DNA from: an uncultured bacterium
Lineage (GTDB): Bacteria; Krumholzibacteriota; Krumholzibacteriia; JACNKJ01
DNA: 64,000 nt
Assembly: GCA_963695095.1 (NCBI GenBank)
Contig: CAVOFT010000001.1
Location: 2,912,001-2,976,000, forward strand
Reading direction: 5' to 3'
In this document: piece after piece, positions 1 to 64,000 of the stretch
How positions within the stretch are numbered: position 1 is the first letter of the stretch
Layout of the letters: every line of letters starts with the position of its first letter
Position numbers and translations under genes: made by a program
The notes under the pieces: generated by a model
Seen by the model: the letters and a program-made list of their open reading frames with translations, nothing else
Databases searched by the model: none
Told to the model about the DNA's origin: nothing

Positions 1-674
1 CCTGCATGCCCACCTCGACGCCGGGCAGCAGGCCCAGGTCCAGCAGGCGCTGGCGGATCTCCGTGGCCGCGCGCACGCTGACCACGCGGGCGCGCTGGCC
101 CGGGCGCGAGACGGTCCAGCGTGGTCAGCTCGCGCCCGCGCGCGAAGAGGCCCACGACCTCGGGCCCGAAGGCCTCGGTGCAGGCCCGGGTGCGGCAGGC
201 CATCAGGGCGCCCGCTTCGCCGTCCTGCTCGCGGCGGCTGGCCGCGTAGCAGTCGTGGAAGCGCTCGACGAGATCCCCGCCTGCCCGCGGGCAGCCGCCG
301 AGGAACTCGACGAAGCCGGCCAGGCGGTCCAGGGTCTCGATGCTGATGATGTGTTCGATTGAGCAGGCTTCGCGACTGGCGGTGTCCAGGGGCACGCCGA
401 GGATTTCGTTGAGGAAGCGCGTGATGAACTCGTGGCGCTGCAGCACGCGATTGGCCAGCTCGCGGCCGGAGGGCGTGAGCACGGCCGTCTCGCGGGCGCG
501 ATAGTCGATGAGGCCCTCGGCGGCCAGGCGCTTGAGCGCCCCGGTCACGGAGGCCATGCGCACGTCCTTGCGCTGGGCGATCTCCTTGGCCCGCGCCTCG
601 CCCTTCTCCTGCTCGAGCTGCAGGATGATCTCCAGGTAGTCTTCGAGGCTCTCGCCGAGTTCGCCGACGTGCAT
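1..674 (-). CDS. DtxR/MntR-family metal-dependent repressor with C-terminal FeoA domain (runs off the window; apparent 1-nt frameshift near 100)
   Basis: Manual translation from ATG 674: MHVGELGESLEDYLEIILQLEQEKGEARAKEIAQRKDVRMASVTGALKRL...RHEFITRFLNEILGV...EACSIEH. After an extra G it continues PGQRARVVSVRAATEIRQRLLDLGLLPGVEV (FeoA). Absent from the ORF track. Confidence 0.9.
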   Translation of the reverse strand, partial: MHVGELGESLEDYLEIILQLEQEKGEARAKEIAQRKDVRMASVTGALKRLAAEGLIDYRARETAVLTPSGRELANRVLQRHEFITRFLNEILGVPLDTASREACSIEHIISIETLDRLAGFVEFLGGCPRAGGDLVERFHDCYAASRREQDGEAGALMACRTRACTEAFGPEVVGLFARGRELTTLDRLAPGPARPRGQRARGHGDPPAPAGPGPAARRRGGHA

Positions 675-706
675 GCCGCCGCCTTTCGGGTCGCAGAAAT
701 CTGAAG

Positions 707-720
707 TTAGTCCAGGCTAA
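707..720. promoter_or_regulatory. Putative DtxR/MntR operator, TTAG-N6-CTAA
   Basis: TTAGTCCAGGCTAA inverted repeat about 33 bp upstream of the regulator start, between it and the uptake operon. Same geometry as MntR/SirR boxes. Confidence 0.65.
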
Positions 721-817
721 GTCCAGAGACAAGATGAATTCGGTGACGGCGACAGGAATCCGGACCGCGTGCCCCGACGCCTTGCGCGCCCGCGGCCCCA
801 ACCCTTACCCTCCGGCC

Positions 818-1108
818 ATGGTCCACCGCTGGCGCGCCCGCCTGCTCATCCTGCTGCTCGGCTTCTGGCTGCTCGGTCAGGGCGCGCACGACCTGCTGGT
901 CCATGCGGGCGAGTGGAGCCATGACCCCAACGGCGACCACCGCTTCTGCTCACTCTTCCAGGGGCTGGAGCAGGTCGAGTGGGCCGGCATCCACCTGCCG
1001 ACGCCGGAGGGACGCTGCCCCGAGCAGCCGCTGCCCGCTCCTGTCCCTGCCGGCCCCAGCTCCCGCCCCCTGGGTATCGCGAGCCGCGCCCCGCCCCTCC
1101 CCGTCTGA
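818..1108 (+). CDS. DUF2946-like His-rich leader peptide ending in RAPP
   Basis: MVHRWRARLLILLLGFWLLGQGAHDLLVHAGEWSHDPNGDHRFCSLF...IASRAPPLPV: hydrophobic N-terminus, His/Cys cluster, Pro-rich linker, RAPP. ATG 818 preferred over 734. Confidence 0.75.
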   Translation: MVHRWRARLLILLLGFWLLGQGAHDLLVHAGEWSHDPNGDHRFCSLFQGLEQVEWAGIHLPTPEGRCPEQPLPAPVPAGPSSRPLGIASRAPPLPV

Positions 1109-1171
1109 GCGCGCAGTCCACCAGCACTCGCAGGGCTCGGAAGGCCGGCCAGGCCGGCCGGGAGGATTCTC

Positions 1172-2323
1172 ATGCACCGACTTCAGCTCGTGGCGGCTCT
1201 CGCCGCCCTGCTCACCGGCGCCGGCAGCGCTAGCGCCTCGTCCACCGCCAGCGGCGTCAGCCGCGACTTCAACCCCGCCATCAGCGTCAACACCCTGCTC
1301 GTCTTTCGCGAGGGACTCATCGCCGCGGCAACGGCCGACAGCATCGCTGCCGAGCACGAGCACGCCAGCGCCACGGAGGGCTTCGCCGTCCAGGAAACCG
1401 AGCTGCAATTCACGGCCAGCGTGGACCCCTACGCCCGCGCCAGCGTGACGCTCGCCATGCACGGCACGGAGAGCATCGAGGCCGAGGAGGCCTTTCTCCA
1501 GCTTCTCCAGCTCCCGCGCGGGCTGGGCCTGCGCGCCGGCGCCTTCTACTGGGAGTTCGGCAAGCACAACACCCTGCACACGCACCAGTACCCCTTCGTC
1601 GAGCGACCCGTGGCCTGGGACGCCCTGCTCGGCGAGCACGGGCTCTCCGGTGCCGCCATCGAGCTGTCCTGGCTCACCCCCCTGCCCTGGTTCGCGGAGC
1701 TGACCGCCACGGCCGCGCCGCTGGGCGAGGCCGTCTACGGCGAGCACGCCGAGGCCCCTGCGGACGAGTGGTCCGGCGGCCTGCGCCTGCGCCAGCTCTG
1801 GGATCTGGGCGACCGCACGACGCTCGAGGCCGGCGGCTCCTGGTTCACGGGCGACACCGCGCACGAACACGACGATGCGCTGGAGATCGGCACCCGGCAC
1901 TTCCTCGGCGCCGACCTTACCGTGAAGTGGACCGGCGGCGGCGCCAACCCGCGCGCGCTCGAGCTGCAAGCCGAGTGGCTGCGCCGCCACGACAGCCTGG
2001 ACGACGGCGGAGAGATCCTCGACGACGATGGCCTCTACGCCGCTATCCGCGGTCGCGTGACGCGGCGCTTCTGGCTCAGCGGGCGCTTCGATCTGCTCCG
2101 CGCCGCCCAGCACGCGGAGGCCGCCGCCGAAGTGGATGAAGGGCACAGCCACGGAGCCCTGCCCGATACGGACACCTGGACCGCCTCGCTGGCCTTCGTG
2201 CCCAGCGAGTTCCAGGCCTGGCGACTGGATCTGCTCTCCCGCGAGATCGCGGGCGAGCGCGACACCGGCCTGCGCGCGCAGGTGAACTTCACCATCGGCA
2301 GCCACCCGGCGCACCGCTACTAG
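1172..2323 (+). CDS. Outer-membrane beta-barrel metal (Zn/Mn) uptake protein
   Basis: Signal peptide, FNPAISVN, ETELQFTASVDPY, FGKHNTLHTHQYPFVERP, His-rich loops, C-terminal IGSHPAHRY; lies upstream of the ABC genes. Confidence 0.75.
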   Translation: MHRLQLVAALAALLTGAGSASASSTASGVSRDFNPAISVNTLLVFREGLIAAATADSIAAEHEHASATEGFAVQETELQFTASVDPYARASVTLAMHGTESIEAEEAFLQLLQLPRGLGLRAGAFYWEFGKHNTLHTHQYPFVERPVAWDALLGEHGLSGAAIELSWLTPLPWFAELTATAAPLGEAVYGEHAEAPADEWSGGLRLRQLWDLGDRTTLEAGGSWFTGDTAHEHDDALEIGTRHFLGADLTVKWTGGGANPRALELQAEWLRRHDSLDDGGEILDDDGLYAAIRGRVTRRFWLSGRFDLLRAAQHAEAAAEVDEGHSHGALPDTDTWTASLAFVPSEFQAWRLDLLSREIAGERDTGLRAQVNFTIGSHPAHRY

Positions 2324-2333
2324 GAGGACGGCC

Positions 2334-3260
2334 ATGCGCATACGACTCGCCCTCACCGCGCTGCTCCTCTGTGCGGCAACGCTCACCGTGGCCCCACCTC
2401 TGCGCGCCGCCGCGCTCGAGGTGGCGGCCACCCTGCCCGAACTCGCCCTGCTCGTCGAGGCCGTCGGCGGCGAGCGCGTCGAGGTCACGGCCCTCGCCCG
2501 CGCCGACGAGGACCCTCACTCCCTCGCCGCCAAGCCCAGCCACAGCCGCCGCCTGCTGAAGGCCGATCTCGTCGTCTACAACGGCCTGCAGCTCGAGGTG
2601 GGTTGGCTGCCGCTGCTGCTGCAGGGGGCGCGCAATCCGGCGCTGCTCGCCGGGGGCAGGGGCAGTCTCGATCTCGCCAGCGCGATCGAGCCGCTCGAGG
2701 TGCCCACGGGCAGCATCGATCGCAGCCAGGGCGACGTGCACCCCGAGGGCAACCCGCACTACACGGTGGATCCCGGGCTCTACCCCGAGCTCGCCGACGC
2801 CGTCGCCGAGCGCCTCGCCGCGCTCGACCCCGCCGGCGCCGCCGGCTACCGCGACGCCGCGGCTCGCTTCCGCGCCGATTGGGAGCCGCGCCTGGCGGCC
2901 TGGCGGGAGCGCCTGGCGCCCGCGGTGGACAGGGCGGTGATCAGCTACCACAAGCAGTGGGAGTACTTCGCACGGCGCTTCGGCCTGCGCATCGTGGACT
3001 ACATCGAGGACCGGCCGGGCATCCCGCCCTCGCCGCGCCACGTGAGCGAGCTCGTCCAGCGTATCCAGACCGGCGGCGTGGCGCTGGTGATCTATGCCGA
3101 CCTCACCCACCCTGAAGTGCCCGAACGCCTCGCCGCGCGCGGCGGCTGCCGGGCGCTGGCCTTGCCGCAGTCGCCCGGCAGCCGGCCGGGCACGGAGACG
3201 CTGGTCACTTGGTTCGACACCCTGGTTGGCACGCTAGCCTCCGCAATCGAGGAGCCTTGA
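2334..3260 (+). CDS. Metal ABC transporter substrate-binding protein (ZnuA/TroA family)
   Basis: EDPHSL, ADLVVYNGLQLE, GDVHPEGNPHY, SYHKQWEYF, PPSPRH; AGGAGG RBS. Confidence 0.92.
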   Translation: MRIRLALTALLLCAATLTVAPPLRAAALEVAATLPELALLVEAVGGERVEVTALARADEDPHSLAAKPSHSRRLLKADLVVYNGLQLEVGWLPLLLQGARNPALLAGGRGSLDLASAIEPLEVPTGSIDRSQGDVHPEGNPHYTVDPGLYPELADAVAERLAALDPAGAAGYRDAAARFRADWEPRLAAWRERLAPAVDRAVISYHKQWEYFARRFGLRIVDYIEDRPGIPPSPRHVSELVQRIQTGGVALVIYADLTHPEVPERLAARGGCRALALPQSPGSRPGTETLVTWFDTLVGTLASAIEEP

Positions 3261-3261
3261 G

Positions 3262-4083
3262 ATGGAACTGCTGCGCATCATGGCCGCGCCCTTCGCAGCC
3301 AGCGTCGTGCTGGTGCTCATTCACGCCTACCTCGGCGGCCACGTGCTGCAGCGCGGCGTGATCTTCGTGGATCTCGCCATGGCTCAGTTCGCCGCCCTCG
3401 GCGCCACGGCCGGCTTGCTCTTCGGCGTCGAGCTGGAGAGCCGGCCGGCCTATTTCCTCGGGCTCGCCGCCTCGCTGGGGGCGGCGGGCCTCTTCGCCCT
3501 CTCACGCCAGCACCTGCGCCGCGTGCCGCAGGAGGCGGTGATCGGCATCGCCTATGTGTTCGCCTCGAGCGCGGCCTTGATCATCGCCGCGCGCAGCCCC
3601 CACGGCGCCGAGCACGTGGAGCAGATGCTGGTCGGCGCGCTGCTCTGGGTGAGCTGGCAGGAAGTGCTGAAGACGGCCCTGCTCTACGGCCTGCTCGGAG
3701 CCCTGCTCTGGCGGATGCACGGTCCGCTCAGCCAGCTCAGCGCCGATCCGGACGGCGCGCGGCAGGTAGGGCGCCGGCTCTTCGGCTGGGACTTCCTCTT
3801 CTATGCGGTCTTCGCGCTGGTTGTGACCAGCTCGGTGCGCATCGCCGGCGTCCTGCTGGTCTTCAGCTTTCTCATCGTGCCCTCGGTGTTCGCCGCCCTG
3901 CGCGGCGCCCAGGGCGGCCGGCGCCTGGCCTTCGCCTGGAGCTTCGGCATCGCTACCAGCCTGGCCGGCATGCTGGCCTCCTACTGGCTGGACCTGCCCA
4001 CGGGCGCCACGGTGGTGGTGGTGATGGGCCTCGCGCTCTTCACGGCCAGCCTGCTGCCAGCCCCGCGCGCTCAGTCGAGCTGA
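3262..4083 (+). CDS. Metal ABC transporter permease (ZnuB/MntB family)
   Basis: Hydrophobic; YLGGHVLQRGVIFVDLAMAQ, GVLLVFSFLIVP, DLPTGATVV. Confidence 0.9.
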   Translation: MELLRIMAAPFAASVVLVLIHAYLGGHVLQRGVIFVDLAMAQFAALGATAGLLFGVELESRPAYFLGLAASLGAAGLFALSRQHLRRVPQEAVIGIAYVFASSAALIIAARSPHGAEHVEQMLVGALLWVSWQEVLKTALLYGLLGALLWRMHGPLSQLSADPDGARQVGRRLFGWDFLFYAVFALVVTSSVRIAGVLLVFSFLIVPSVFAALRGAQGGRRLAFAWSFGIATSLAGMLASYWLDLPTGATVVVVMGLALFTASLLPAPRAQSS

Positions 4084-5249
4084 AGCGCGAGCACGGAGAG
4101 ATAGCGCGTCTCGGGCATGCCGGGCAGCACCGGGTGGTCCGCGCCCTGGCCGCCGCGGTAGAGGATGCGCGCCGCGCGCCCGCTCTTGGCCACAGCGCGC
4201 AGCACATGGCCCTGCCAGATCTGCTCCTCGATGGGATAGGTGCAGGAGCAGGTGAGCAGGACGCCGCCCGGCGCCACGCGCCCGGCGGCCTTGCGATTGA
4301 GGTGGGCATAGGCGCCGAGAGCCCCCTCCACCTCGCCGCGCTCCTTGGCCAGCGCGGGTGGATCGAGCACGACCAGGTCCCAGTCGCCGTGGGGCCAGCC
4401 CGCCGCGCCCTTGCCGGCGTGGAGCAAGTCGAGCGCCTGGAAGCGGCAGCGCTTGCCCAAGCTGTTCGCCTCCGCGCTCGTGCGAGCAAGGGCGAGGGCG
4501 GGCTCTGAGCGGTCCAGGCCCAGCGCGCTCGCGGCGCCGCCTGCCGCCGCCTGCAGCGCGAAGCCGCCGCTGTGGCAGAAGAGGTCCAGCACGCGCCGGC
4601 CCTGCGCCGCACGGCGCAGCCAGGCGCGGCTCTCGCGCTGATCCCAGAACCAGCCGCCCTTGAGCCCGCCCAGCGGGTCGATGGCGAGGCGCAGGCCGCC
4701 TTCTTCGGCCCAGGCCTGCTCCGGCAGCTCGCCGAAGCTCTCGGGCGGCAGCTCGGGGAGACCCTCCTTGCGGCGCACGCCCGCGTCGCGGCGCAGGACG
4801 AGGCCGCCCACGCCGGGCAGGGCGAGCAGGCTCTCGACCAGGGCCGGCGCATGCGCCTCGCTGGCCGCCGAGGCGAGCTGGGCGACGAGCAGGGCGCCGA
4901 AGCGGTCCACGGTGAGGCCGGGCAGGCCGTCCGCCTCGCCGTAGACGAGCCGGTAGTGCGGCGCGCCGTAGAGGCGCTCGCGCAGATCGAGGGCGCGGGC
5001 CAGGGCCTGCGGCAGGTGATCGGCGAAGGGCAGTGGCCGCCGCGCGTAGATCCGCGCGCGAATCAGCGACTGCGGGTTCCAGAGCGCGGCTCCCAGCGCT
5101 TCGCCCCGCGCGTCGACGAGCAGCACGCTGTCGCCGGCGACGAGCCCCTCGGGCGCCGCGGCGATCTCGCCCGCATAGGCCCAGCAGTGGCCGCGCCGGA
5201 GGCGGCGTTCTTCGCCGGGCAGCAGGGTGACGACGGGTAGGGCGCTCAT
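4071..5249 (-). CDS. rlmI: Class I SAM-dependent rRNA methyltransferase (RlmI-like)
   Basis: PUA-like N-terminus, RLVYGEADGLPGLTVDRF, VLDLFCHSGGF, DLVVLDPP, DHPVLPGMPETRYL. Confidence 0.85.
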   Translation of the reverse strand: MSALPVVTLLPGEERRLRRGHCWAYAGEIAAAPEGLVAGDSVLLVDARGEALGAALWNPQSLIRARIYARRPLPFADHLPQALARALDLRERLYGAPHYRLVYGEADGLPGLTVDRFGALLVAQLASAASEAHAPALVESLLALPGVGGLVLRRDAGVRRKEGLPELPPESFGELPEQAWAEEGGLRLAIDPLGGLKGGWFWDQRESRAWLRRAAQGRRVLDLFCHSGGFALQAAAGGAASALGLDRSEPALALARTSAEANSLGKRCRFQALDLLHAGKGAAGWPHGDWDLVVLDPPALAKERGEVEGALGAYAHLNRKAAGRVAPGGVLLTCSCTYPIEEQIWQGHVLRAVAKSGRAARILYRGGQGADHPVLPGMPETRYLSVLALQLD

Positions 5250-5401
5250 CGCAGGGCCTCGCGCTGGGGCTGGGGCTCGGGCGGATCGGGGCCGCCAGCA
5301 TAGGGCGCGGGCCCCGGGGCTTCAAGCGCGCGGCCGAATCTGCTACAATCGGGGCGGAAGCAGGCCGGTTCGTCCCCAGGATTCCCCCTGGAGCCCCGGC
5401 C

Positions 5402-6031
5402 GTGATTCGTCGCCCCCTTCGCCTCGCCCTCGTGCTGGCCCTCGCGCTGGCCGCGTCCGGGCCAAGCCGGGCCGCCACGCTCCGCGTGCCGGGGGACTTC
5501 CCGCTCATCCAGCAAGCGCTCGACGCCGCCCAGCCGGGCGACACCGTGCGCGTGGCCGCCGGCATCTTCAGCGGCCCGGGCAACCGCGCCCTGGACACCC
5601 GCGGCAAGGCGCTCTCCTTGATCGGCGCCGGCCCGGGCGGCACGCTCATCGACTGCGAGGGCGCCGGCGGCGGCTTCCTGCTGCGCGCCGAGGGCGAGGC
5701 GCGCAGCCTGATCCGCGGCTTCACGGTGCTGCGGGCGGCGGCGGCCCGCGGAGCCGGGCTGGATTGCGAGGGTGGGCATCTGCGCCTGGAGAGCTGCGCC
5801 TTCGTCGGCGGGCGTGCGGACTGGGGCGCGGGCCTGGCGGCGACCTGGGAGAGCACGGTGCACCTGCAGAGCTGCACCTTCACCGGCAATCGGGCGGCGC
5901 TGGGCGGCGACGATCTCTACCTCGTCGGCGGCAGCGCGCTGCTCAGGGACTGCCGGGCGCGCGCCGGCGGCATTCTCGCGCTCGCCGGCGCCGAGCTGCG
6001 GCATCTGAGCAGCGGATCCAGGGCGCAATGA
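5402..6031 (+). CDS. Secreted short right-handed beta-helix (pectin-lyase-like) protein
   Basis: Signal peptide, [29 protein letters not shown] repeats; TGCTACAAT extended -10 at 5341-5349. Shorter than its paralogues. Confidence 0.7.
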
Positions 6032-6034
6032 AGA

Positions 6035-6061
6035 GCGGGGCTCCCGGGAGAGGAGCCCCGC
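6035..6061. terminator. Hairpin between convergent genes
   Basis: GCGGGGCTCC-N7-GGAGCCCCGC. Confidence 0.6.
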
Positions 6062-6082
6062 CGACCTTCGGGAATGATGGCG

Positions 6083-6699
6083 CTACTTCTTCAGCGCCTC
6101 GAAGCGCTTCGCTACTTCGCTCCAGTTGACGACGTTCCACCAGGCGCCGATGTAGTCCGGCCGGCGGTTCTGGTAGTGCAGGTAGTAGGCGTGCTCCCAG
6201 ACGTCGAGGCCGAGGATCGGCGTGCCCGCGCCGTCCATGAGCGGGCTGTCCTGGTTGGGCGAGCTCGAGACGACGAGCTTGTCGCCCTTCGACGGAGAGC
6301 CAGGCCCAGCCGCTGCCGAAGCGCGTGGCGCCGGCGGCGGCGAACTGCTCCTTGAAGCCGTCGAAGGAGCCGAAGTCGGCGGCGATGGCCTCGGCCAGCT
6401 GCGCCCGTGGGCTCGCCGCCGCCCTTGCCGCTCATGACCTTCCAGAAGAGGTGTGGTTCCAGTGGCCGCCGCCGTTGTTGCGCACGGCCGTGCGGCTGGG
6501 CCTCGGGCACGGCGCTCAGGTCGGCGAGCAGCTTCTCGAGCGGCATGTCGCCGTGGCTGCCGCCGGCGGCCTCGAGGGCCTTGTTCAGGTTGGCGACGTA
6601 GGCGGCGTGGTGCTTGCCGTGGTGGATCTCCATGGTGCGCGCGTCGATGTGCGGCTCCAGGGCGTCGAAGTCGTAGGGCAGGTCGGGCAGCTTGTGCAT
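6083..6699 (-). CDS. sodA: Mn/Fe superoxide dismutase (frameshifted in this assembly)
   Basis: [69 protein letters not shown], distributed over several frames. Metal specificity not certain. Confidence 0.88.
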
Positions 6700-6798
6700 C
6701 GTCTTCCTCTCCTTCACAGAGTCCCATCGTGGTCGGTTGGCTACGGGACCAAGATAGTCCAATTTCGGATCGAGTCAAGAAGGCCGCAAACAAAGCGG

Positions 6799-9021
6799 TT
6801 AGGGGATTTCGGGAGTGCGAGATCCGGATGCGCCGGCCTGCTGCTTCTTGAAGAAGAGCCGCAGGCTGAGGGCCAGGCTGGCCAGCTTGGTGAGGGCCGT
6901 GTCGCCGCGGCTCGTGAGCACGATGGGGATGCCGCAGCCGACGATGACGCCGGCCGTGTTGAGCCCGCTGGAGACCGTGAGCGACTTGTAGACCGCATTG
7001 CCCGCGTCGATGCCGGGCATGATGAGGATGTCCGCGTTGCCGCGGATCTCGCCGTGGTACTCCTTCTCGGCGGCGATCGCCGCATCGACCGCCACGTCGA
7101 AGCTGAGCGGCCCCTCGACCAGGCAATCCTCGCGCCCGGCGAAGTCGGCGGCGAGCTGGGCCGCCTCCACGCTGCTCTCGATGCGCGGGTTCACCTTCTC
7201 GATGGCGCTGATCACGGCCACCCGCGGCCGCGGCAGGTTGAGGCTGCGCGCCACCACCAGCGCGTTCTCGAGGATGCGCCGCTTCTTGTCGAGGTCGGGA
7301 TCCACGTTGACGCCGGCATCGCTGAGCAGCAGCAGCTTCCCCTGCTCGGCGCGCTGGAAGACGGCGACATGGCTGAAGAGCGCGCCCTCGGGCAGGCGCC
7401 CCTGCTCCTTGAGCCAGCGGAAGACCGGCGCCAGCAGTTCCTCCGTCTTCACCGAGCCCTTCATCAGGACCTGGCAGCGCCCGGCGGCGTAGAGCTCGAG
7501 GCAGGTGGCCACGGGATCCACGCTCTCCACCAGCTCGAAGTCGCTGCGGGCGAGGTCCAGGCCCACCTGCGCCGCCAGCTTGCGGGTGGCGGCGAGGTCC
7601 CCCACCAGCAGGAAGCGGGCGATCTTGTACTCGCCCTCCTCGGTGGCGCGGCGCACGGCTTCGAGCGCGTCGTCGTTGTCGGCGCCGGCGATGGCGATGG
7701 TGGGCAGAAAGAAGCGATTCACCTGCTCGCGGGTGGCCTGGATCAGCTCGTCCAGGCTGCGGATGGGGCTGCCCTGGCGCCGCCGCAGCACGGCCCGGCG
7801 GAAGACCGGCTGCTCGATGAGCCGGTTCTCGCGGCCGCGGTAGGCTGCCAGCATGTCCCGTTCCTCTTCGTAGAAGCGCAGGCAGCTCGGATCCATGAGG
7901 GCCTGCGCCATGCCGGCGGCCAGCGCCTCCTGCTCAGCCGATCCAGGCAGCCGCACGATGGGCAGGAGCCCCCCCACGCGCTCCTCGATGCGCTCGGCCA
8001 GCTCGACGCTGCGCGTGAGCCCCCCCGTGATGACGACGTAGTCCGGCCGCCCCCAGCCCGCGGCGAGCGAGAGAATGCCCTCGCTGATGCGCTGCGCGAA
8101 GAAGCGCAGGAGCAGGTTGATCTTGTCGGCCTGCTCGCGCGTGGCGCCGTGCTCGCGAAAACCGAGCAGGGTCTTGAAGTCGTTGGTGCCCGCCAGCGAG
8201 AGCAGCCCGCCCTGCCGGAAGACGCCCTTGTCCAGCTCCTCCAGGCTGATGCGGTGCTCCTGGAGCGCGAGCAGGAGGTCGTGGATGGGCAGGTTGCCGC
8301 TGCGGTTCATCGAGGGCAGGCCGCTGAAGGCGTTGATCACGCGCACGGCCTTGCCGCGATGGTGCCGAACCATGGAGATGCCGCCGCCCAGGTGGGCGCT
8401 GATCACGCTGGCCTCGACCGGATCGATGCCGAACTCCCAGGCGCTCAGGCGCAGCACGGCGCGGTGGTTGAGGTAGTGCACGGCCGTGCCGTCGGTCTTG
8501 AAGTCGCGCAGGCCGGTCATGCGGCACTCGATGTCCACCTCGTCGATGACGGGCGGGTCGGTGACGGTGATCGGGATATCGCGCGCGCCCATGTCGCCCA
8601 GGTCCTTGAGCGCCAGGGCGATGGGCACGCCCATGTTGGAGGCGTGGGCCAGCCGCGGCTGGGCGAGGTCCGCGAGCAGGGCCTCGCTGATGGGATAGGT
8701 GCCGCCGGGAATGGGCTTCAGCACGCCGCCGCGGGAGGCGATGCCTTGCAGACGGGCCAGGTCGACGCCCGTCTCGGCCAGCCAGCGCAGGATGAGGGCG
8801 GCGCGCTCCTCCGCCGTGTCCTCCTGATCGGGGCCGACGTGCACCTCGAAATCGCCGCGCTTGTCGATGCCCTCGAAGTAGGCAACCTTGGTGGAGGTGG
8901 AGCCCGGATTGATGACCAGGATGCGATAGCCCTCGCCGGCCAGGCGCTCGGCCAGCGGCGTCCCCAGCAGCCGCCGGAAGACCTCCAGCGGTGGCATCTT
9001 GCGCAGGAGCAGGGTTTTCAC
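6799..9021 (-). CDS. Butyrate kinase - phosphate butyryltransferase fusion
   Basis: N-half: [35 protein letters not shown]-half: [45 protein letters not shown]. One uninterrupted frame; GTG 9021 is the likely start. Confidence 0.88.
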
Positions 9022-9057
9022 AGGGTCAAGGTAGCGTGGCCCGGGCAAAGGGCAAGC

Positions 9058-9084
9058 AAAAAGGGGGAGCCTCGCGGCTCCCCC
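9058..9084 (-). terminator. Rho-independent terminator
   Basis: AAAAA-GGGGGAGCC-TCGC-GGCTCCCCC on +, giving a U tract on the minus strand after the 9114 gene. Confidence 0.8.
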
Positions 9085-9113
9085 TGCGTGCACGATGGCG
9101 CATGGGTTGGGGC

Positions 9114-9626
9114 CTATTTTACCAGCAGCATCTTCCTCGTCTCGCGGTAGTCGCCGGCTACCAGCCGGTAGAAGTAGACGCCGCTGGCGAGATCATCCGC
9201 GCGCAGGGTCACCTCCTGGACGCCAGCCGCCTGGTCCTCATCCACGAGCAGGGCCACCCGGCGCCCCGTCGGATCGTAGAGCGCGAGTTCCACCCGCGCG
9301 GCCTTGGGCAGGCCGTAGCGGATGGTGGTCGTCGGGTTGAAGGGGTTGGGATAGTTCTGACCGATCCAGAAGCTGCCGGGCACGGTCTCGGCGGCCGTGG
9401 GCAGCGGCGGCCCCGACCAGAAGCCGGCCTCGTGCAACCAGGACGGACCACCGAGGCGACCGATGGCCGCCTGGCCCACGGTGCCGTTGATCTGGTAGCC
9501 GCTGCCGGCGCCGCCGCCCGCGCCGCTGCCGACGACGCTGCGCGACATCACGATCGCTGCACGCCCCGGCATGGCACTCGCAGCGAGCAGGCAGGTCGCA
9601 CCGAGGAGCATCGAGAGCTGCCGCAT
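9114..9626 (-). CDS. Small secreted protein with T9SS/FlgD-like C-terminal domain
   Basis: MRQLSMLLGATCLLAASAMPGRAA, SVVGSGAGG...YQINGTVGQ...EAGFW, QNYPNPFNP...SGVYFYRL...RKMLLVK. Start overlaps the upstream stop. Confidence 0.8.
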   Translation of the reverse strand: MRQLSMLLGATCLLAASAMPGRAAIVMSRSVVGSGAGGGAGSGYQINGTVGQAAIGRLGGPSWLHEAGFWSGPPLPTAAETVPGSFWIGQNYPNPFNPTTTIRYGLPKAARVELALYDPTGRRVALLVDEDQAAGVQEVTLRADDLASGVYFYRLVAGDYRETRKMLLVK

Positions 9627-11488
9627 CACCGGGCTCCCTTCACGAGCGCCGCGCGGTGCTCCTCGTAGCCCACGCCCATGCTCTCGGGCATGCCGAAGGC
9701 CTCGGGGCTCAGATAGCGGCCCTGGTTCTTGCTGTCCTTGATCTCCTCCACGGGGATGCGGTTGGCGTTCGCATAGGCGTCCTGGCGGATGCCCGTCACC
9801 ATCCAGGACACCTTCATGCCCGCCTGGCCGCCGGCGATCTGGAAGCGATTGCCGTCCATCTCCCTCGCCACGTAGACCGGCGCGAAGCCGCCGATGCAGG
9901 TGAGCTGGTAGCGGAAGTCGCGGTTGAGCGCCTCGAACCACGCGGGCATCTCCACCCAGGAGCTGCCATCCGCGCCGAGCACGATGTTGCCGTTGTAGAC
10001 GTTCATCATGTCCGGGCTCTCGACAAAGCTGTGGCTGAGCGTCTTGTTCGCGGGATCGAGTGGGTGGTCGATCGTGAAGGAGCCAGCGGCCTTGCTCAGT
10101 GTGCCTGTCACGTGAACATTGCCGCTGAAGTAGCCGGCGTAGTTCGTGGTGCCGCCGGCGCCGTAGCCGAAGACGCCGTAGTTCGTGTTGCTGCCGAGGG
10201 CGTAGCCGTAAACCCCGTACTTGGTGCCGGTGCCGAAGACCTGGCCGATGAGGCCCGTGTAGGAGTTGAGGCCGGTGGAGCTGACTTCACCGACCGCGCC
10301 GGTGTAGCCGCCCGTGAACTTTCCGCCGATTCCAAAGTAGTCGCTCGGCACCGAGCGGCCTTCCACGCCAATGTAGTCCGCCATGCCGACATAGGTGACC
10401 TCACCCATGATGGCGGGACCCGAGGGGTTGTTCACCTCGAGCGGGCGGTCGGGAGCCGAGGTGCCGACGCCGACCCGGCCGCCGATGTAGGCGCTGCTCG
10501 GCGTGTAGATGCCCCACCCTACAGAGGCCGCGTCCAGGTAGCCCAGGGCGGCCCAGGAACCACCACCCTGGTTGCCGCCGATCACGCCGGCCGTGTGGGG
10601 GCTGTCGAAGTAGGTGAAGCCCGCAACACCGGCGCTGTAGCTGTCGCCCCAGCTGTTATAGCCCATCAGGGCGCTGTTCATCCCGTTGGGGGTGAATGAG
10701 AATCCGGGATTGCTCAGATTGGAACTACGCAGGCCATAGATGGCCGCGCGGGCATCGCTGTTGTCGTCGAGGTCGTAGAAGCTGGCGTAGAGGCCGCCCT
10801 CCTCGTTCGGGGTTGCGGCATAGATCTGCAGCTTGGAGAGGGAGGCGTGCCGGCCCATGCGCTCCGCCGTCTTCCCATCGGGGTTCACCGGCCGCGCCGG
10901 CACCACGCCGAGGCCCACCTTGCCCGACGGGCGATAGACGTCGCCGCCGTTGTTGTCCCAGTCGTCGCCGCCGGCCACAGGCGTTTGTGCATCCCAGGCA
11001 GTCCCGTTGAAGGTGAGCACCTGGCCGCTGCTGGGCGTCGGCACACTCACATCGCTCAGCGCATCCAGCGTATGCGCGTGCGTGGCCGTCGCCAGATCGC
11101 TGCTGTTGAGGCCATCGAGCCGATCGGCGTTGAGGCTGTAAGGTGCGGAGGCCAGCACGATGCGCGGCGTCAGCTCCGGATTGGCCCCGACGGCGACGCC
11201 CAGCCAGTAGGTGTCGTTGAAGCTGAGGGAGAGCGAGGTCAGGCTGCCGAGCAGCGCATTGAAGACGCCGTCCTGAACGGAGAGCGTGTGGGTCTCCGTC
11301 CAGAGAGCGGAGCCGCCCGCGGGCACGTTGTAGAGCTTGAAGGTGAGGGTGTAGCTGCCGTCGGCGACGATGCTGCCGCCGTCGTCGCGCAGGATGCCCT
11401 GGTAGCTGATTAGCTGCGGTACCGTGGCCACGGCGGCCGTGGCCCAGAGCAGCAGAGCCAGGAGACCGAAGGGGAGAACGCGTCTCAT
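9626..11488 (-). CDS. Secreted tail-fibre-like protein with C-terminal intramolecular-chaperone-like domain
   Basis: Signal peptide; ISYQGIL...LWTETH...GVFNALLG...PRIVLASAPYSL; GKVGLG/GRVGVGT and YGVYG repeats; KAAGSFTIDHPLDPANKTLSHSFVESP. GAGGAGG RBS before ATG 11488. Confidence 0.7.
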   Translation of the reverse strand: MRRVLPFGLLALLLWATAAVATVPQLISYQGILRDDGGSIVADGSYTLTFKLYNVPAGGSALWTETHTLSVQDGVFNALLGSLTSLSLSFNDTYWLGVAVGANPELTPRIVLASAPYSLNADRLDGLNSSDLATATHAHTLDALSDVSVPTPSSGQVLTFNGTAWDAQTPVAGGDDWDNNGGDVYRPSGKVGLGVVPARPVNPDGKTAERMGRHASLSKLQIYAATPNEEGGLYASFYDLDDNSDARAAIYGLRSSNLSNPGFSFTPNGMNSALMGYNSWGDSYSAGVAGFTYFDSPHTAGVIGGNQGGGSWAALGYLDAASVGWGIYTPSSAYIGGRVGVGTSAPDRPLEVNNPSGPAIMGEVTYVGMADYIGVEGRSVPSDYFGIGGKFTGGYTGAVGEVSSTGLNSYTGLIGQVFGTGTKYGVYGYALGSNTNYGVFGYGAGGTTNYAGYFSGNVHVTGTLSKAAGSFTIDHPLDPANKTLSHSFVESPDMMNVYNGNIVLGADGSSWVEMPAWFEALNRDFRYQLTCIGGFAPVYVAREMDGNRFQIAGGQAGMKVSWMVTGIRQDAYANANRIPVEEIKDSKNQGRYLSPEAFGMPESMGVGYEEHRAALVKGAR

Positions 11489-11835
11489 CGAAGGAACCTC
11501 CTCTAGGGATGTCTGAGCAGCCCACGACTCACGGTTGCACGGGGCCGATAACATCTCGGCCGGCGATGGCGTGAAGTGCGCATGAAGCGTCAAGGACGGG
11601 GGATTCCCCTTGAAGCACGACGAGAGGGCTGCGGTTCGCCCCCTCGATCCTGGCCTTGGCAAGCAGCCTGCGCCGCGCTACCGGACAAGCATAGCATGGA
11701 GACCTAATCCGATTGTGGAAAAAAGAGCATGTGGTATCTAAATTGAATCAAGAATTCAAGAGATAGAACGGGGGAACGCGCGGTTCCCGCCTGCGCACTG
11801 AAGGAGTCCCCTGCCCGCTGCCGGGGACCGAAGAG

Positions 11836-11862
11836 AAAAAGGGGGAGCCTCTCGGCTCCCCC
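11836..11862 (-). terminator. Rho-independent terminator
   Basis: AAAAA-GGGGGAGCC-TCTC-GGCTCCCCC; differs from 9058-9084 by one loop base. Confidence 0.8.
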
Positions 11863-11945
11863 CGTGTGGTTCTCATCTGCTTGCGCTGGCGAGCTCGTTT
11901 CCGGCTCGCGCGCGTTGTATCGCGCGCGAGAGGAAACGAGGGCGC

Positions 11946-14219
11946 CTACTTCAAGAGCATCATCTTCTTCGTCTCGGTCCAGGTCCCGGCCGACAGGCGA
12001 TAGAAGTAGACGCCGCTGCCCACGCTGCGGCCCGCGTCATCGGTGCCGTTCCAGACCACCTGCTGCATGCCCGCCGGCAAGTAGCCGTCCAGGAGACGCG
12101 CCACGTGCTGGCCGCTGGCGCTGAACACGTCCAGGGCGACCCGCGAGGCCGCCGGCAGCGCGAAGCCGATCGTGGTCTTGGGGTTGAAGGGGTTCGGGTG
12201 GTTCTGGCCCAGGGCGACGGCCGCGGGCGTCGAATCGCCGACCGGCGTCAGGTCCACGAGCACGTCCACCTGGCCGACGTAGGCGAAGCGGTTGAAGTTC
12301 GTCACCGTCACCGTGATCTGGCCCTCGGGCAGGCTGCGCACGATGGGCACGATGGCCACACCGCCGGCATCGGCGATGGCGGAGCCCAGGAAGGTGCCGC
12401 CGCTGCTCAGGCCCACCAGGGCGCCCGGCTCGGCGTTCACCGTGAAGTCGGTGGCGGCCAGCAGGATCTGGCTGTCGTGGGAAACGCTCATCGCCGTCGG
12501 CGTGTCCGTGCGCACGCGCAGGGTAGGATCGCCGAAGATGGTCCAGCACTTGTACTCGGTCTGCCCCGTGCTGCCGTACTCGTCCATCATCTGGCAGGAG
12601 CCGTTGTAGCAGAGGCCGCCGAAGCTGCGCTTGGCGCCCGCGCGCAAGAGGTCCGTCACCTCGTCCTGCGCGGACATCGGCGGCGCCCAGCTCTGGTTGA
12701 TCGTCGAGGCGTACATGGCCACCGCGCCCGAGGGCTCGCCGTTGTGGCTGGCGCGTAGCCAGGCCTCGGCGAAGCAGGTGGCGCTCATGAAGGCGCCGTT
12801 GACGCAGGCCACGCTGACGATGAAGGGCAGCTTGTTGTCGTTGGTCAGCGCGTTGACGTGCGTGTTCGAGAAGCCCGTCGTGCTCCAGGCCGTCGTGCTG
12901 CCGTGGCCGCAGTAGTTCATGAAGCTGCGCCCGTAGTTGACCGCGGTGGTCACCATGGCCGCCGTGCCGCCATTGGTGGCGTAGATCTGGTCCACCTGAT
13001 TGTAGGTGAAGCCGAGCAGCTTGCCGCGGATCACGTCCATGTGCTGCCAGTCGGCTTCGCCGTCGTCGCCGATGCCGGCGCCCTCGGCGGAGCCGATGCC
13101 CACGCCCTTCTTGTACCAGTCGGCGCTGGCCTGGGCGTCGCGCTCGTACTCGATGAACTTGGTGATCTGGTTGGTGACCTCGGCGGTCGTGGTCGCCGAC
13201 AGGCGGCCCACGAAGCCCTCCGGGTAGCTGTCGGTGCCGGCCAGGAGCGCCAGCGAGGGATCCGAGGCGCCGCCGGACACTGTGATGTAGGGCACCTGGG
13301 CGCCGTCGCCCACGAGGAGCACGTAGCAGAGCTCGTCGGTGTCGTACATGTTCTGCACGTAGGCCTTGAGCGCCGTCCCCGTCGCGCCGGCCGTGGAGAC
13401 GGGCACCATCGTGGTCTCGATGCCCATCTGGTTCTTCCAGTCCACGAAGGGCTGCATGGCGCTCATGAAGGCGTCGTAGGCGATGACGAGCAGGCAGTCG
13501 CCCTCGGGCACCGAGGCGTAGCGATCGCCCAGGCCGGACTGCTCGTAGTTCAGGTAGTGGCGCTCGTAGATGCGCTCGAACTCCGCCACGGCCTTGGCGG
13601 GCCGGTGGGTGAGCACGTTGACCATGCCCGGCCCGGTGACCGCGACCTCCACCGTGAGGCCCGTGTAGACGCGCAGGGTGTGCGTGGCCGGATTGTAGGC
13701 GAAGGGGTTCACCTCGACGACCAGGCCGCGGGTGTCGCGCATGATGTAGGGCTCGTCCAGCCGGGCGGACTCGGCCGGGTACCAGGCGTTCTCGCCGTAG
13801 AAGTCGGCGAACTCGTAGCGCACGAGCGAGGGATCCACGTTGCGCGTCAGGTTGCCCTTGGACGGCGCCACGTCGATGCCCGGCAGGTCCACGTACTGGG
13901 CGTCCAGGATGCGCAGGCCCATGGCGGCGTCATCGGGGATGACGATGGACTCGCGCAGGGTGGGCAGGCCCGGCAGCCCCAGCTCGAGGCGCTGGGCCCG
14001 GTTGCCCAGGTCGACCACGCTGTACTCGCGGCCGTCGATGAAGACGGTCTCCAGCGTGAAGGCATTGATGGCGTAGTGGACGACGGTGCGCTCGAGATTG
14101 GCCTGGAGCACTTCGATGTCGTAAAGGCCATCGCCGTCCTGCACGACGACCTGCTGTGCGGCCAGGGCGGCCGAGGCGGCAGCGAGAAGCAGAACCAGCG
14201 ACAGTGTCAGTCTTTTCAT
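11946..14219 (-). CDS. Gingipain-like cysteine peptidase (family C25) with propeptide and FlgD/T9SS-like CTD
   Basis: YVLLVGD, FVGRLS, MNYCGHGS (His), SVACVNG (Cys), TIFGDP, QNHPNPFNP...SGVYFYRL...KKMMLLK. Confidence 0.9.
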   Translation of the reverse strand: MKRLTLSLVLLLAAASAALAAQQVVVQDGDGLYDIEVLQANLERTVVHYAINAFTLETVFIDGREYSVVDLGNRAQRLELGLPGLPTLRESIVIPDDAAMGLRILDAQYVDLPGIDVAPSKGNLTRNVDPSLVRYEFADFYGENAWYPAESARLDEPYIMRDTRGLVVEVNPFAYNPATHTLRVYTGLTVEVAVTGPGMVNVLTHRPAKAVAEFERIYERHYLNYEQSGLGDRYASVPEGDCLLVIAYDAFMSAMQPFVDWKNQMGIETTMVPVSTAGATGTALKAYVQNMYDTDELCYVLLVGDGAQVPYITVSGGASDPSLALLAGTDSYPEGFVGRLSATTTAEVTNQITKFIEYERDAQASADWYKKGVGIGSAEGAGIGDDGEADWQHMDVIRGKLLGFTYNQVDQIYATNGGTAAMVTTAVNYGRSFMNYCGHGSTTAWSTTGFSNTHVNALTNDNKLPFIVSVACVNGAFMSATCFAEAWLRASHNGEPSGAVAMYASTINQSWAPPMSAQDEVTDLLRAGAKRSFGGLCYNGSCQMMDEYGSTGQTEYKCWTIFGDPTLRVRTDTPTAMSVSHDSQILLAATDFTVNAEPGALVGLSSGGTFLGSAIADAGGVAIVPIVRSLPEGQITVTVTNFNRFAYVGQVDVLVDLTPVGDSTPAAVALGQNHPNPFNPKTTIGFALPAASRVALDVFSASGQHVARLLDGYLPAGMQQVVWNGTDDAGRSVGSGVYFYRLSAGTWTETKKMMLLK

Positions 14220-14428
14220 TCCAACCCCCGGGGCGTGGGCGGTGAGTCATGGGAGAAACGGTGAGCAGTAGCTTACCCTGCGGCGGATATCGCACGGGGA
14301 AGACATGATTCTAGCAGAATTGCGAAGCCCGGACAACGGCAGATTCGCCCTGGGAAGGCCATGTTGGGAAAGCACTTGGGCCCTATTTCCAGAGGTGGAA
14401 TCGGAAATCGGCGGGCTTCGGCGGCCGC

Positions 14429-15710
14429 TCAGGGGCCGTAGAGCACCTTGATCTCGCCGATCGTGGTGTCCTCCACCCGCCGCCATGAGGCCGGCACTCG
14501 CCTGGTGGTCGCGACATCCCGCCACTTCCAGAGCCGCCACTCGGTGCCGGCGCCCACCTGCACCGGGAAGCAGTGGACGATGGCGCGATCTTGCACGAGG
14601 AAGGCCGAGGGCCCGCCCGCGATCGTCGCTTTCAGGGTCATGAGGATGTTCGTGTCGTAGGCTCGCCAGAGCGCGTCCTCCGGGCAGGGATCCTCCCCCA
14701 CCTGGCCACCCGTAACCGCCTGCCAGTCCCCGGACCCCATGAAGTCCGCGGCGAGCGCCCTGAGACCGGCCAGGCCCTCGCCCGGCTCCTCGCCCAGCAG
14801 GGTTTCCGTGCAGGTCTGCTCGTCCTGGCAGGGCCAGGAGACCGGCAGGCTGGGGTCCGCCGCCTGATCGAAGTAGAAGCTGAAGGGCAGGTAGTGCTCG
14901 CCGTCCGTGGCCGCCTCGCTGCCGTCGTAGAGCAGGGCCGCGTAGCCGACGGGATCCAGGGCCTCCCAGGCGAGCAGGAGGTTCGCCATCAGGTGATCCG
15001 GGCTGTCGTTGGACAGGTAGGCCGGCGCCGGCGGGGCGAAGTAGGCCTTCACCTCGCTGAGGGACTTCTCCGCAGCGCCGCCTGGAATGGCGCCCGCGCG
15101 CCGGTCCGTTTCGTCCCACCACTTCCAGAGCCGCCACTCGGAGACGCCCTCCACCTCCACCGGCACGCACTGGAAGAGGAAGCGGCCGCTGATCGACAGC
15201 TGGTCGGTGTCGCCGCCACCGATTGCTGCTTTCAACGTGATGAGCATGCTCACCGCGTGCAGGCACCAGCGAGCTTCGGTCGGGAAGGGGTCGCCGGCGA
15301 TCTCGTCGCCGCCCATCGGGCCCCAGTCGCCGATGGGGCTGAGCTGAAGCGCCACCGATTTTATACCCGGCACTCCGTCGCCGGCCAGGCCGCTCATCAG
15401 GCGCGCGGCGCAGAGCGTGTCCCGGGACTTCACCCAGAACGCGGGCAAGTCGAGGCTGACGCTCTCCACGAAGTGGAACTTGAAGGGCGCATAGAAGGCG
15501 CCGTCCGTGGCGGTCTGCTCGCCTCCGTAGAGCAGGCTGGCGTAGCCGGCCGACGTCCATGGCCTCCCAGGCCATTTCCAGGTTGGCGATCAGGTTCTCG
15601 GGGCTCGTGTTGGGCAGATAGTCGGGCGGGCCTTGAACGCCTGCGGGATTGTCCCCCCCGCAGCCCGCGGCAAGCAGCGAACCCACGCAGAGCAAGAGTC
15701 CGAAGCGCAT
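14429..15710 (-). CDS. Lipoprotein, two-domain member of the paralogue array (frameshifted)
   Basis: MRFGLLLCVGSLLAAGC lipobox; two copies of the SP(E/D)xLxANL..AWEA.D...EWRLWKW domain; ends TTIGEIKVLYGP. Confidence 0.7.
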
Positions 15711-15729
15711 GTCCACCCCCCGCAACTCG

Positions 15730-16449
15730 TCAGTAGAGCGCCTTGATACTGCTGAAGGACGATTCCTCAGTCCGCGCCCGCGCCGTGGAGAGCGTCCGGG
15801 CCAGGGTGACGACATCCCGCCACTTCCAGAGCCGCCACTCGGTGTTCGCGCCCACCTGCACGGGAATGCAGTGCACGATCAGCCAGTCCTGGACGAGCCA
15901 GGCACTCGTGTTCTCGCCGTAGTTGCCCTTCAGCGAGATCAGGAAGTTCGTGGTGTAGCTCCGCCAGCGAGCATCCTCGGGATAGGGGTCCCCGTCCACA
16001 TCGGGGCCGATCGGGGCCGTCCAGACGCCAATGGGGTTCAGGTCCATGCTCACGGACCTTACGCCCGGCACCGCGTGCCCCTGGCTGTCCATCCCCTCCT
16101 CGCCGCCGAGGAGCGCCCCGGTGCGGACGAGCTCCCGATCGTAGAGGTCGATCACGGGCAGATCGGGGTCCAGGCTGCGATCGTAGTAGAACTTGTAGGG
16201 CGCGTAGGCTTGCCCGTCCGTGGCCAGCTCGATGCCGTCGTAGAGCAGGGCGGCGTAGCCCTCGGCATCCATGGCCTCCCAGGCGATGACGAGATTGGCA
16301 ATCACGTTGTCCGGGCTGTCGTTGGCAAGGTAGTCCGGCCCCTCGGGCGGGTTCAGCGTGCGCTCGGCGTCCTCGCCGCAGCCGGCGAGGAGGCCGCCGG
16401 CCAACGCAAGAACTGCAAGCGCAGCTCGCCACCTTCGCGATGTCTTCAT
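15730..16449 (-). CDS. Lipoprotein of unknown function (paralogue array)
   Basis: LLAGC lipobox; DSPDNVIANLVIAWEAMDAEGYAALL...EWRLWKWRD; ends SSFSSIKALY. Confidence 0.8.
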   Translation of the reverse strand: MKTSRRWRAALAVLALAGGLLAGCGEDAERTLNPPEGPDYLANDSPDNVIANLVIAWEAMDAEGYAALLYDGIELATDGQAYAPYKFYYDRSLDPDLPVIDLYDRELVRTGALLGGEEGMDSQGHAVPGVRSVSMDLNPIGVWTAPIGPDVDGDPYPEDARWRSYTTNFLISLKGNYGENTSAWLVQDWLIVHCIPVQVGANTEWRLWKWRDVVTLARTLSTARARTEESSFSSIKALY

Positions 16450-16458
16450 GCGCGCCCC

Positions 16459-17136
16459 CTAGTCGTCGGGTTCGAAGTAGAGCTTGAGACCGCTCAAGGA
16501 GAAGCGGACCGGCCCCGGTCTCTCCTCAGCTGGCTCCGGGCTGGGTGTCATCCCGGTGAAGTCCTCCCAGCGCCAGAGCCTCCATTCCTGCGGATCGCCG
16601 GCGTCCAGAGGCCGGCAGTAGAGCAGGGCAATGGCGGCGACGTGCAGGCCGTTGATCGCCGTGCCCTCGATCGGCTCGCGCAGCCTGACCAGCATCTCGA
16701 GGGCGTAGCTCCGGCGCAGCGTCCCGTCCGGCACGCTGTGGCCCTCCAGGTCCTCGGGGGTGACGGCCTCCCAATCACCCTCTGGGCTGAGCGTCATCGC
16801 GATCGAGGCGATTCCCGGCATGGCGATGTCGCCGATTTCTGCGCCGGGCTGGCCGCTGAGGAGACGCTCGGCGCAGTCAATCTCCTCCTCGTGGCCCCAG
16901 AGGTAGGTGAAGGTCGGATCATCCCGGAAGAAGTAGAAGTCGAAGCCCGCATCGAGCAGGGAGGTGTAGCCTGCGGCATCCATGGCCGTCCAGGCGAGGG
17001 CGACGTTCGCCACCACGCTATCTGGGCCGCTGTTCGCCCAGTAGCCGGGCGGCGTGGGAGTCAGGCTGTGCTTCGCATCCTCACCGCAGCCGGCGAGGAG
17101 CAGGAGGCTCAAGCAGAACAGCCGTACCCAGCGCAT
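16459..17136 (-). CDS. Lipoprotein of unknown function (paralogue array)
   Basis: MRWVRLFCLSLLLLAGC; GPDSVVANVALAWTAMD...EWRLWRWED; ends FSLSGLKLYFEPDD. Confidence 0.78.
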   Translation of the reverse strand: MRWVRLFCLSLLLLAGCGEDAKHSLTPTPPGYWANSGPDSVVANVALAWTAMDAAGYTSLLDAGFDFYFFRDDPTFTYLWGHEEEIDCAERLLSGQPGAEIGDIAMPGIASIAMTLSPEGDWEAVTPEDLEGHSVPDGTLRRSYALEMLVRLREPIEGTAINGLHVAAIALLYCRPLDAGDPQEWRLWRWEDFTGMTPSPEPAEERPGPVRFSLSGLKLYFEPDD

Positions 17137-17150
17137 CGAGTCCCCCCTTA

Positions 17151-17891
17151 CTACTCGGGCACGTAGAGCCACTTCACCTGTCCCCAAGTCGCATCCTCGG
17201 TCCGCTCGGGGGGATCGGGCACAGTCCTCCCGAGATAGTAGACGTCCCACCACTTCCACAGACGCCATTCAATGTCGCCACCAACCTGCACGGGAATGCA
17301 GCAAAAAGTGGCCTGGTGCTGCACGTAGAAGGCATTGATGCCCCAATCCGCCATCGCCTTCAGGGTAATGAGCGAGGCGTGAAAGAAGCCCCTCTGCTGA
17401 ACCGACTCCGGGCAGGAGTCGCCCGCTGCCTCTCCTCCCACCAGCTCCATCCATGCTCCAAAACCCGTAAGCTGGACGGCGAGCGACCTCACTCCCGGGA
17501 CCGGGTCGCCCTCATGATTCCCCGGCTCGCCCCCGAGCAGGGGCTCCATGCATGCCAACTCCTCGGCGCGGCTCAGTGTGTCGGGCAGCGTGGGGTCCAG
17601 GCTGCGGTCGAAGTAGAACTTGTAGGGCGCATAGGTCAGCCCATCCGTGGCCGGCTCGATGCCGTCGTAGAGCAGGGCGGCGTAGCCCTCGGCATCCATG
17701 GCCTCCATGGCGATCACCAGGTTGGCGATCACGTTGCCCGGGCTGTCGTTGGCGAGGTAGTCGGGTCCCTCGGGCGGGTTCAGGCTGCGCTTGTCCTCGT
17801 CGCAGCCGAGCGCAAGGGCCTGCAAGCAGGCGAGCGCGATCAGGAGGCCGCGAGCGCGGCTAGGTCTGGCGTTCCGGTTCCGGCAGTGCAT
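17151..17891 (-). CDS. Lipoprotein of unknown function (paralogue array)
   Basis: LALGC lipobox; DSPGNVIANL...EWRLWKWWD; ends ATWGQVKWLYVPE. Confidence 0.8.
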   Translation of the reverse strand: MHCRNRNARPSRARGLLIALACLQALALGCDEDKRSLNPPEGPDYLANDSPGNVIANLVIAMEAMDAEGYAALLYDGIEPATDGLTYAPYKFYFDRSLDPTLPDTLSRAEELACMEPLLGGEPGNHEGDPVPGVRSLAVQLTGFGAWMELVGGEAAGDSCPESVQQRGFFHASLITLKAMADWGINAFYVQHQATFCCIPVQVGGDIEWRLWKWWDVYYLGRTVPDPPERTEDATWGQVKWLYVPE

Positions 17892-18075
17892 GCTCCCGTC
17901 CCTTCGCCCGCGCCATCTGCACGTAGCTGACGAACGCGGCCCCCACGGCCATGCCGCTGAAGAAGAGCGTCAGCACGTCCACCAGGCGGGCTTCCTCGCC
18001 CACCACCATGATCGACGCGTAGAGCCCCGCCACCAGCGAGGCCAGCAGGCCGATCCCCGTGAGCTTTTTCCTCAT
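17860..18075 (-). CDS. Small two-TM membrane protein
   Basis: 71 aa with two hydrophobic segments; TGCTAGGGT -10-like element ends 7 nt before the ATG. Confidence 0.6.
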   Translation of the reverse strand: MRKKLTGIGLLASLVAGLYASIMVVGEEARLVDVLTLFFSGMAVGAAFVSYVQMARAKGREHALPEPERQT

Positions 18076-18168
18076 GGCACAACCCTAGCAAATCGCAAGG
18101 CCGAAGTGGAGAACAATCGAATGGCAAGTGCTCGTGCCGGCCGGTCCGCCGGGCAGGCGCGGCAGCGC

Positions 18169-19609
18169 CTACTTCATCAGCAAGAGCTTGCGCGTGGCCG
18201 CGCCCTGCGGTCCGACCAAGCGCGCCAGGTAGACGCCGCTGGCAAGCGGCCGGCCGGCCTGGTCGCGGCCGTCCCAGCTTGCCGCCTGTTCGCCCGCGGG
18301 CCAGTCGCCCTCGGCGAGCAGGCGCAGCCGGCGGCCCTGCAAGTCCAGCACTTCCAGACGCGCCCGGCCCGGCGCGGCGAGCGCGAAGACCAGGCGGACG
18401 CTGGGATTGAAGGGGTTCGGCCAGGCCTCCAGGCGCAGCGCCGCACTTGGCGGGGCCTCGGGTGCCGCCGTGGCGCCCAGGTGCAGGGTCACGGGCACGA
18501 TCAGGTCCCCCGCCGGATCGTTCGAGCTGAAGCGCAGGCCGGCCAGCTGGTCCTCGCCCGGCGGCAGGCCCTCCGTGTCCACCTGCACCCACAGGGTATC
18601 CACCTCGCCCGCCGCCAGGCTGCCCGCCGCCGGCCCCGCGATCTCCAGCCAGTCGATGGGCCGGTGGATGTAGAAGCTCGCCGCGCTCTCGTCCTCGCAG
18701 GCGCCGCCCACGTCGGCGACGCGCACGCGGCAAGCGGCCGACAGCGGCCCGGTCACCACCCAGTCGAAGGGCAGGCCGGCGGGGTGGCCGACGGCCAGCG
18801 GCTCCCAGCTCTGGCTGCCGTCGCGGCTCAGCGAGAGATCCACCGCGTCGATCCCGCCCCAGCTGCTCCAGCGGATCTGCTGGCTCTCGCCCAGGGCCCA
18901 GACCTCGCCGCCGTCGGGCACGAGCAGGTCCAGCCCCGGCCCGCCGGGTCCGGCGAGCACCAGCTTGCCGGCGATGTCATGGGGCGGGCTGCCGTAGCCG
19001 TCGCCGCTCATCGTCCAGGGCAGGCCCAGGTTGCCGTAGAGCTCGGGGGCGAAGACCACGGTGACCGTGGCGGTCACCGTCTCGCCGCCGTAGACGTTGC
19101 CCCAGCCGCCGTTGGCGTCGATCCAGCGCACCAGCGCGCCGTTGCCCGTGGCATTCGTGGTGGCGAGAACGCCGCCGCTGCCGCCGACGAAGTGGGTCGA
19201 GCCGAGCACGTTCGCCCCCAGCGGGAAGTCCAGCGTGATGCCGTCGAGCCAGTCGTAGTCCGGGCTGGCATTGGTCACCGAGAGGGTGAACTGCAGGGTC
19301 TGGCCGGGCTGGTAGGCGTCGGGATCGGCCGTGAAGGTGGAGCCGCCGATGTTGCGGCCGCCCGGCAGGAAGGGATCGTCGACGGCCGCCGTCCACAGGA
19401 GCTGGCTGCCGGGCTCGCCCAGGTTGGCGACGTAGAGGGGCAGCAGCGCGCTGCCGCCGGGCTCGAGGGCGAGCTCCAGCAGCCGGCGGCTGCACATCGA
19501 GCAGTGGCTGCTCGTCCGCAGCAACCGGCAAGGGCAGCCTGCCGGCGGCCATGGCCCAGACCAATACGACAATGCCCGACCCGAGACGGGCCGGGTGCGG
19601 CTTGTTCAA
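18169..19609 (-). CDS. Secreted Ig-like multi-domain protein with FlgD/T9SS-like CTD (frameshift near 19483)
   Basis: TTG 19609 gives a signal-like MNKPHPARLGSGIVVLVWAMAAGRLPLPVAA; after a 1-nt shift LLELALEPGG...PDGGEVW...AWPNPFNP...SGVYLARL...RKLLLMK. Confidence 0.7.
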
Positions 19610-19785
19610 TCCACGCCGTCCTTTCAGCGCTGGGGAGCGCGGATGCCCGACAAGAGGCCCCTCCAGTATAACACTCCGCAGGATGCCGTGATAGTCGTTG
19701 CCAGTGTCGGCGCCAGAGGCTACCTTCGCGCCGCCTGCCGAGCGGGCAGGCGCAGCTCCCCATCCTGAAGCCAGCGAGGTATGCG

Positions 19786-20806
19786 ATGTCACTGCGGGTC
19801 GGAATCATGGGCTTCGGCCGCATCGGCCGCAATCTCTTCCGACAGGCCGCCCAGCGGGACGATCTCGACATCGTCGCCATCAGCGACCTCGGCGCGCCGG
19901 AAGCCATGGCCTATCTTTTCGAATTCGACACGATCTACGGGCACTTCGACGGCAAGGTCCGCCTGGACGGCAAGTACCTCTGCGCCGGCCGCCAGCGCGC
20001 CCGCCTGCTCAAGGGCGTCGCGCCGGAGGACATGCCCTGGGACGCCTACAACGTGGACGTCGTCGTCGACTCCACCGGCGCCTACCGCGAGCGCGCGCCA
20101 GCTCGAAGGTCACCTGCGCTCGGGCGCCCGCCGCGTCGTGCTGAGCACGCCGGCCCTGGACGCCATCGACCGCACCATCGTGCACGGCGTCAACGACAAT
20201 ACCCTGCGCCCCGAGGACCGCATCGTCTCCTGCGCGAGCACGACCACGCACGCCCTGGCCCTCATGCTCAAGGTGCTCGACGAAGCCGTGGGCGTTCAGC
20301 GGGCGCTGATGACCAGTGTCCACGCCTACTCCAGCGATCAGAAGCTCTCGGATACGATCACGCCCAACCTGCGCCGCAGCCGCAGCGCGGCCCAGAATCT
20401 GATCCCCAACTGGACCTGGTCGCCAGGCGTCGTCGAGACGATGATGCCCCACCTCAAGGGCAAGATCGACGGCATGGCGGTGAACGTGCCCGTGCCCAAC
20501 GGCTCCAACCTCGATCTCAGCATGCAGCTCGGCCAGAGCCTGGACAAGGAGGCCGTCAACGCCATCGTGCACAAGGCGTCCGCCGGGCCCGCTCGGCCGC
20601 TATCTCGAGTACAGCGACGAGCCGATCGTCTCCAGCGACGTGATCGGCAACGCGCACTCGGCGGTCTTCGACTCGCTGGCGACGATCGCCCTGCCCAGCG
20701 GCCTCGTCAAGACGATCACCTGGTACGACAACGGCTGGGGCTACGCGGCGCGCATCCTGGACACGGTGATCACCCTGGGCGCCTTCGAGGCGGAGGAGGT
20801 GCAGCG

Positions 20807-20810
<4 letters not shown>
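19786..20810 (+). CDS. GAPDH-like protein lacking the catalytic Cys (two frameshifts)
   Basis: VGIMGFGRIGR, VHAYSSDQ, WYDNGWGY are present, but the active site reads SCASTTTHALA instead of [11 protein letters not shown]. Stop overlaps the next ATG (ATGA). Confidence 0.8.
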
Positions 20811-21809
<999 letters not shown>

Positions 21810-21856
21810 CCCCGCCGACGCCGGCGGGCGGCCGACCACAGCGGTGGAGGCTATCG

Positions 21857-23686
21857 ATGCGCCTGCCTTCGGTGGATTTCGTACTCAGTGCCGCTGCCGC
21901 CACGGCGCGGCGCTTCCCGCTGGTGCTGGCCGCCGCGCTCGCGAGCGCGGCGGCCGCCGTCTTCCTCATCGGCGCCCGGGACGGCGAGATCCGGCTCATC
22001 CGACTGCTGATGGCCGCCCAGCTCGGCATCCCGCTCCTGCTTGCCCTCGCGCTCACGGCCGAGCGCTGGACGCTGCGCTGGCGGCGCTGGCTGCTGCCGG
22101 CCCTGGGCCTGGCGGCCCTCGTCGCCTACGGCCTCACGCTGCCGGCGCGACTCGAAGGCACGCAGCTGATCCGCTTCGCGCTGTTCAACATTGCGGCGCA
22201 CCTGGCCGTCTGCTTCCTGCCGCTCTGGCGCCTCGCCGGCGAGTACGCCTTCTGGCAGTTCAACAAGGCGCTCTTCCTGCGTCTGCTCGCGGGGCTGATC
22301 TTCTCCCTCGTGCTGATGATCGGCCTCAGCGTGGCCCTGCTCGCCCTGGACAAGCTCTTCGGCCTGAAGGTGGACGGGGACGTCTATCCGCGGCTCTACG
22401 TGATCACGCTGTTTCTCTTCAACACCTGGTATTTCCTGGCCGGCGTGCCCGAGCGCCCCGCCGCGCTCGAGTCCCTGCGCGATCATCCAACCGTGCTGCG
22501 CATCTTCGCGCAGTACATCCTGGCGCCGCTGGTGGCGGTCTACCTCGCCCTGCTCACGGCCTACCTGGTCAAGGTGCTCGCCACCGCCCAGTGGCCGAGC
22601 GGCTGGATCGGCTGGCTGGTCTCGAGCGTCGGCGCGGCGGGCCTGGCCTCGCTGGCCCTGCTGCACCCGCTCAGCCTGGAAGGCCGGCAGCGCTGGGTGG
22701 CCGTCTATGCGCGCGCCTACTTCATCCTGCTCCTGCCGGCCGTCGCCATGCTGCTGATGTCCGTGGCCAAGCGCATCGGCCAGTACGGCGTCACCGAGCC
22801 GCGCTACTTCCTCACCCTGCTCGGCCTGTGGCTGGGCGCCATCGCCCTGCTCGGCGCGCTCGGCCGCCTGAAGAGCCTGCGCCCCCTGCCACTCTCGCTT
22901 TGCCTGCTGGCCCTGGCCGCCAGCGCCGGGCCCTGGGGCGCCTTCAGCGTCAGCCGCCACAGCCAGCTCGACCGCCTGGAGACCCTGCTCAGCGCGGGCG
23001 GCATGCTCGCCGACGGCCATTTCGTCGCGGCCCAGGCGCCGGTGGACGAGGAGACGCGCCGCGAGCTGAGCGCCGTTCTCCACTACCTCTTCGATCGCCA
23101 TGGCCCGCGCGCGCTGGCTCCCTATCTCGACGCCAAGCTCGAGGCCGAGCTGGCTGCCGAACTCAATCCGCGCAATCCCAACCGCCAGGACAGCGCTGCA
23201 CTCGGTCGGCTGGTCATGCGCCGACTGGATCTCGATTACGTGGAGAACTGGCAACGCGAGGGCGACGGCTTCCACTTCTACCAGCGCGGGCCCGGCGGGG
23301 AGGCGCTGCGGCTGGCGGGCTACGAATTCGTCGTCGGCGTCACGCTGGGGCCACACGCGGAGGGCGGCGGCTTCCGGGTCGGAGAGGCCGCCTGGACCCT
23401 GGTCGAGGACGGCCAGCGGCTGCGGCTGCTCCGGGAGGAGGCGGAGCTGCTGGCCTTCGATCTGGCGGCGCTCCAGGCGGCGCTGCGCCAGCAGCCGCGC
23501 GGCGAGGACCTGCCGGCGGCGGCCTTGACCCTGCCCGCCCTTGGCAGCGGCTGGCGGGCGCTGCTCCTGGTGAATCAAATCGGCTGGCAAGAAGGTAAGA
23601 CAGACCTCAGCCAGTTCGATGCCGAGCTCTTCCTCGCCCCGCCCGGGGCGACGGAGGCGGCGACCCCAGCCAATCCGGAGCACTGA
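21857..23686 (+). CDS. DUF4153-like polytopic membrane protein
   Basis: RRFPLVLA, FWQFNKALF, YILAPLVAVYL, KRIGQYGVTEPRY, GPWGAFSVSRHSQLDRL. Confidence 0.7.
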   Translation: MRLPSVDFVLSAAAATARRFPLVLAAALASAAAAVFLIGARDGEIRLIRLLMAAQLGIPLLLALALTAERWTLRWRRWLLPALGLAALVAYGLTLPARLEGTQLIRFALFNIAAHLAVCFLPLWRLAGEYAFWQFNKALFLRLLAGLIFSLVLMIGLSVALLALDKLFGLKVDGDVYPRLYVITLFLFNTWYFLAGVPERPAALESLRDHPTVLRIFAQYILAPLVAVYLALLTAYLVKVLATAQWPSGWIGWLVSSVGAAGLASLALLHPLSLEGRQRWVAVYARAYFILLLPAVAMLLMSVAKRIGQYGVTEPRYFLTLLGLWLGAIALLGALGRLKSLRPLPLSLCLLALAASAGPWGAFSVSRHSQLDRLETLLSAGGMLADGHFVAAQAPVDEETRRELSAVLHYLFDRHGPRALAPYLDAKLEAELAAELNPRNPNRQDSAALGRLVMRRLDLDYVENWQREGDGFHFYQRGPGGEALRLAGYEFVVGVTLGPHAEGGGFRVGEAAWTLVEDGQRLRLLREEAELLAFDLAALQAALRQQPRGEDLPAAALTLPALGSGWRALLLVNQIGWQEGKTDLSQFDAELFLAPPGATEAATPANPEH

Positions 23687-23688
23687 CC

Positions 23689-23922
23689 ATGGCCATGCGC
23701 TTCGCCCCCTGTCCGAACTGCAACAGCAATCAGCTCTTCCAGAGCGAACCCGTCAGCGCGGGCGGCGGCCATGCCCCCAACTACCTGCCCGGCCTCGGCG
23801 GTTTTCTCACGACTGAGAAATTCCTGCTCGTGCTCTGCCGGGATTGCGGCCTGACGCGCTTCTTCGCCCGCGCCGAGGCCCTGGCGAAGCTGGGCGAGTC
23901 AGGAAAGTGGCGGCGCGTTTAG
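23689..23922 (+). CDS. Small zinc-ribbon protein
   Basis: CPNC...CRDCGLTRFF; GGAG RBS. Confidence 0.65.
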   Translation: MAMRFAPCPNCNSNQLFQSEPVSAGGGHAPNYLPGLGGFLTTEKFLLVLCRDCGLTRFFARAEALAKLGESGKWRRV

Positions 23923-24020
23923 CCGCCTCGCCACTCGCGGAATTTATCTCTGCGCAGGCTTGCCAGCGGCCCCCGATCGGCTTAAGCTCAGGCGAGGATC
24001 GCAGGACCGGGGAGGTCGGT

Positions 24021-24422
24021 GTGTTTGCCTATCTCATCCATCCCGAGACGCAGCTCGTCGTCGCCCGCTTCGAGGGACGCATCGACGCGGCCGAGTTTCG
24101 GCAGTTCTTCGACTGCCTTGACGGCGATCCCGCCTACCTGCGCACGATGAACGGGCTCGTCGACATCCGCTGGGTGGAGGCCGCCCTTGGTATGGAGGAG
24201 ATCCAGGGGCTCGCCGACTATGCGGTGGCCAAGCAGCTCAAGCGCGGCCGCTGGGCGGTACTCGTCGACCTGCCCAAGCCCACCGCGCTGTCGATGCTCT
24301 ACACCAAGGCCGTGGACTCCCGCTACGACTTCCAGGTCTTCTCCACCGTGCCGGGCGTCTCGGAGTACCTGGGCATCGACGTCAGCGGCTACCTGCAGCC
24401 GACCACCACGCGCGAGGCCTGA
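24021..24422 (+). CDS. Hypothetical protein, STAS/SpoIIAA-like
   Basis: GGAGG then GTG 24021; LVVARFEGRID...GLVDIR...RWAVLV; high GC3. Confidence 0.55.
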   Translation: MFAYLIHPETQLVVARFEGRIDAAEFRQFFDCLDGDPAYLRTMNGLVDIRWVEAALGMEEIQGLADYAVAKQLKRGRWAVLVDLPKPTALSMLYTKAVDSRYDFQVFSTVPGVSEYLGIDVSGYLQPTTTREA

Positions 24423-24463
24423 TCAGGCGGGCGTGGGCGGCCGGACTCGAGGCCCAGGCCAGC

Positions 24464-26815
24464 CTAGATCCGCGCTCCGCGCAAGCGCAGGGCATTGGCG
24501 ATCACCGAGACAGAGCTGAGACTCATCGCGGCGGCGGCGATCATGGGGCTGAGCAGCAGGCCTAAGACCGGATAGAGAGCCCCGGCCGCAATCGGCACCC
24601 CGATCACGTTGTAGATGAACGCGAAGAACAGGTTCTGCTTGATATTCGCCATCGTCAAACGGCTGAGGCGATGCGCGCGCAGGATTCCGATCAGATCGCC
24701 CTTCACCAGAGTGACCGCCGCGCTCTCCATGGCCACGTCCGTTCCCGTGCCCATCGCGATGCCGACTTCGGCCTGGGCCAGAGCCGGGGCGTCGTTGATG
24801 CCGTCGCCCGCCATGGCAACGGTGTGGCCCGCCGCCTGGAGGCGCTTGACCACGTCGACCTTCTGACTCGGCAGCACCTCGGCGACGACTTCGTCGATGC
24901 CGAGCTGTCCCGCCACGGCACGGGCGGTGACGAGGCTGTCCCCGCTGACCATCATGATGCGGATCCCTTCATCGTGCAGCGCCTCAATGGCGGCCGGCGT
25001 ACTCTTCTTGATGGGGTCGGCCACGCCGAGGAGCCCGGCGGCTTTCTCGTCGACCGCAACGAGCATCACGGTCTGTCCCTCGGCGCGCAGGGCTTCCGCC
25101 CGCTCGCTCAGCGGCCCGAACTCCACCCCGAGGTCGCCCATGAGGGCGGCGTTACCCAGCGCGACGGAGCGCCCGTCGACCTTGCCGCTGACGCCCTTGC
25201 CGGTGAGGCTCGCGAAGTCGCTCGCCTCCACAAGAACAAGCTGCCGATCCTCCGCCGCTTGGACCAAGGCGGCGGCCAGGGGGTGCTCGCTGCCGCGTTC
25301 GAGACTGGCCGCCAGGCGCAGCAACTCCGGCTCGGGGAAAGGCGCCACGGGGTGGAGCGTGACAAGGCTCGGCTTGCCCTCGGTGAGCGTGCCCGTCTTG
25401 TCCACCACGAGGGTGTCCACCTTCCTCATGACCTCGATGGCCTCTGCGTTTCGGAAGAGGATGCCCATCGTTGCGCCCTTGCCCGTGGCCACCATGATCG
25501 ACATCGGGGTGGCGAGGCCGAGCGCGCAGGGGCAGGCGATGATCAGCACGGCGACGGCATTGACCAGCGCGTGGGCCATGCGCGGCTCGGGGCCCAGCAG
25601 GCCCCAGATGGCAAAGGTCGCCACGGCGACGGCGATCACGGCCGGCACGAAGTAGCCCGAGACGAGGTCGGCCAGCTTCTGGATGGGTGCTCGACTGCGT
25701 TGCGCCTCGGCCACCATGGCCACGATGCGCGAAAGAAGCGTATCGGCGCCGACCTTCTCCGCGCTCATGATGAGAGACCCGGTGCCATTGATGGTGGCGC
25801 CGACGACCTGATCGCGGGGCCGCTTCTGGACCGGAATCGGTTCTCCGGTGACCATCGACTCGTCGATCGAGCTGGCACCCTCGATGACGACGCCGTCCAC
25901 CGGGACCTTCTCCCCGGGGCGGACGCGAAGGCGATCCCCCACTCGGATGGCCTCGAGGGGGATGTCCTCCTCGCTGCCATCCCCGCGCAGGCGGCGCGCA
26001 CTCTTGGGGGCCAGGCCGAGGAGCTTCTGGATCGCGGCGCCGGCCCGGCTGCGAGCCCTGAGTTCGAGCACCTGACCGAGCAGGATGAGAGTTACGATGA
26101 CGGCAGCGGCCTCGAAGTAGACCCCGACACCGCCGGACGCGTCACGAAAGCTGGGCGGGAAGAGTCCGGGCCGCAGCGCCGCGATCAGGCTATAGAAGTA
26201 GGCTACGCTCACTCCGAGCCCGATGAGGGTGAACATGTTGAGGCTGCGGCGCTTCACGGATTGAAAGGCCCGGACGTAGAAGGGCCATGCGGCCCACAGG
26301 CAGACCGGAGAGGCGAGGAGTAGCTCCAGCAGGACCCGCGCGTTCCCGGGGAGCATAGGCTCGAGGGGACGACCGGGCCAGAGATCGCTCATCGCCACGA
26401 GCACGAGCGGGACTGATAGCGCCGCCGAAACCCAGAACCTGCGAGTCATGTCGTGCAATTCCGGATCCTCACCCGCCGGCTGGCCGGACCTCGGCTCGAG
26501 CGCCATGCCGCAGATGGGACAGCTCCCGGGCCCATCCCGCAGGATCTCCGGATGCATTGGGCAGGTATAGTCACCGGGCGCGCTGGTGGTTGCGAGATCC
26601 TGCCCGCTGGCTCCACCGCGAGTGTAGCGTTCCACATCCGCCAGGAACTTGGCCAGGCACCCCTGACTGCAGAAGCGGTACTCGATGCCGGCGTGGCGCG
26701 CATGATGGAGCGAATCGGCCTTCACCGCCATTCCGCAGACAGGGTCCTTCTCCGTCGCAGGATCATGGAGGGATGACGGCGGCATCTCCAGCCCGTGCTT
26801 CTTCTGACCCGCCAT
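24464..26815 (-). CDS. copA: Cu(I)-exporting P1B-type ATPase with YHS and YTCPMH domains
   Basis: DPVCGM...[50 protein letters not shown] and MSLSS motifs. Confidence 0.93.
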
Positions 26816-26887
26816 GACATTGCCCCCTTTCTTGGGTGTAAGCGATTCCACAGCCCCGTGCAGTAGGCAACGGAGCTGCAGGGCGAC

Positions 26888-27604
26888 TCATTCAGCCTTG
26901 CTCTTGCCCTTCAAGCTGAGGAGGAAGGCGACGACGCCGTCCGCCTCCTCGTCCCACAAATCGAGATCCTTCATGGCAGTACCCGGTACGACGTACTGTG
27001 GGTCGAGGAGCAGCGACCTCATGTATCCGGCTTGTCTCCGCTCGCCGACCTCATCGAGCGCCGGTCCGACCCGTTTCCCCTCTCCGCCCAGCTCATGGCA
27101 GCCCAGGCACTGGTACAGCTGGAAGAGGGCCGCTCCCTCTGCCGCCAGCGACTCCGCCGCCGAGGGCGCCGGCGGCGGCCACCAGGCCGGCGCGAGCGCC
27201 TCGTCGATCTGGCCGGCCAGATAGGCGCTCAGGTCGACGGCCTCGCTGCGCGACACCGCGGCGCGGGGCATGCGCAGATCGGGGAGCAGATCCTCGTCCC
27301 GATAGCGCAGCGGATGCGGATCGAGCAGGTAGTCGGCCATCCAAGCCGGATTGGCGCGACTCCCGGCCACCGAGAGCGGGGGAGGCACATTGATGCCTCG
27401 CCCCGTCCTCGGCTCCGAGTGGCAGCGGATGCAATCGAGCCGCTCGAACAGACGCTCGCCCTTGATCGGATCGCCTGGGACCCCGGGGTTCGCCGTCGCC
27501 GGCTGCATCCGGTCGGTCGTGGCGCCCCAGGGCCCGGCCAGCGCGACCGCGGCGATGGCGAGGAGCGGGACATCCAGCTTGAGGCGGCGGCGGAGGCGGA
27601 TCAT
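26888..27604 (-). CDS. Di-haem cytochrome c
   Basis: CIRCH and CLGCH, with distal Met (LRMP, TAMK); N-terminal hydrophobic segment. Confidence 0.8.
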   Translation of the reverse strand: MIRLRRRLKLDVPLLAIAAVALAGPWGATTDRMQPATANPGVPGDPIKGERLFERLDCIRCHSEPRTGRGINVPPPLSVAGSRANPAWMADYLLDPHPLRYRDEDLLPDLRMPRAAVSRSEAVDLSAYLAGQIDEALAPAWWPPPAPSAAESLAAEGAALFQLYQCLGCHELGGEGKRVGPALDEVGERRQAGYMRSLLLDPQYVVPGTAMKDLDLWDEEADGVVAFLLSLKGKSKAE

Positions 27605-27606
27605 CG

Positions 27607-28266
27607 CTAGTGCTGGTGCGGCGACTCGCCCGCCTCGTGCCCGTGCCCGCCAGCCATGTGGCCGCTCATCTTCTCCAGCTTCATGCCGCACTTGCTGCAG
27701 CGCCCGGGATCCTCTCCCGTCACGTCCGCATGCATGGGGCACGCGTAGATCGCCTCTTCCCCGAGGGACAGCGCCGACTTGAACTCCACCGGCTTCTCGG
27801 CCAGACCCTCGATCGTGAAGACGGCCTTCACGGCATTCTTGGCGACGCCGCTGAAGTCATGCGCGGCGCTGAAAAAGCCCTGGCTGCGGCCGTGGGCGGG
27901 ATCCGGCTTCACGTAGGTCATGGCGACCGTCATGGGCTTGCCGGCCTTCTCCTGGAGCATCATCGAGGCCTTCATGTGCTCGAGGTTCACGAGAGGGGCT
28001 TGATGGTCGTCGTAGACGTACAGCCGCGCCTCCTTTGGCGTGCACAGCAGCTCGAAGTGGTGCGTGGGAGTCATTGTGACCGAGCCGCCGTGGAGCTGCG
28101 CCATTTCGTGGGAGTGACCCATGGCGGCTTCCTTCGCCGGCTCCTGCCCGGCATGCGGGTGCTCGTCCATGTGCTGCGCGCTGGCGGGCCCAATCGGCCA
28201 GGCGGCGCCTGCCGCGATGACCAGGGTACCCAGCATCGCCCTGCCTAGGATCGTGCTTGGTTTCAT
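27607..28266 (-). CDS. Periplasmic His/Met-rich heavy-metal-binding protein
   Basis: Signal peptide, HMDEHPH/MGHSHEM, HGGSV...HFEL, YACPMH...CSKCGMKL. Confidence 0.75.
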   Translation of the reverse strand: MKPSTILGRAMLGTLVIAAGAAWPIGPASAQHMDEHPHAGQEPAKEAAMGHSHEMAQLHGGSVTMTPTHHFELLCTPKEARLYVYDDHQAPLVNLEHMKASMMLQEKAGKPMTVAMTYVKPDPAHGRSQGFFSAAHDFSGVAKNAVKAVFTIEGLAEKPVEFKSALSLGEEAIYACPMHADVTGEDPGRCSKCGMKLEKMSGHMAGGHGHEAGESPHQH

Positions 28267-28303
28267 AGCTAGCTTCTCCTTCTGATTGACGAGTACGCTG
28301 TGA

Positions 28304-28762
28304 CTAGAATGTCCAGATCTTTCCCCATCCGAACACGACCCAGCCGCCATAGTGGCCAGTCAGACCCACGAGCCCGGCGGCGACATAGTAAAGACCCCGG
28401 TAGACGAGGAGCCGGGCCCGCGTCGGCGCCGGACCCTTGGCCAGGTTTCCGGCCGCCAGCGCGGCCAGCGCAGCCGCCCCGGTGGCAAGCCCGAGCACCC
28501 GATGGATGTGGACCGCTGCCAGGGTTCGTCCCCGAAAGTCCTCCGGGTGGAAGAGCAGGAGACCCGAGAGCAGCGCGGCGAGGGCGGCGCCCGCGCCCAG
28601 GACGAGCAGGGTCAGTGCGAGCTCGGAGCCGACCTTGGCGCCCTGAATGCTCTGCCGCGCTTCGAGGGCGGCCCCGGTCAGTAGAAGCGCGATCGGGAAA
28701 TGCACCAGGGCCGGATGGAAGTGGCCGAGCGCATTCCGGAGGCTGCTCAGGAACTCAGTCAT
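28304..28762 (-). CDS. DUF2231-family membrane protein
   Basis: HPALVHFPIALL, VHIHR, TGHYGGWVV. Confidence 0.75.
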   Translation of the reverse strand: MTEFLSSLRNALGHFHPALVHFPIALLLTGAALEARQSIQGAKVGSELALTLLVLGAGAALAALLSGLLLFHPEDFRGRTLAAVHIHRVLGLATGAAALAALAAGNLAKGPAPTRARLLVYRGLYYVAAGLVGLTGHYGGWVVFGWGKIWTF

Positions 28763-28796
28763 GACCGCTCCCCGTCCCGGCGCCGGTCCGCGCGCG

Positions 28797-31700
28797 TCAT
28801 TCCGGCAGCCCCCGCAGTTCCGTCCGTCGCTTCCAGAGCTTGTAGATGGCGGGATAGACGAGCAGCTCCAGCAGGAAGGACGTGACCAGGCCACCGAGCA
28901 TGGGCGCGGCGATGCGCTTCATCACGTCCGCGCCCGCCGACGTGGACCACATGATCGGCAACAGCCCCACGAACGCCGCCGCCACCGTCATCATCTTGGG
29001 TCGCGCTCGCTTGACCGCGCCGTGGATGATGGCCTCATCGAGGTCGCGCACGGTCTTCAGGAGGCCGCCGTCCCGGTAGCGATGGTAGGAGAGATCCAGG
29101 AAGAGCATCATGAACACCCCGGTCTCGGCATCGAGCCCCAGAAGCGCAATCATCCCCACCCACGCTGCGATGGAGACGTTGTAGCCGAGGATGTGAAAGA
29201 GCCAGATCGCCCCGATCGCCGAGAACGGCACGGCCAGCAGCACCACGAGCGACTTGAAGATGGAACGCGTGTTCGCATACAGGAGCAGGAAGATGAGGAA
29301 CAGCACGGCCGGCACCACCAACCGCAGCCGCTCCTTGACCCGGATCATGTTCTCGTACTGCCCGCTCCACTGGATCACGTAGCCCGGCGGCAGATTCAAC
29401 TGCTCGCGCACGACCTGCTTGGCCTCGTCGACGTAACGCCCCGACGTCGCGGCCGGCGATGTCGACGTAGACGTAGCCGGCCAGGAAGCCGTTCTCATCG
29501 CGAATCATGGCCGGCCCGTTCACGAGACTCAGGTCGGCCACCTGCCCCAGCGGGACCTGCGCGCCGGTGGGGGTTGCGATGAGCACGCGCCGCAGGCGGT
29601 CGATGTCGTCCCGCAGCTCGCGGGGGTAGCGCACGTTGATCGAGTACCGCTCGCGCCCCTCGATCGAGGTCGACACGTTCTCCCCGCCAATCGCACTCAT
29701 GACCACCATCTGCACGTCGTCGATCCTGAGCCCGTAACGAGCAAGCTGATCGCGGCGCGGCTCGATATCGACGAAGTAGCCCCCGGTCACGCGCTCGGCG
29801 AACACGCTGCGCGTGCCGGGGATATCGCGGACCATGCCCTCGATGCGGGCGCCCAATTCCTCGATCACCTTGAGATCCGAGCCGAAGATCTTGATGCCGA
29901 CTGGCGTGCGCACACCGGTGGTGAGCATGTCGATGCGGGCCTTGATCGGCATCGTCCAGGCGTTGGTGACGCCCGGGATCTGCAACGCCTGATCCATCTC
30001 GGTTACCAGCTCGTCCCATGAGATGTGATCCGACCAGATCGGCCGGACCAGGGGTTTGAGCCAGTCGGGCAGCCAGGACGAGTACCAGCGCTTCTTCGAA
30101 CGCCACTCGTCGGTCGGCTTCAGGACGACCGTGGTCTCCATCATGGAGAGCGGCGCGGGGTCGGTGGAGGTGTCGGCACGCCCTGCCTTGCCGAATACCC
30201 GCTCCACTTCGGGGAAGGACTTGAGCACCCGATCCTGCGTCTCCATGAGATCCTGGGCCTGCGCCACCGAGATGCCGGGCAGCGTGGTCGGCATGTAGAG
30301 AATCGTGCCCTCGTTGAGCGGCGGCATGAACTCCGACCCCAGCCTGAAGTAGGCGGGAATGCTCACTGCCACCAGCAGGAACGCCGCGGCGATCACCGTG
30401 CGCGGGCGGCGCAGCACGAAGCGGCAGGCCGGCTCGTAGACCCGAAAGATCGTGCGGCTGATCGGATGGCGTTCTTCGGCATGGTAGGTGCCGACGAGCG
30501 CCCCGGAGGCCAGCTTGGCCAGGAATCTCGGCTTGAACCGATAGGGATCCATGCGCGTGAACATCATCCGCAGGGCCGGATCCAGCGTGATGGCCAGACA
30601 CCGCGGCCAGCGCCATGGTGAGGTTCTTGGACCAGGCCAGCGGCTTGAACAGCCGGCCTTCCTGATCCACCAGCACGAAGATCGGGATGAACGCGACCGC
30701 AATGACCAGAAGCGAGAAGAAGACAGAGGGGCCGATCTCCTGCAGCGCCTCGAGACGCACCTTGTGATAGTCCCCTTTGCGCCCGCCCGCTTGCCACTCG
30801 TGGAGCTTGTTGTAGGCGTTCTCCACCTCCACGATCGCGCCGTCCACGAGCACGCCGATCGAGATGGCGATGCCGGCGAGCGACATGATGTTGACGGTGA
30901 TGCCGAAGTAGTAGAGCGGGATGAAGGTCAAGAGCACCGAGATCGGGATGGTGAGGATGGGCACGACGGCCGAGGGGATGTGCCAGAGGAAGAGCAGGAT
31001 CACCAGGGACACGATGATCATCTCGATCAGCAGTTCGTGCTTCAGCGTGTGGATGGCATGCTCGATCAGGTCGGCGCGGTCGTAGGTGGTGACCATCTTC
31101 ACTCCCGCCGGCAGCGAGGGCTCGACGTCATGCAGCTTCTGCCTGCACCCGCTCGATCACGTTGAGCGCGTTCTCGCCGTGGCGCATGACCACGATGCCG
31201 CCCACGTGGTCGCCGAGGCCGTCCAGGTCCGACACCCCGCGCCGGATCTCGGGCCCCAGCTCCACGCGGGCCACGTCCCTGATGAGGACGGGCACGCCGT
31301 CGGCGTCCGTCTTGAGGACGATCTGTTCCAGGTCGCCGATCGAGCGCGAGTAGCCGCGCGCCGCGCACCATGTACTCGGTCCCGCCCCATTCGATCAGGC
31401 GGCCGCCCACCTCGTTGTTGGAGGCGCGGATCGCCTCGATCACATCGCCGAGTGGCGATCCCGTAGGCCGCGAGCCGGTTGGGATCCACGGTGACCTGGT
31501 ACTGCTTCTGGAAGCCGCCGATCGAGGCGACCTCGGCCACTCCCGGCACCGACTGCAGCGCGTAGCGCAGCGTCCAGTCCTGGAAGGAGCGCAGCTCGTC
31601 CAGCGAGTGCGTGCCGGCGCTGTCCACCAGCGCGTACTGGAAGACCCAGCCCACGCCGGTGGCATCGGGACCCAGCTCCGTCGCTACCCCCTCGGGCAGC

Positions 31701-32058
31701 CGGGACTGGATCTTGGAGAGGTACTCGAGCACCCGCGAGCGCGCCCAGTAGATGTCGGTGCCGTCCTCGAAGATCACGTACACGTAGGAGAAGCCGAAGT
31801 CGGAGAAGCCGCGAATCGCCTTGACCTTCGGCGCGCCGAGCAGCGCGGTGATGATCGGGTAGGTGACCTGGTCTTCGATGATGTCGGGCGAGCGGTCCCA
31901 GCGCGAGTAGACGATGACCTGCGTGTCGGACAGGTCCGGCAGCGCATCCAGGCGGATCCGCTGCAGCGTGCACGCCGGCGAACACGCAGAGAGCCGCGAA
32001 TCACGAAGAGGACGAGCAGGCGGTTGGTGGCGGAGAACGCGATGATGCGCCGGATCAT
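28797..32058 (-). CDS. cusA: CusA/CzcA heavy-metal RND efflux permease (several frameshifts)
   Basis: [78 protein letters not shown]. Confidence 0.9.
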
Positions 32059-33428
32059 GGCTGGCTCCCGTCGCCCATCTCCATGCCCGGCATGGAGCTC
32101 GTCGTCGCGCCGCCGGCGGCGTTGATGGCGCTGCGCAGCCGCGACTCGGAGTCGAGCAGGAAGTTGGCGCGCACCACCACCTGCTCACCGGCGGCGACGC
32201 CGGCGCGCACCTGGACCTGCCCATCGGTGCGCACGCCGAGCGTCGACCTCACGCGGCTCGAAGACGCCGGCGCTGGTCGCCACGAAGACGACCTGCCGCG
32301 AGACCCGAGTCGAGCACGGCATCGTCCGGGATGAGCACGCCCTCGGCGGACTCGAGGCCCAGCTCGACGTTGGCGTACATGCCGGGTTTCAGGGCGAAGT
32401 CGGCATTGGCCATCTCCACGCGCACCCGGATCGTGCGGGTGGCGGCATCGAGAGTCGGGTAGATGTAGCTCACGCCTGCCCGTGTTCCTGAACGCGGGGT
32501 CGTAGGGCAGGATGACGTCCACGGCCTGCCCCAGGCGCACGAGCGGCGCTTCTTGCTCGTAGATCTCGGCGTCGATCCAGACCCTGGCCAGGTCGGAGAT
32601 CGTGAACAGCGTCATGCCCGGCTCGACGCGGCTGCCCGCGAACACTCCCTTGGTGGTCACGAAGCCACTCGCGGGAGCATCGAGGGTGACAATGCGCTGC
32701 GCCTCGCCGCCTGCGTCCAAGCGATCCAGGAGCGTCGGCGGGACGGCGAAGGACAGCAGCCGCTCGCGGGCGGAGGCCAGGAGATCATCGGCCCCTTGCC
32801 GCACCTCGGGCAGGCTCGACTCCGTGAATCGAGCGGCGGCCCTCCGCGCGCGCAGGTACTCCTCCTGGCTTGCCACCAGCTCCGGCGAGTAGAGGCCGAG
32901 GAGCGGATCGCCCTTGCGCACGAGCTGACCGGTGAAGTCCACGAAGAGGCTCTCGACCCAGCCGGAGACGCGCGTATGGACTTCGTGGGTGCGGGTCTCG
33001 TCAGCGACCACGAGGCCCACCGCCCGCACGCTCCGCGAGAGGCGACCCTGGATGGCGACTGTCGTGCGCACGCCGGCGAGGGCCACCTCTTCGGCACTGA
33101 CGCGCACCGTGCTGTAGCCGGGAACGGCCGCTGCCTGCGCGCCCCCCGGTCCTGCCGCGCCATGCCCACCAGAATGGGCCATCGCCGCGGCGTCTTCACC
33201 GTGCGCCATGGTCGCGCCCGATGAGTCCGGTTCGGCCTTGGGGATCGGCACGAGATCCATGCCGCAGATCGGGCAGTCGCCGGGGCGATCCGCCACGTAG
33301 GTGGGATGCATCGGGCAGTGATACTGCTGCGTGGAGTCCTGATCGCCATTGCCGCAAGAGACCAGCCAAAGCAAGGACAGGGTCAGGACCAGAACAGCGA
33401 TCCACCGAGAGTAGTGGCTGCGGCTCAT
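32055..33428 (-). CDS. cusB: CusB-like RND periplasmic adaptor (frameshifted near 32250-32480)
   Basis: Lipobox-like LVSC, YHCPMHP...[49 protein letters not shown]. Confidence 0.85.
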
Positions 33429-34729
33429 TTCAGATCTCCTTCCGTCCCACTTTCGGGGGCGGGAGCGGTGAGTGCATCGAGGCGGGCGAGCGCGATGAAC
33501 CGATCGGCCACGCGCCGGGCGAGCCCGGCGCGGGCCTCGAGCCACAGATTCAAGTCCTCGATCACGGTGGAAAAGTCGCCGCGCCCGCCCAGGTAGGCAC
33601 TTCGCGCAGCGTCGAAGGCAAAGCCCGTCTGCGGAACAAACGATTCCTCGTAACGAACGATCTGCTCCTCGCTGCGCTCGTAGTCCGCGCGCAAGCTAGC
33701 CGCCTGCGCACGCGCGGCGGCCTCAGCGTCACGCAGTTCGTGTTGCGACATCGCAAGCTCGGCACGGGCGGCGCGGATCAGGGGCTTCTGCTTGCTGCCT
33801 GCCCAGAGCGGAATCTCCATACCCAGGCGCAGGTTCACCACTGGGTCCAGTTCGCCGCGGAAGCCAAGACCGGCGCCGACCATGAAATCGGGACGCAGGT
33901 CCAGCTTCGCTGCGCGAAGCTGCTGGGCGGCTGCTGAGACCCCCGCGCTGCGGACGGCGACATCGCCGGAGCCGGCGACGGCGAGGCTGTCCCAGGCCGC
34001 CGCGGGCGCCGCGGGGCGGGGAAGCGAGGTCACGAGTCCGAGCGGGGCCTCGGCGGGCAGGTCGAGAGTCCGGTTCAGCGCCGCCACCGCCATCGCCCGT
34101 TCCGCGCTGAGATCCCGCGCGCGCTCCTCGATGCGCGAAAGCGCCAGTCGGGTCTTGAACACCGCCTCCAGATCCGACTCGGCCACGCTCTGGCGCCCGC
34201 TGATCGTCGCCGACAGAAGCGCCAGCAGCTCGCGGCCGCCGTCCAGCGCGGCTGCTTCATGGTCCATCGCGTAGACCCGCGCGTAAAGCTCCCGCACCTG
34301 GCGCGCTACCTCCCGTCGCACCACTTCGAGCTCGCGCTCGCTCACCGAGGCCGCCTCGCGGGCAGCGGCGCGCCGAGCGCTGCGCTTGCCGGGGAAGGGA
34401 ATGCCTTGCGCAAGCTGGGGCCCGATCATCGACATCGGCATGTCCCCCACCGTCCACTCGGGGAAGTTCTCATCCTGGAGCATGAGTTCGAGGATGGGGT
34501 CGGGCAGCGCGCCGGCAGCGGATACCCGCTGCTCAGCGGCCTCCGCGCGGGCCGCCATTGCGGCGATCGCCGGCGCCCGCTGCATCGCCGCCGCCACCAA
34601 GCGCTCCACCGGCGGAGCGACGCCCGCTGTATCGAGCGCGGCGGGAGTGTCCGCAGTCGCGCGCAGCGCGGGCCCGCCGGTCGCCGCGAAGGCGCAGAGC
34701 AACAGCCATTGCCATCTGGGGAATCTCAT
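33425..34729 (-). CDS. TolC-family outer-membrane efflux protein
   Basis: GALPDP, GIPFPGKR, RPDFMVG, EIPLW; first gene of the cus-like operon. Confidence 0.85.
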   Translation of the reverse strand: MRFPRWQWLLLCAFAATGGPALRATADTPAALDTAGVAPPVERLVAAAMQRAPAIAAMAARAEAAEQRVSAAGALPDPILELMLQDENFPEWTVGDMPMSMIGPQLAQGIPFPGKRSARRAAAREAASVSERELEVVRREVARQVRELYARVYAMDHEAAALDGGRELLALLSATISGRQSVAESDLEAVFKTRLALSRIEERARDLSAERAMAVAALNRTLDLPAEAPLGLVTSLPRPAAPAAAWDSLAVAGSGDVAVRSAGVSAAAQQLRAAKLDLRPDFMVGAGLGFRGELDPVVNLRLGMEIPLWAGSKQKPLIRAARAELAMSQHELRDAEAAARAQAASLRADYERSEEQIVRYEESFVPQTGFAFDAARSAYLGGRGDFSTVIEDLNLWLEARAGLARRVADRFIALARLDALTAPAPESGTEGDLK

Positions 34730-34799
34730 CGGGGCTCCTCACGACCGAATCTCACACGAGGCGCGGCCCCCAGCGGCGGGGGCACTGCTCTGAAGAGAG

Positions 34800-34816
34800 C
34801 GCAATGGCCGTGCCGA
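34800..34816 (-). promoter_or_regulatory. Sigma54 -24/-12 promoter of the copper operon
   Basis: Minus strand reads CGGCACGGCCATTGC (GG-N10-GC), about 70 bp upstream of tolC and next to a sigma54 activator gene. Confidence 0.75.
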
Positions 34817-34895
34817 GCCCGCTGCCGGGTGTCGGCGTTGAGAGCAGAGGAGTTAGGGGGGCGCGCGGCGCCGCACGCGAGCCGCGAGGAAAAGA

Positions 34896-34927
34896 GCTTT
34901 CAAGGCCGCGGGCAAGGGGCTTTCAAG
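34896..34927. promoter_or_regulatory. Candidate enhancer (UAS): two GCTTTCAAG direct repeats
   Basis: Copies at 34896-34904 and 34919-34927, 80-110 bp upstream of the -24 box. Confidence 0.5.
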
Positions 34928-34962
34928 CGAGGCCGCAGCGCGAGCCTCGCCCGGCGCGGAGC

Positions 34963-36314
<1,352 letters not shown>

Positions 36315-36318
<4 letters not shown>

Positions 36319-38120
36319 GGGCGCAGCTCCGGTTCGCGGGGGATCAGCAAGCTCAAGCGGCTCCCGGCGCCCTCTTCGCTCTCCACCGCGACGCGACCGC
36401 CGTGCAACTCGGCGCACTTCTGCACCGTGCTCATGCCGAGCCCCACGCCCCCCTCCCGCGTCGTGAAGAAGGGATCGAAGAGCCGCGCGCGCAGGGCGGG
36501 CCCCATGCCGCGGCCTTCGTCGCTCACGGTCAGGCGCAGCCACGCTCCTTCACCAACAGCTTCGAGCGCGATCATCGCGCCCATTGTTGAGGCCTGGGAA
36601 GCGTTGTCCAGCAGGTTGACGAGAGCGCGGCGAAGCATCTCAGGGTCGCCGTGGAAGTACAAGTCCGGATCGGGCGGGCTGAGCGCAAGGCGCTGGCCGC
36701 GCGCCTCGCGCTCGGCGGCGCTGAGCCCGCCGGCCTCGCGCAGCAGATCGCCGGCCAGGAGCGGGGCAAGATGCACGACGACTGGGCGGCTATAATCGAG
36801 CAGTTCGCCCAGCATGCGCTCCAGGCGCTCGCCCTGCTCGCGGGCGATCTGCAGCTGCTCGCGCTCCACCGCGCTGAGCGCGGCGCGGCGGGCGAGACTG
36901 GAGAGGTTCATCTTCATCGCCGCGAGTGGATTCCTCATCTCGTGGACGAGGCCGGCGGCCACGCGGCCGAGTTCGGCCTGCTGCTCGGCGCGAGCCAGCT
37001 CGCGGCCGCTGCGGGCGAGGGCCTCGCGGCCGCGGGCAAGCGCGGCGACCATCTCGCCGAAGCGCTCGCCGAGGCGGCCGATCTCGCCAGGCCCACGCAG
37101 CAGTTCAGGCATCGCAAGATCGCCGCCCGCCACGCGCTCGCTGGCCAGGGCGAGGTCGACCAAGGGCCGCGAGAGCCGCCGGGAGAGCGTGACGGCGAGG
37201 GCGAGGGCGATGAGCACGGCGGCCAGGCCGAGCAGGGCGATCTGCCGCGCGAGGCGGCCCAGCGGCGCGAAGGCCTCGGCGGTGCCGATCTCGGCGAGCA
37301 GGGCCCACTGCTGGCGGGGCAGCCATTCCCAGGCGCCCAGCACCTCGTCGCCGAGCACGCCGCGGTAGACGCTGCTGCCGCTGGCGCCCGCGAGGGCAGC
37401 GTGCACGCCGGCCGTGGGCATCTTGTGCGTGAGGGCGGGCGGATGGTGCATGTTGCGCGACGGCGTGAGCATCGTGGTGTCGGCGCCGACGAGGTAGGTC
37501 TCGCCCGTGGCGCCCAGGCCGGTCGTGTCGGCGAGGATGGGCTGGATCGTGCTGCCCGGGCGCATCACGGCGAGGAGCACCCCGCGCAGCTCGCCCGCCA
37601 CGCTGATCGGCTGGGCGAGGTGCATCACCGGATCGCCGTCGGGGTCGAGCGCGACGCCGCCCAGCACGGGGCCGCCGGACTCGAGCGCGAGGCCCAGCTC
37701 GGGCAGCGTGGGCGGCAGGCGGTGCTCGGGCGCCGGCGCGCCGGCTTCGGCGAGGATCTCGCCATCGAGACCGACGAGCAGGCAGCGGCGATAGGCGCTC
37801 TGGCGGCCGAGCAGCAGGGCGAGCTGCGCGTCGAGTGCCGCGCGATCGGGCGCGGGCCGCGCCAGCTCCTTTTCGATCAGGGTGTCCAGCAGGGCCATGT
37901 CCCCGAGGCGCTCCTCGAACCAGCTCTCCAGGCGCGCACGGCGCTCGCGGGCGACGCCGCGCATGTGGCTCATCGCCTCGGCCTCGATGGCCTGGCGGGC
38001 GCGAGCGTAGGCGAGGGCGCCCACGGCGGCGGCGGTGAGCAGGCTGAGCAGGGCGAGCGAGAGGAAGAGCCGCCAGCCGAAGGCGCCGAGGAAGGGCGTG
38101 TCCCGGCGGGCGGCGCCCAC
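36315..38120 (-). CDS. Sensor histidine kinase (periplasmic Cache-like domain, HAMP, HisKA, HATPase)
   Basis: Two TM segments, HEMRNPL, NLLDNA, DEGRG, FFTT, GVGLG. Confidence 0.9.
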
Positions 38121-38123
38121 GCG

Positions 38124-38539
38124 CTAGGCCTCCGCCCCGAGGGCGGCGAGCACGCGGGCGAGCCGCTCGTTCACCTGGGCCGCGATGGGCGCGAGCTTGG
38201 GATTGTCGATCATCCCCATCAGGCTGGCGATGTCCAGCACGCCCACGCGCGTCTTGCCGCCGGCGACCTCGCGCAGGGTGACGTTGCAGGGCAGCAGCAG
38301 GCCGATGTCGGGCTCGGCCTCGATGGCGCCGTGGGCCAGCGGCGGATTGCAGGCGCCGAGGATGAGCTGGGCGGGCACTTCCAGGGCCGAGCTTCGCGCG
38401 CAGGGTGGCCTGCACGTCGATCTCGGTGAGGATGCCGAAGCCCTCGGCCTTGAGCAGGGCCTCGGCGCTTCGGCCGCCACTGGGCCACGCTGCCGGGGAG
38501 GTCGAGATAGAGCCCGTAGGCGTTGCGGCTGGCTTGCAT
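38124..38539 (-). CDS. DUF302-domain protein (frameshifted)
   Basis: LKAEGFGILTEIDVQATL, ILGACNPPLAH, IGLLLPCNV. Confidence 0.8.
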
Positions 38540-38595
38540 TGGCTTCTCCTTCGCTGGCGCCGCCGGCGCTAGTCCTCGCAGTCGAGGCGCTTGCA

Positions 38596-38874
38596 TCAGC
38601 CGTCCCAGAGGCGCTCGTAGTCGATAAGGCGCTTGTCGATCCAGGCCTCGGCCACCGCTCGCTCGGGCCAGGCCCGCAGGAGCGCTTCACCCCGCTCGCC
38701 GGCTTCCAGAGCGACGAAGCGCTCGCCGCAGGCGAACAGACGCAGCACTTCGCCGCCGAAGACCGGCTCCTCGCGAAGGATCGGGCAGGCCTCGCGCAGC
38801 GCGGCGGCCTCGGCGGTGCTCACGGCGCGGGGCTTGGGGGTGAGGGTGGCGAGCAGGGTCTCGAGCGCGTCCAT
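38596..38874 (-). CDS. Hypothetical protein, 92 aa
   Basis: GC3-biased ORF ending RLIDYERLWDG; TAGGCT -10-like element ends 7 nt before the ATG. Confidence 0.6.
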   Translation of the reverse strand: MDALETLLATLTPKPRAVSTAEAAALREACPILREEPVFGGEVLRLFACGERFVALEAGERGEALLRAWPERAVAEAWIDKRLIDYERLWDG

Positions 38875-38899
38875 GCTTGCAGCCTAGCGAAATGCCGGT

Positions 38900-38949
38900 G
38901 GATTGTACACGTGTACAAATGAGCGGGACTTGCCACGTGGCAAGTCCCG
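38900..38949. repeat. Paired perfect palindromes
   Basis: TTGTACACGTGTACAA (38903-38918) and CGGGACTTGCCACGTGGCAAGTCCCG (38924-38949). Confidence 0.85.
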
Positions 38950-38992
38950 GGGGAGGTGCAAGCAGGGGAACGTGAGGCGCTGAGTCGCCGGC

Positions 38993-41900
38993 TCAGCGCA
39001 GGAGGATCAGGCGTTTGCTCTCCGTGTGCCCCAGCGCGGCAAAGCGAATGAAGTAAACGCCACTGGCCTGCGGGTTCCCGGCGGCGTCGCGGCCGTCCCA
39101 GGTGAGAGCCTGCTCGCCGGCGGCAAAGGGGCCGTCGGCGAGGGTGGCAATGCGGCGGCCGGCGAGGTCGAAGATCTCCAGGCGCATGCGCCCCGGCACG
39201 GCGAGCGTGAAGGGCAGCGTGACGGCCGGGTTGAAGGGGTTCGGATGCGGGGCCAAGAGGCGCGTGGCGAAGGCCGGCGGCAGCGTGACCGCGAGCGTGC
39301 GCAGAAGCTGCCAGTCCTCGCCGGGCAGGCGGCCTTCGAGGCGGTAGCTCAGCTCGCCCCCGGGGGCGAGCTGGGGATTCTCGTCGTGGGCGCTGAAGCG
39401 GCCGGAGCCGGCGGCCTGCCAGGCGACGTCCCAGCTCGCCGCGCCGCGTGTGCCGGTGAGGCGGAAGTCGGCGAGGGCGTCGGCTTCCCAGGCAAGATCC
39501 ACGGCGCCGGCGGTCGGCGTCGCCGTGAAGCTGGCGAGGGCGACGGGGGTCACATCGCAACCCTGTCCGAGAGCCCCGATCAGCACGCTACAGTCATTGT
39601 TCTCCGGAAGGCAGGGGGAGTCGGACTGGAGTTGGTAGTTGCCACCGTAGGTGCCATTGCCCAACGCGCCACAGAACTGGGGATCAACGGAGATGTTGCC
39701 ATCCTGGCCAAGGAACGGCGCCAGGGTTCCCTCCCAGTCCCCCACCTGGCTGCCAACGAAGTTGCAGCAAGTGATGCCGAGCAGATGGGCAGGGTAGTCC
39801 GTGTAGGCGCCGGGGTGGTTCAGAGAGCGAGCAATCAGGGTGTTCTCAAGGCTGATCGGCGCGTTGATGTCGATGGCGGCGCCACCGTCGAAGCTGCAAC
39901 CATTGGCGACGAAGGTACAGCCCGCCACCTCCGTGTAGCCTCCGTACGAGATGTAGAGCCCACCACCATACCAGGAGGCCCAGTTGTCAGCGATGATGCA
40001 GTTATGCAGTATCAACTGGTTGTTTGAGCTGTGGATGGCAGCACCATTCCGGGCGGCACGATTGCCGAGGAAAGTGCAGCGCTCGAACCGCACAGTGCTG
40101 CCGTTGATGTACGCAGTACCGTTCTCGGAACTTATGCATAGCTCAAAGCGGCAGTCCTCTAGCGTGACGGTCGAGTTGGTGCAGTACAGCCCACCGCCGC
40201 TGCCGCGGCCGTTGCGCACCGTCAAACCGGCGACGTAGCAGCCGGCGGGCAGCCCGCTCGCGCGGAGCCCGCTGGAGACACCGTCGCAATCGAGAATGAC
40301 CGTTTGCGGTGCGCTCGGCACGCCGATCAGGGCGACCCCAGCGCGCAGAACACAGCCACCGCTCGGTGGCATGTACGTCCCCGGCGCAATGAAGACCGTG
40401 TCGCCGATGTCGGCGTGGCTGAGTCCCTCTTGGATGCTCGGGTAGTCCGCAGGGATGAAGACGTTTGGATTGGAGATGGTGAAGGTACCCGACGTGTCGG
40501 CTGGTTCGCCATCGCCTGCATCGCAGATTCTCAGAAGGCACGTGTCGGAATACGGACCAATTGCTGGCCAGAGCTGGCCATGCTGAGCCGCAGGGAGGCT
40601 GGGATAGAGAACCTCCCATGGCCCAGAGGCACCCTGGCGTGAGAGTTCGATGCGAACACTGGCTGGGCCTTCTGCTGTCGTCCAGCGAATCTCGAGATTG
40701 CTGCCTGCATCGACCTCTGTGCCCGCTAGGGGCTTCGTTAAGGCGATCTGCTCGCCGGGGCGATGACCCGTTGCTCTCGCGGAGCGCCCAGGTCCCTCAG
40801 CATGCTCCGCGCGCACCTGGTACTCGTGATCACCCGGGCTGCAATCGGCATCGAGGTGGCCAGTCTGCCCCGGATCCGCCCCGGCCAGAATCAGTTCAGC
40901 ATCGCGAAAGATAGAGAAGCCGAGGTTGCCGCTGCCGCTCCACTCCCAGGCTAGCTGAATGCCCTCCCAGTTGTCCTCGCTTGCGGTCAGATTCGTTGGC
41001 ACGGCCTGCCCATGGCACGCCTGCTTGTGGGTCCCGATCAGCACGCCGTAGGGATTGTTCTCGGGCAAGCACCAGGACTCGGCGGCAACGTGGAAGTCAT
41101 CGCCTGCGGGATCGCAGAGCGCGGGATCGATAAAGATGACTCCCTCCTCGCCTTCCTGGAACAGATTGTCGTGGAAGACCGTCCGATCTACTCGCCGGGC
41201 GCCATGGAGCGGCAAGCTGTTGTGCACGAAGACACAACGACTGACCGTGACATGTTCAACGGAATGGACTGCGGCGGCTTGCTGCGATAGGTACCGCTGA
41301 TCATAGAACAAGCAATTCCTGAGTGTTGTCGGCACCTCCGTGTAGATCGCTTGGCCCAGGTGATCGCCCCAGTGGGCGTAGGCGAAGTTGTGGGCAAACA
41401 CGGAGTACTCGACGCGCAATGAACCCGATCCGTAGGCAGCAATTGACGCCCCACGGGTGATGCAATCCTCCCAGCCTTCCTGGTTTACGGAGTGGAGTCG
41501 ATTGCGCAGGAACCAGCACTCCCGCAGTGTCACATCTGCGTCGCTGCAATACAGCGCACCACCGCGGAACACGCCGCCCCAGTTGCTGTAGCCGTTGTTA
41601 TCGAGGCAGCGAACCCTCTCTAGCGTCAGAGCAGCGCCGGCAAGGTAGATCGCACCGCCATTCCATGACCCGCCTGGCAGCCAGCAATCGCGAATGATGA
41701 GATCGCACAGGCTGGGCGCGCTACCCTCGACCCGAATGGCACTGCCTGGACCGAGTGCCCCCCTCGCCACGGTGAAACCTCTGAAGACGCTGCTGACTGT
41801 CTCACCCGCGACGAACTCGATGCCGCGGCCGTTGTCGGCGCAGTCGATCACCGTCGCCTCAGCACCGGCCTCGGAGGTCAGTACCAGGTCTACGCCGTGG

Positions 41901-42079
41901 AAGCTGAGGTTGTGATTGCCAGTACCCGTGTAGGTCCCCGGCGCGACGAGCACGGTGTCGCCCTCGGCGCAGGCGTCGATGCCGGCCTGGATGGTGGCGT
42001 ACTCGCTGGGCACGCGGTGCGTGGCGGCATGGGCGGTGGGGGGAAGCAGGAGAACGAGGATCGCAAGAGCGGCGCGCAT
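38993..42079 (-). CDS. Large secreted protein with two beta-helix modules and a FlgD/T9SS-like CTD
   Basis: VPSEYATIQAGIDAC and IPADYPSIQEGL module starts, each followed by a Cys-rich DP.(L/F)C...C.P.NN...IG tail; ends PHPNPFNP...SGVYFIRF...KRLILLR. Confidence 0.85.
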   Translation of the reverse strand: MRAALAILVLLLPPTAHAATHRVPSEYATIQAGIDACAEGDTVLVAPGTYTGTGNHNLSFHGVDLVLTSEAGAEATVIDCADNGRGIEFVAGETVSSVFRGFTVARGALGPGSAIRVEGSAPSLCDLIIRDCWLPGGSWNGGAIYLAGAALTLERVRCLDNNGYSNWGGVFRGGALYCSDADVTLRECWFLRNRLHSVNQEGWEDCITRGASIAAYGSGSLRVEYSVFAHNFAYAHWGDHLGQAIYTEVPTTLRNCLFYDQRYLSQQAAAVHSVEHVTVSRCVFVHNSLPLHGARRVDRTVFHDNLFQEGEEGVIFIDPALCDPAGDDFHVAAESWCLPENNPYGVLIGTHKQACHGQAVPTNLTASEDNWEGIQLAWEWSGSGNLGFSIFRDAELILAGADPGQTGHLDADCSPGDHEYQVRAEHAEGPGRSARATGHRPGEQIALTKPLAGTEVDAGSNLEIRWTTAEGPASVRIELSRQGASGPWEVLYPSLPAAQHGQLWPAIGPYSDTCLLRICDAGDGEPADTSGTFTISNPNVFIPADYPSIQEGLSHADIGDTVFIAPGTYMPPSGGCVLRAGVALIGVPSAPQTVILDCDGVSSGLRASGLPAGCYVAGLTVRNGRGSGGGLYCTNSTVTLEDCRFELCISSENGTAYINGSTVRFERCTFLGNRAARNGAAIHSSNNQLILHNCIIADNWASWYGGGLYISYGGYTEVAGCTFVANGCSFDGGAAIDINAPISLENTLIARSLNHPGAYTDYPAHLLGITCCNFVGSQVGDWEGTLAPFLGQDGNISVDPQFCGALGNGTYGGNYQLQSDSPCLPENNDCSVLIGALGQGCDVTPVALASFTATPTAGAVDLAWEADALADFRLTGTRGAASWDVAWQAAGSGRFSAHDENPQLAPGGELSYRLEGRLPGEDWQLLRTLAVTLPPAFATRLLAPHPNPFNPAVTLPFTLAVPGRMRLEIFDLAGRRIATLADGPFAAGEQALTWDGRDAAGNPQASGVYFIRFAALGHTESKRLILLR

Positions 42080-42246
42080 GAGAACCTCACATCCCTCGGC
42101 GGACCGGCCCGCCGGTTGCCCGACGCTGACCCGCGCGGGGAGCGCGCGTCAGCGGCCTGGATTAGGTTCTTAGCAAGGACTCGCCGCCGGACTCCTCGGG
42201 CTCGGGAATGCCCAATTCTACCAGGGCGAAGCAGGGCGCAGCAAGG

Positions 42247-42336
42247 GGATTGTACACGTGTACAGCGCCGGTGTGCTGCGCAGAGCCCCAGCGAGAAGCC
42301 CCTCGCGCGAGCCGCGCCGCGTTGCCGCGTGGCAAC
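42247..42336. repeat. Second palindrome pair
   Basis: GGATTGTACACGTGTACA (42247-42264, identical to 38900-38917) and GTTGCCGCGTGGCAAC (42321-42336). Confidence 0.8.
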
Positions 42337-42710
42337 TCAGCCGGGCGGCTGCTGCCCCCGCTCGCGCTCGATGAGTCCGAGCATGTGCCCCTCGGGGTCG
42401 CGGAAGAAGGCCAACCGACCGACACCCGCCACCGCGAAAGGCCCCTGCAGGATCTCGCGCCCCAGCTCGCGGGCGCGGGCGCAGCTGGCCTCGATGTCCT
42501 CCACCTCCACGTAGAGGCAGCGGTGCGTGGGTAGCGCCCCCTTGCCCGTGAAGATCCCGCCGCCGATGTCGCCCGGCTTGCCGCTGCCCTTCTGCTCCCA
42601 GATCCCGCTGGCCGGGTCCTGCGGCAGCTTCCAGTCGAAGAGCGCGCGGTAGAAGGCGCTGAGCGCCTCGCCGTCGACGGCGTTGATCTCCCACCACACC
42701 ACCCGGTTCT

Positions 42711-42714
<4 letters not shown>
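42337..42714 (-). CDS. VOC/glyoxalase family protein
   Basis: [40 protein letters not shown]. Confidence 0.85.
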
Positions 42715-48278
<5,564 letters not shown>

Positions 48279-48281
48279 GGC

Positions 48282-49070
48282 CTAGTTCCCCTTGGCCCCG
48301 CGTCCGAGACCGGCAACGACAAAGGTGTTGCCGGCGCTCCTGTCGCGGGTCACCTCGATCAGGCCCTGCGCCGCGGCGTCCTCGAGCAGGTCGCCGAAGG
48401 TGGAGAAGCCGGCGTTCTGCTCGTTGAAGGAGGGCTGCTTGCGCTTCATCGTGTCCTTGACCAGGGACGAGTAGAGCGTGCCGCGTCCCTCGCGCATGAG
48501 GGCCGTGACGGTGGACAGCAGCAGCTGGAAGGCCTTCTGCTTGGGCATGGGCAGCTTCTCGAGCGTACCTCTGGCCGCCTTGGGCGCGATGGCCTTGCCG
48601 AGATCCTCGACGAAGATGAACTCGTCGCAGGCGTCGACCAGCAGATCGCTGGCCGCCTCCCGGAGCGCCATGCCGACGATGATGCGTCGGTTCTCGCGCA
48701 GCTTGTTGACCAGCGGCGTGATGTCGCTGTCGCCCGAGATGATGACGAAGGTGTCGATGTGCTCCTTGGCGTAGCACAGCTCCATGGCGTCGACGACGAG
48801 GCGGATGTCGGCGCTGTTCTTGCCCGAGATGCGCGGCTTGGGAATCTCGATCAGCTCGATTCCCGCGCTGTGCAGGTCGTCCTTCTCCTTGGGGTAGCGC
48901 GACCAGTCGGCGTAGGCGCGCTTGACGACCACCTTGCCCTTTTCGAGCAGACGGTCGAGGACGGGCCTGATCTCGAAGCGGCTGCTGCGGCCGCGGGGGG
49001 CGCGGCCCAGGGCCACGTTGTCGAAGTCGATGAAGAGCGCGATCTGGCTCTCCTGGCGGGTACCGTTCAC
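48282..49070 (-). CDS. NYN-domain (PIN-like) protein with OST-HTH/LOTUS domain
   Basis: ALFIDFDNV, RAYADW, GKNSADIRLVVDAM, ISGDSD, ACDEFIF, PSFNEQNAGFSTFGDLL. Confidence 0.88.
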   Translation of the reverse strand: MNGTRQESQIALFIDFDNVALGRAPRGRSSRFEIRPVLDRLLEKGKVVVKRAYADWSRYPKEKDDLHSAGIELIEIPKPRISGKNSADIRLVVDAMELCYAKEHIDTFVIISGDSDITPLVNKLRENRRIIVGMALREAASDLLVDACDEFIFVEDLGKAIAPKAARGTLEKLPMPKQKAFQLLLSTVTALMREGRGTLYSSLVKDTMKRKQPSFNEQNAGFSTFGDLLEDAAAQGLIEVTRDRSAGNTFVVAGLGRGAKGN

Positions 49071-49236
49071 GGCACCTCCGTTTCGGGATGCGGGAAAGGC
49101 AGCGGCGGCGCCAAGGCTGGCGCGCCGCGGGGAAGATGGCCTACTCTGGCACGGCAGCGGGCAGAGGGTCAATCACCGGAATTGCCATCCCGAGCGGCGG
49201 CGGCTATGCTGAAGTCGGGTGTCGGAAGGGGGAATC

Positions 49237-49887
49237 GTGCCAAATTGCCTCCTCCGGGTCGGCTTGGCCGGGATGCTCGTCGCAGCGAGCTTCCAGTGCG
49301 CCCCCGCAGCGGGCAGCGTGCGCTTCGCCGCCTTCGGCTGGGAGAGCGGCGGCCTCGGTCCCGCCGCGCTCGGCGATACGCTCTGGATCGCCGGCCTTGT
49401 CGACAGGGTCTTTGCCGATAGCGGGATTCCCTACTGGCCCGGCAGCCGCGAATACACGGTGCTCCTCCGCGATCTCATCTCCTGGGGCGAGCAGGAGGCG
49501 GACATTTACGACTTCTGCCTTTACTCCGGCGGTCGCCTGGAGATCTACGCGGGATTGGAGCACGACGCGGACTACCTGGCGACGAACGCCGGGGCGGAGC
49601 CGCCCGCAGCCTTCGGCAATGGGGATCTCTGGCTCTCCGCCGCCATCGTGGACTTCCGCTTCATCCGCGGCGACTATGGGCGGAGCTTCTACTGCCGGCT
49701 CGAGTTCGATGGCGGCCTGGCCCTGCCCTGGTTCCGCCGTCCCGGCGACTGCGCTGCCGGGTGCGATGCGGCTGCGGGCGACTACCTGGCGGCGGGCTAC
49801 ACGCTGGCGTTCGACGAGGCCTGGATCTGGACCCACTCGGGAACGGACATGCCCGACAGCTTCAGTGCGATCAAGTCGCTCTACTGA
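49237..49887 (+). CDS. Secreted hypothetical protein with short C-terminal motif
   Basis: Signal-like N-terminus; YSGGRLEIY; ends DSFSAIKSLY. Confidence 0.7.
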   Translation: MPNCLLRVGLAGMLVAASFQCAPAAGSVRFAAFGWESGGLGPAALGDTLWIAGLVDRVFADSGIPYWPGSREYTVLLRDLISWGEQEADIYDFCLYSGGRLEIYAGLEHDADYLATNAGAEPPAAFGNGDLWLSAAIVDFRFIRGDYGRSFYCRLEFDGGLALPWFRRPGDCAAGCDAAAGDYLAAGYTLAFDEAWIWTHSGTDMPDSFSAIKSLY

Positions 49888-49888
49888 T

Positions 49889-51121
49889 TCAGTACAGCGA
49901 CTTCACCCGACCCCAGCTCGATTCGGCCGTGGCGGTCGCGCAGGCCGCGCAGCCCGCTCCGTAGGCGCCGATACCGAGCGGGAGGCAGGGGCTGTCCGCG
50001 CAGAGCGCAAAGTCGCCACCCGGCTCATCGCAGAAGAGCGGATTTGCGATCAGGGTGCCGGTTTCGCTGCCCACCAAATCGTCGCCGCCCGTGTTGCCCC
50101 ACACGCAGGTCTGCGCGAAGGCGACTGTTCGAGCTCGCCGCGATATCGAAGGTGGCGCTGCCGTGATTGAACGCGATCAGGTTTCGGGTCACGTCGAGGA
50201 TTGCATGGCCGTAGGCGATACCTGCCCCCGCCGGGGCCGTGTTGTCGGCGATCGTGTTCTCGATCAGGTTCGCCGCTGCCGTACCAGACGTAGATCCCGC
50301 CGCCATCGGAGAACCACTGGGTGCCGGCATCATTGAAGGCGATCTCGTTGCCACGGAGCGATGGCCTGGGAGTTGTAGTGCTCGAGGGCCAGCCCACCGC
50401 CGTGGCCGTCGACGGCATTTCCCACGATTGCGCAGTCGCTCACCTCGCCTGAGAAGCACGTCAGTGCTGATACCGCCGCCGACGAAGTCAGCCACGTTGT
50501 CGGTAATCCTGCAATTCAGCAGGCGCGCGCTGCCTTGCATGTAGACGCCACCGCCCCGGCTCTCGGACCGCCGCGGAGAGGGCCTGACAGTGGTGGATAC
50601 CGCTGTTCTCCGCCACGCTGCCGGAGCCGATGTAGAGGCCGCCGCCATGGTCGGCCGCGCACCAGGCGATGACGCAGTTGTTGATGGTGACGCCCACGAA
50701 AGCGCCCAGCCATCAGCCCACCGCCGTCGGTGCTGTAGGCGCCGACATTGTCCCGGGCGTCCGCACCAGTGATGCGGCAGTAGGCGAAGCTCGAGCCGCC
50801 ATCCGCTCCCGCGGGAATCTCGATGTGCCCCCAGGTCGTGCCGGCGATGTGCGGAACAAAGAGGATGGAGTCACCCGCTGTGCCCGCGGCCTGGATGAGA
50901 CCCTCCACGGCGAGCACGTAGTTGCCGTCAAAGCGGATCTCGACGCCGGGCTCGATGCTCAGCGTCTCACCAGCGGGGATCCTGATGTGCCCGGCGACGA
51001 CGTAGGGCGAGCCCGCCGCCGTCCATATCCCGGAAACATCGCCGGGACCGACCGGCGTCGCTGCGGCTGGGGCCGCGGCAATCAGAGTAAACAGCGCTAC
51101 GAGAGCGAATCCCTTCATCAT
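49889..51121 (-). CDS. Secreted beta-helix protein (several frameshifts)
   Basis: MMKGFALVALF..., SGIWTAAGSPYVV, GGG repeats, NPLFC...DSPCLP..IGAYGAGC; ends ESSWGRVKSLY. Confidence 0.7.
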
Positions 51122-51312
51122 CCCCACCTCCCGGATAGGTTCCGAAGCTCCTGCTGCTCCATTTTGACAGCGTGGCCGGCGTCGATCAACCCCGATCCGC
51201 GTTGCCGATCTTCGAATCGATGATTCCGGTAAGCGATGCTGAATCCTCCGGCCGTCGGTGGGCATCGAAACCGCACTGGAAGCAAATCCCCGATTCCGAA
51301 CCGGAGGTCCCC

Positions 51313-52387
51313 ATGCGTCGCTCCCTATCGCCCTTGGTGCTGGGCCTGGCCTTGCTCGCCACGGCCAGCCAGGCGATCGCCGTTCCCCGCACCATGCTCT
51401 TCGAGAAGTTCACGAACACCGGTTGACCCGCCTGCGCATTGGCGGAGCCAATCTTCTTGCAGTTCGTCGACGATCACCCGACCGACACGGTGGCCATCCT
51501 CTGGCATGCGAACTTCCCCTACCCGGTCGATCCCTTCTACACCCACAACATCACGGACAACCAGGGCCGCATCGATTGGTATGCGATCGCCAGCGTGCCC
51601 AGGATCAAGGTGGACGGGATCACGTCCTCGACCAGCTACTGCCGGGATGACCACCAGCTACAACAATCGCCTGGCGGTGCCGACCGATCTCAGCCTCGAG
51701 ATCACGGGCAGCTGGGACCCGCAGACCCGCGCCGTCTCCGTGACCGCGACGGCGACGACGACGAGCGCTCTCACCAACGATTACGTGCTGCACATCGTGC
51801 TCACCGAGAGCGAGGTCTACTACGAGGCCACGAACGGCATCGACTGGCACGAGCACACGATGCGCGACGCTCTGCCGAGCTTCGCCGGCTCGCCGGTCAC
51901 CTTCAGCGGCGACTTCCCGCAGACGGCCGTGGTCACGGCCGACTTCACGCTGCCCATGGGCGCGCCGCCGCACGAGTACCGGCCCGAGTTCTGCAAGATC
52001 GTCTGCTTCGTGCAGCAGGTGAGCACGAATTCGGGCTTCCGCGAGGTGCAGCAGGCGGCCGCCGTCGCGCTCACTGATCTTGCGCAGACCCCGGTGGCCG
52101 AACTGGCCGCGGCGCCCAGCCTGGGGCAGCCCTACCCGAACCCCTTCAACCCCGAGACGGCAATTCCCGTGCGGCTCGCCGCACCGGGCGATGTCGCCTT
52201 GCGGATTCTCGACGTGGCTGGACGGCGCCTGCGCACGCTGCAGGAAGGTCATCTGAGCGCCGGCAGCCATCAACTCCACTGGGACGGCCGCGATGACGCG
52301 GGCCGGCCCGTGGGCAGCGGCGTCTACCTGGCCCAGCTCATCCACGCCGGCGGTCGCGAGAGCCGCCGGCTCGTGCTCCTGAAGTAG
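51313..52387 (+). CDS. Omp28-like thioredoxin-fold protein with in-frame TGA (probable Sec, UPAC) and FlgD/T9SS-like CTD; frameshift near 51640
   Basis: MRRSLSPLVLGLALLATASQA...LFEKFTNTG-TGA-PAC...WH..FP...DPFY...R..WY....VP.IKVDG; HIVLTE, HEHTMRD, VCFVQ, PYPNPFNP; GGAGG RBS. Confidence 0.8.
51438..51452 (+). promoter_or_regulatory. Candidate bacterial SECIS hairpin
   Basis: ATTGGC-GGA-GCCAAT begins after an 11-nt spacer following TGA 51424-51426; loop starts with G. Confidence 0.55.
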
Positions 52388-52416
52388 ACGCAGCGATTCA
52401 ACCGGTTCAGCGAAGC

Positions 52417-52459
52417 GAAGACGCGCCGTCCTCCCTCGGGAGGCGGCGCGTCTTCTTTT
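52417..52459 (+). terminator. Rho-independent terminator
   Basis: GAAGACGCGCCG...CGGCGCGTCTTC followed by TTTT. Confidence 0.75.
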
Positions 52460-52476
52460 CCCGCCGCCTGGGCCGC

Positions 52477-53388
52477 CTAGGGCAGCTTGAGCAGCTTCAC
52501 CGCCTGTCCGTCGGGCTGTCCCGCCAGCCGGGCAAAGTAGGCGCCCGCGGGCAGGTCCCCAGCATCCCAGCGCGCGCCGCCCTCGCGCAGCGGCAGCTCG
52601 GCCACCTGGCGCCCGGCGACATCGAAGATGGCCGCGCGCGCACCCGGATCCGCAGCGAGCGCGCGCAGTTCCACGAAGCGCGTGAAGGGACTGGGCCAGG
52701 CCCGCAAGGCGAGCGCGGGGGTGGCCGGCGGCGCCGCCGTCGGATCGCAGGAGTACGCGAAGGCGACATCATCGAGCCAGCCCTGGTCGCCGATCACCTC
52801 CATGTTGTCGATCACGATGATGCAGTAGCAGAAGGGCTCGCTGGCCCGCGGCTCCGACAGCGCCAGCACGGTCGGCCCGCCGTCCTCGACGATCGTGAGC
52901 GCAATGGTCTGCGCCAGCGGATCGTAGGCCAGGGTCATGCGGTAGGCGTAGACGTACTCCAGCGGCGAGGTCACGCTGACGATCTCCTGCTCGCCGCTCG
53001 TCTCGTCGTAGCTGTAGATCGCGACAGCGCTCAGGCCGATCTTCGCGATGAAGCCCCAGTAGTGCCCCTCTTCCTGGCTGCCGCCGCCGATGAAGAAGCG
53101 GAAGTGCCCGCCGTAGTCGGTGCTCGAGGAGAAGCCGAAATCCGCCGCCACGGAGGCCTCCGCGCTGTAGCACTCGCCGCAGGGCTCCCGGTAGATCATC
53201 TCGCCGTAGGTGTTGGCCTGGGCCACCACCCGCTGGCCCTGGATGTAGAGCAGGGACGCGAGCGGCTCCCAGGGAGCCGTGAGCGGGCCATCCGCACGAT
53301 TGAAGTTGTCGAAAAACAGATCGGCGGCCGCCGGCTGGATGCCGAGGCCGCCGCAGATCAGGACCGTCACCAGCACTGCACGTCGCAT
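52477..53388 (-). CDS. Secreted hypothetical protein with abbreviated T9SS-like CTD
   Basis: Signal peptide, FFDNFNRADG, WLDDV; AWPSPF...IFDVAGRQV...PAGAYFARL...KLLKLP. Confidence 0.7.
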   Translation of the reverse strand: MRRAVLVTVLICGGLGIQPAAADLFFDNFNRADGPLTAPWEPLASLLYIQGQRVVAQANTYGEMIYREPCGECYSAEASVAADFGFSSSTDYGGHFRFFIGGGSQEEGHYWGFIAKIGLSAVAIYSYDETSGEQEIVSVTSPLEYVYAYRMTLAYDPLAQTIALTIVEDGGPTVLALSEPRASEPFCYCIIVIDNMEVIGDQGWLDDVAFAYSCDPTAAPPATPALALRAWPSPFTRFVELRALAADPGARAAIFDVAGRQVAELPLREGGARWDAGDLPAGAYFARLAGQPDGQAVKLLKLP

Positions 53389-53431
53389 CGTCCACCTCCC
53401 GATTCAAACCGGACCCTTCGCCGCTGGCGCG

Positions 53432-55069
53432 TCAACGCGCGCGGAGGCGAAGCACCTTGACGCCGCCGCGAGCGGCAGCGTCCATTCGCTCCAACAGGTA
53501 GATGCCCGTCGGCGTGGGCCGGCCGCTTTCATCGCGACCGTCCCAGACGCCGCGCCCGCCCGGCAAGGCCAGGCGCCGGACGCAGCGGCCGCGGATATCG
53601 AAGACGGCCACGCTCGCGTCGCCGCCCCGCGCGCCGGGGGCGGCCAGGCGCAGCTCGTTCACGAAGGGCTGCGGCCACGCGACGAGCGCCGGCGCCGCGG
53701 GCAGCGGGTCCACGGCCGTCTCGTCCTCGGCCACCGCCGTGCTAAAGAGCGCCGCCGGCGCGGCGACGGGCCGGCGTTCGACCCTGCCACTGAGGTCTGC
53801 GGCTTCCAGGTAGTACTCGATCTCGGCGCCCGGCGCCTGCGCGGGCAGCCAGGCGCGCAGGCTGTCGCCGCCGATCGGCACGAGGGCGCTCAGCGCAAAG
53901 TCCGTCTCCCCCGCCAGGCGCCAGTGGAGCGCGCAGCCGGCGAGATCCAGCCCCGCCTCGCTGCGGTCGTCGACGAAGGCCGCTACGGGCCAGGCCATGG
54001 CGGCGGGAATCTCGACCGGCGGCGGCGCCGCGTCCACGCGCAGCATGCCGCGGTCGAAGATGCCCATCGCGCGGCAGTGGAGGGCGTCGTAGTAGTACCA
54101 GGAGCCCGTGAAGCCGATCACCTCGTAGCCGGGCATGGCATCGCGGTAGAGCTGCAGCGCCGGCGCATCGCCAGCGCACTGGAAGAGCGGCACCAGCACC
54201 TTCTTGCCGAGGATGAGCGCGTTCGTGTAGGCGGCCACGCCCACCCCGCCGATGGGCCCGCAGTCGACGCGCAGCACGCGCAGGGGATTGCCATAGCAGC
54301 TCGTCAGGCCGCCCAGGAGCGCGGCGTTCTGTTCCACGTAGGGCGCATCCGGGTGGCTCGGGGAGAGCTGCTTGACGATCACCGTCTCCTCGTCGAGGAA
54401 CTTCGCCACGCAGTCGATGTGCTGGATGCCGTTGCCCTCGGTGTTGGGCAGCACGACGAGTTCGTCCACGCCGCACCAGCTCGCCAGTGCGGCGCGGAAG
54501 GCCGCTTCGCTCAGGTGATCGTTCTCGCTGAGCTGGGCCTCGGAGCAGAAGGCGCGGCCATGGCCGTCCCACATGATGTTGCCGCCGGTGAGATAGAAGG
54601 GCGGCTGCCAGAGCGGCTCGCCGCCCAGGTAGGCGGCGAACTGGGCCGGCGTGTCGTCGTCCTGCTCGTAGCCCGTGGTCTCGCGCGGAATCCAGGGATA
54701 GCCATCGAACCAGGGGTCGAGGATGCCCCAATCCCCGCTCCCATCGAAGAGGCACTGCGGGCCCCAGTCCCGGCTCCAGTGCGAGTAGCTGTCGGCGATC
54801 ACCCACCGGACATTGGCCATGTTGACGCCCCAGGCCGTGAAGTTGCCCGTGGCGCCGGCGACCTGGGTGGAAAGGATGACGACGTAGAGCTTCGCGTCCT
54901 CGGCCATCTCGGCAACCAGCGAGCCCGGAATGCCCAGCGGCCAGCGGATCATGACCCCCTCCACCGGCTCCCACTCGGCGCACATGCGCACGGGGCCGGG
55001 CGGCTGGGCCGCGGCGAGGGCGGGCAAGAGCAAGCAGAGCGCAGCGGCGGCGAGACGCTGGCGCGGCAT
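53432..55069 (-). CDS. Secreted agmatine/peptidyl-arginine deiminase (PPAD-like) with CTD
   Basis: AEWEP, WSRDWGP, GGNIMWDG, HIDC, YTNALI, DALHCRAM; AWPQPF...TGIYLL. Confidence 0.85.
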   Translation of the reverse strand: MPRQRLAAAALCLLLPALAAAQPPGPVRMCAEWEPVEGVMIRWPLGIPGSLVAEMAEDAKLYVVILSTQVAGATGNFTAWGVNMANVRWVIADSYSHWSRDWGPQCLFDGSGDWGILDPWFDGYPWIPRETTGYEQDDDTPAQFAAYLGGEPLWQPPFYLTGGNIMWDGHGRAFCSEAQLSENDHLSEAAFRAALASWCGVDELVVLPNTEGNGIQHIDCVAKFLDEETVIVKQLSPSHPDAPYVEQNAALLGGLTSCYGNPLRVLRVDCGPIGGVGVAAYTNALILGKKVLVPLFQCAGDAPALQLYRDAMPGYEVIGFTGSWYYYDALHCRAMGIFDRGMLRVDAAPPPVEIPAAMAWPVAAFVDDRSEAGLDLAGCALHWRLAGETDFALSALVPIGGDSLRAWLPAQAPGAEIEYYLEAADLSGRVERRPVAAPAALFSTAVAEDETAVDPLPAAPALVAWPQPFVNELRLAAPGARGGDASVAVFDIRGRCVRRLALPGGRGVWDGRDESGRPTPTGIYLLERMDAAARGGVKVLRLRAR

Positions 55070-55115
55070 GGCAGCCTCCGTTATCATGCGTCGAGCGAGT
55101 ATAGCAGAATCAGGA

Positions 55116-56139
55116 GTGAGCCACCTTGGACTTCGACTTCACCGCCGACAGCAGCTCTTCGCGCCCCTTCGGCGCCGAGGCCCAGGCGCGCCTCGGCGCG
55201 GCGCGCGCGCTCGTCGTGGGCGTCGGGGCGACGGGCAGCGCGCTGGCCGAGGGCCTGGCCCGCGCGGGCATCGGCGCGCTCACGCTCGTCGATCGCGATC
55301 TCGTGGAGACGGGCAACCTCGGCCGCCAGTGTCTCTACGCACGCACGGACATCGGCCGGCCGAAGGCGGCCGCCGCCGCGGATCGCCTGGCCGCGATCAA
55401 CCCCGCGCTCGCCCTCGACGCGCGCGTCGCCGAGGCCACGCCAGAGCTGCTCGAGGCGCTCGCCCCCGGCGCCCAGCTCATCCTCGACGGCACGGACAAC
55501 TTCGCCACCCGCGCGCTGATCAACGAGCTGGCCTGCCGGGAAGCCATCCCCTGGATCTACAGCGGCGCCATCGGCGCCACCGCCCTGAGCCTGCCCATCG
55601 TGCCGGGCGAGACGGCCTGTCTGGCCTGCCTCTATCCCGAGCCGCCCGCCGCCGAGCAGGAAGAGCGCTGCGACGTGGTCGGCGTGCTGCAGGCCGCCGT
55701 GCTGCAGGCCGCGGCCTGGAGCCTGGCCGAGGCGCTCAAGCTGCTCGGCGGTCGCAGCGAGGCGCTGCGCCGCGAGCTGTGGACCGTGGATCTCTGGCGC
55801 GGGCAACAGGGGCGCCTGCGCGCCGCGCATCCGCGCGCGGGCTGCGGGGTCTGCCAGCAGCGGCGCTTCCCGTTGCTCGCGGCTTCGCGCGCGGAGCCGC
55901 GCATCGCCTTGATCTGCTCGCGCGCCGTGCAGGTAACCCCACCTGCGGGCACGCCCCCACCCGACCTCGACGCCCTCGCGCGCCGCCTGAAGGCCGCGCC
56001 CCCCGGGGCCGATGTCCTGCGCCTGACCCTGGACGGCCAATCCATCTGCGTCTTTCCCGATGGCCGATTGCGCCTCGACGGGGCGCAGGATGCCGCGCAG
56101 GCCCTCGCCGTGTACCGCAAGCTCTTCGGCGGCGGCTAG
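55116..56139 (+). CDS. ThiF/MoeB-family adenylyltransferase
   Basis: VVGVGATGS, DRDLVETGNLGRQ, DGTDNF, CLAC, CGVC. The N-terminal RLHRRQQLFAP sits in another frame (CCCC run near 55165), so the start is uncertain. Confidence 0.85.
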
Positions 56140-56209
56140 GCGCCTTCCCCTGCGCCTGCGCGGCGTGCTATGCTTGACGCGGTCGTGTCGGAGCCATTGA
56201 AGGACATCC

Positions 56210-57352
56210 ATGCCGCGCAGCACCCGGTTCCACGCCATCTTCGGCGTCGCCTTGGCCATCTTCATCCTCATCGCCCTCGATGCTGCCGCCCTGGCGCGCA
56301 GCGTGCGGGTGAGCCCCGAGCCCAGCGCTCTGCAGATCGCCATCGCGCTGAGCCTCGAGGGCGACACCCTGCTCCTCGCGCCGGGCCTCTACTGCGATGC
56401 ACCCATTCCCACCAGGGTCGGCCCGACGACGCTCGTGATCGAGCGCCCGCTGATCATCCTCGGCGAAGGCGGCGGCGAGGGCGAGGATGAGGCCATCCTG
56501 CACGGGGGTCTGGCGGCGCGCGTGCTGCTCATCGAACCCGGGGCGGCGGGCACCGTGATCCAGAATGTCTCGCTGCGCGGCGGCCTCGCCTGGGCCGGCG
56601 GGGCCATCTACCAGCGCGCGGCGCTGCTGCGCCTGGTCGCCTGCAATCTGCGGGAGAACATCGCCCGCACCGACGGCGGCGCCATCTACGCCGAAGCGGG
56701 CAATCTGGCGCTCGAGGCCTGCGTCTTCGACGGCAACCGCGCCGGCGAGCGCGGCGGGGGCATCTTCCTGACCAACGCCGCCGCCCAGCTCACTGCTTGC
56801 ACGCTGATCGGCGACGACGCCGCGGCCGGCGGCGCGCTCTATCTCGGCCCCGGCGGCCAGGGCCAGCTGAACTCCTGCCTCGTCATCGACGGCAGCGCGG
56901 ACCGCGGCGGCTGGGCCTGCGTGGAGGATGGCTTCCTCTCCGCTCGGCAGTCCACCTTCTTCGGCCTGCCCGGCGAGCCCGAAAGCGGAGGCATCGCCCT
57001 GCGCGGCTCGCTGGGCAGCGCCTTCATCGAGACCAGCATCCTCTGCTTCGCCGGTGCGCCGGCCCTGAGCGGCCTGCGCGACGGCGCCGCCATGCTCGTC
57101 TGCTGCAATGTCTTCGGCAATCGCGGCGGCGACTGGACGGGCATGCTCGCCGCGCAGGCCGCCGAGGGCGGCAACCTCTCGGCCAATCCGGGCTTCTGCG
57201 GCCTGCAGCGCGGCAATTTCAGTCTCGATCCCAGTTCCCCCTGCGCGCCGGCGAACAATCCCTGTGGCGAACTGATCGGCGCCCTCGACGTGGGCTGCGT
57301 GGACAGCCTGCCCGATGACGCCAGCGCTGCGCGCTCGGCGCGGGAGGACTAA
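56210..57352 (+). CDS. Secreted beta-helix protein (array member 1)
   Basis: GGAIY repeats, GNLSANPGFC...SPCAPANNPCGELIGA; lacks the terminal motif; TGCTATGCT at 56166-56174. Confidence 0.75.
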   Translation: MPRSTRFHAIFGVALAIFILIALDAAALARSVRVSPEPSALQIAIALSLEGDTLLLAPGLYCDAPIPTRVGPTTLVIERPLIILGEGGGEGEDEAILHGGLAARVLLIEPGAAGTVIQNVSLRGGLAWAGGAIYQRAALLRLVACNLRENIARTDGGAIYAEAGNLALEACVFDGNRAGERGGGIFLTNAAAQLTACTLIGDDAAAGGALYLGPGGQGQLNSCLVIDGSADRGGWACVEDGFLSARQSTFFGLPGEPESGGIALRGSLGSAFIETSILCFAGAPALSGLRDGAAMLVCCNVFGNRGGDWTGMLAAQAAEGGNLSANPGFCGLQRGNFSLDPSSPCAPANNPCGELIGALDVGCVDSLPDDASAARSARED

Positions 57353-57436
57353 CCGCCGCTGGCAGCGCGCCTGAACGCTGCTATACTCTCCCGTGTGCGT
57401 GGATTCAGAGCGAGCGACCCTAGCGGGGAGGGCGAG

Positions 57437-58549
57437 ATGTCGACTTCCACGATCGCGGCTGCCTGTGCGCTGCTGCTGGCCGTCCCGGCCGGCGCGGTAG
57501 TCATCCACATTCCGGGCGATCAGCCCACGATCCAGGCGGGCATCGCGGTGGCCGCGCCGGGCGACGTCCTGCTGATCGCTGCGGGCAGCTACACGGAGCC
57601 GATGCAGGAGACCCCTGCCTTCCCGAGCATGCTCGTGCTCCCCGCGGGTGTATCGCTGATCGGCGAGGGCGAGGTGATCCTCGACGCTGCGGGGGCAGGC
57701 CGCCTCATATCCGTCGCGACAGGCTGGCCCGGGCAACCCGTCAATCGGCTCGAGAATCTGGCCCTGCGCCACGGGTTCACGCAGGGCAGCGGGGGCGCCG
57801 TCTACATTCCCTATGCCGCCGTCGACATGCTGAACGTCCGCTTCGAGGACAATGAGGCGCTCGTGGCCGGCGGCGCATTGCGCTGCGACTTCGGCACGAT
57901 CACGATCGAGGACTCGCAATTCACAGGCAACCACGCCGAGGACGGTGGCGCCATCTCGAACGGCAGCAGTGGCTTCAACGTGCGGCGTTGCACCTTCACC
58001 GGGAATGCCGCCTCACCCGGCGGAGGTGGCGCCTTCCACTTCAAAGGCGAGCAGACAAGCCAGATCGAGGAATGCCTGGTAGTTGATTGCCTGAGCCGCT
58101 GGGGCGCCTGGTTCAAGCTGGAGGACCATGTCAGCCTGCTTGTCATCGGCTGCAGCTTCATCGGCCACGGCACGTCCTACCTGAACACCGGCATCCACAT
58201 CTACGATTACTGCTCGCTGACGCTCAACAACTCGATCCTGACCGGAGCCATCGGCCGCGCAATCACCTTCCACCAGAACGTCGCCACGAATTTCGATGAG
58301 TGCAACGACATCTGGGGCAACGGTCTGGATTATCCGACCGAGATCGCCCACTGGCTGGGTACGAACGGCAACTTCAGCGCCGATCCCCTGTTCTGTGCTC
58401 CGAGCGGCAACGACTTCCACCTGAGCACGCTATCGCCTTGCGCGCCCAGCAACAACGACTGCGGTCTGCAGATCGGGGCCTTGCCGGTCGCCTGCGAGAC
58501 CACGGCCTCCGCGAACGCGAGCTGGAGTTCCGTCAAGTCGCTATACTGA
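57437..58549 (+). CDS. Secreted beta-helix protein (array member 2)
   Basis: IPGDQPTIQAGI, GNFSADPLFC...SPCAPSNNDCG; ends ASWSSVKSLY. Confidence 0.8.
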   Translation: MSTSTIAAACALLLAVPAGAVVIHIPGDQPTIQAGIAVAAPGDVLLIAAGSYTEPMQETPAFPSMLVLPAGVSLIGEGEVILDAAGAGRLISVATGWPGQPVNRLENLALRHGFTQGSGGAVYIPYAAVDMLNVRFEDNEALVAGGALRCDFGTITIEDSQFTGNHAEDGGAISNGSSGFNVRRCTFTGNAASPGGGGAFHFKGEQTSQIEECLVVDCLSRWGAWFKLEDHVSLLVIGCSFIGHGTSYLNTGIHIYDYCSLTLNNSILTGAIGRAITFHQNVATNFDECNDIWGNGLDYPTEIAHWLGTNGNFSADPLFCAPSGNDFHLSTLSPCAPSNNDCGLQIGALPVACETTASANASWSSVKSLY

Positions 58550-58644
58550 TTCGACGCATGGCCAGCGGTCACCCGAAATCGCGTGCTGCACGCGCCGACG
58601 CCGGCTGCTATAATCGTATGCAGCTACTGCTCGGGAGGTGTGTG

Positions 58645-59712
58645 ATGACTCGTTCCATCCTGGCCCTGGCCTGCTTGTTCGCCATTTTCGTGGCCGGTGC
58701 CGCCTCGGCGGCCATCCTCAACGTCCCCGGCGACTACGCGACGATCCAGGCGGCCATCGATGCCGCGGCTGTGGGCGACGAGATCGTCATCGCCGCCGGC
58801 AGCTATGCGAGCGAGGCCTTCATCGACCACGGCGGCTTCACGATCCGCGGCACGGGCGAAGTGATCCTGGGTCCGAGCAGCGGCGGCATCGCCTTCATCT
58901 GCTCGCTGGACGCCGACTACCTGCCCGTCATCTTCGAGCACCTCACCTTCGAGGGCTTCGCCATCGGCATCTCCTATGACATGGATTTCGCAGCGGAGAT
59001 CCGCGACTGCGTCTTCCGCCTGAACGAGAACGGGATCCACGGCTGCGGCGACGGGCCTCTGATCCTGCGCGACTGCCTGTTCGAGGACAACCATGCCACC
59101 TGGGCCGGCGGCGCGATCAGCAGCTGCGGCGCCGTGCTGGACGTGGCCGACTGCGTCTTCCGGAACAACACGGCAGGCGTCATGGGCGGCGCCATCTTCT
59201 CGGACACGCCCTTCGGCCCGCGCAGCTTCTCGAACTGCCTCTTCGTCGGCAACGACGCGCCCAAGGGCGCCGCCGTGCAGGTGGAGTTCGGCGGGCCCGT
59301 GGACTTCAGTCGCTGCACCTTCCACGCAAACGGCCGCAGCGGCGCCGCCGTGCTCAACGTCGAGATGGCCTCCAGCACCCTGAACCTGAGCCGCTGCATC
59401 GTGACGGGCAGCCCGGGCAGCGCCTTCTCCTGCACCGATGGCGGCGTGCTGAACATCAGCTGCACGGATGCCTGGAACAACGCGGAGGGCGACTGGACCG
59501 ACTGCGCCGCCGGCCAGCTCGGCGTGGACGGCAACTTCAGCGCCGATCCGCTCTACTGCGATCTCGCCAACGGCGACTTCGCCTTCGACGCCGACTCGCC
59601 CTGCGCGCCGGGCGGGAATGCCTGCGGCGTCACGATCGGCGCCTACGGCGTGGGCTGCGGCCTCACGGCCGCCGAGGAGAACAGCTTCAGCGCGGTGAAG
59701 AGCCTCTACTAG
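58645..59712 (+). CDS. Secreted beta-helix protein (array member 3)
   Basis: VPGDYATIQAAIDAA, GNFSADPLYC; ends NSFSAVKSLY; TGCTATAAT at 58606-58614. Confidence 0.8.
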   Translation: MTRSILALACLFAIFVAGAASAAILNVPGDYATIQAAIDAAAVGDEIVIAAGSYASEAFIDHGGFTIRGTGEVILGPSSGGIAFICSLDADYLPVIFEHLTFEGFAIGISYDMDFAAEIRDCVFRLNENGIHGCGDGPLILRDCLFEDNHATWAGGAISSCGAVLDVADCVFRNNTAGVMGGAIFSDTPFGPRSFSNCLFVGNDAPKGAAVQVEFGGPVDFSRCTFHANGRSGAAVLNVEMASSTLNLSRCIVTGSPGSAFSCTDGGVLNISCTDAWNNAEGDWTDCAAGQLGVDGNFSADPLYCDLANGDFAFDADSPCAPGGNACGVTIGAYGVGCGLTAAEENSFSAVKSLY

Positions 59713-59769
59713 CGTCCGCGGGCGCGCGCAGCGGGCTCTCGCGGAAGGGACCGCCCAAGGGAGGAGAGC

Positions 59770-60840
59770 GTGCGCGTTCACTTGTTTGCGCTCTACGGCA
59801 TCCTGGCATTGGCCTCGGCCGCAGCTGCGGCGGAGATCCACGTGCCGGGGGATCAGCCCACGATCCAGGCGGCCATCGATGCTGCGGCCCCTGGCGATGA
59901 GATCGTCATCGCCGCGGGCACCTACAGCGTGCCCGCGCCACACATCCTTCCCCCCGGTGGCCTCCGCTTCCGCGGAACGGGCGAGGTCCAGCTGTCCGGC
60001 AGCACCGGCGCCTTCTTTGAAGTCATCGATCCGCAGAACCTGGATCTGTTCCGCTTCGAGAATCTGCGCTTCCTGGGCAACCCCGTCGGCATCCGCACGC
60101 CCGTCCCCGGCAATCCCTTTCCGGAGACCCGCCTCGAGGTGGAGGACTGCGCCTTCGTCGACAACGGCGTGGGGATCAGCGCGCGCAACGCCGGGCTGTT
60201 CAATCTGAGGAATTGCCGCTTCGAGGGCGGCAGCACCGGCGTCTATCTGCTCTTCGCCTGGATGTTCGCCGAGGATTGCGTCTTCATCGGCCCCGAAACC
60301 GGCATCCGCGCCGACGACGGCCTGGCGGACCGGGTGGTCGAGCGCTGCCTCTTCGTGGACTGCCACGGTTTCTACGGTGCCGTGGCGATCGATGTGCCCG
60401 CCCAGTTCGCGCTCATCCAGTGCACTTTCGACCGCTGCGGCGCGGCGAACGGCGCGGCGATCTCTTCGATCGCGGCGGCGACCATCGTCCTCGACCGCTG
60501 CATCGTGGTCAATGGCCCCGGCCTGGCCTTCGGCTGCATTGGCGGCTTCCCCAATCTTTTCATCATCACCTGCTCCGACCTGTGGAACAACGCCGGCGGC
60601 AACTGGCACGCTTGCGCCTACGGTGGACCCGAGGAGAACGGCAACTTCTCGGCGGATCCGCTGTTCTGCGCCACCGCTCGCGACGACTACTCCATTGACG
60701 CCGACTCGCCCTGCGCCGCGGCCGGCAACACCTGCGAGGTCATCGTCGGCGCCTTCGACGTAGCTTGTGGCACCACCGGCGTCGGGGAGCTGCCACCAGG
60801 GGACAACACCAGCTTCAGCGCAGTGAAGAGCTTCTACTAG
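59770..60840 (+). CDS. Secreted beta-helix protein (array member 4)
   Basis: VPGDQPTIQAAIDAA, GNFSADPLFC; ends TSFSAVKSFY. Confidence 0.8.
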   Translation: MRVHLFALYGILALASAAAAAEIHVPGDQPTIQAAIDAAAPGDEIVIAAGTYSVPAPHILPPGGLRFRGTGEVQLSGSTGAFFEVIDPQNLDLFRFENLRFLGNPVGIRTPVPGNPFPETRLEVEDCAFVDNGVGISARNAGLFNLRNCRFEGGSTGVYLLFAWMFAEDCVFIGPETGIRADDGLADRVVERCLFVDCHGFYGAVAIDVPAQFALIQCTFDRCGAANGAAISSIAAATIVLDRCIVVNGPGLAFGCIGGFPNLFIITCSDLWNNAGGNWHACAYGGPEENGNFSADPLFCATARDDYSIDADSPCAAAGNTCEVIVGAFDVACGTTGVGELPPGDNTSFSAVKSFY

Positions 60841-60862
60841 CGCGAAGCCAGACCAGACGCGG

Positions 60863-60894
60863 AATCCCCGGGGCTTGCCAGGCGCCGGGGATTT
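60863..60894 (+). terminator. Probable terminator hairpin
   Basis: AATCCCCGG...CCGGGGATT followed by a short T run. Confidence 0.55.
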
Positions 60895-61004
60895 CGCGTT
60901 AATAGAGCAGTTTCGGCCGCGTCCCCGGGCCGCCGCGGAGAGTCGACCTCCTCCCGCGGGCGGCCCGCTGCGAGCGGCCTGCGATCCGCTGGCAAGGAGG
61001 CGCC

Positions 61005-62642
<1,638 letters not shown>

Positions 62643-62683
62643 GCCCGCGCCGCGCGTCCGCTTCGACCGCGATCCGCCCCCGG

Positions 62684-63821
62684 GGGCCGCTTGCCGCGGC
62701 CCCCGTTTTCATTGCGGACTTCGGGCGTGGAGGCAGTGCGGTCGGTCCCTGCCGAGAGCTTGGTCCGTGCACTTACCCTGACCTCAGAGGCGGGAAGCGG
62801 CGCGCCGACGCTGGTTCCGCGCCAGCGGCCCGACTCGCGACGGCGGCTATTCCAGCATTCATGCCTACGCCGAGGCCGTGCTGGGCTTCGGGCAGGCGAA
62901 GACCTATCAGTTCATCCGCCTCGCCGAGGCGCTGGACGGCCTACCCAAGCTGCGAGCGTGCGTCGAGGCCGGCGAGATGCCCTGGACCAAGGCCCGCAGC
63001 GTGGCGGCGGTCGCCACGCCCGTCCGGCCAGGGCAACCTGCTGGCACCTGCCGCCGAGCGGGCGACCGCCGCCGAGCCGCTGCCTGCCCCTGCCCCGCAG
63101 CCCGCCCCCGCGCCGAAGGTGCAGGTCAGCTTCGCGCTCGAGCCGGAGCAGCACGCCCGCTGGCTGGCCATCCTCGAGCGCCTGCGCAAGCAAGGCTACG
63201 CCGAGGCCAAGGGCGAGCTGCTGCTGGCTGCGTTCGCTGCCCTGGCCGAGGCGGAGTGTAGGCGTGTACAAAACGAGGCCGAGTGTACACGTGTACAAAA
63301 CGAGCCCCCGTATCAGGTCGTGATCTACCGCTGTGAGGCCTGCGGCGAGGCCCGCCTGCCGGGCGGGCGCTCCCTGGCGCCGTCGGTAGCCGCGCAGGCG
63401 GCCTGCGACTGCCGCACGCAGCGGGAAGACGCGCCCAACCGGGCATCGATCCCGCCGTCTCTTCGACGGCAAGTGCTTGCGCGCAACGGCCACCGTTGCC
63501 AGGCGCCGGGCTGCCGAGCAACGCGCTTCCTGGAGGTGCATCACCGGGAGCCACGCCGGCGGGGCGGGCGCAATAGCACGGCGAACCTGATCACCCTCTG
63601 CGCAGCCTGTCACCGCCTGCTGCACGAAAGCGGCGCTGGGCTTGCCGCCGCCCTACCCGCAGCGGCCCTGCCGGCCGCGGCCTTGCCGAAGCCCGGCTGA
63701 TCGACGCTGACCGGGATCCGCATCCCGACAAGGCCTCTGGCCTGAGCCAGCGGAGGCGCTGCTGCGCATTCCCTCCAAGAGATCACGGCAGCCCCTTGAG
63801 GGCCGCTTGCCGCGGCCCCCG
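62684..63821. repeat. 22-bp direct repeat flanking the HNH gene
   Basis: GGGCCGCTTGCCGCGGCCCCCG at 62684-62705 and 63800-63821; the first copy is part of the hairpin after pruA. Confidence 0.8.
62840..63700 (+). pseudogene. Degraded HNH endonuclease gene
   Basis: GYSSIHAYAEAVLGFG...LPKL...GEMPWTKAR, a frame change near 63030, then CEAC...VLARNGHRCQAPGC...LEVHH...GGRN...NLITLCAACHRLLH. No clean 5' end. Confidence 0.75.
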
Positions 63822-63859
63822 CTTCTTCTGTAGGCTTGGCAGTGGCGGAGGTGAAACCG

Positions 63860-64000
63860 ATGCGCGGATCTCTGTGGCTGTTCGCTGTGGCGCTGCTCTT
63901 CGCCGGCCTCGCCTGCGATGAAGACCCGGCCGGTCCGCCGGCGGGCCCGCCGCCGGGCATCGTCGGCACGGTGCTGGACGCCGACGGCCTGCCCGTGGCC
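63860..64000 (+). CDS. Lipoprotein, N-terminal part (runs off the window)
   Basis: GGAGG RBS; MRGSLWLFAVALLFAGLAC lipobox; GIVGTVLDADGLPVA resembles a carboxypeptidase-regulatory-like domain. Confidence 0.7.
   Translation, partial: MRGSLWLFAVALLFAGLACDEDPAGPPAGPPPGIVGTVLDADGLPVA

Follow-up and report, generated by a model that had tools for sequence, protein, structure and literature searches.

Tagged genes of the window and their comparators

The window (the whole 64,000-nucleotide stretch analysed here) contains nine predicted proteins that end in a short motif picked out by the initial annotation, and all nine C-termini were present in the sequence at the positions listed below. A loose regular expression, applied to all six reading frames of the window, had 10 matches, i.e., these nine C-termini and one internal copy within the open reading frame at 14429. 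Between 0 and 4 residues follow the core in the nine motifs. Four of the carriers are paralogues from a single lipoprotein family, and another four come from a single beta-helix family.

14438..14464, minus strand: tag core followed by 2 residues, in a frameshifted tandem two-domain gene of the lipoprotein family
15038..15064, minus strand: degenerate internal tag copy between the two domains of the 14429 gene
15733..15759, minus strand: tag core at the C-terminus of lipoprotein 15730-16449
16474..16500, minus strand: degenerate tag core with a tail of 4 residues, lipoprotein 16459-17136; below the PSSM cut-off of 14
17163..17189, minus strand: tag core with a tail of 3 residues, lipoprotein 17151-17891
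49858..49884, plus strand: tag core of secreted protein 49219-49887, without Pfam family
49892..49918, minus strand: tag core of a frameshifted beta-helix/Cys-module gene
58520..58546, plus strand: tag core, beta-helix plus Cys-module protein 57437-58549
59683..59709, plus strand: tag core, beta-helix plus Cys-module protein 58645-59712
60811..60837, plus strand: tag core, beta-helix plus Cys-module protein 59770-60840
38993..42079, minus strand: comparator, beta-helix plus Cys module, then an FN3-like domain and a long FlgD_ig/Por_Secre_tail C-terminal domain (CTD)
56210..57352, plus strand: comparator, beta-helix/Cys-module family member with neither tail
11946..14219, minus strand: comparator, C25 peptidase with a long CTD, TIGR04183 above cut-off
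9114, 18169, 51647, 52477 and 53432: other long-CTD genes of the window

The export signals initially assigned to the reading frames at 14429 and 49889 exist, although each frame is the 3' piece of a frameshifted gene, with the lipobox-bearing start at 15710 and the signal start at 51121, respectively. The linker of protein 59770-60840 begins like that of a long-CTD paralogue. Since the family member at 56210..57352 has neither tail, the tag is not required by the fold. Type A HMMs matched the long tails of the window and did not match the tag.

Placement and consensus of the tag across the genome

The genome scanned measures 3.64 Mb, is 93.5% complete and has 3001 called proteins. Six-frame searching returned 68 matches, 47 of them directly before a stop codon (expected 0.9) and 60 no more than four residues from one (expected 4.2); this terminal placement (p ~1e-72) bears out the C-terminal enrichment anticipated from the window. 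A match within the last 13 residues was found in 58 of the 3001 called proteins, against 0.01 for shuffled termini. The carrier set was defined by PSSM (cut-off 14) as 64 called proteins, with the consensus T-[APG]-[TV]-E-x-x-[ST]-[WF]-[SG]-x-[IV]-K-[SA]-L-Y-stop, in which the Lys is kept in 62 of 64. The tag is short, as proposed, with a conserved element of about 15 residues rather than 10.

Carriers fell into 41 sequence clusters, in agreement with the earlier view that they span unrelated families, and 123 carriers beyond this genome formed a further 62. Most are small non-enzymatic domains without a Pfam family, and most relatives outside the genome end in R or K. By a heuristic other than SignalP, an export signal was recognised in 55 of the 64 carriers and in 843 of 2543 other proteins; inspection of the other nine carriers showed four in-frame signals cut off by the gene caller and four in another frame upstream. 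No transmembrane segment was predicted after residue 45 in any of the 64, and tails measured 0-3 residues. About 65 small, unrelated exported proteins of this genome share one 15-residue tail. Tandem copies and extensions of at least 10 residues are tolerated in the lipoprotein family, and one copy lies just after a signal peptide (genome contig C1, position 501400).

None of 63 tag tails matched NCBIfam at E<=1, two of the 63 gave unrelated weak matches to Pfam, and a PDB sequence search with the tag returned 0 matches. Literature searches, literal motif strings included, found no paper on it. The data support a portable tag at the C-terminus of exported proteins from many unrelated families, with its export or anchoring role remaining a candidate one; judged from sequence, its likeliest role is that of an undescribed signal for export or anchoring. 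Genomes labelled Polyangiaceae and Phycisphaera contained one and three tag matches, respectively, on short contigs and no SprA, and these are probably mis-binned contigs.

The tag and the long type IX CTD

As had been noted for the window, the tag and a long CTD never occurred in one protein of this genome (0; 64 and 114 carriers). The tag takes the place at which larger proteins carry the type IX domain, and one Cys-rich module does precede either ending, swapped in register, with 18-24 residues after the module for the short ending and 102-105 for the long one. Tag carriers are smaller (median length 226 vs 641 aa), and bodies of at most 350 aa were counted in 55 of 60 tag carriers vs 14 of 85 long-CTD proteins. 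This small-cargo bias was strict in three lineage samples (medians 226, 226 and 257 aa).

The shared linker also proved real, as T[AGP][VTA] precedes the ending of 40 out of 64 short carriers and 72 out of 114 long ones, against backgrounds of 2% and 7.5%. Both endings follow a T|[AG]V linker in register, which resembles a PorU cut site; the T[AG]V linker is missing from the lipoprotein carriers. A PorU cleavage site [TEDN]|[GAS] (PMC10202324) and a PT/GI cleavage motif (PMC11969387, section 3.5) have been described, and in 34 of 64 carriers [TEDN]|[GAS] is found at a single fixed position, compared with a background of 5%, a match of sequence pattern only. A single-copy family (below) showed the PorU-type pattern, in looser form, in 37 of 41 members. 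Pro at the P1' position in 11 of 64 carriers counts against a PorU cut. Homology of the tag to the spacer before the long CTDs of this genome was sought and none was found, with only three columns common to tag-linker and spacer and an hhalign probability of 0.5%. The long CTD fold matched the CTDs of PorU, mirolase, PorZ and NucA (Z 11.2, rmsd 2.3, 91 aligned).

Poribacteria-type proteins have the tag between linker and long CTD, at a fixed distance (18 strict and 29 loose cases among 109), so that tag and long CTD are not always exclusive. This cis form was predicted as a beta-hairpin (pLDDT 82-90), although only 2 of 23 alignment rows carry the tag, and the hairpin falls outside all fold matches. 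Given the cis form, the tandem copies and the extensions, the tag is no simple substitute for a CTD and does not need a free C-terminus. The two endings had been called interchangeable; they occupy the same slot and register, but the word overstates the case, since tag carriers form a separate class of small size and the Poribacteria-type tag precedes a long CTD within one chain.

Co-occurrence with type IX machinery

The statement that no characterised machinery exists for the tag was literally right, yet its distribution points to the SprA-PorV-PorU system. This genome encodes SprA, PorU adjoining PorV, and 11 PorV-family matches. GldM had no match here with a model that matches in 37 Bacteroidota genomes, and the long CTDs of this genome likewise lack a PorKLMN/GldKLMN motor. 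Within the phylum, PorU was detected in 178 of 181 genomes, all with a tag pattern match, and SprA in 45 of the 48 genomes that the tag picked out across phyla; an FN3-plus-tag protein occurred in 56 of 83 SprA-positive/GldM-negative, 0 of 37 SprA-positive/GldM-positive and 0 of 31 SprA-negative genomes; in all these counts kin are not independent and few lineage events stand behind them. One of the three SprA-less genomes picked by the tag had 9 PorV-family matches. The tag was not found in the GldM-positive genomes searched.

The FN3-plus-tag protein is a single-copy protein of Ignavibacteria and relatives, cultured species included. A recognisable member was absent from 27 of the 83 motor-less SprA-positive genomes, one of which has a diverged tail without the Lys. 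Its tail is far better conserved than its body (5 of 9 columns invariant; mean identity 27%), and the body is the domain preceding PF18962 in 24 of 34 longer homologues. Only weak FN3 matches were returned by a PDB sequence search with the family, and a fold search gave generic FN3. Complex prediction for the main PorV (24-374) with the mature protein, SprA left out, scored 0.09 (mark 0.32), which weighs neither for nor against binding.

Several candidate readers of the tag were rejected. PorV paralogues of this genome mostly adjoin long-CTD genes, and an unpaired barrel in Ignavibacteria turned out to be PorQ, with PorZ present (quick tree only), and the idea of an orphan shuttle was dropped. 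The M6-like protein of the porU-porV operon was present in 25 of 27 tag-negative genomes and missing from 15 of 56 tag-positive ones. The one exosortase here lies in a polysaccharide locus, and none was found in any of the 5 other tag-positive genomes tested.

Possible functions of the tag

We favour, at about even chances, a minimal sorting signal for small cargo of a motor-less type IX system. It would be a two-part signal of a type IX-like system without the GldM/PorM motor. After Sec export, the core [ST]-[WF]-[GS]-x-[IV]-K-x-L-[YF] would fold on binding a type IX component, which may be a PorV-family shuttle, the SprA cavity or PorU itself. Small cargo would then cross the outer membrane, and a PorU cut at T|[AG]V would remove a peptide of ~14 residues and leave the body free or anchored. 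Lipoprotein carriers, which have the core only, would remain lipid-anchored and uncut. Known recognition of CTDs buries ~1850 square angstroms on PorV and SprA and reads a fold rather than a motif (PMC10994853), so nine residues cannot act in the same way. More tentatively, the tag is possibly an ancient peptide-sized address, older than folded CTDs and separate from them, for an unknown receptor of motor-less type IX systems across Poribacteria and six or more FCB-related lineages. The FN3-plus-tag protein would then be a housekeeping substrate or a missing machine component, lost when Bacteroidia gained the GldLM motor, and a surface route would be reserved for small proteins.

It is doubtful that the tag is instead a retained docking peptide, whose core binds a shared periplasmic or surface scaffold of the envelope and stays on the mature protein with a dockerin-like function, with export through Sec alone, or through the long CTD in proteins that carry both. 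The tandem copies and tolerated extensions, the internal copies at 15038-15064 and C1 501400, the co-occurrence with a long CTD, the conserved FN3-plus-tag tail and the prevalence of small non-enzymatic domains would all suit docking. However, the tag is C-terminal to a linker shared with cleaved CTDs, and a cut there would remove it; no recurrent scaffold gene lies nearby (neighbours are maf, pyrR-like, rex and anti-sigma genes), and docking alone gives no reason for a restriction to SprA genomes.

It is unlikely that the tag addresses a different, undescribed exporter or peptidase whose lineage range simply coincides with that of motor-less type IX systems. Such a machine would account for the strict size bias in three lineage samples, an architecture unlike any CTD and the absence of the tag from 27 SprA-positive genomes, and the partial Poribacteria genomes described by Kamke 2014 were reported to hold no Por structural genes (PMC3909097). 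Neither exosortase nor the M6-like protein supplies a candidate machine, though, and the tag is connected to the CTD by their common linker and by the cis fusion.

Less probable still is that the tag acts by itself as an amphipathic helix, holding small proteins at a membrane face without a protein reader. A helix was predicted at low confidence (pLDDT 54-64) for residues 124-134 of the FN3-plus-tag protein, hydrophobic residues at i, i+3, i+6 and i+7 are kept even in the diverged tail, one Bacteroidia membrane protein has the same ending, and the tag may resemble MinD/FtsA-type targeting helices. An amphipathic membrane-targeting helix has a high helical hydrophobic moment and binds lipid, but the moment of the tag (0.32) is no higher than at other C-termini (0.33), its W-G/S and Lys are fixed across phyla beyond the needs of lipid binding, the lipoprotein carriers are anchored already, and the cis form is the predicted hairpin described above. 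That the tag is a structural part of one fold or due to chance is very improbable: window carriers are indeed concentrated in two families, but both have tagless members, and the cluster and placement counts refute either reading.

Comparison with known C-terminal signals

T9SS type A CTDs (TIGR04183, PF18962; FlgD_ig-like PF13860 here) are, like the tag, C-terminal and portable on Sec-exported proteins of many families. Both follow a T|[GA]-hydrophobic linker and the same upstream domains, and the tag shares genomes with SprA, PorV and PorU. The near-invariant Lys of the tag, 4-5 residues from the end, parallels one in type A CTDs (PMC10994853, section 7). However, type A CTDs are beta-sandwiches of 70-80 residues, whereas the 15-20-residue tag is none and lacks motifs B and D; it is also found on small cargo, tolerates tandem copies and in some proteins stands ahead of a type A-like CTD. 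The short CTDs of Prevotella intermedia retain a three-stranded sheet, motifs B, D (GxY/GxN) and E, and invariant glycines (PMC11969387). They are likewise shortened T9SS signals with a cleavage motif common to the long CTDs of the same genome, but the tag has none of these motifs or glycines and is shorter by several-fold. Type B and C CTDs have dedicated shuttles, with several signal classes using one translocon (PMC12618676, PMC10202324); unlike the tag, they are folded domains of ~100 residues, and no cognate shuttle gene adjoins tag carriers.

Tripartite CTERM signals (PEP-CTERM/exosortase, GlyGly-CTERM and MYXO-CTERM; bioRxiv 2023.06.07.544157) share with the tag a position near the C-terminus, many copies per genome, signature residues, signal peptides and unrelated bodies. 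The tag differs in having no transmembrane segment or arginine cluster, and exosortase does not track it. The BamA beta-signal is an alternating hydrophobic strand with an aromatic last residue on a beta-barrel protein; the tag is not such a signal, as its moment at 160-180 degrees is under that of other C-termini, no barrel families are among the carriers and most relatives end in R or K.

To our knowledge, every type IX signal described so far is a folded domain, and the short C-terminal sorting tags on record are all membrane-anchored; a soluble signal of 15 residues, if real, would be a new class. It would mark ~2% of the genes of this genome and thousands of "hypothetical" proteins as envelope cargo, bear on substrate selection by type IX systems without the GldLM motor, and offer a useful 15-residue surface-display tag. 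New here are the small carriers, the shared linker register, the FN3-plus-tag protein in relatives and the cis form before a long CTD. Genes next to both conserved single-copy families are housekeeping or regulatory. The FN3-plus-tag carrier occurs in records named Melioribacter roseus and Rosettibacter primus, which makes the question testable in cultured organisms. According to the supplements of PMC5492636, MROS_2732 and MROS_2731 were detected in the M. roseus membrane proteome, MROS_2734 was not, and Maf is MROS_2733; by gene order, MROS_2734 is the likelier tag gene.

The C-terminal tag is a distinct ending of small secreted proteins

The tag is real and, apparently, undescribed. All nine motifs claimed by the initial annotation were found at C-termini in the window. 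A six-frame regular-expression search of the source genome (G000; 3.64 Mb, 2 contigs, 93.5% complete, 3001 genes from a home-made codon-model caller) returned 68 matches, of which 47 directly abut a stop and 60 lie no more than four residues from one, against chance expectations of 0.9 and 4.2, which confirmed C-terminal enrichment. With a 17-column position-specific scoring matrix (score ≥14), 64 called carriers were obtained, along with 6 terminal matches in uncalled frames and 7 internal matches; the consensus reads T-[APG]-[TV]-E-x-x-[ST]-[WF]-[SG]-x-[IV]-K-[SA]-L-Y. The tag is portable: with tails removed, the 64 proteins formed 41 clusters, in agreement with the claim of unrelated families, and most had no Pfam family. 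An export-signal heuristic was positive in 55 of the 64 carriers; for comparison, it scored 79 of the 114 proteins with a long CTD and 843 of the 2543 remaining proteins. Eight of the nine heuristic-negative carriers have a signal on inspection (four across a frameshift). In window genes 14429 and 49889, a frameshift separates the carrier from its signal.

In its apparent mode of action the tag comes closest to a type IX CTD, without being a member of that class. It belongs neither to the T9SS type A CTDs nor to the short Prevotella CTD or the tripartite CTERM signals, as defined in PMC11969387 and bioRxiv 2023.06.07.544157, respectively. No published description was found, and literal motif strings matched no paper, in the openly accessible literature and preprint texts.

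Frameshift-broken genes seem numerous in the window (14429-15710, 49889-51121, 51236-52387, 28797-33545 and 19786-21809), through assembly error or decay. On contig C1 of G000, a 166-aa protein (501400-501900) has the tag directly behind its signal peptide, and mini-proteins of 50-80 aa (736712-736864, 2770680) are scarcely more than signal peptide plus tag.

Relationship between the tag and the long CTD

As initially proposed, the tag replaces the long CTD after a common Cys-rich module. In one G000 family, the last Cys lies 18-24 residues from the end in tagged members and 102-105 in long-CTD members; both tails begin T-[AG]-[VAT], so that the swap is in register, and other members have neither ending. 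The predicted common linker, T[AGP][VTA], was recovered in 40 of 64 tag carriers and 72 of 114 long-CTD carriers (background 2% and 7.5%). By sequence it resembles the PorU cleavage site, given as T/E/D/N before G/A/S in PMC10202324; section 3.5 of PMC11969387 gives a PT/GI cleavage motif. Outside these three columns no likeness of the tag to the long-CTD spacer was found. The linker is absent from lipoprotein carriers, whose relatives have tandem tag copies, extensions or no tag. Carriers form a separate size class (median 226 aa, maximum 460, n=60, versus a median of 641 for long-CTD proteins, n=85; p 7e-18 with tails removed).

The claim that the two endings never co-occur held in G000 (none of 114 long-CTD proteins, called by pattern), but not in Poribacteria-type proteins, where the tag can precede a long CTD. 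With the Poribacteria-type pattern, 120 distinct matches were obtained from metagenome contigs; in 119 of them a stop follows within 14 residues, and one continues into a long CTD; among the 120 matches listed, two are Poribacteria-named, one with a degenerate tag. The tag occurs in 18 (strict) to 29 (loose) of 109 long-CTD homologues of the continuing protein, a share inflated because the query included the tag. In this cis form, the tag W lies twelve residues ahead of a YPNPFN-like motif, and AlphaFold predicted a hairpin (pLDDT 82-90; 2 of 23 alignment rows tagged).

Co-occurrence with type IX machinery

G000 has SprA, porU immediately upstream of porV, and 11 PorV-family matches, most adjoining a long-CTD gene; neither GldM nor, at E 1e-12, PorZ had a match. 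The Atlas cluster closest to the main PorV of G000 consists mostly of Krumholzibacteriota, the likely phylum. Across this phylum, PorU was found in 178 of 181 genomes and a stop-anchored tag pattern (TGG also counted as a stop) in all 181, with 1-83 matches each. The reversed control gave 0-5, a level that several family f5 genomes do not exceed. The pattern occurred in 58 of 61 genomes of the phylum of an Eisenbacteria-labelled genome and was patchy, mainly at control level, in that of a Latescibacterota-labelled genome.

A GTDB contig scan yielded at least 124 tag loci (123 proteins, 62 clusters) labelled Eisenbacteria, Krumholzibacteriia, Latescibacterota, Zixibacteria, Ignavibacteria, Kapabacteria, Calditrichia and others. 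Fifty of the 124 loci, representing 48 genomes picked to favour other lineages, were profiled, and SprA matched in 45 of these 48 tag-selected genomes. The three SprA-negative genomes had 18 (G362, with 9 PorV-family matches), 1 and 3 tag matches. At L101:1446-2033, in a Bacteroidia-labelled genome, a multi-pass membrane protein has a perfect tag-like C-terminus, probably by convergence.

Two conserved small carriers

Nineteen of the 123 proteins belong to one family, consisting of a signal peptide, a single FN3-like domain and the tag; L129 and L132, recorded as Melioribacter roseus and Rosettibacter primus, are members. In the Atlas the family is hypothetical and without Pfam. Across 41 diverse members (mean identity 27%), the tag T, W, G, K and F are invariant; for the single-copy protein AlphaFold modeled a weak helix. 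The body is the domain ahead of PF18962 in 24 of 34 longer homologues. Within 151 genomes from the phylum of genome G182 (SprA in 120, GldM over cut-off in 37), full-length members occurred in at least 55 genomes among the 150 matches listed of ~750, and a second search, of 50 remaining genomes, added one. Among the matches listed, the carrier was present in 56 of 83 SprA-positive/GldM-negative, 0 of 37 SprA-positive/GldM-positive and 0 of 31 SprA-negative genomes, although these groups are clades and the split thus represents a handful of events rather than 151 tests. No full-length member was among the matches listed for G000 and five kin. A probable orthologue, L286 (G205:C1:2606473-2606865), has a diverged tail that keeps the W, hydrophobic, L and F spacing and loses G and K.

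The second carrier is found in Zixibacteria-labelled and other genomes:

L070:1623-2033 (also L078, L104, L125, L133), second small tagged protein, flanked by rex and an anti-sigma operon

The operon encodes an anti-anti-sigma factor, an anti-sigma kinase and a membrane phosphatase. The operon is also present in G000 (C1 2535196-2538312), where three tagged genes lie 4-6 kb downstream of it but no member of this carrier family was found.

Possible roles of the tag

There is about an even chance that the tag is a minimal signal by which small cargo is sorted to a type IX system without the motor. The observed parts of this scheme are the export signals, the portability, the small size class, the linker and the co-occurrence. 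Recognition, translocation and cleavage would follow export by Sec: the tag core would bind a type IX component, the small cargo would pass through the system, and PorU would cut at the linker. According to PMC10994853 (section 7), PorV and SprA recognise a type A CTD by its fold, through a contact surface of ~1850 square angstroms, and the conserved Lys of these CTDs has its main role elsewhere in the authors' view; both points count against this reading. The chief result against it comes from Kamke 2014 (PMC3909097), which reported domains resembling type A in partial Poribacteria genomes and found no structural Por genes there.

Alternatively, though this appears rather unlikely, the tag could be a docking peptide retained on the protein. 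Service to a separate machine is less probable still. A membrane helix is the least credible of these readings; the hydrophobic moment of the tag is no higher than background.

Neighborhoods of type IX genes

In G000 (C1 2153380-2164249; L059:3380-14249), downstream of porU-porV lies the gene for an M6-family protein that contains FG-GAP repeats and a CTD. Its HExxH is intact, in contrast to the description of NF052323 as an inactivated family. This gene order recurs in Ignavibacteria loci L244-L246, and the M6-family protein in 66 of the 151 genomes, none GldM-positive over cut-off. An exosortase (C1 3397471-3398337) lies inside a polysaccharide locus, despite which no PEP-CTERM-like tail was found by pattern among the 3001 genes. 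PorV paralogues paired with large CTD proteins adjoin TonB/ExbBD-like genes or TonB-dependent receptors (C1 1819488-1830452, 2393980-2402067, 3032453-3042987), a possible energy source for a GldLM-less system. The window encodes a gingipain-like C25 peptidase (11946-14219) and a Porphyromonas-type peptidylarginine deiminase (53432-55069), both with long CTDs, and a secreted 620-aa protein (9626-11488) whose N-terminus matches, below cut-off, the Bdellovibrio mosaic adhesive trimer model NF053851 and whose gene sits upstream of that of a 144-aa long-CTD protein.

Follow-up and report, generated by a model that had tools for sequence, protein, structure and literature searches.

Gene layout and reading frame

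On the forward strand of the window (the whole 64,000-nucleotide stretch of DNA that was analyzed), a gene opens with an ATG at position 51313 and contains an in-frame TGA at positions 51424-51426, which is codon 38 of the ATG frame (Table 1). This TGA lies within MRRSLSPLVLGLALLATASQAIAVPRTMLFEKFTNTG-U-PAC and gives the motif E-K-F-T-N-T-G-U-P-A-C when it is read as selenocysteine. The initial annotation had placed the TGA at the first position of a CxxC-like motif, and all of the coordinates were confirmed when they were rechecked. It had also described the frame as continuing past the TGA in homologous-looking sequence. The homologous reading stands, but the frame that opens at 51313 stops short of 52387: a one-base insertion near 51640 (TAC-T-GCC) moves the coding sequence from frame 1 to frame 2. 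With the TGA taken as selenocysteine and the extra base omitted, the product is 357 amino acids long, and it aligns without gaps to the full-length orthologue of a genome from the same genus (G001; 357 of 357 residues, 72% identity). The cleavage site of the signal peptide was read by eye under the AxA rule, as was its n-h-c layout, and the same region is laid out likewise in both same-genus orthologues.

Table 1. Features of the gene in the window (residue numbers refer to the 357-amino-acid read-through product)
Feature	Positions	Strand	Basis or remark
Start codon and predicted Sec-type signal peptide	51313..51381	+	MRRSLSPLVLGLALLATASQAIA, A-I-A before the cut; no lipobox cysteine
Thioredoxin-like domain, frame 1, residues 24-109, containing the U38-P-A-C41 redox motif	51382..51639	+	Profile match to 1fo5 and to HBP35
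In-frame TGA, predicted selenocysteine U38	51424..51426	+	Aligned to the first Cys of the homologues' CxxC and to HBP35 Cys48
TGC, resolving cysteine C41 of UxxC	51433..51435	+	Column invariant in a 37-sequence alignment
bSECIS-type hairpin, ATTGGC / GGA loop / GCCAAT	51438..51452	+	Covariation; geometry of selD
Single extra base T, +1 frame shift relative to both same-genus orthologues	51640..51640	+	DNA alignment
Omp28-like beta-sandwich, residues 90-252; spans the frameshift	51580..52069	+	PF11551, 51.8 bits (gathering threshold 34.9)
C-terminal FlgD-Ig-like / T9SS type A sorting domain, residues 274-357	52133..52384	+	TIGR04183, 26.9 bits (cut-off 23), residues 274-354; PF13860, 39.7 bits (cut-off 27)
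TAG stop of the gene	52385..52387	+	

The suspicion that gene callers mangle such genes was justified. The close database homologues that we inspected begin just past the TGA and are named "hypothetical protein" at most, and the protein called in the window begins past the frameshift.

Contigs built from the reads of four public runs cover positions 51345-51382 and the region from 51655 onward, with none over 51405-51650; among the public runs, the largest match share was 0.10 of the sampled words. A contig from an RNA library spans 51655-51826 with one mismatch and is not counted as evidence of expression.

The TGA alternates with cysteine codons in homologous genes

Among the fetched homologues, 45 distinct instances fit the motif pattern. 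The codon under study is TGA in 30 of them and TGC or TGT in the other 15, and it is never TAA or TAG; an in-frame TGA in these genes is limited to the column aligned with Cys. Both same-genus orthologues, which are 69% and 67% identical to the N-terminal query, have one TGA at the equivalent of codon 38 and are otherwise single open frames. Exactly one TGA was found in 31 of the 71 matches from 41 related genomes, and in another count TGA was present in 60 of 95 matches. Three CxxC paralogues are found in the source genome, which has at least five Omp28-like paralogues overall.

The source genome encodes selA (429.8 bits), selB (336.8 bits), selD (342.4 bits), and tRNA-Sec (selC; 71.9 bits, anticodon TCA), all of which exceed the curated cut-offs. 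Its selD carries an in-frame TGA of its own and is itself selenocysteine-containing. Genome-wide reassignment of TGA was rejected, because TGA is the ordinary stop of 362 of the 747 long GC3-supported open reading frames in this genome. The initial annotation had read the locus as encoding a selenocysteine redox protein, and that reading is supported by the presence of all four components of the machinery, by the alternation of TGA and Cys at exactly codon 38 (with TGA in both orthologues), and by a covarying hairpin.

A SECIS-type hairpin follows the TGA

As the initial annotation had described, a 6-bp stem with a GGA loop begins 11 nt past the TGA. The spacer (51427-51437) is followed by the stem strand ATTGGC (51438-51443), the 3-nt loop (51444-51446), and the stem strand GCCAAT (51447-51452), which puts the loop 17 nt from the UGA. 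According to the legend of Fig. 2 in PMC13188914, a bSECIS has an apical loop of 3 to 9 nt, an upper stem of 4 to 16 bp, a G in the first two loop positions, and a UGA-to-loop spacing of 16 to 37 nt, and the hairpin in the window satisfies all of these constraints. The selD gene of the source genome also has a 6-bp stem and a GGA loop, at an offset identical to that of the window's hairpin.

A same-register stem of 5 bp or more is present in 25 of the 30 TGA genes, in contrast to none of the 15 Cys genes. Across the 30 TGA genes, 77.5% of the cells are paired, compared with 63.5% after shuffling (0 of 500 shuffles reached the observed value) and 31 to 52% after sliding, and two-sided changes occur in 8 of 8 stem pairs (covariation score of 0.47 versus 0.22), with the qualification that the sequences are kin and not independent, so that the shuffle and rank tests make the hairpin look better supported than it is. 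Relative to the orthologues, the window's stem shows a compensatory change from C-G to U-A.

By itself, the hairpin in the window is thermodynamically unremarkable (z = −0.89 for 51424-51460), and at −5.5 kcal/mol it is the weakest of the family. It is absent from the MFE structure, with pair probabilities of about 0.045. The single-sequence fold favors a CCGCC/GGCGG helix that uses nucleotides 5 to 9 after the UGA, and we infer that these bases would sit inside the ribosome while the UGA occupies the A site. RNAalifold returned zero consensus pairs for the alignment of the 30 TGA genes, and a search of Rfam over 51300-51600 gave no relevant match, only two chance matches (E = 3.4 and 8). Given that the lone hairpin is not notable and that its register is shared by the TGA genes only, the support for it is comparative and not single-sequence. 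The hairpin is a compact yet standard bSECIS, and it leaves the understanding of selenocysteine decoding unchanged.

Similarity to HBP35 and a sorting domain for type IX secretion

For the orthologue, the AF2 model reaches a pLDDT of 93.1, with values of 95 to 98 across the position of U, where the chain is folded as one thioredoxin domain. The top Foldseek match is 5y1a, the 35-kDa hemin-binding protein HBP35 of Porphyromonas gingivalis (E = 6.9e−14, TMq of 0.79, about 13% identity), and the profile of the family matches the thioredoxin 1fo5 (E = 7.3e−07), 2r2c (E = 1.5e−05), and also 5y1a. In the profile alignment, which covers HBP35 residues 35-64, the U/C and C columns of the family align with Cys48 and Cys51, and U38 is placed on the catalytic Cys48. 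For HBP35, insulin-reducing thioredoxin activity and hemin binding were measured, and mutation of Cys48 together with Cys51 abolished the thioredoxin activity (PMC2907840). The protein in the window has the two-domain core of HBP35 with the active-site pair on these two cysteines, and the likeness extends along the whole chain, from a predicted signal peptide through the N-terminal thioredoxin domain and its dithiol motif to the Omp28-like beta-sandwich and a C-terminal domain for type IX secretion (T9SS). The two proteins differ in that HBP35 has Cys in place of selenocysteine and comes from a different phylum than the window's organism, and their identity is only about 13%.

The initial annotation had treated Omp28 as the carrier of the thioredoxin motif. 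This assignment had to be abandoned: PF11551 covers the beta-sandwich, while the motif resides in the N-terminal thioredoxin domain, as it does in HBP35. The beta-sandwich is common to the window's protein and Omp28 of P. gingivalis (2r2c; NF033782; PF11551), an outer-membrane lipoprotein, from which the window's protein differs by having no lipobox and by having a redox thioredoxin domain and a T9SS tail. An Omp28-type lipoprotein was ruled out by the absence of a cysteine in the signal peptide and by an NF033782 score of 25.6 bits against a cut-off of 150.

The T9SS-like C-terminal domain that had been proposed for this protein is borne out by TIGR04183, which scores above its cut-off here and reaches 26.5 and 25.4 bits on the two orthologues, and by the presence of PorU and SprA above their cut-offs in the source genome. 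PorU scores 438.4 bits (cut-off of 420), and SprA scores 423.7 bits alone and 532.5 bits with its neighbors (cut-off of 200). A PorV-like gene adjoins porU and scores 112.3 bits against a cut-off of 250. This inventory of the T9SS core covers PorU, SprA, and PorV.

A search with a single orthologue recovered mostly unrelated proteins that share the C-terminal sorting domain only. The metagenome-assembled genomes with such matches are labeled Latescibacterota, KSB1, Krumholzibacteriota, Gemmatimonadota, Eisenbacteria, and others.

A proposed exported selenoprotein and its alternatives

The internal "stop" at 51424-51426 almost certainly encodes selenocysteine at the active site of a predicted exported, thioredoxin-like surface protein. 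Judging from the sequence, we also consider it highly probable that the locus as a whole is a selenoprotein gene that combines insertion of selenocysteine at UGA-38 through the hairpin with an HBP35-like architecture, export by the T9SS, and a role as a surface oxidoreductase. During translation, the GGA-loop hairpin 11 nt past UGA-38 would recruit SelB carrying Sec-tRNA(Sec), and the selenocysteine inserted at this codon would create a U-P-A-C redox center at the start of thioredoxin helix 1. The resulting 357-amino-acid precursor would consist of the signal peptide, the thioredoxin domain, the Omp28-like beta-sandwich, and the C-terminal domain for type IX secretion. It would cross the inner membrane most likely by the Sec pathway, after which the T9SS (SprA, PorV, and PorU) would export it for release or anchoring at the cell surface. 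There, it may serve as a selenol/thiol-disulfide oxidoreductase.

Three other readings of the TGA were weighed, and each of them has a very small probability. A nonsense mutation or a miscalled Cys codon (TGC or TGT) in what is otherwise an ordinary CxxC gene, which would make the codon a stop and its context a coincidence, takes one substitution, and there are other errors in the assembly and no read cover at the TGA; nevertheless, TGA also occurs in orthologues from separate assemblies and in dozens of paralogues across the family (the 31 and 60 matches counted above), TAA and TAG never appear at this codon, and the TGA is accompanied by a hairpin that the Cys genes do not have. It is just as improbable that a standard amino acid is inserted at the TGA, through a reassigned code or near-cognate read-through, and without selenocysteine. 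While the frame after the TGA does remain open and homologous, this genome uses TGA as a normal stop, in-frame TGA in these genes is restricted to the Cys-aligned column, and the genome has both the complete selenocysteine machinery and a SECIS-type hairpin. Finally, database entries for homologues begin just past the TGA, as would be expected if there were two genes, namely one for a 37-amino-acid secreted peptide that ends at the TGA and another for a separate downstream protein that starts from the TTG at 51439. We give this arrangement almost no credence, because the downstream product would have neither a signal peptide nor half of the redox motif, full-length Cys homologues such as P0022 and P0027 are single proteins that span both parts, and in the AF2 model one thioredoxin domain runs across the position of U.

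A less remote but still unlikely explanation is that a true selenoprotein gene has recently decayed here into a pseudogene, in which the TGA is the ancestral selenocysteine codon, the insertion at 51640 is real, and no full-length protein is made. The assembled sequence does have the extra base relative to both orthologues, the hairpin is the weakest of its family, and the loss of one copy is plausible given the redundancy of the Omp28-like paralogues in the source genome. Against a pseudogene, the alignment is gapless and without a further stop apart from this one base, and the compensatory double change in the hairpin implies recent selection. Moreover, the conserved housekeeping gene metH, which lies 6 kb from this gene in the same window, shows the same kind of single frame break relative to both relatives, which points to assembly indels. 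Because metH is broken likewise, we favor an assembly error at 51640, which is probably what the extra base represents, over a real lesion.

A divergent relative of a selenoprotein group predicted in 2008

The selenoprotein reading of the locus connects it to a known group. "Hypothetical protein GOS_C" was predicted in 2008 as a UxxC selenoprotein with a thioredoxin-like fold (Zhang & Gladyshev 2008, PMC2398784), and it is curated as NCBIfam NF045500, Omp28-related selenoprotein. The novelty of the gene is therefore lower than the initial annotation implied: Omp28-related UxxC selenoproteins had already been predicted. Alignment of the window's protein with a true member of NF045500 (596.3 bits, one TGA) spans 273 positions (E = 1e−08) and places U38 on the member's U52, so that Sec falls on Sec. 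The true member also has a hairpin with G first in the loop just downstream of its TGA, and the Pfam Omp28 domain is found in both proteins. On the other hand, the two are only 21% identical, and the tail of the true member consists of dockerin-like repeats (Dockerin_1, 21.5 bits, just under the cut-off) and not of a T9SS domain. The read-through product scores 31.6 bits with the NF045500 model, and the orthologues score 28.3 and 33.7 bits, all below the cut-off of 200 bits; none of the 208 genomes of the phylum has a protein above it. On the strength of these comparisons, the gene is best described as a predicted divergent, unannotated relative of the group from 2008, and not as a new kind of selenoprotein.

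Within the thioredoxin superfamily, further exported UxxC selenoproteins are the DsbA-like, DsbG-like, and thiol:disulfide interchange proteins, which PMC13188914 describes as known from bioinformatics only. They resemble the window's protein in having UxxC on a thioredoxin fold and a predicted extracytoplasmic action. They differ in belonging to the families PF01323, NF041057, and PF13098, none of which is listed in PMC13188914 with Omp28 or a T9SS sorting domain. The main texts of this 2026 review and of the deep-Sep paper (PMC12013277) do not contain "Omp28," "hemin," or "signal peptide." Our literature search found no paper pairing Omp28 with a selenoprotein, no paper linking selenocysteine with HBP35, and no relevant paper joining a selenoprotein with type IX secretion.

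Implications for a possible extracellular redox system

The long-uncharacterized GOS_C family is now tied to type IX secretion and to HBP35, whose structure has been solved and whose thioredoxin activity has been measured. These links provide a testable site (the cell surface) and a testable chemistry (selenol/thiol-disulfide exchange). In practical terms, the gene reveals systematic mis-annotation across an entire branch of exported redox proteins: the close database homologues that we inspected begin past the TGA, and the NF045500 model misses these proteins.

We know of no experimental demonstration that bacteria use selenocysteine for extracellular redox chemistry. We tentatively suggest, as a proposal about as apt to fail as to hold and perhaps slightly more so, that these proteins are T9SS-attached selenoenzymes of the cell surface that have expanded in tandem in this lineage, with as many as four neighboring paralogues at a locus, of which three typically have selenocysteine and one has Cys. 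If so, this lineage and neighboring T9SS-bearing phyla would spend selenium on an extracellular redox system, which may function in the extracellular reduction of disulfides, metals, or heme-bound iron, or in resistance to oxidants.

Selenocysteine machinery of the host

The gene starting at window position 51313 carries an in-frame TGA that the initial annotation read as selenocysteine (Sec) in a secreted Omp28-like UxxC protein, and the genes for Sec insertion, which it proposed to look for, are all present in the host genome (3.64 Mb, 2 contigs, 93.5% complete) with scores above their cut-offs. These are tRNA-Sec, the selC product (71.9 bits, gathering score 47; anticodon TCA according to ARAGORN), selA (429.8 bits, cut-off 267.9), selB (336.8 bits, or 362.1 with a second stretch; cut-off 242.25) and selD (342.4 bits, cut-off 125). 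The selD gene has one in-frame TGA of its own, and its SECIS element (6-bp stem, GGUCC-GGA-GGACC) is positioned relative to the UGA exactly as in the window gene. The host organism uses Sec. Reassignment of TGA in the host was rejected, given that TGA ends 362 of 747 long ORFs with GC3 support.

Features of the predicted selenoprotein gene, its read-through product and the host selD gene
Feature	Position	Strand	Details
ORF start, ATG	window 51313	+	reads MRRSLSPLVLGLALLATASQAIAVPRTMLFEKFTNTG up to the TGA
In-frame TGA	window 51424-51426	+	
Inverted repeat ATTGGC/GCCAAT	window 51438-51452	+	perfect 6 bp, GGA loop; 11 bases after the TGA
One extra base, T	window 51640		window copy; DNA alignment with two same-genus orthologues
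Omp28, PF11551	residues 90-252		51.8 bits (threshold 34.9), Pfam
T9SS type A sorting domain, TIGR04183	residues 274-354		26.9 bits (threshold 23), NCBIfam
FlgD_ig	residues 288-339		39.7 bits (threshold 27), Pfam
selD, selenoprotein (...SAGG-U-SAK...)	G000:C1:69142-70107 (host contig; locus L018)	minus	

Conservation of the TGA codon

A six-frame search of 41 related genomes with the N-terminal read-through sequence (116 aa) gave matches in 19 of them. Every genome of the host's own family (11 of 11) and of a second family (6 of 6) matched, as did 1 of 6 in a third family; the 17 remaining genomes gave no match. Exactly one TGA is present in 31 of the 71 listed matches (our own count), and the others have no stop at all. 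Both same-genus orthologues (69% and 67% identity) contain one TGA each, apart from which each is one uninterrupted frame (357 and 354 codons). Among the fetched genome loci, the motif pattern [ED]x[FYGM][TSG][NSA]xx[stop or C]xxC, which is incomplete in that 2 CxxC paralogues of the host genome do not fit it, yielded 45 distinct instances, with TGA in 30, TGC in 11, TGT in 4 and TAA or TAG in none. The anticipated alternation of TGA (30) with Cys codons (15) among homologues is therefore borne out.

Eight of these 45 sequences were omitted from a protein alignment, namely the broken window copy, five near-duplicates and two truncated at the ends of their loci; across the 37 aligned sequences, neither the U/C column nor the second Cys varies. 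The maximum-likelihood tree of the 37 rows requires at least three Sec/Cys switches and places one Cys pair within the main Sec clade. Repeated switching of this kind is usual in selenoprotein families.

Several relatives carry tandem arrays of 3 to 4 paralogues, typically three TGA copies and one Cys-codon copy (loci L055, G004:C14:76500-82500; L049, G009:C5:43500-50000; L056, G011:C43; and L031, G007:C60). In the tree, the Sec clade encloses the Cys copies from G009 and G011; the G004 copies were omitted as near-duplicates. The host itself has a second Omp28-like paralogue about 10 kb past the window end (locus L021, G000:C1:2985313-2988777, minus strand), with a TGA at the equivalent motif position (...AEMGSATW-U-VYCP...). 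This paralogue is longer (open frame of 631 aa, with a C-terminal domain of like kind), has a less regular hairpin (3-4 bp stem at the same register, loop not GGA) and shares a long branch with a single G007 gene.

A hairpin downstream of the TGA codon

The proposed SECIS-like hairpin has a 3-nt loop with G at loop positions 1 and 2, a 6-bp stem and 17 nt from UGA to loop, in agreement with the bSECIS constraints in the legend to Fig. 2 of PMC13188914. It also covaries. With the helix counted at 8 bp (extended from 6) in a gapless alignment of the 30 TGA genes, 77.5% of cells are paired, a level attained by 0 of 500 column shuffles (63.5%), although the P values of the hairpin tests overstate the support because the sequences are kin. 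Sliding the 3′ arm by 1 to 3 columns lowers pairing to 31-52%, both-side changes occur in 8 of 8 pairs, and the covariation score is 0.47 vs 0.22. At the hairpin register, 25 of 30 TGA genes and 0 of 15 Cys genes have a stem of 5 bp or more, and the 27-nt stretch folds with a mean energy of −9.9 vs −5.4 kcal/mol, respectively. Between the window and its orthologues, a double change from C-G to U-A keeps the pair.

RNAalifold returned no consensus pairs for the 30 TGA genes, and no Rfam model matches the hairpin. In single-sequence folding of the window gene, the minimum free energy (MFE) structure picks another helix, leaving the hairpin with a pair probability of about 0.045 (z = −0.89). That competing helix occupies bases 5-9 after the UGA, which would lie inside the ribosome while the UGA is decoded.

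Reading frame and database annotation

The coordinates in the initial annotation are all correct, and it hints at a break in the frame, which stops short of 52387: past the TGA, read-through continues as P-A-C-A-L-A-E-P-I-F-L-Q-F-V-D-D-H-P..., and at ~51640 a +1 shift leads from frame 1 (...V-D-G-I-T-S-S-T-S-Y) to frame 2 (A-G-M-T-T-S-Y-N-N-R-L-A-V-P-T-D...). With TGA read as U and the extra base skipped, the product has 357 aa, all of which align gaplessly with the G001 orthologue (357/357 residues, 72% identity).

Over the ~17-20 kb comparable with both same-genus relatives, the window has two frame breaks, one in the selenoprotein gene and the other in metH at ~45320 (45300-45330, minus strand). 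In both relatives, metH is uninterrupted across the break (...RFSGLE...IR.DSN.F.VGERTNV...), and its frame change in the window is probably an assembly indel. Because a broken methionine synthase (metH) is unlikely to be real, an assembly indel is favored at 51640, and we consider it the probable cause of the break. The two breaks suggest a region of the assembly with roughly one indel per several kb; selA, selD, PorU and SprA of the host genome were each matched in one frame. If the extra base were instead genuine, the window copy would be a recent pseudogene, which we regard as less likely.

In a collection of 5.8 billion proteins, the redox/Omp28 core is matched by proteins (P0005-P0027) that mostly have 246-315 aa, cover 69-88% of the query and, as listed, are unnamed or "hypothetical protein." Four of the seven retrieved start right after the Sec codon (e.g., MEPIFLQF...), as expected if gene callers split such genes; one is the window's own call, starting past the frameshift (MTTSYNNRL...), and two are CxxC forms at full length. 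Short contigs 99% identical to window 51655-51826 occur in runs labelled seawater (DNA) and estuary (RNA library) metagenomes, and contigs of similar identity at 51789-51948 occur in wetland and sediment runs; the runs share at most 0.10 of sampled words, which is insufficient for a claim on habitat or expression.

Fold and probable export of the predicted protein

The family profile matches thioredoxin (1fo5; E 7.3e−07) over its N-terminal 90 positions, HBP35 of P. gingivalis (5y1a; E 1.1e−06) and Omp28 (2r2c; E 1.5e−05). An AlphaFold model of the orthologue core (249 aa, 37-row alignment, mean pLDDT 93.1) predicts a thioredoxin fold with a beta-sandwich C-terminal to it, and its top Foldseek match is HBP35 (E 6.9e−14, TMq 0.79, identity 13%). 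The HMMER alignment of the family motif xERtVLlElFtNtgC-xx-C with HBP35 residues 35-64 puts the U/C column on Cys48 and the C column on Cys51. According to the text of PMC2907840, insulin reduction by recombinant HBP35 is faster than that by E. coli thioredoxin; the C48S/C51S mutant is inactive. Together, the Sec machinery, the TGA/Cys alternation, the hairpin and the thioredoxin-like fold support the reading as a Sec redox protein.

By eye, the N-terminus resembles a Sec-pathway signal peptide that lacks a lipobox and has A-I-A preceding the cut. The suggested T9SS-like C-terminal domain is recovered by TIGR04183 above threshold. The host genome encodes the sortase PorU (438.4 bits, cut-off 420), a directly adjoining PorV-like gene (112.3 bits, under the cut-off of 250) and SprA (423.7 bits, 532.5 with a neighboring stretch; cut-off 200). 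About 40 more ORFs match the PorU model over its final ~80 positions, which suggests many host proteins with such a C-terminal domain. A similar sorting-domain-like tail (...FDVAGRQVAELPL...GAYFARL...VKLLKLP) ends the opposite-strand gene just downstream (window 52477-53388, minus), and together with the ~40 ORFs it makes T9SS cargo seem abundant. On this basis, the protein would most likely reach the surface by type IX secretion.

Relation to the GOS_C superfamily

NCBIfam has an "Omp28-related selenoprotein" family, NF045500, which the table of a 2026 review (PMC13188914) lists as "Hypothetical protein GOS_C" with motif UxxC. The text of Zhang and Gladyshev 2008 (PMC2398784) counts 74 sequences with Sec and 312 homologues with Cys for GOS_C and describes a thioredoxin-like fold with UxxC and no known function. 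The window protein scores 31.6 bits against NF045500 and the orthologues 28-34 (cut-off 200); the cut-off is reached in 0 of 208 genomes of the phylum, and weaker matches occur in 69 of the 208, with one TGA in 60 of the 95 listed (our own count). A true member, from a MAG labelled Candidatus Neomarinimicrobiota (L148, G208:C112:3319-6528; 596.3 bits, one TGA), reads ...FVEDFTGLN-U-PYCPSAS..., with a small hairpin downstream whose loop begins with G. It aligns to the window protein with Sec on Sec (21% identity, 273 positions, E 1e−08), which argues for a shared superfamily and a shared mode of action. The C-terminus of the L148 member is dockerin-like, with Asp-rich repeats (Dockerin_1 21.5 bits, slightly below the cut-off of 22.9), whereas the window protein has a T9SS domain.

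Judging from these sequences, the window gene is a separate branch of the GOS_C superfamily with another sorting tail, and its nearest architecture is that of HBP35. Among the article texts searched, we found none joining Omp28 or HBP35 with Sec, or selenoproteins with type IX secretion. Our results confirm what the initial annotation observed and support its interpretation; the gene very probably encodes an HBP35-like, T9SS-tagged, UxxC selenoprotein. The selenoprotein superfamily has been predicted since 2008; the branch in the window is divergent and unannotated.
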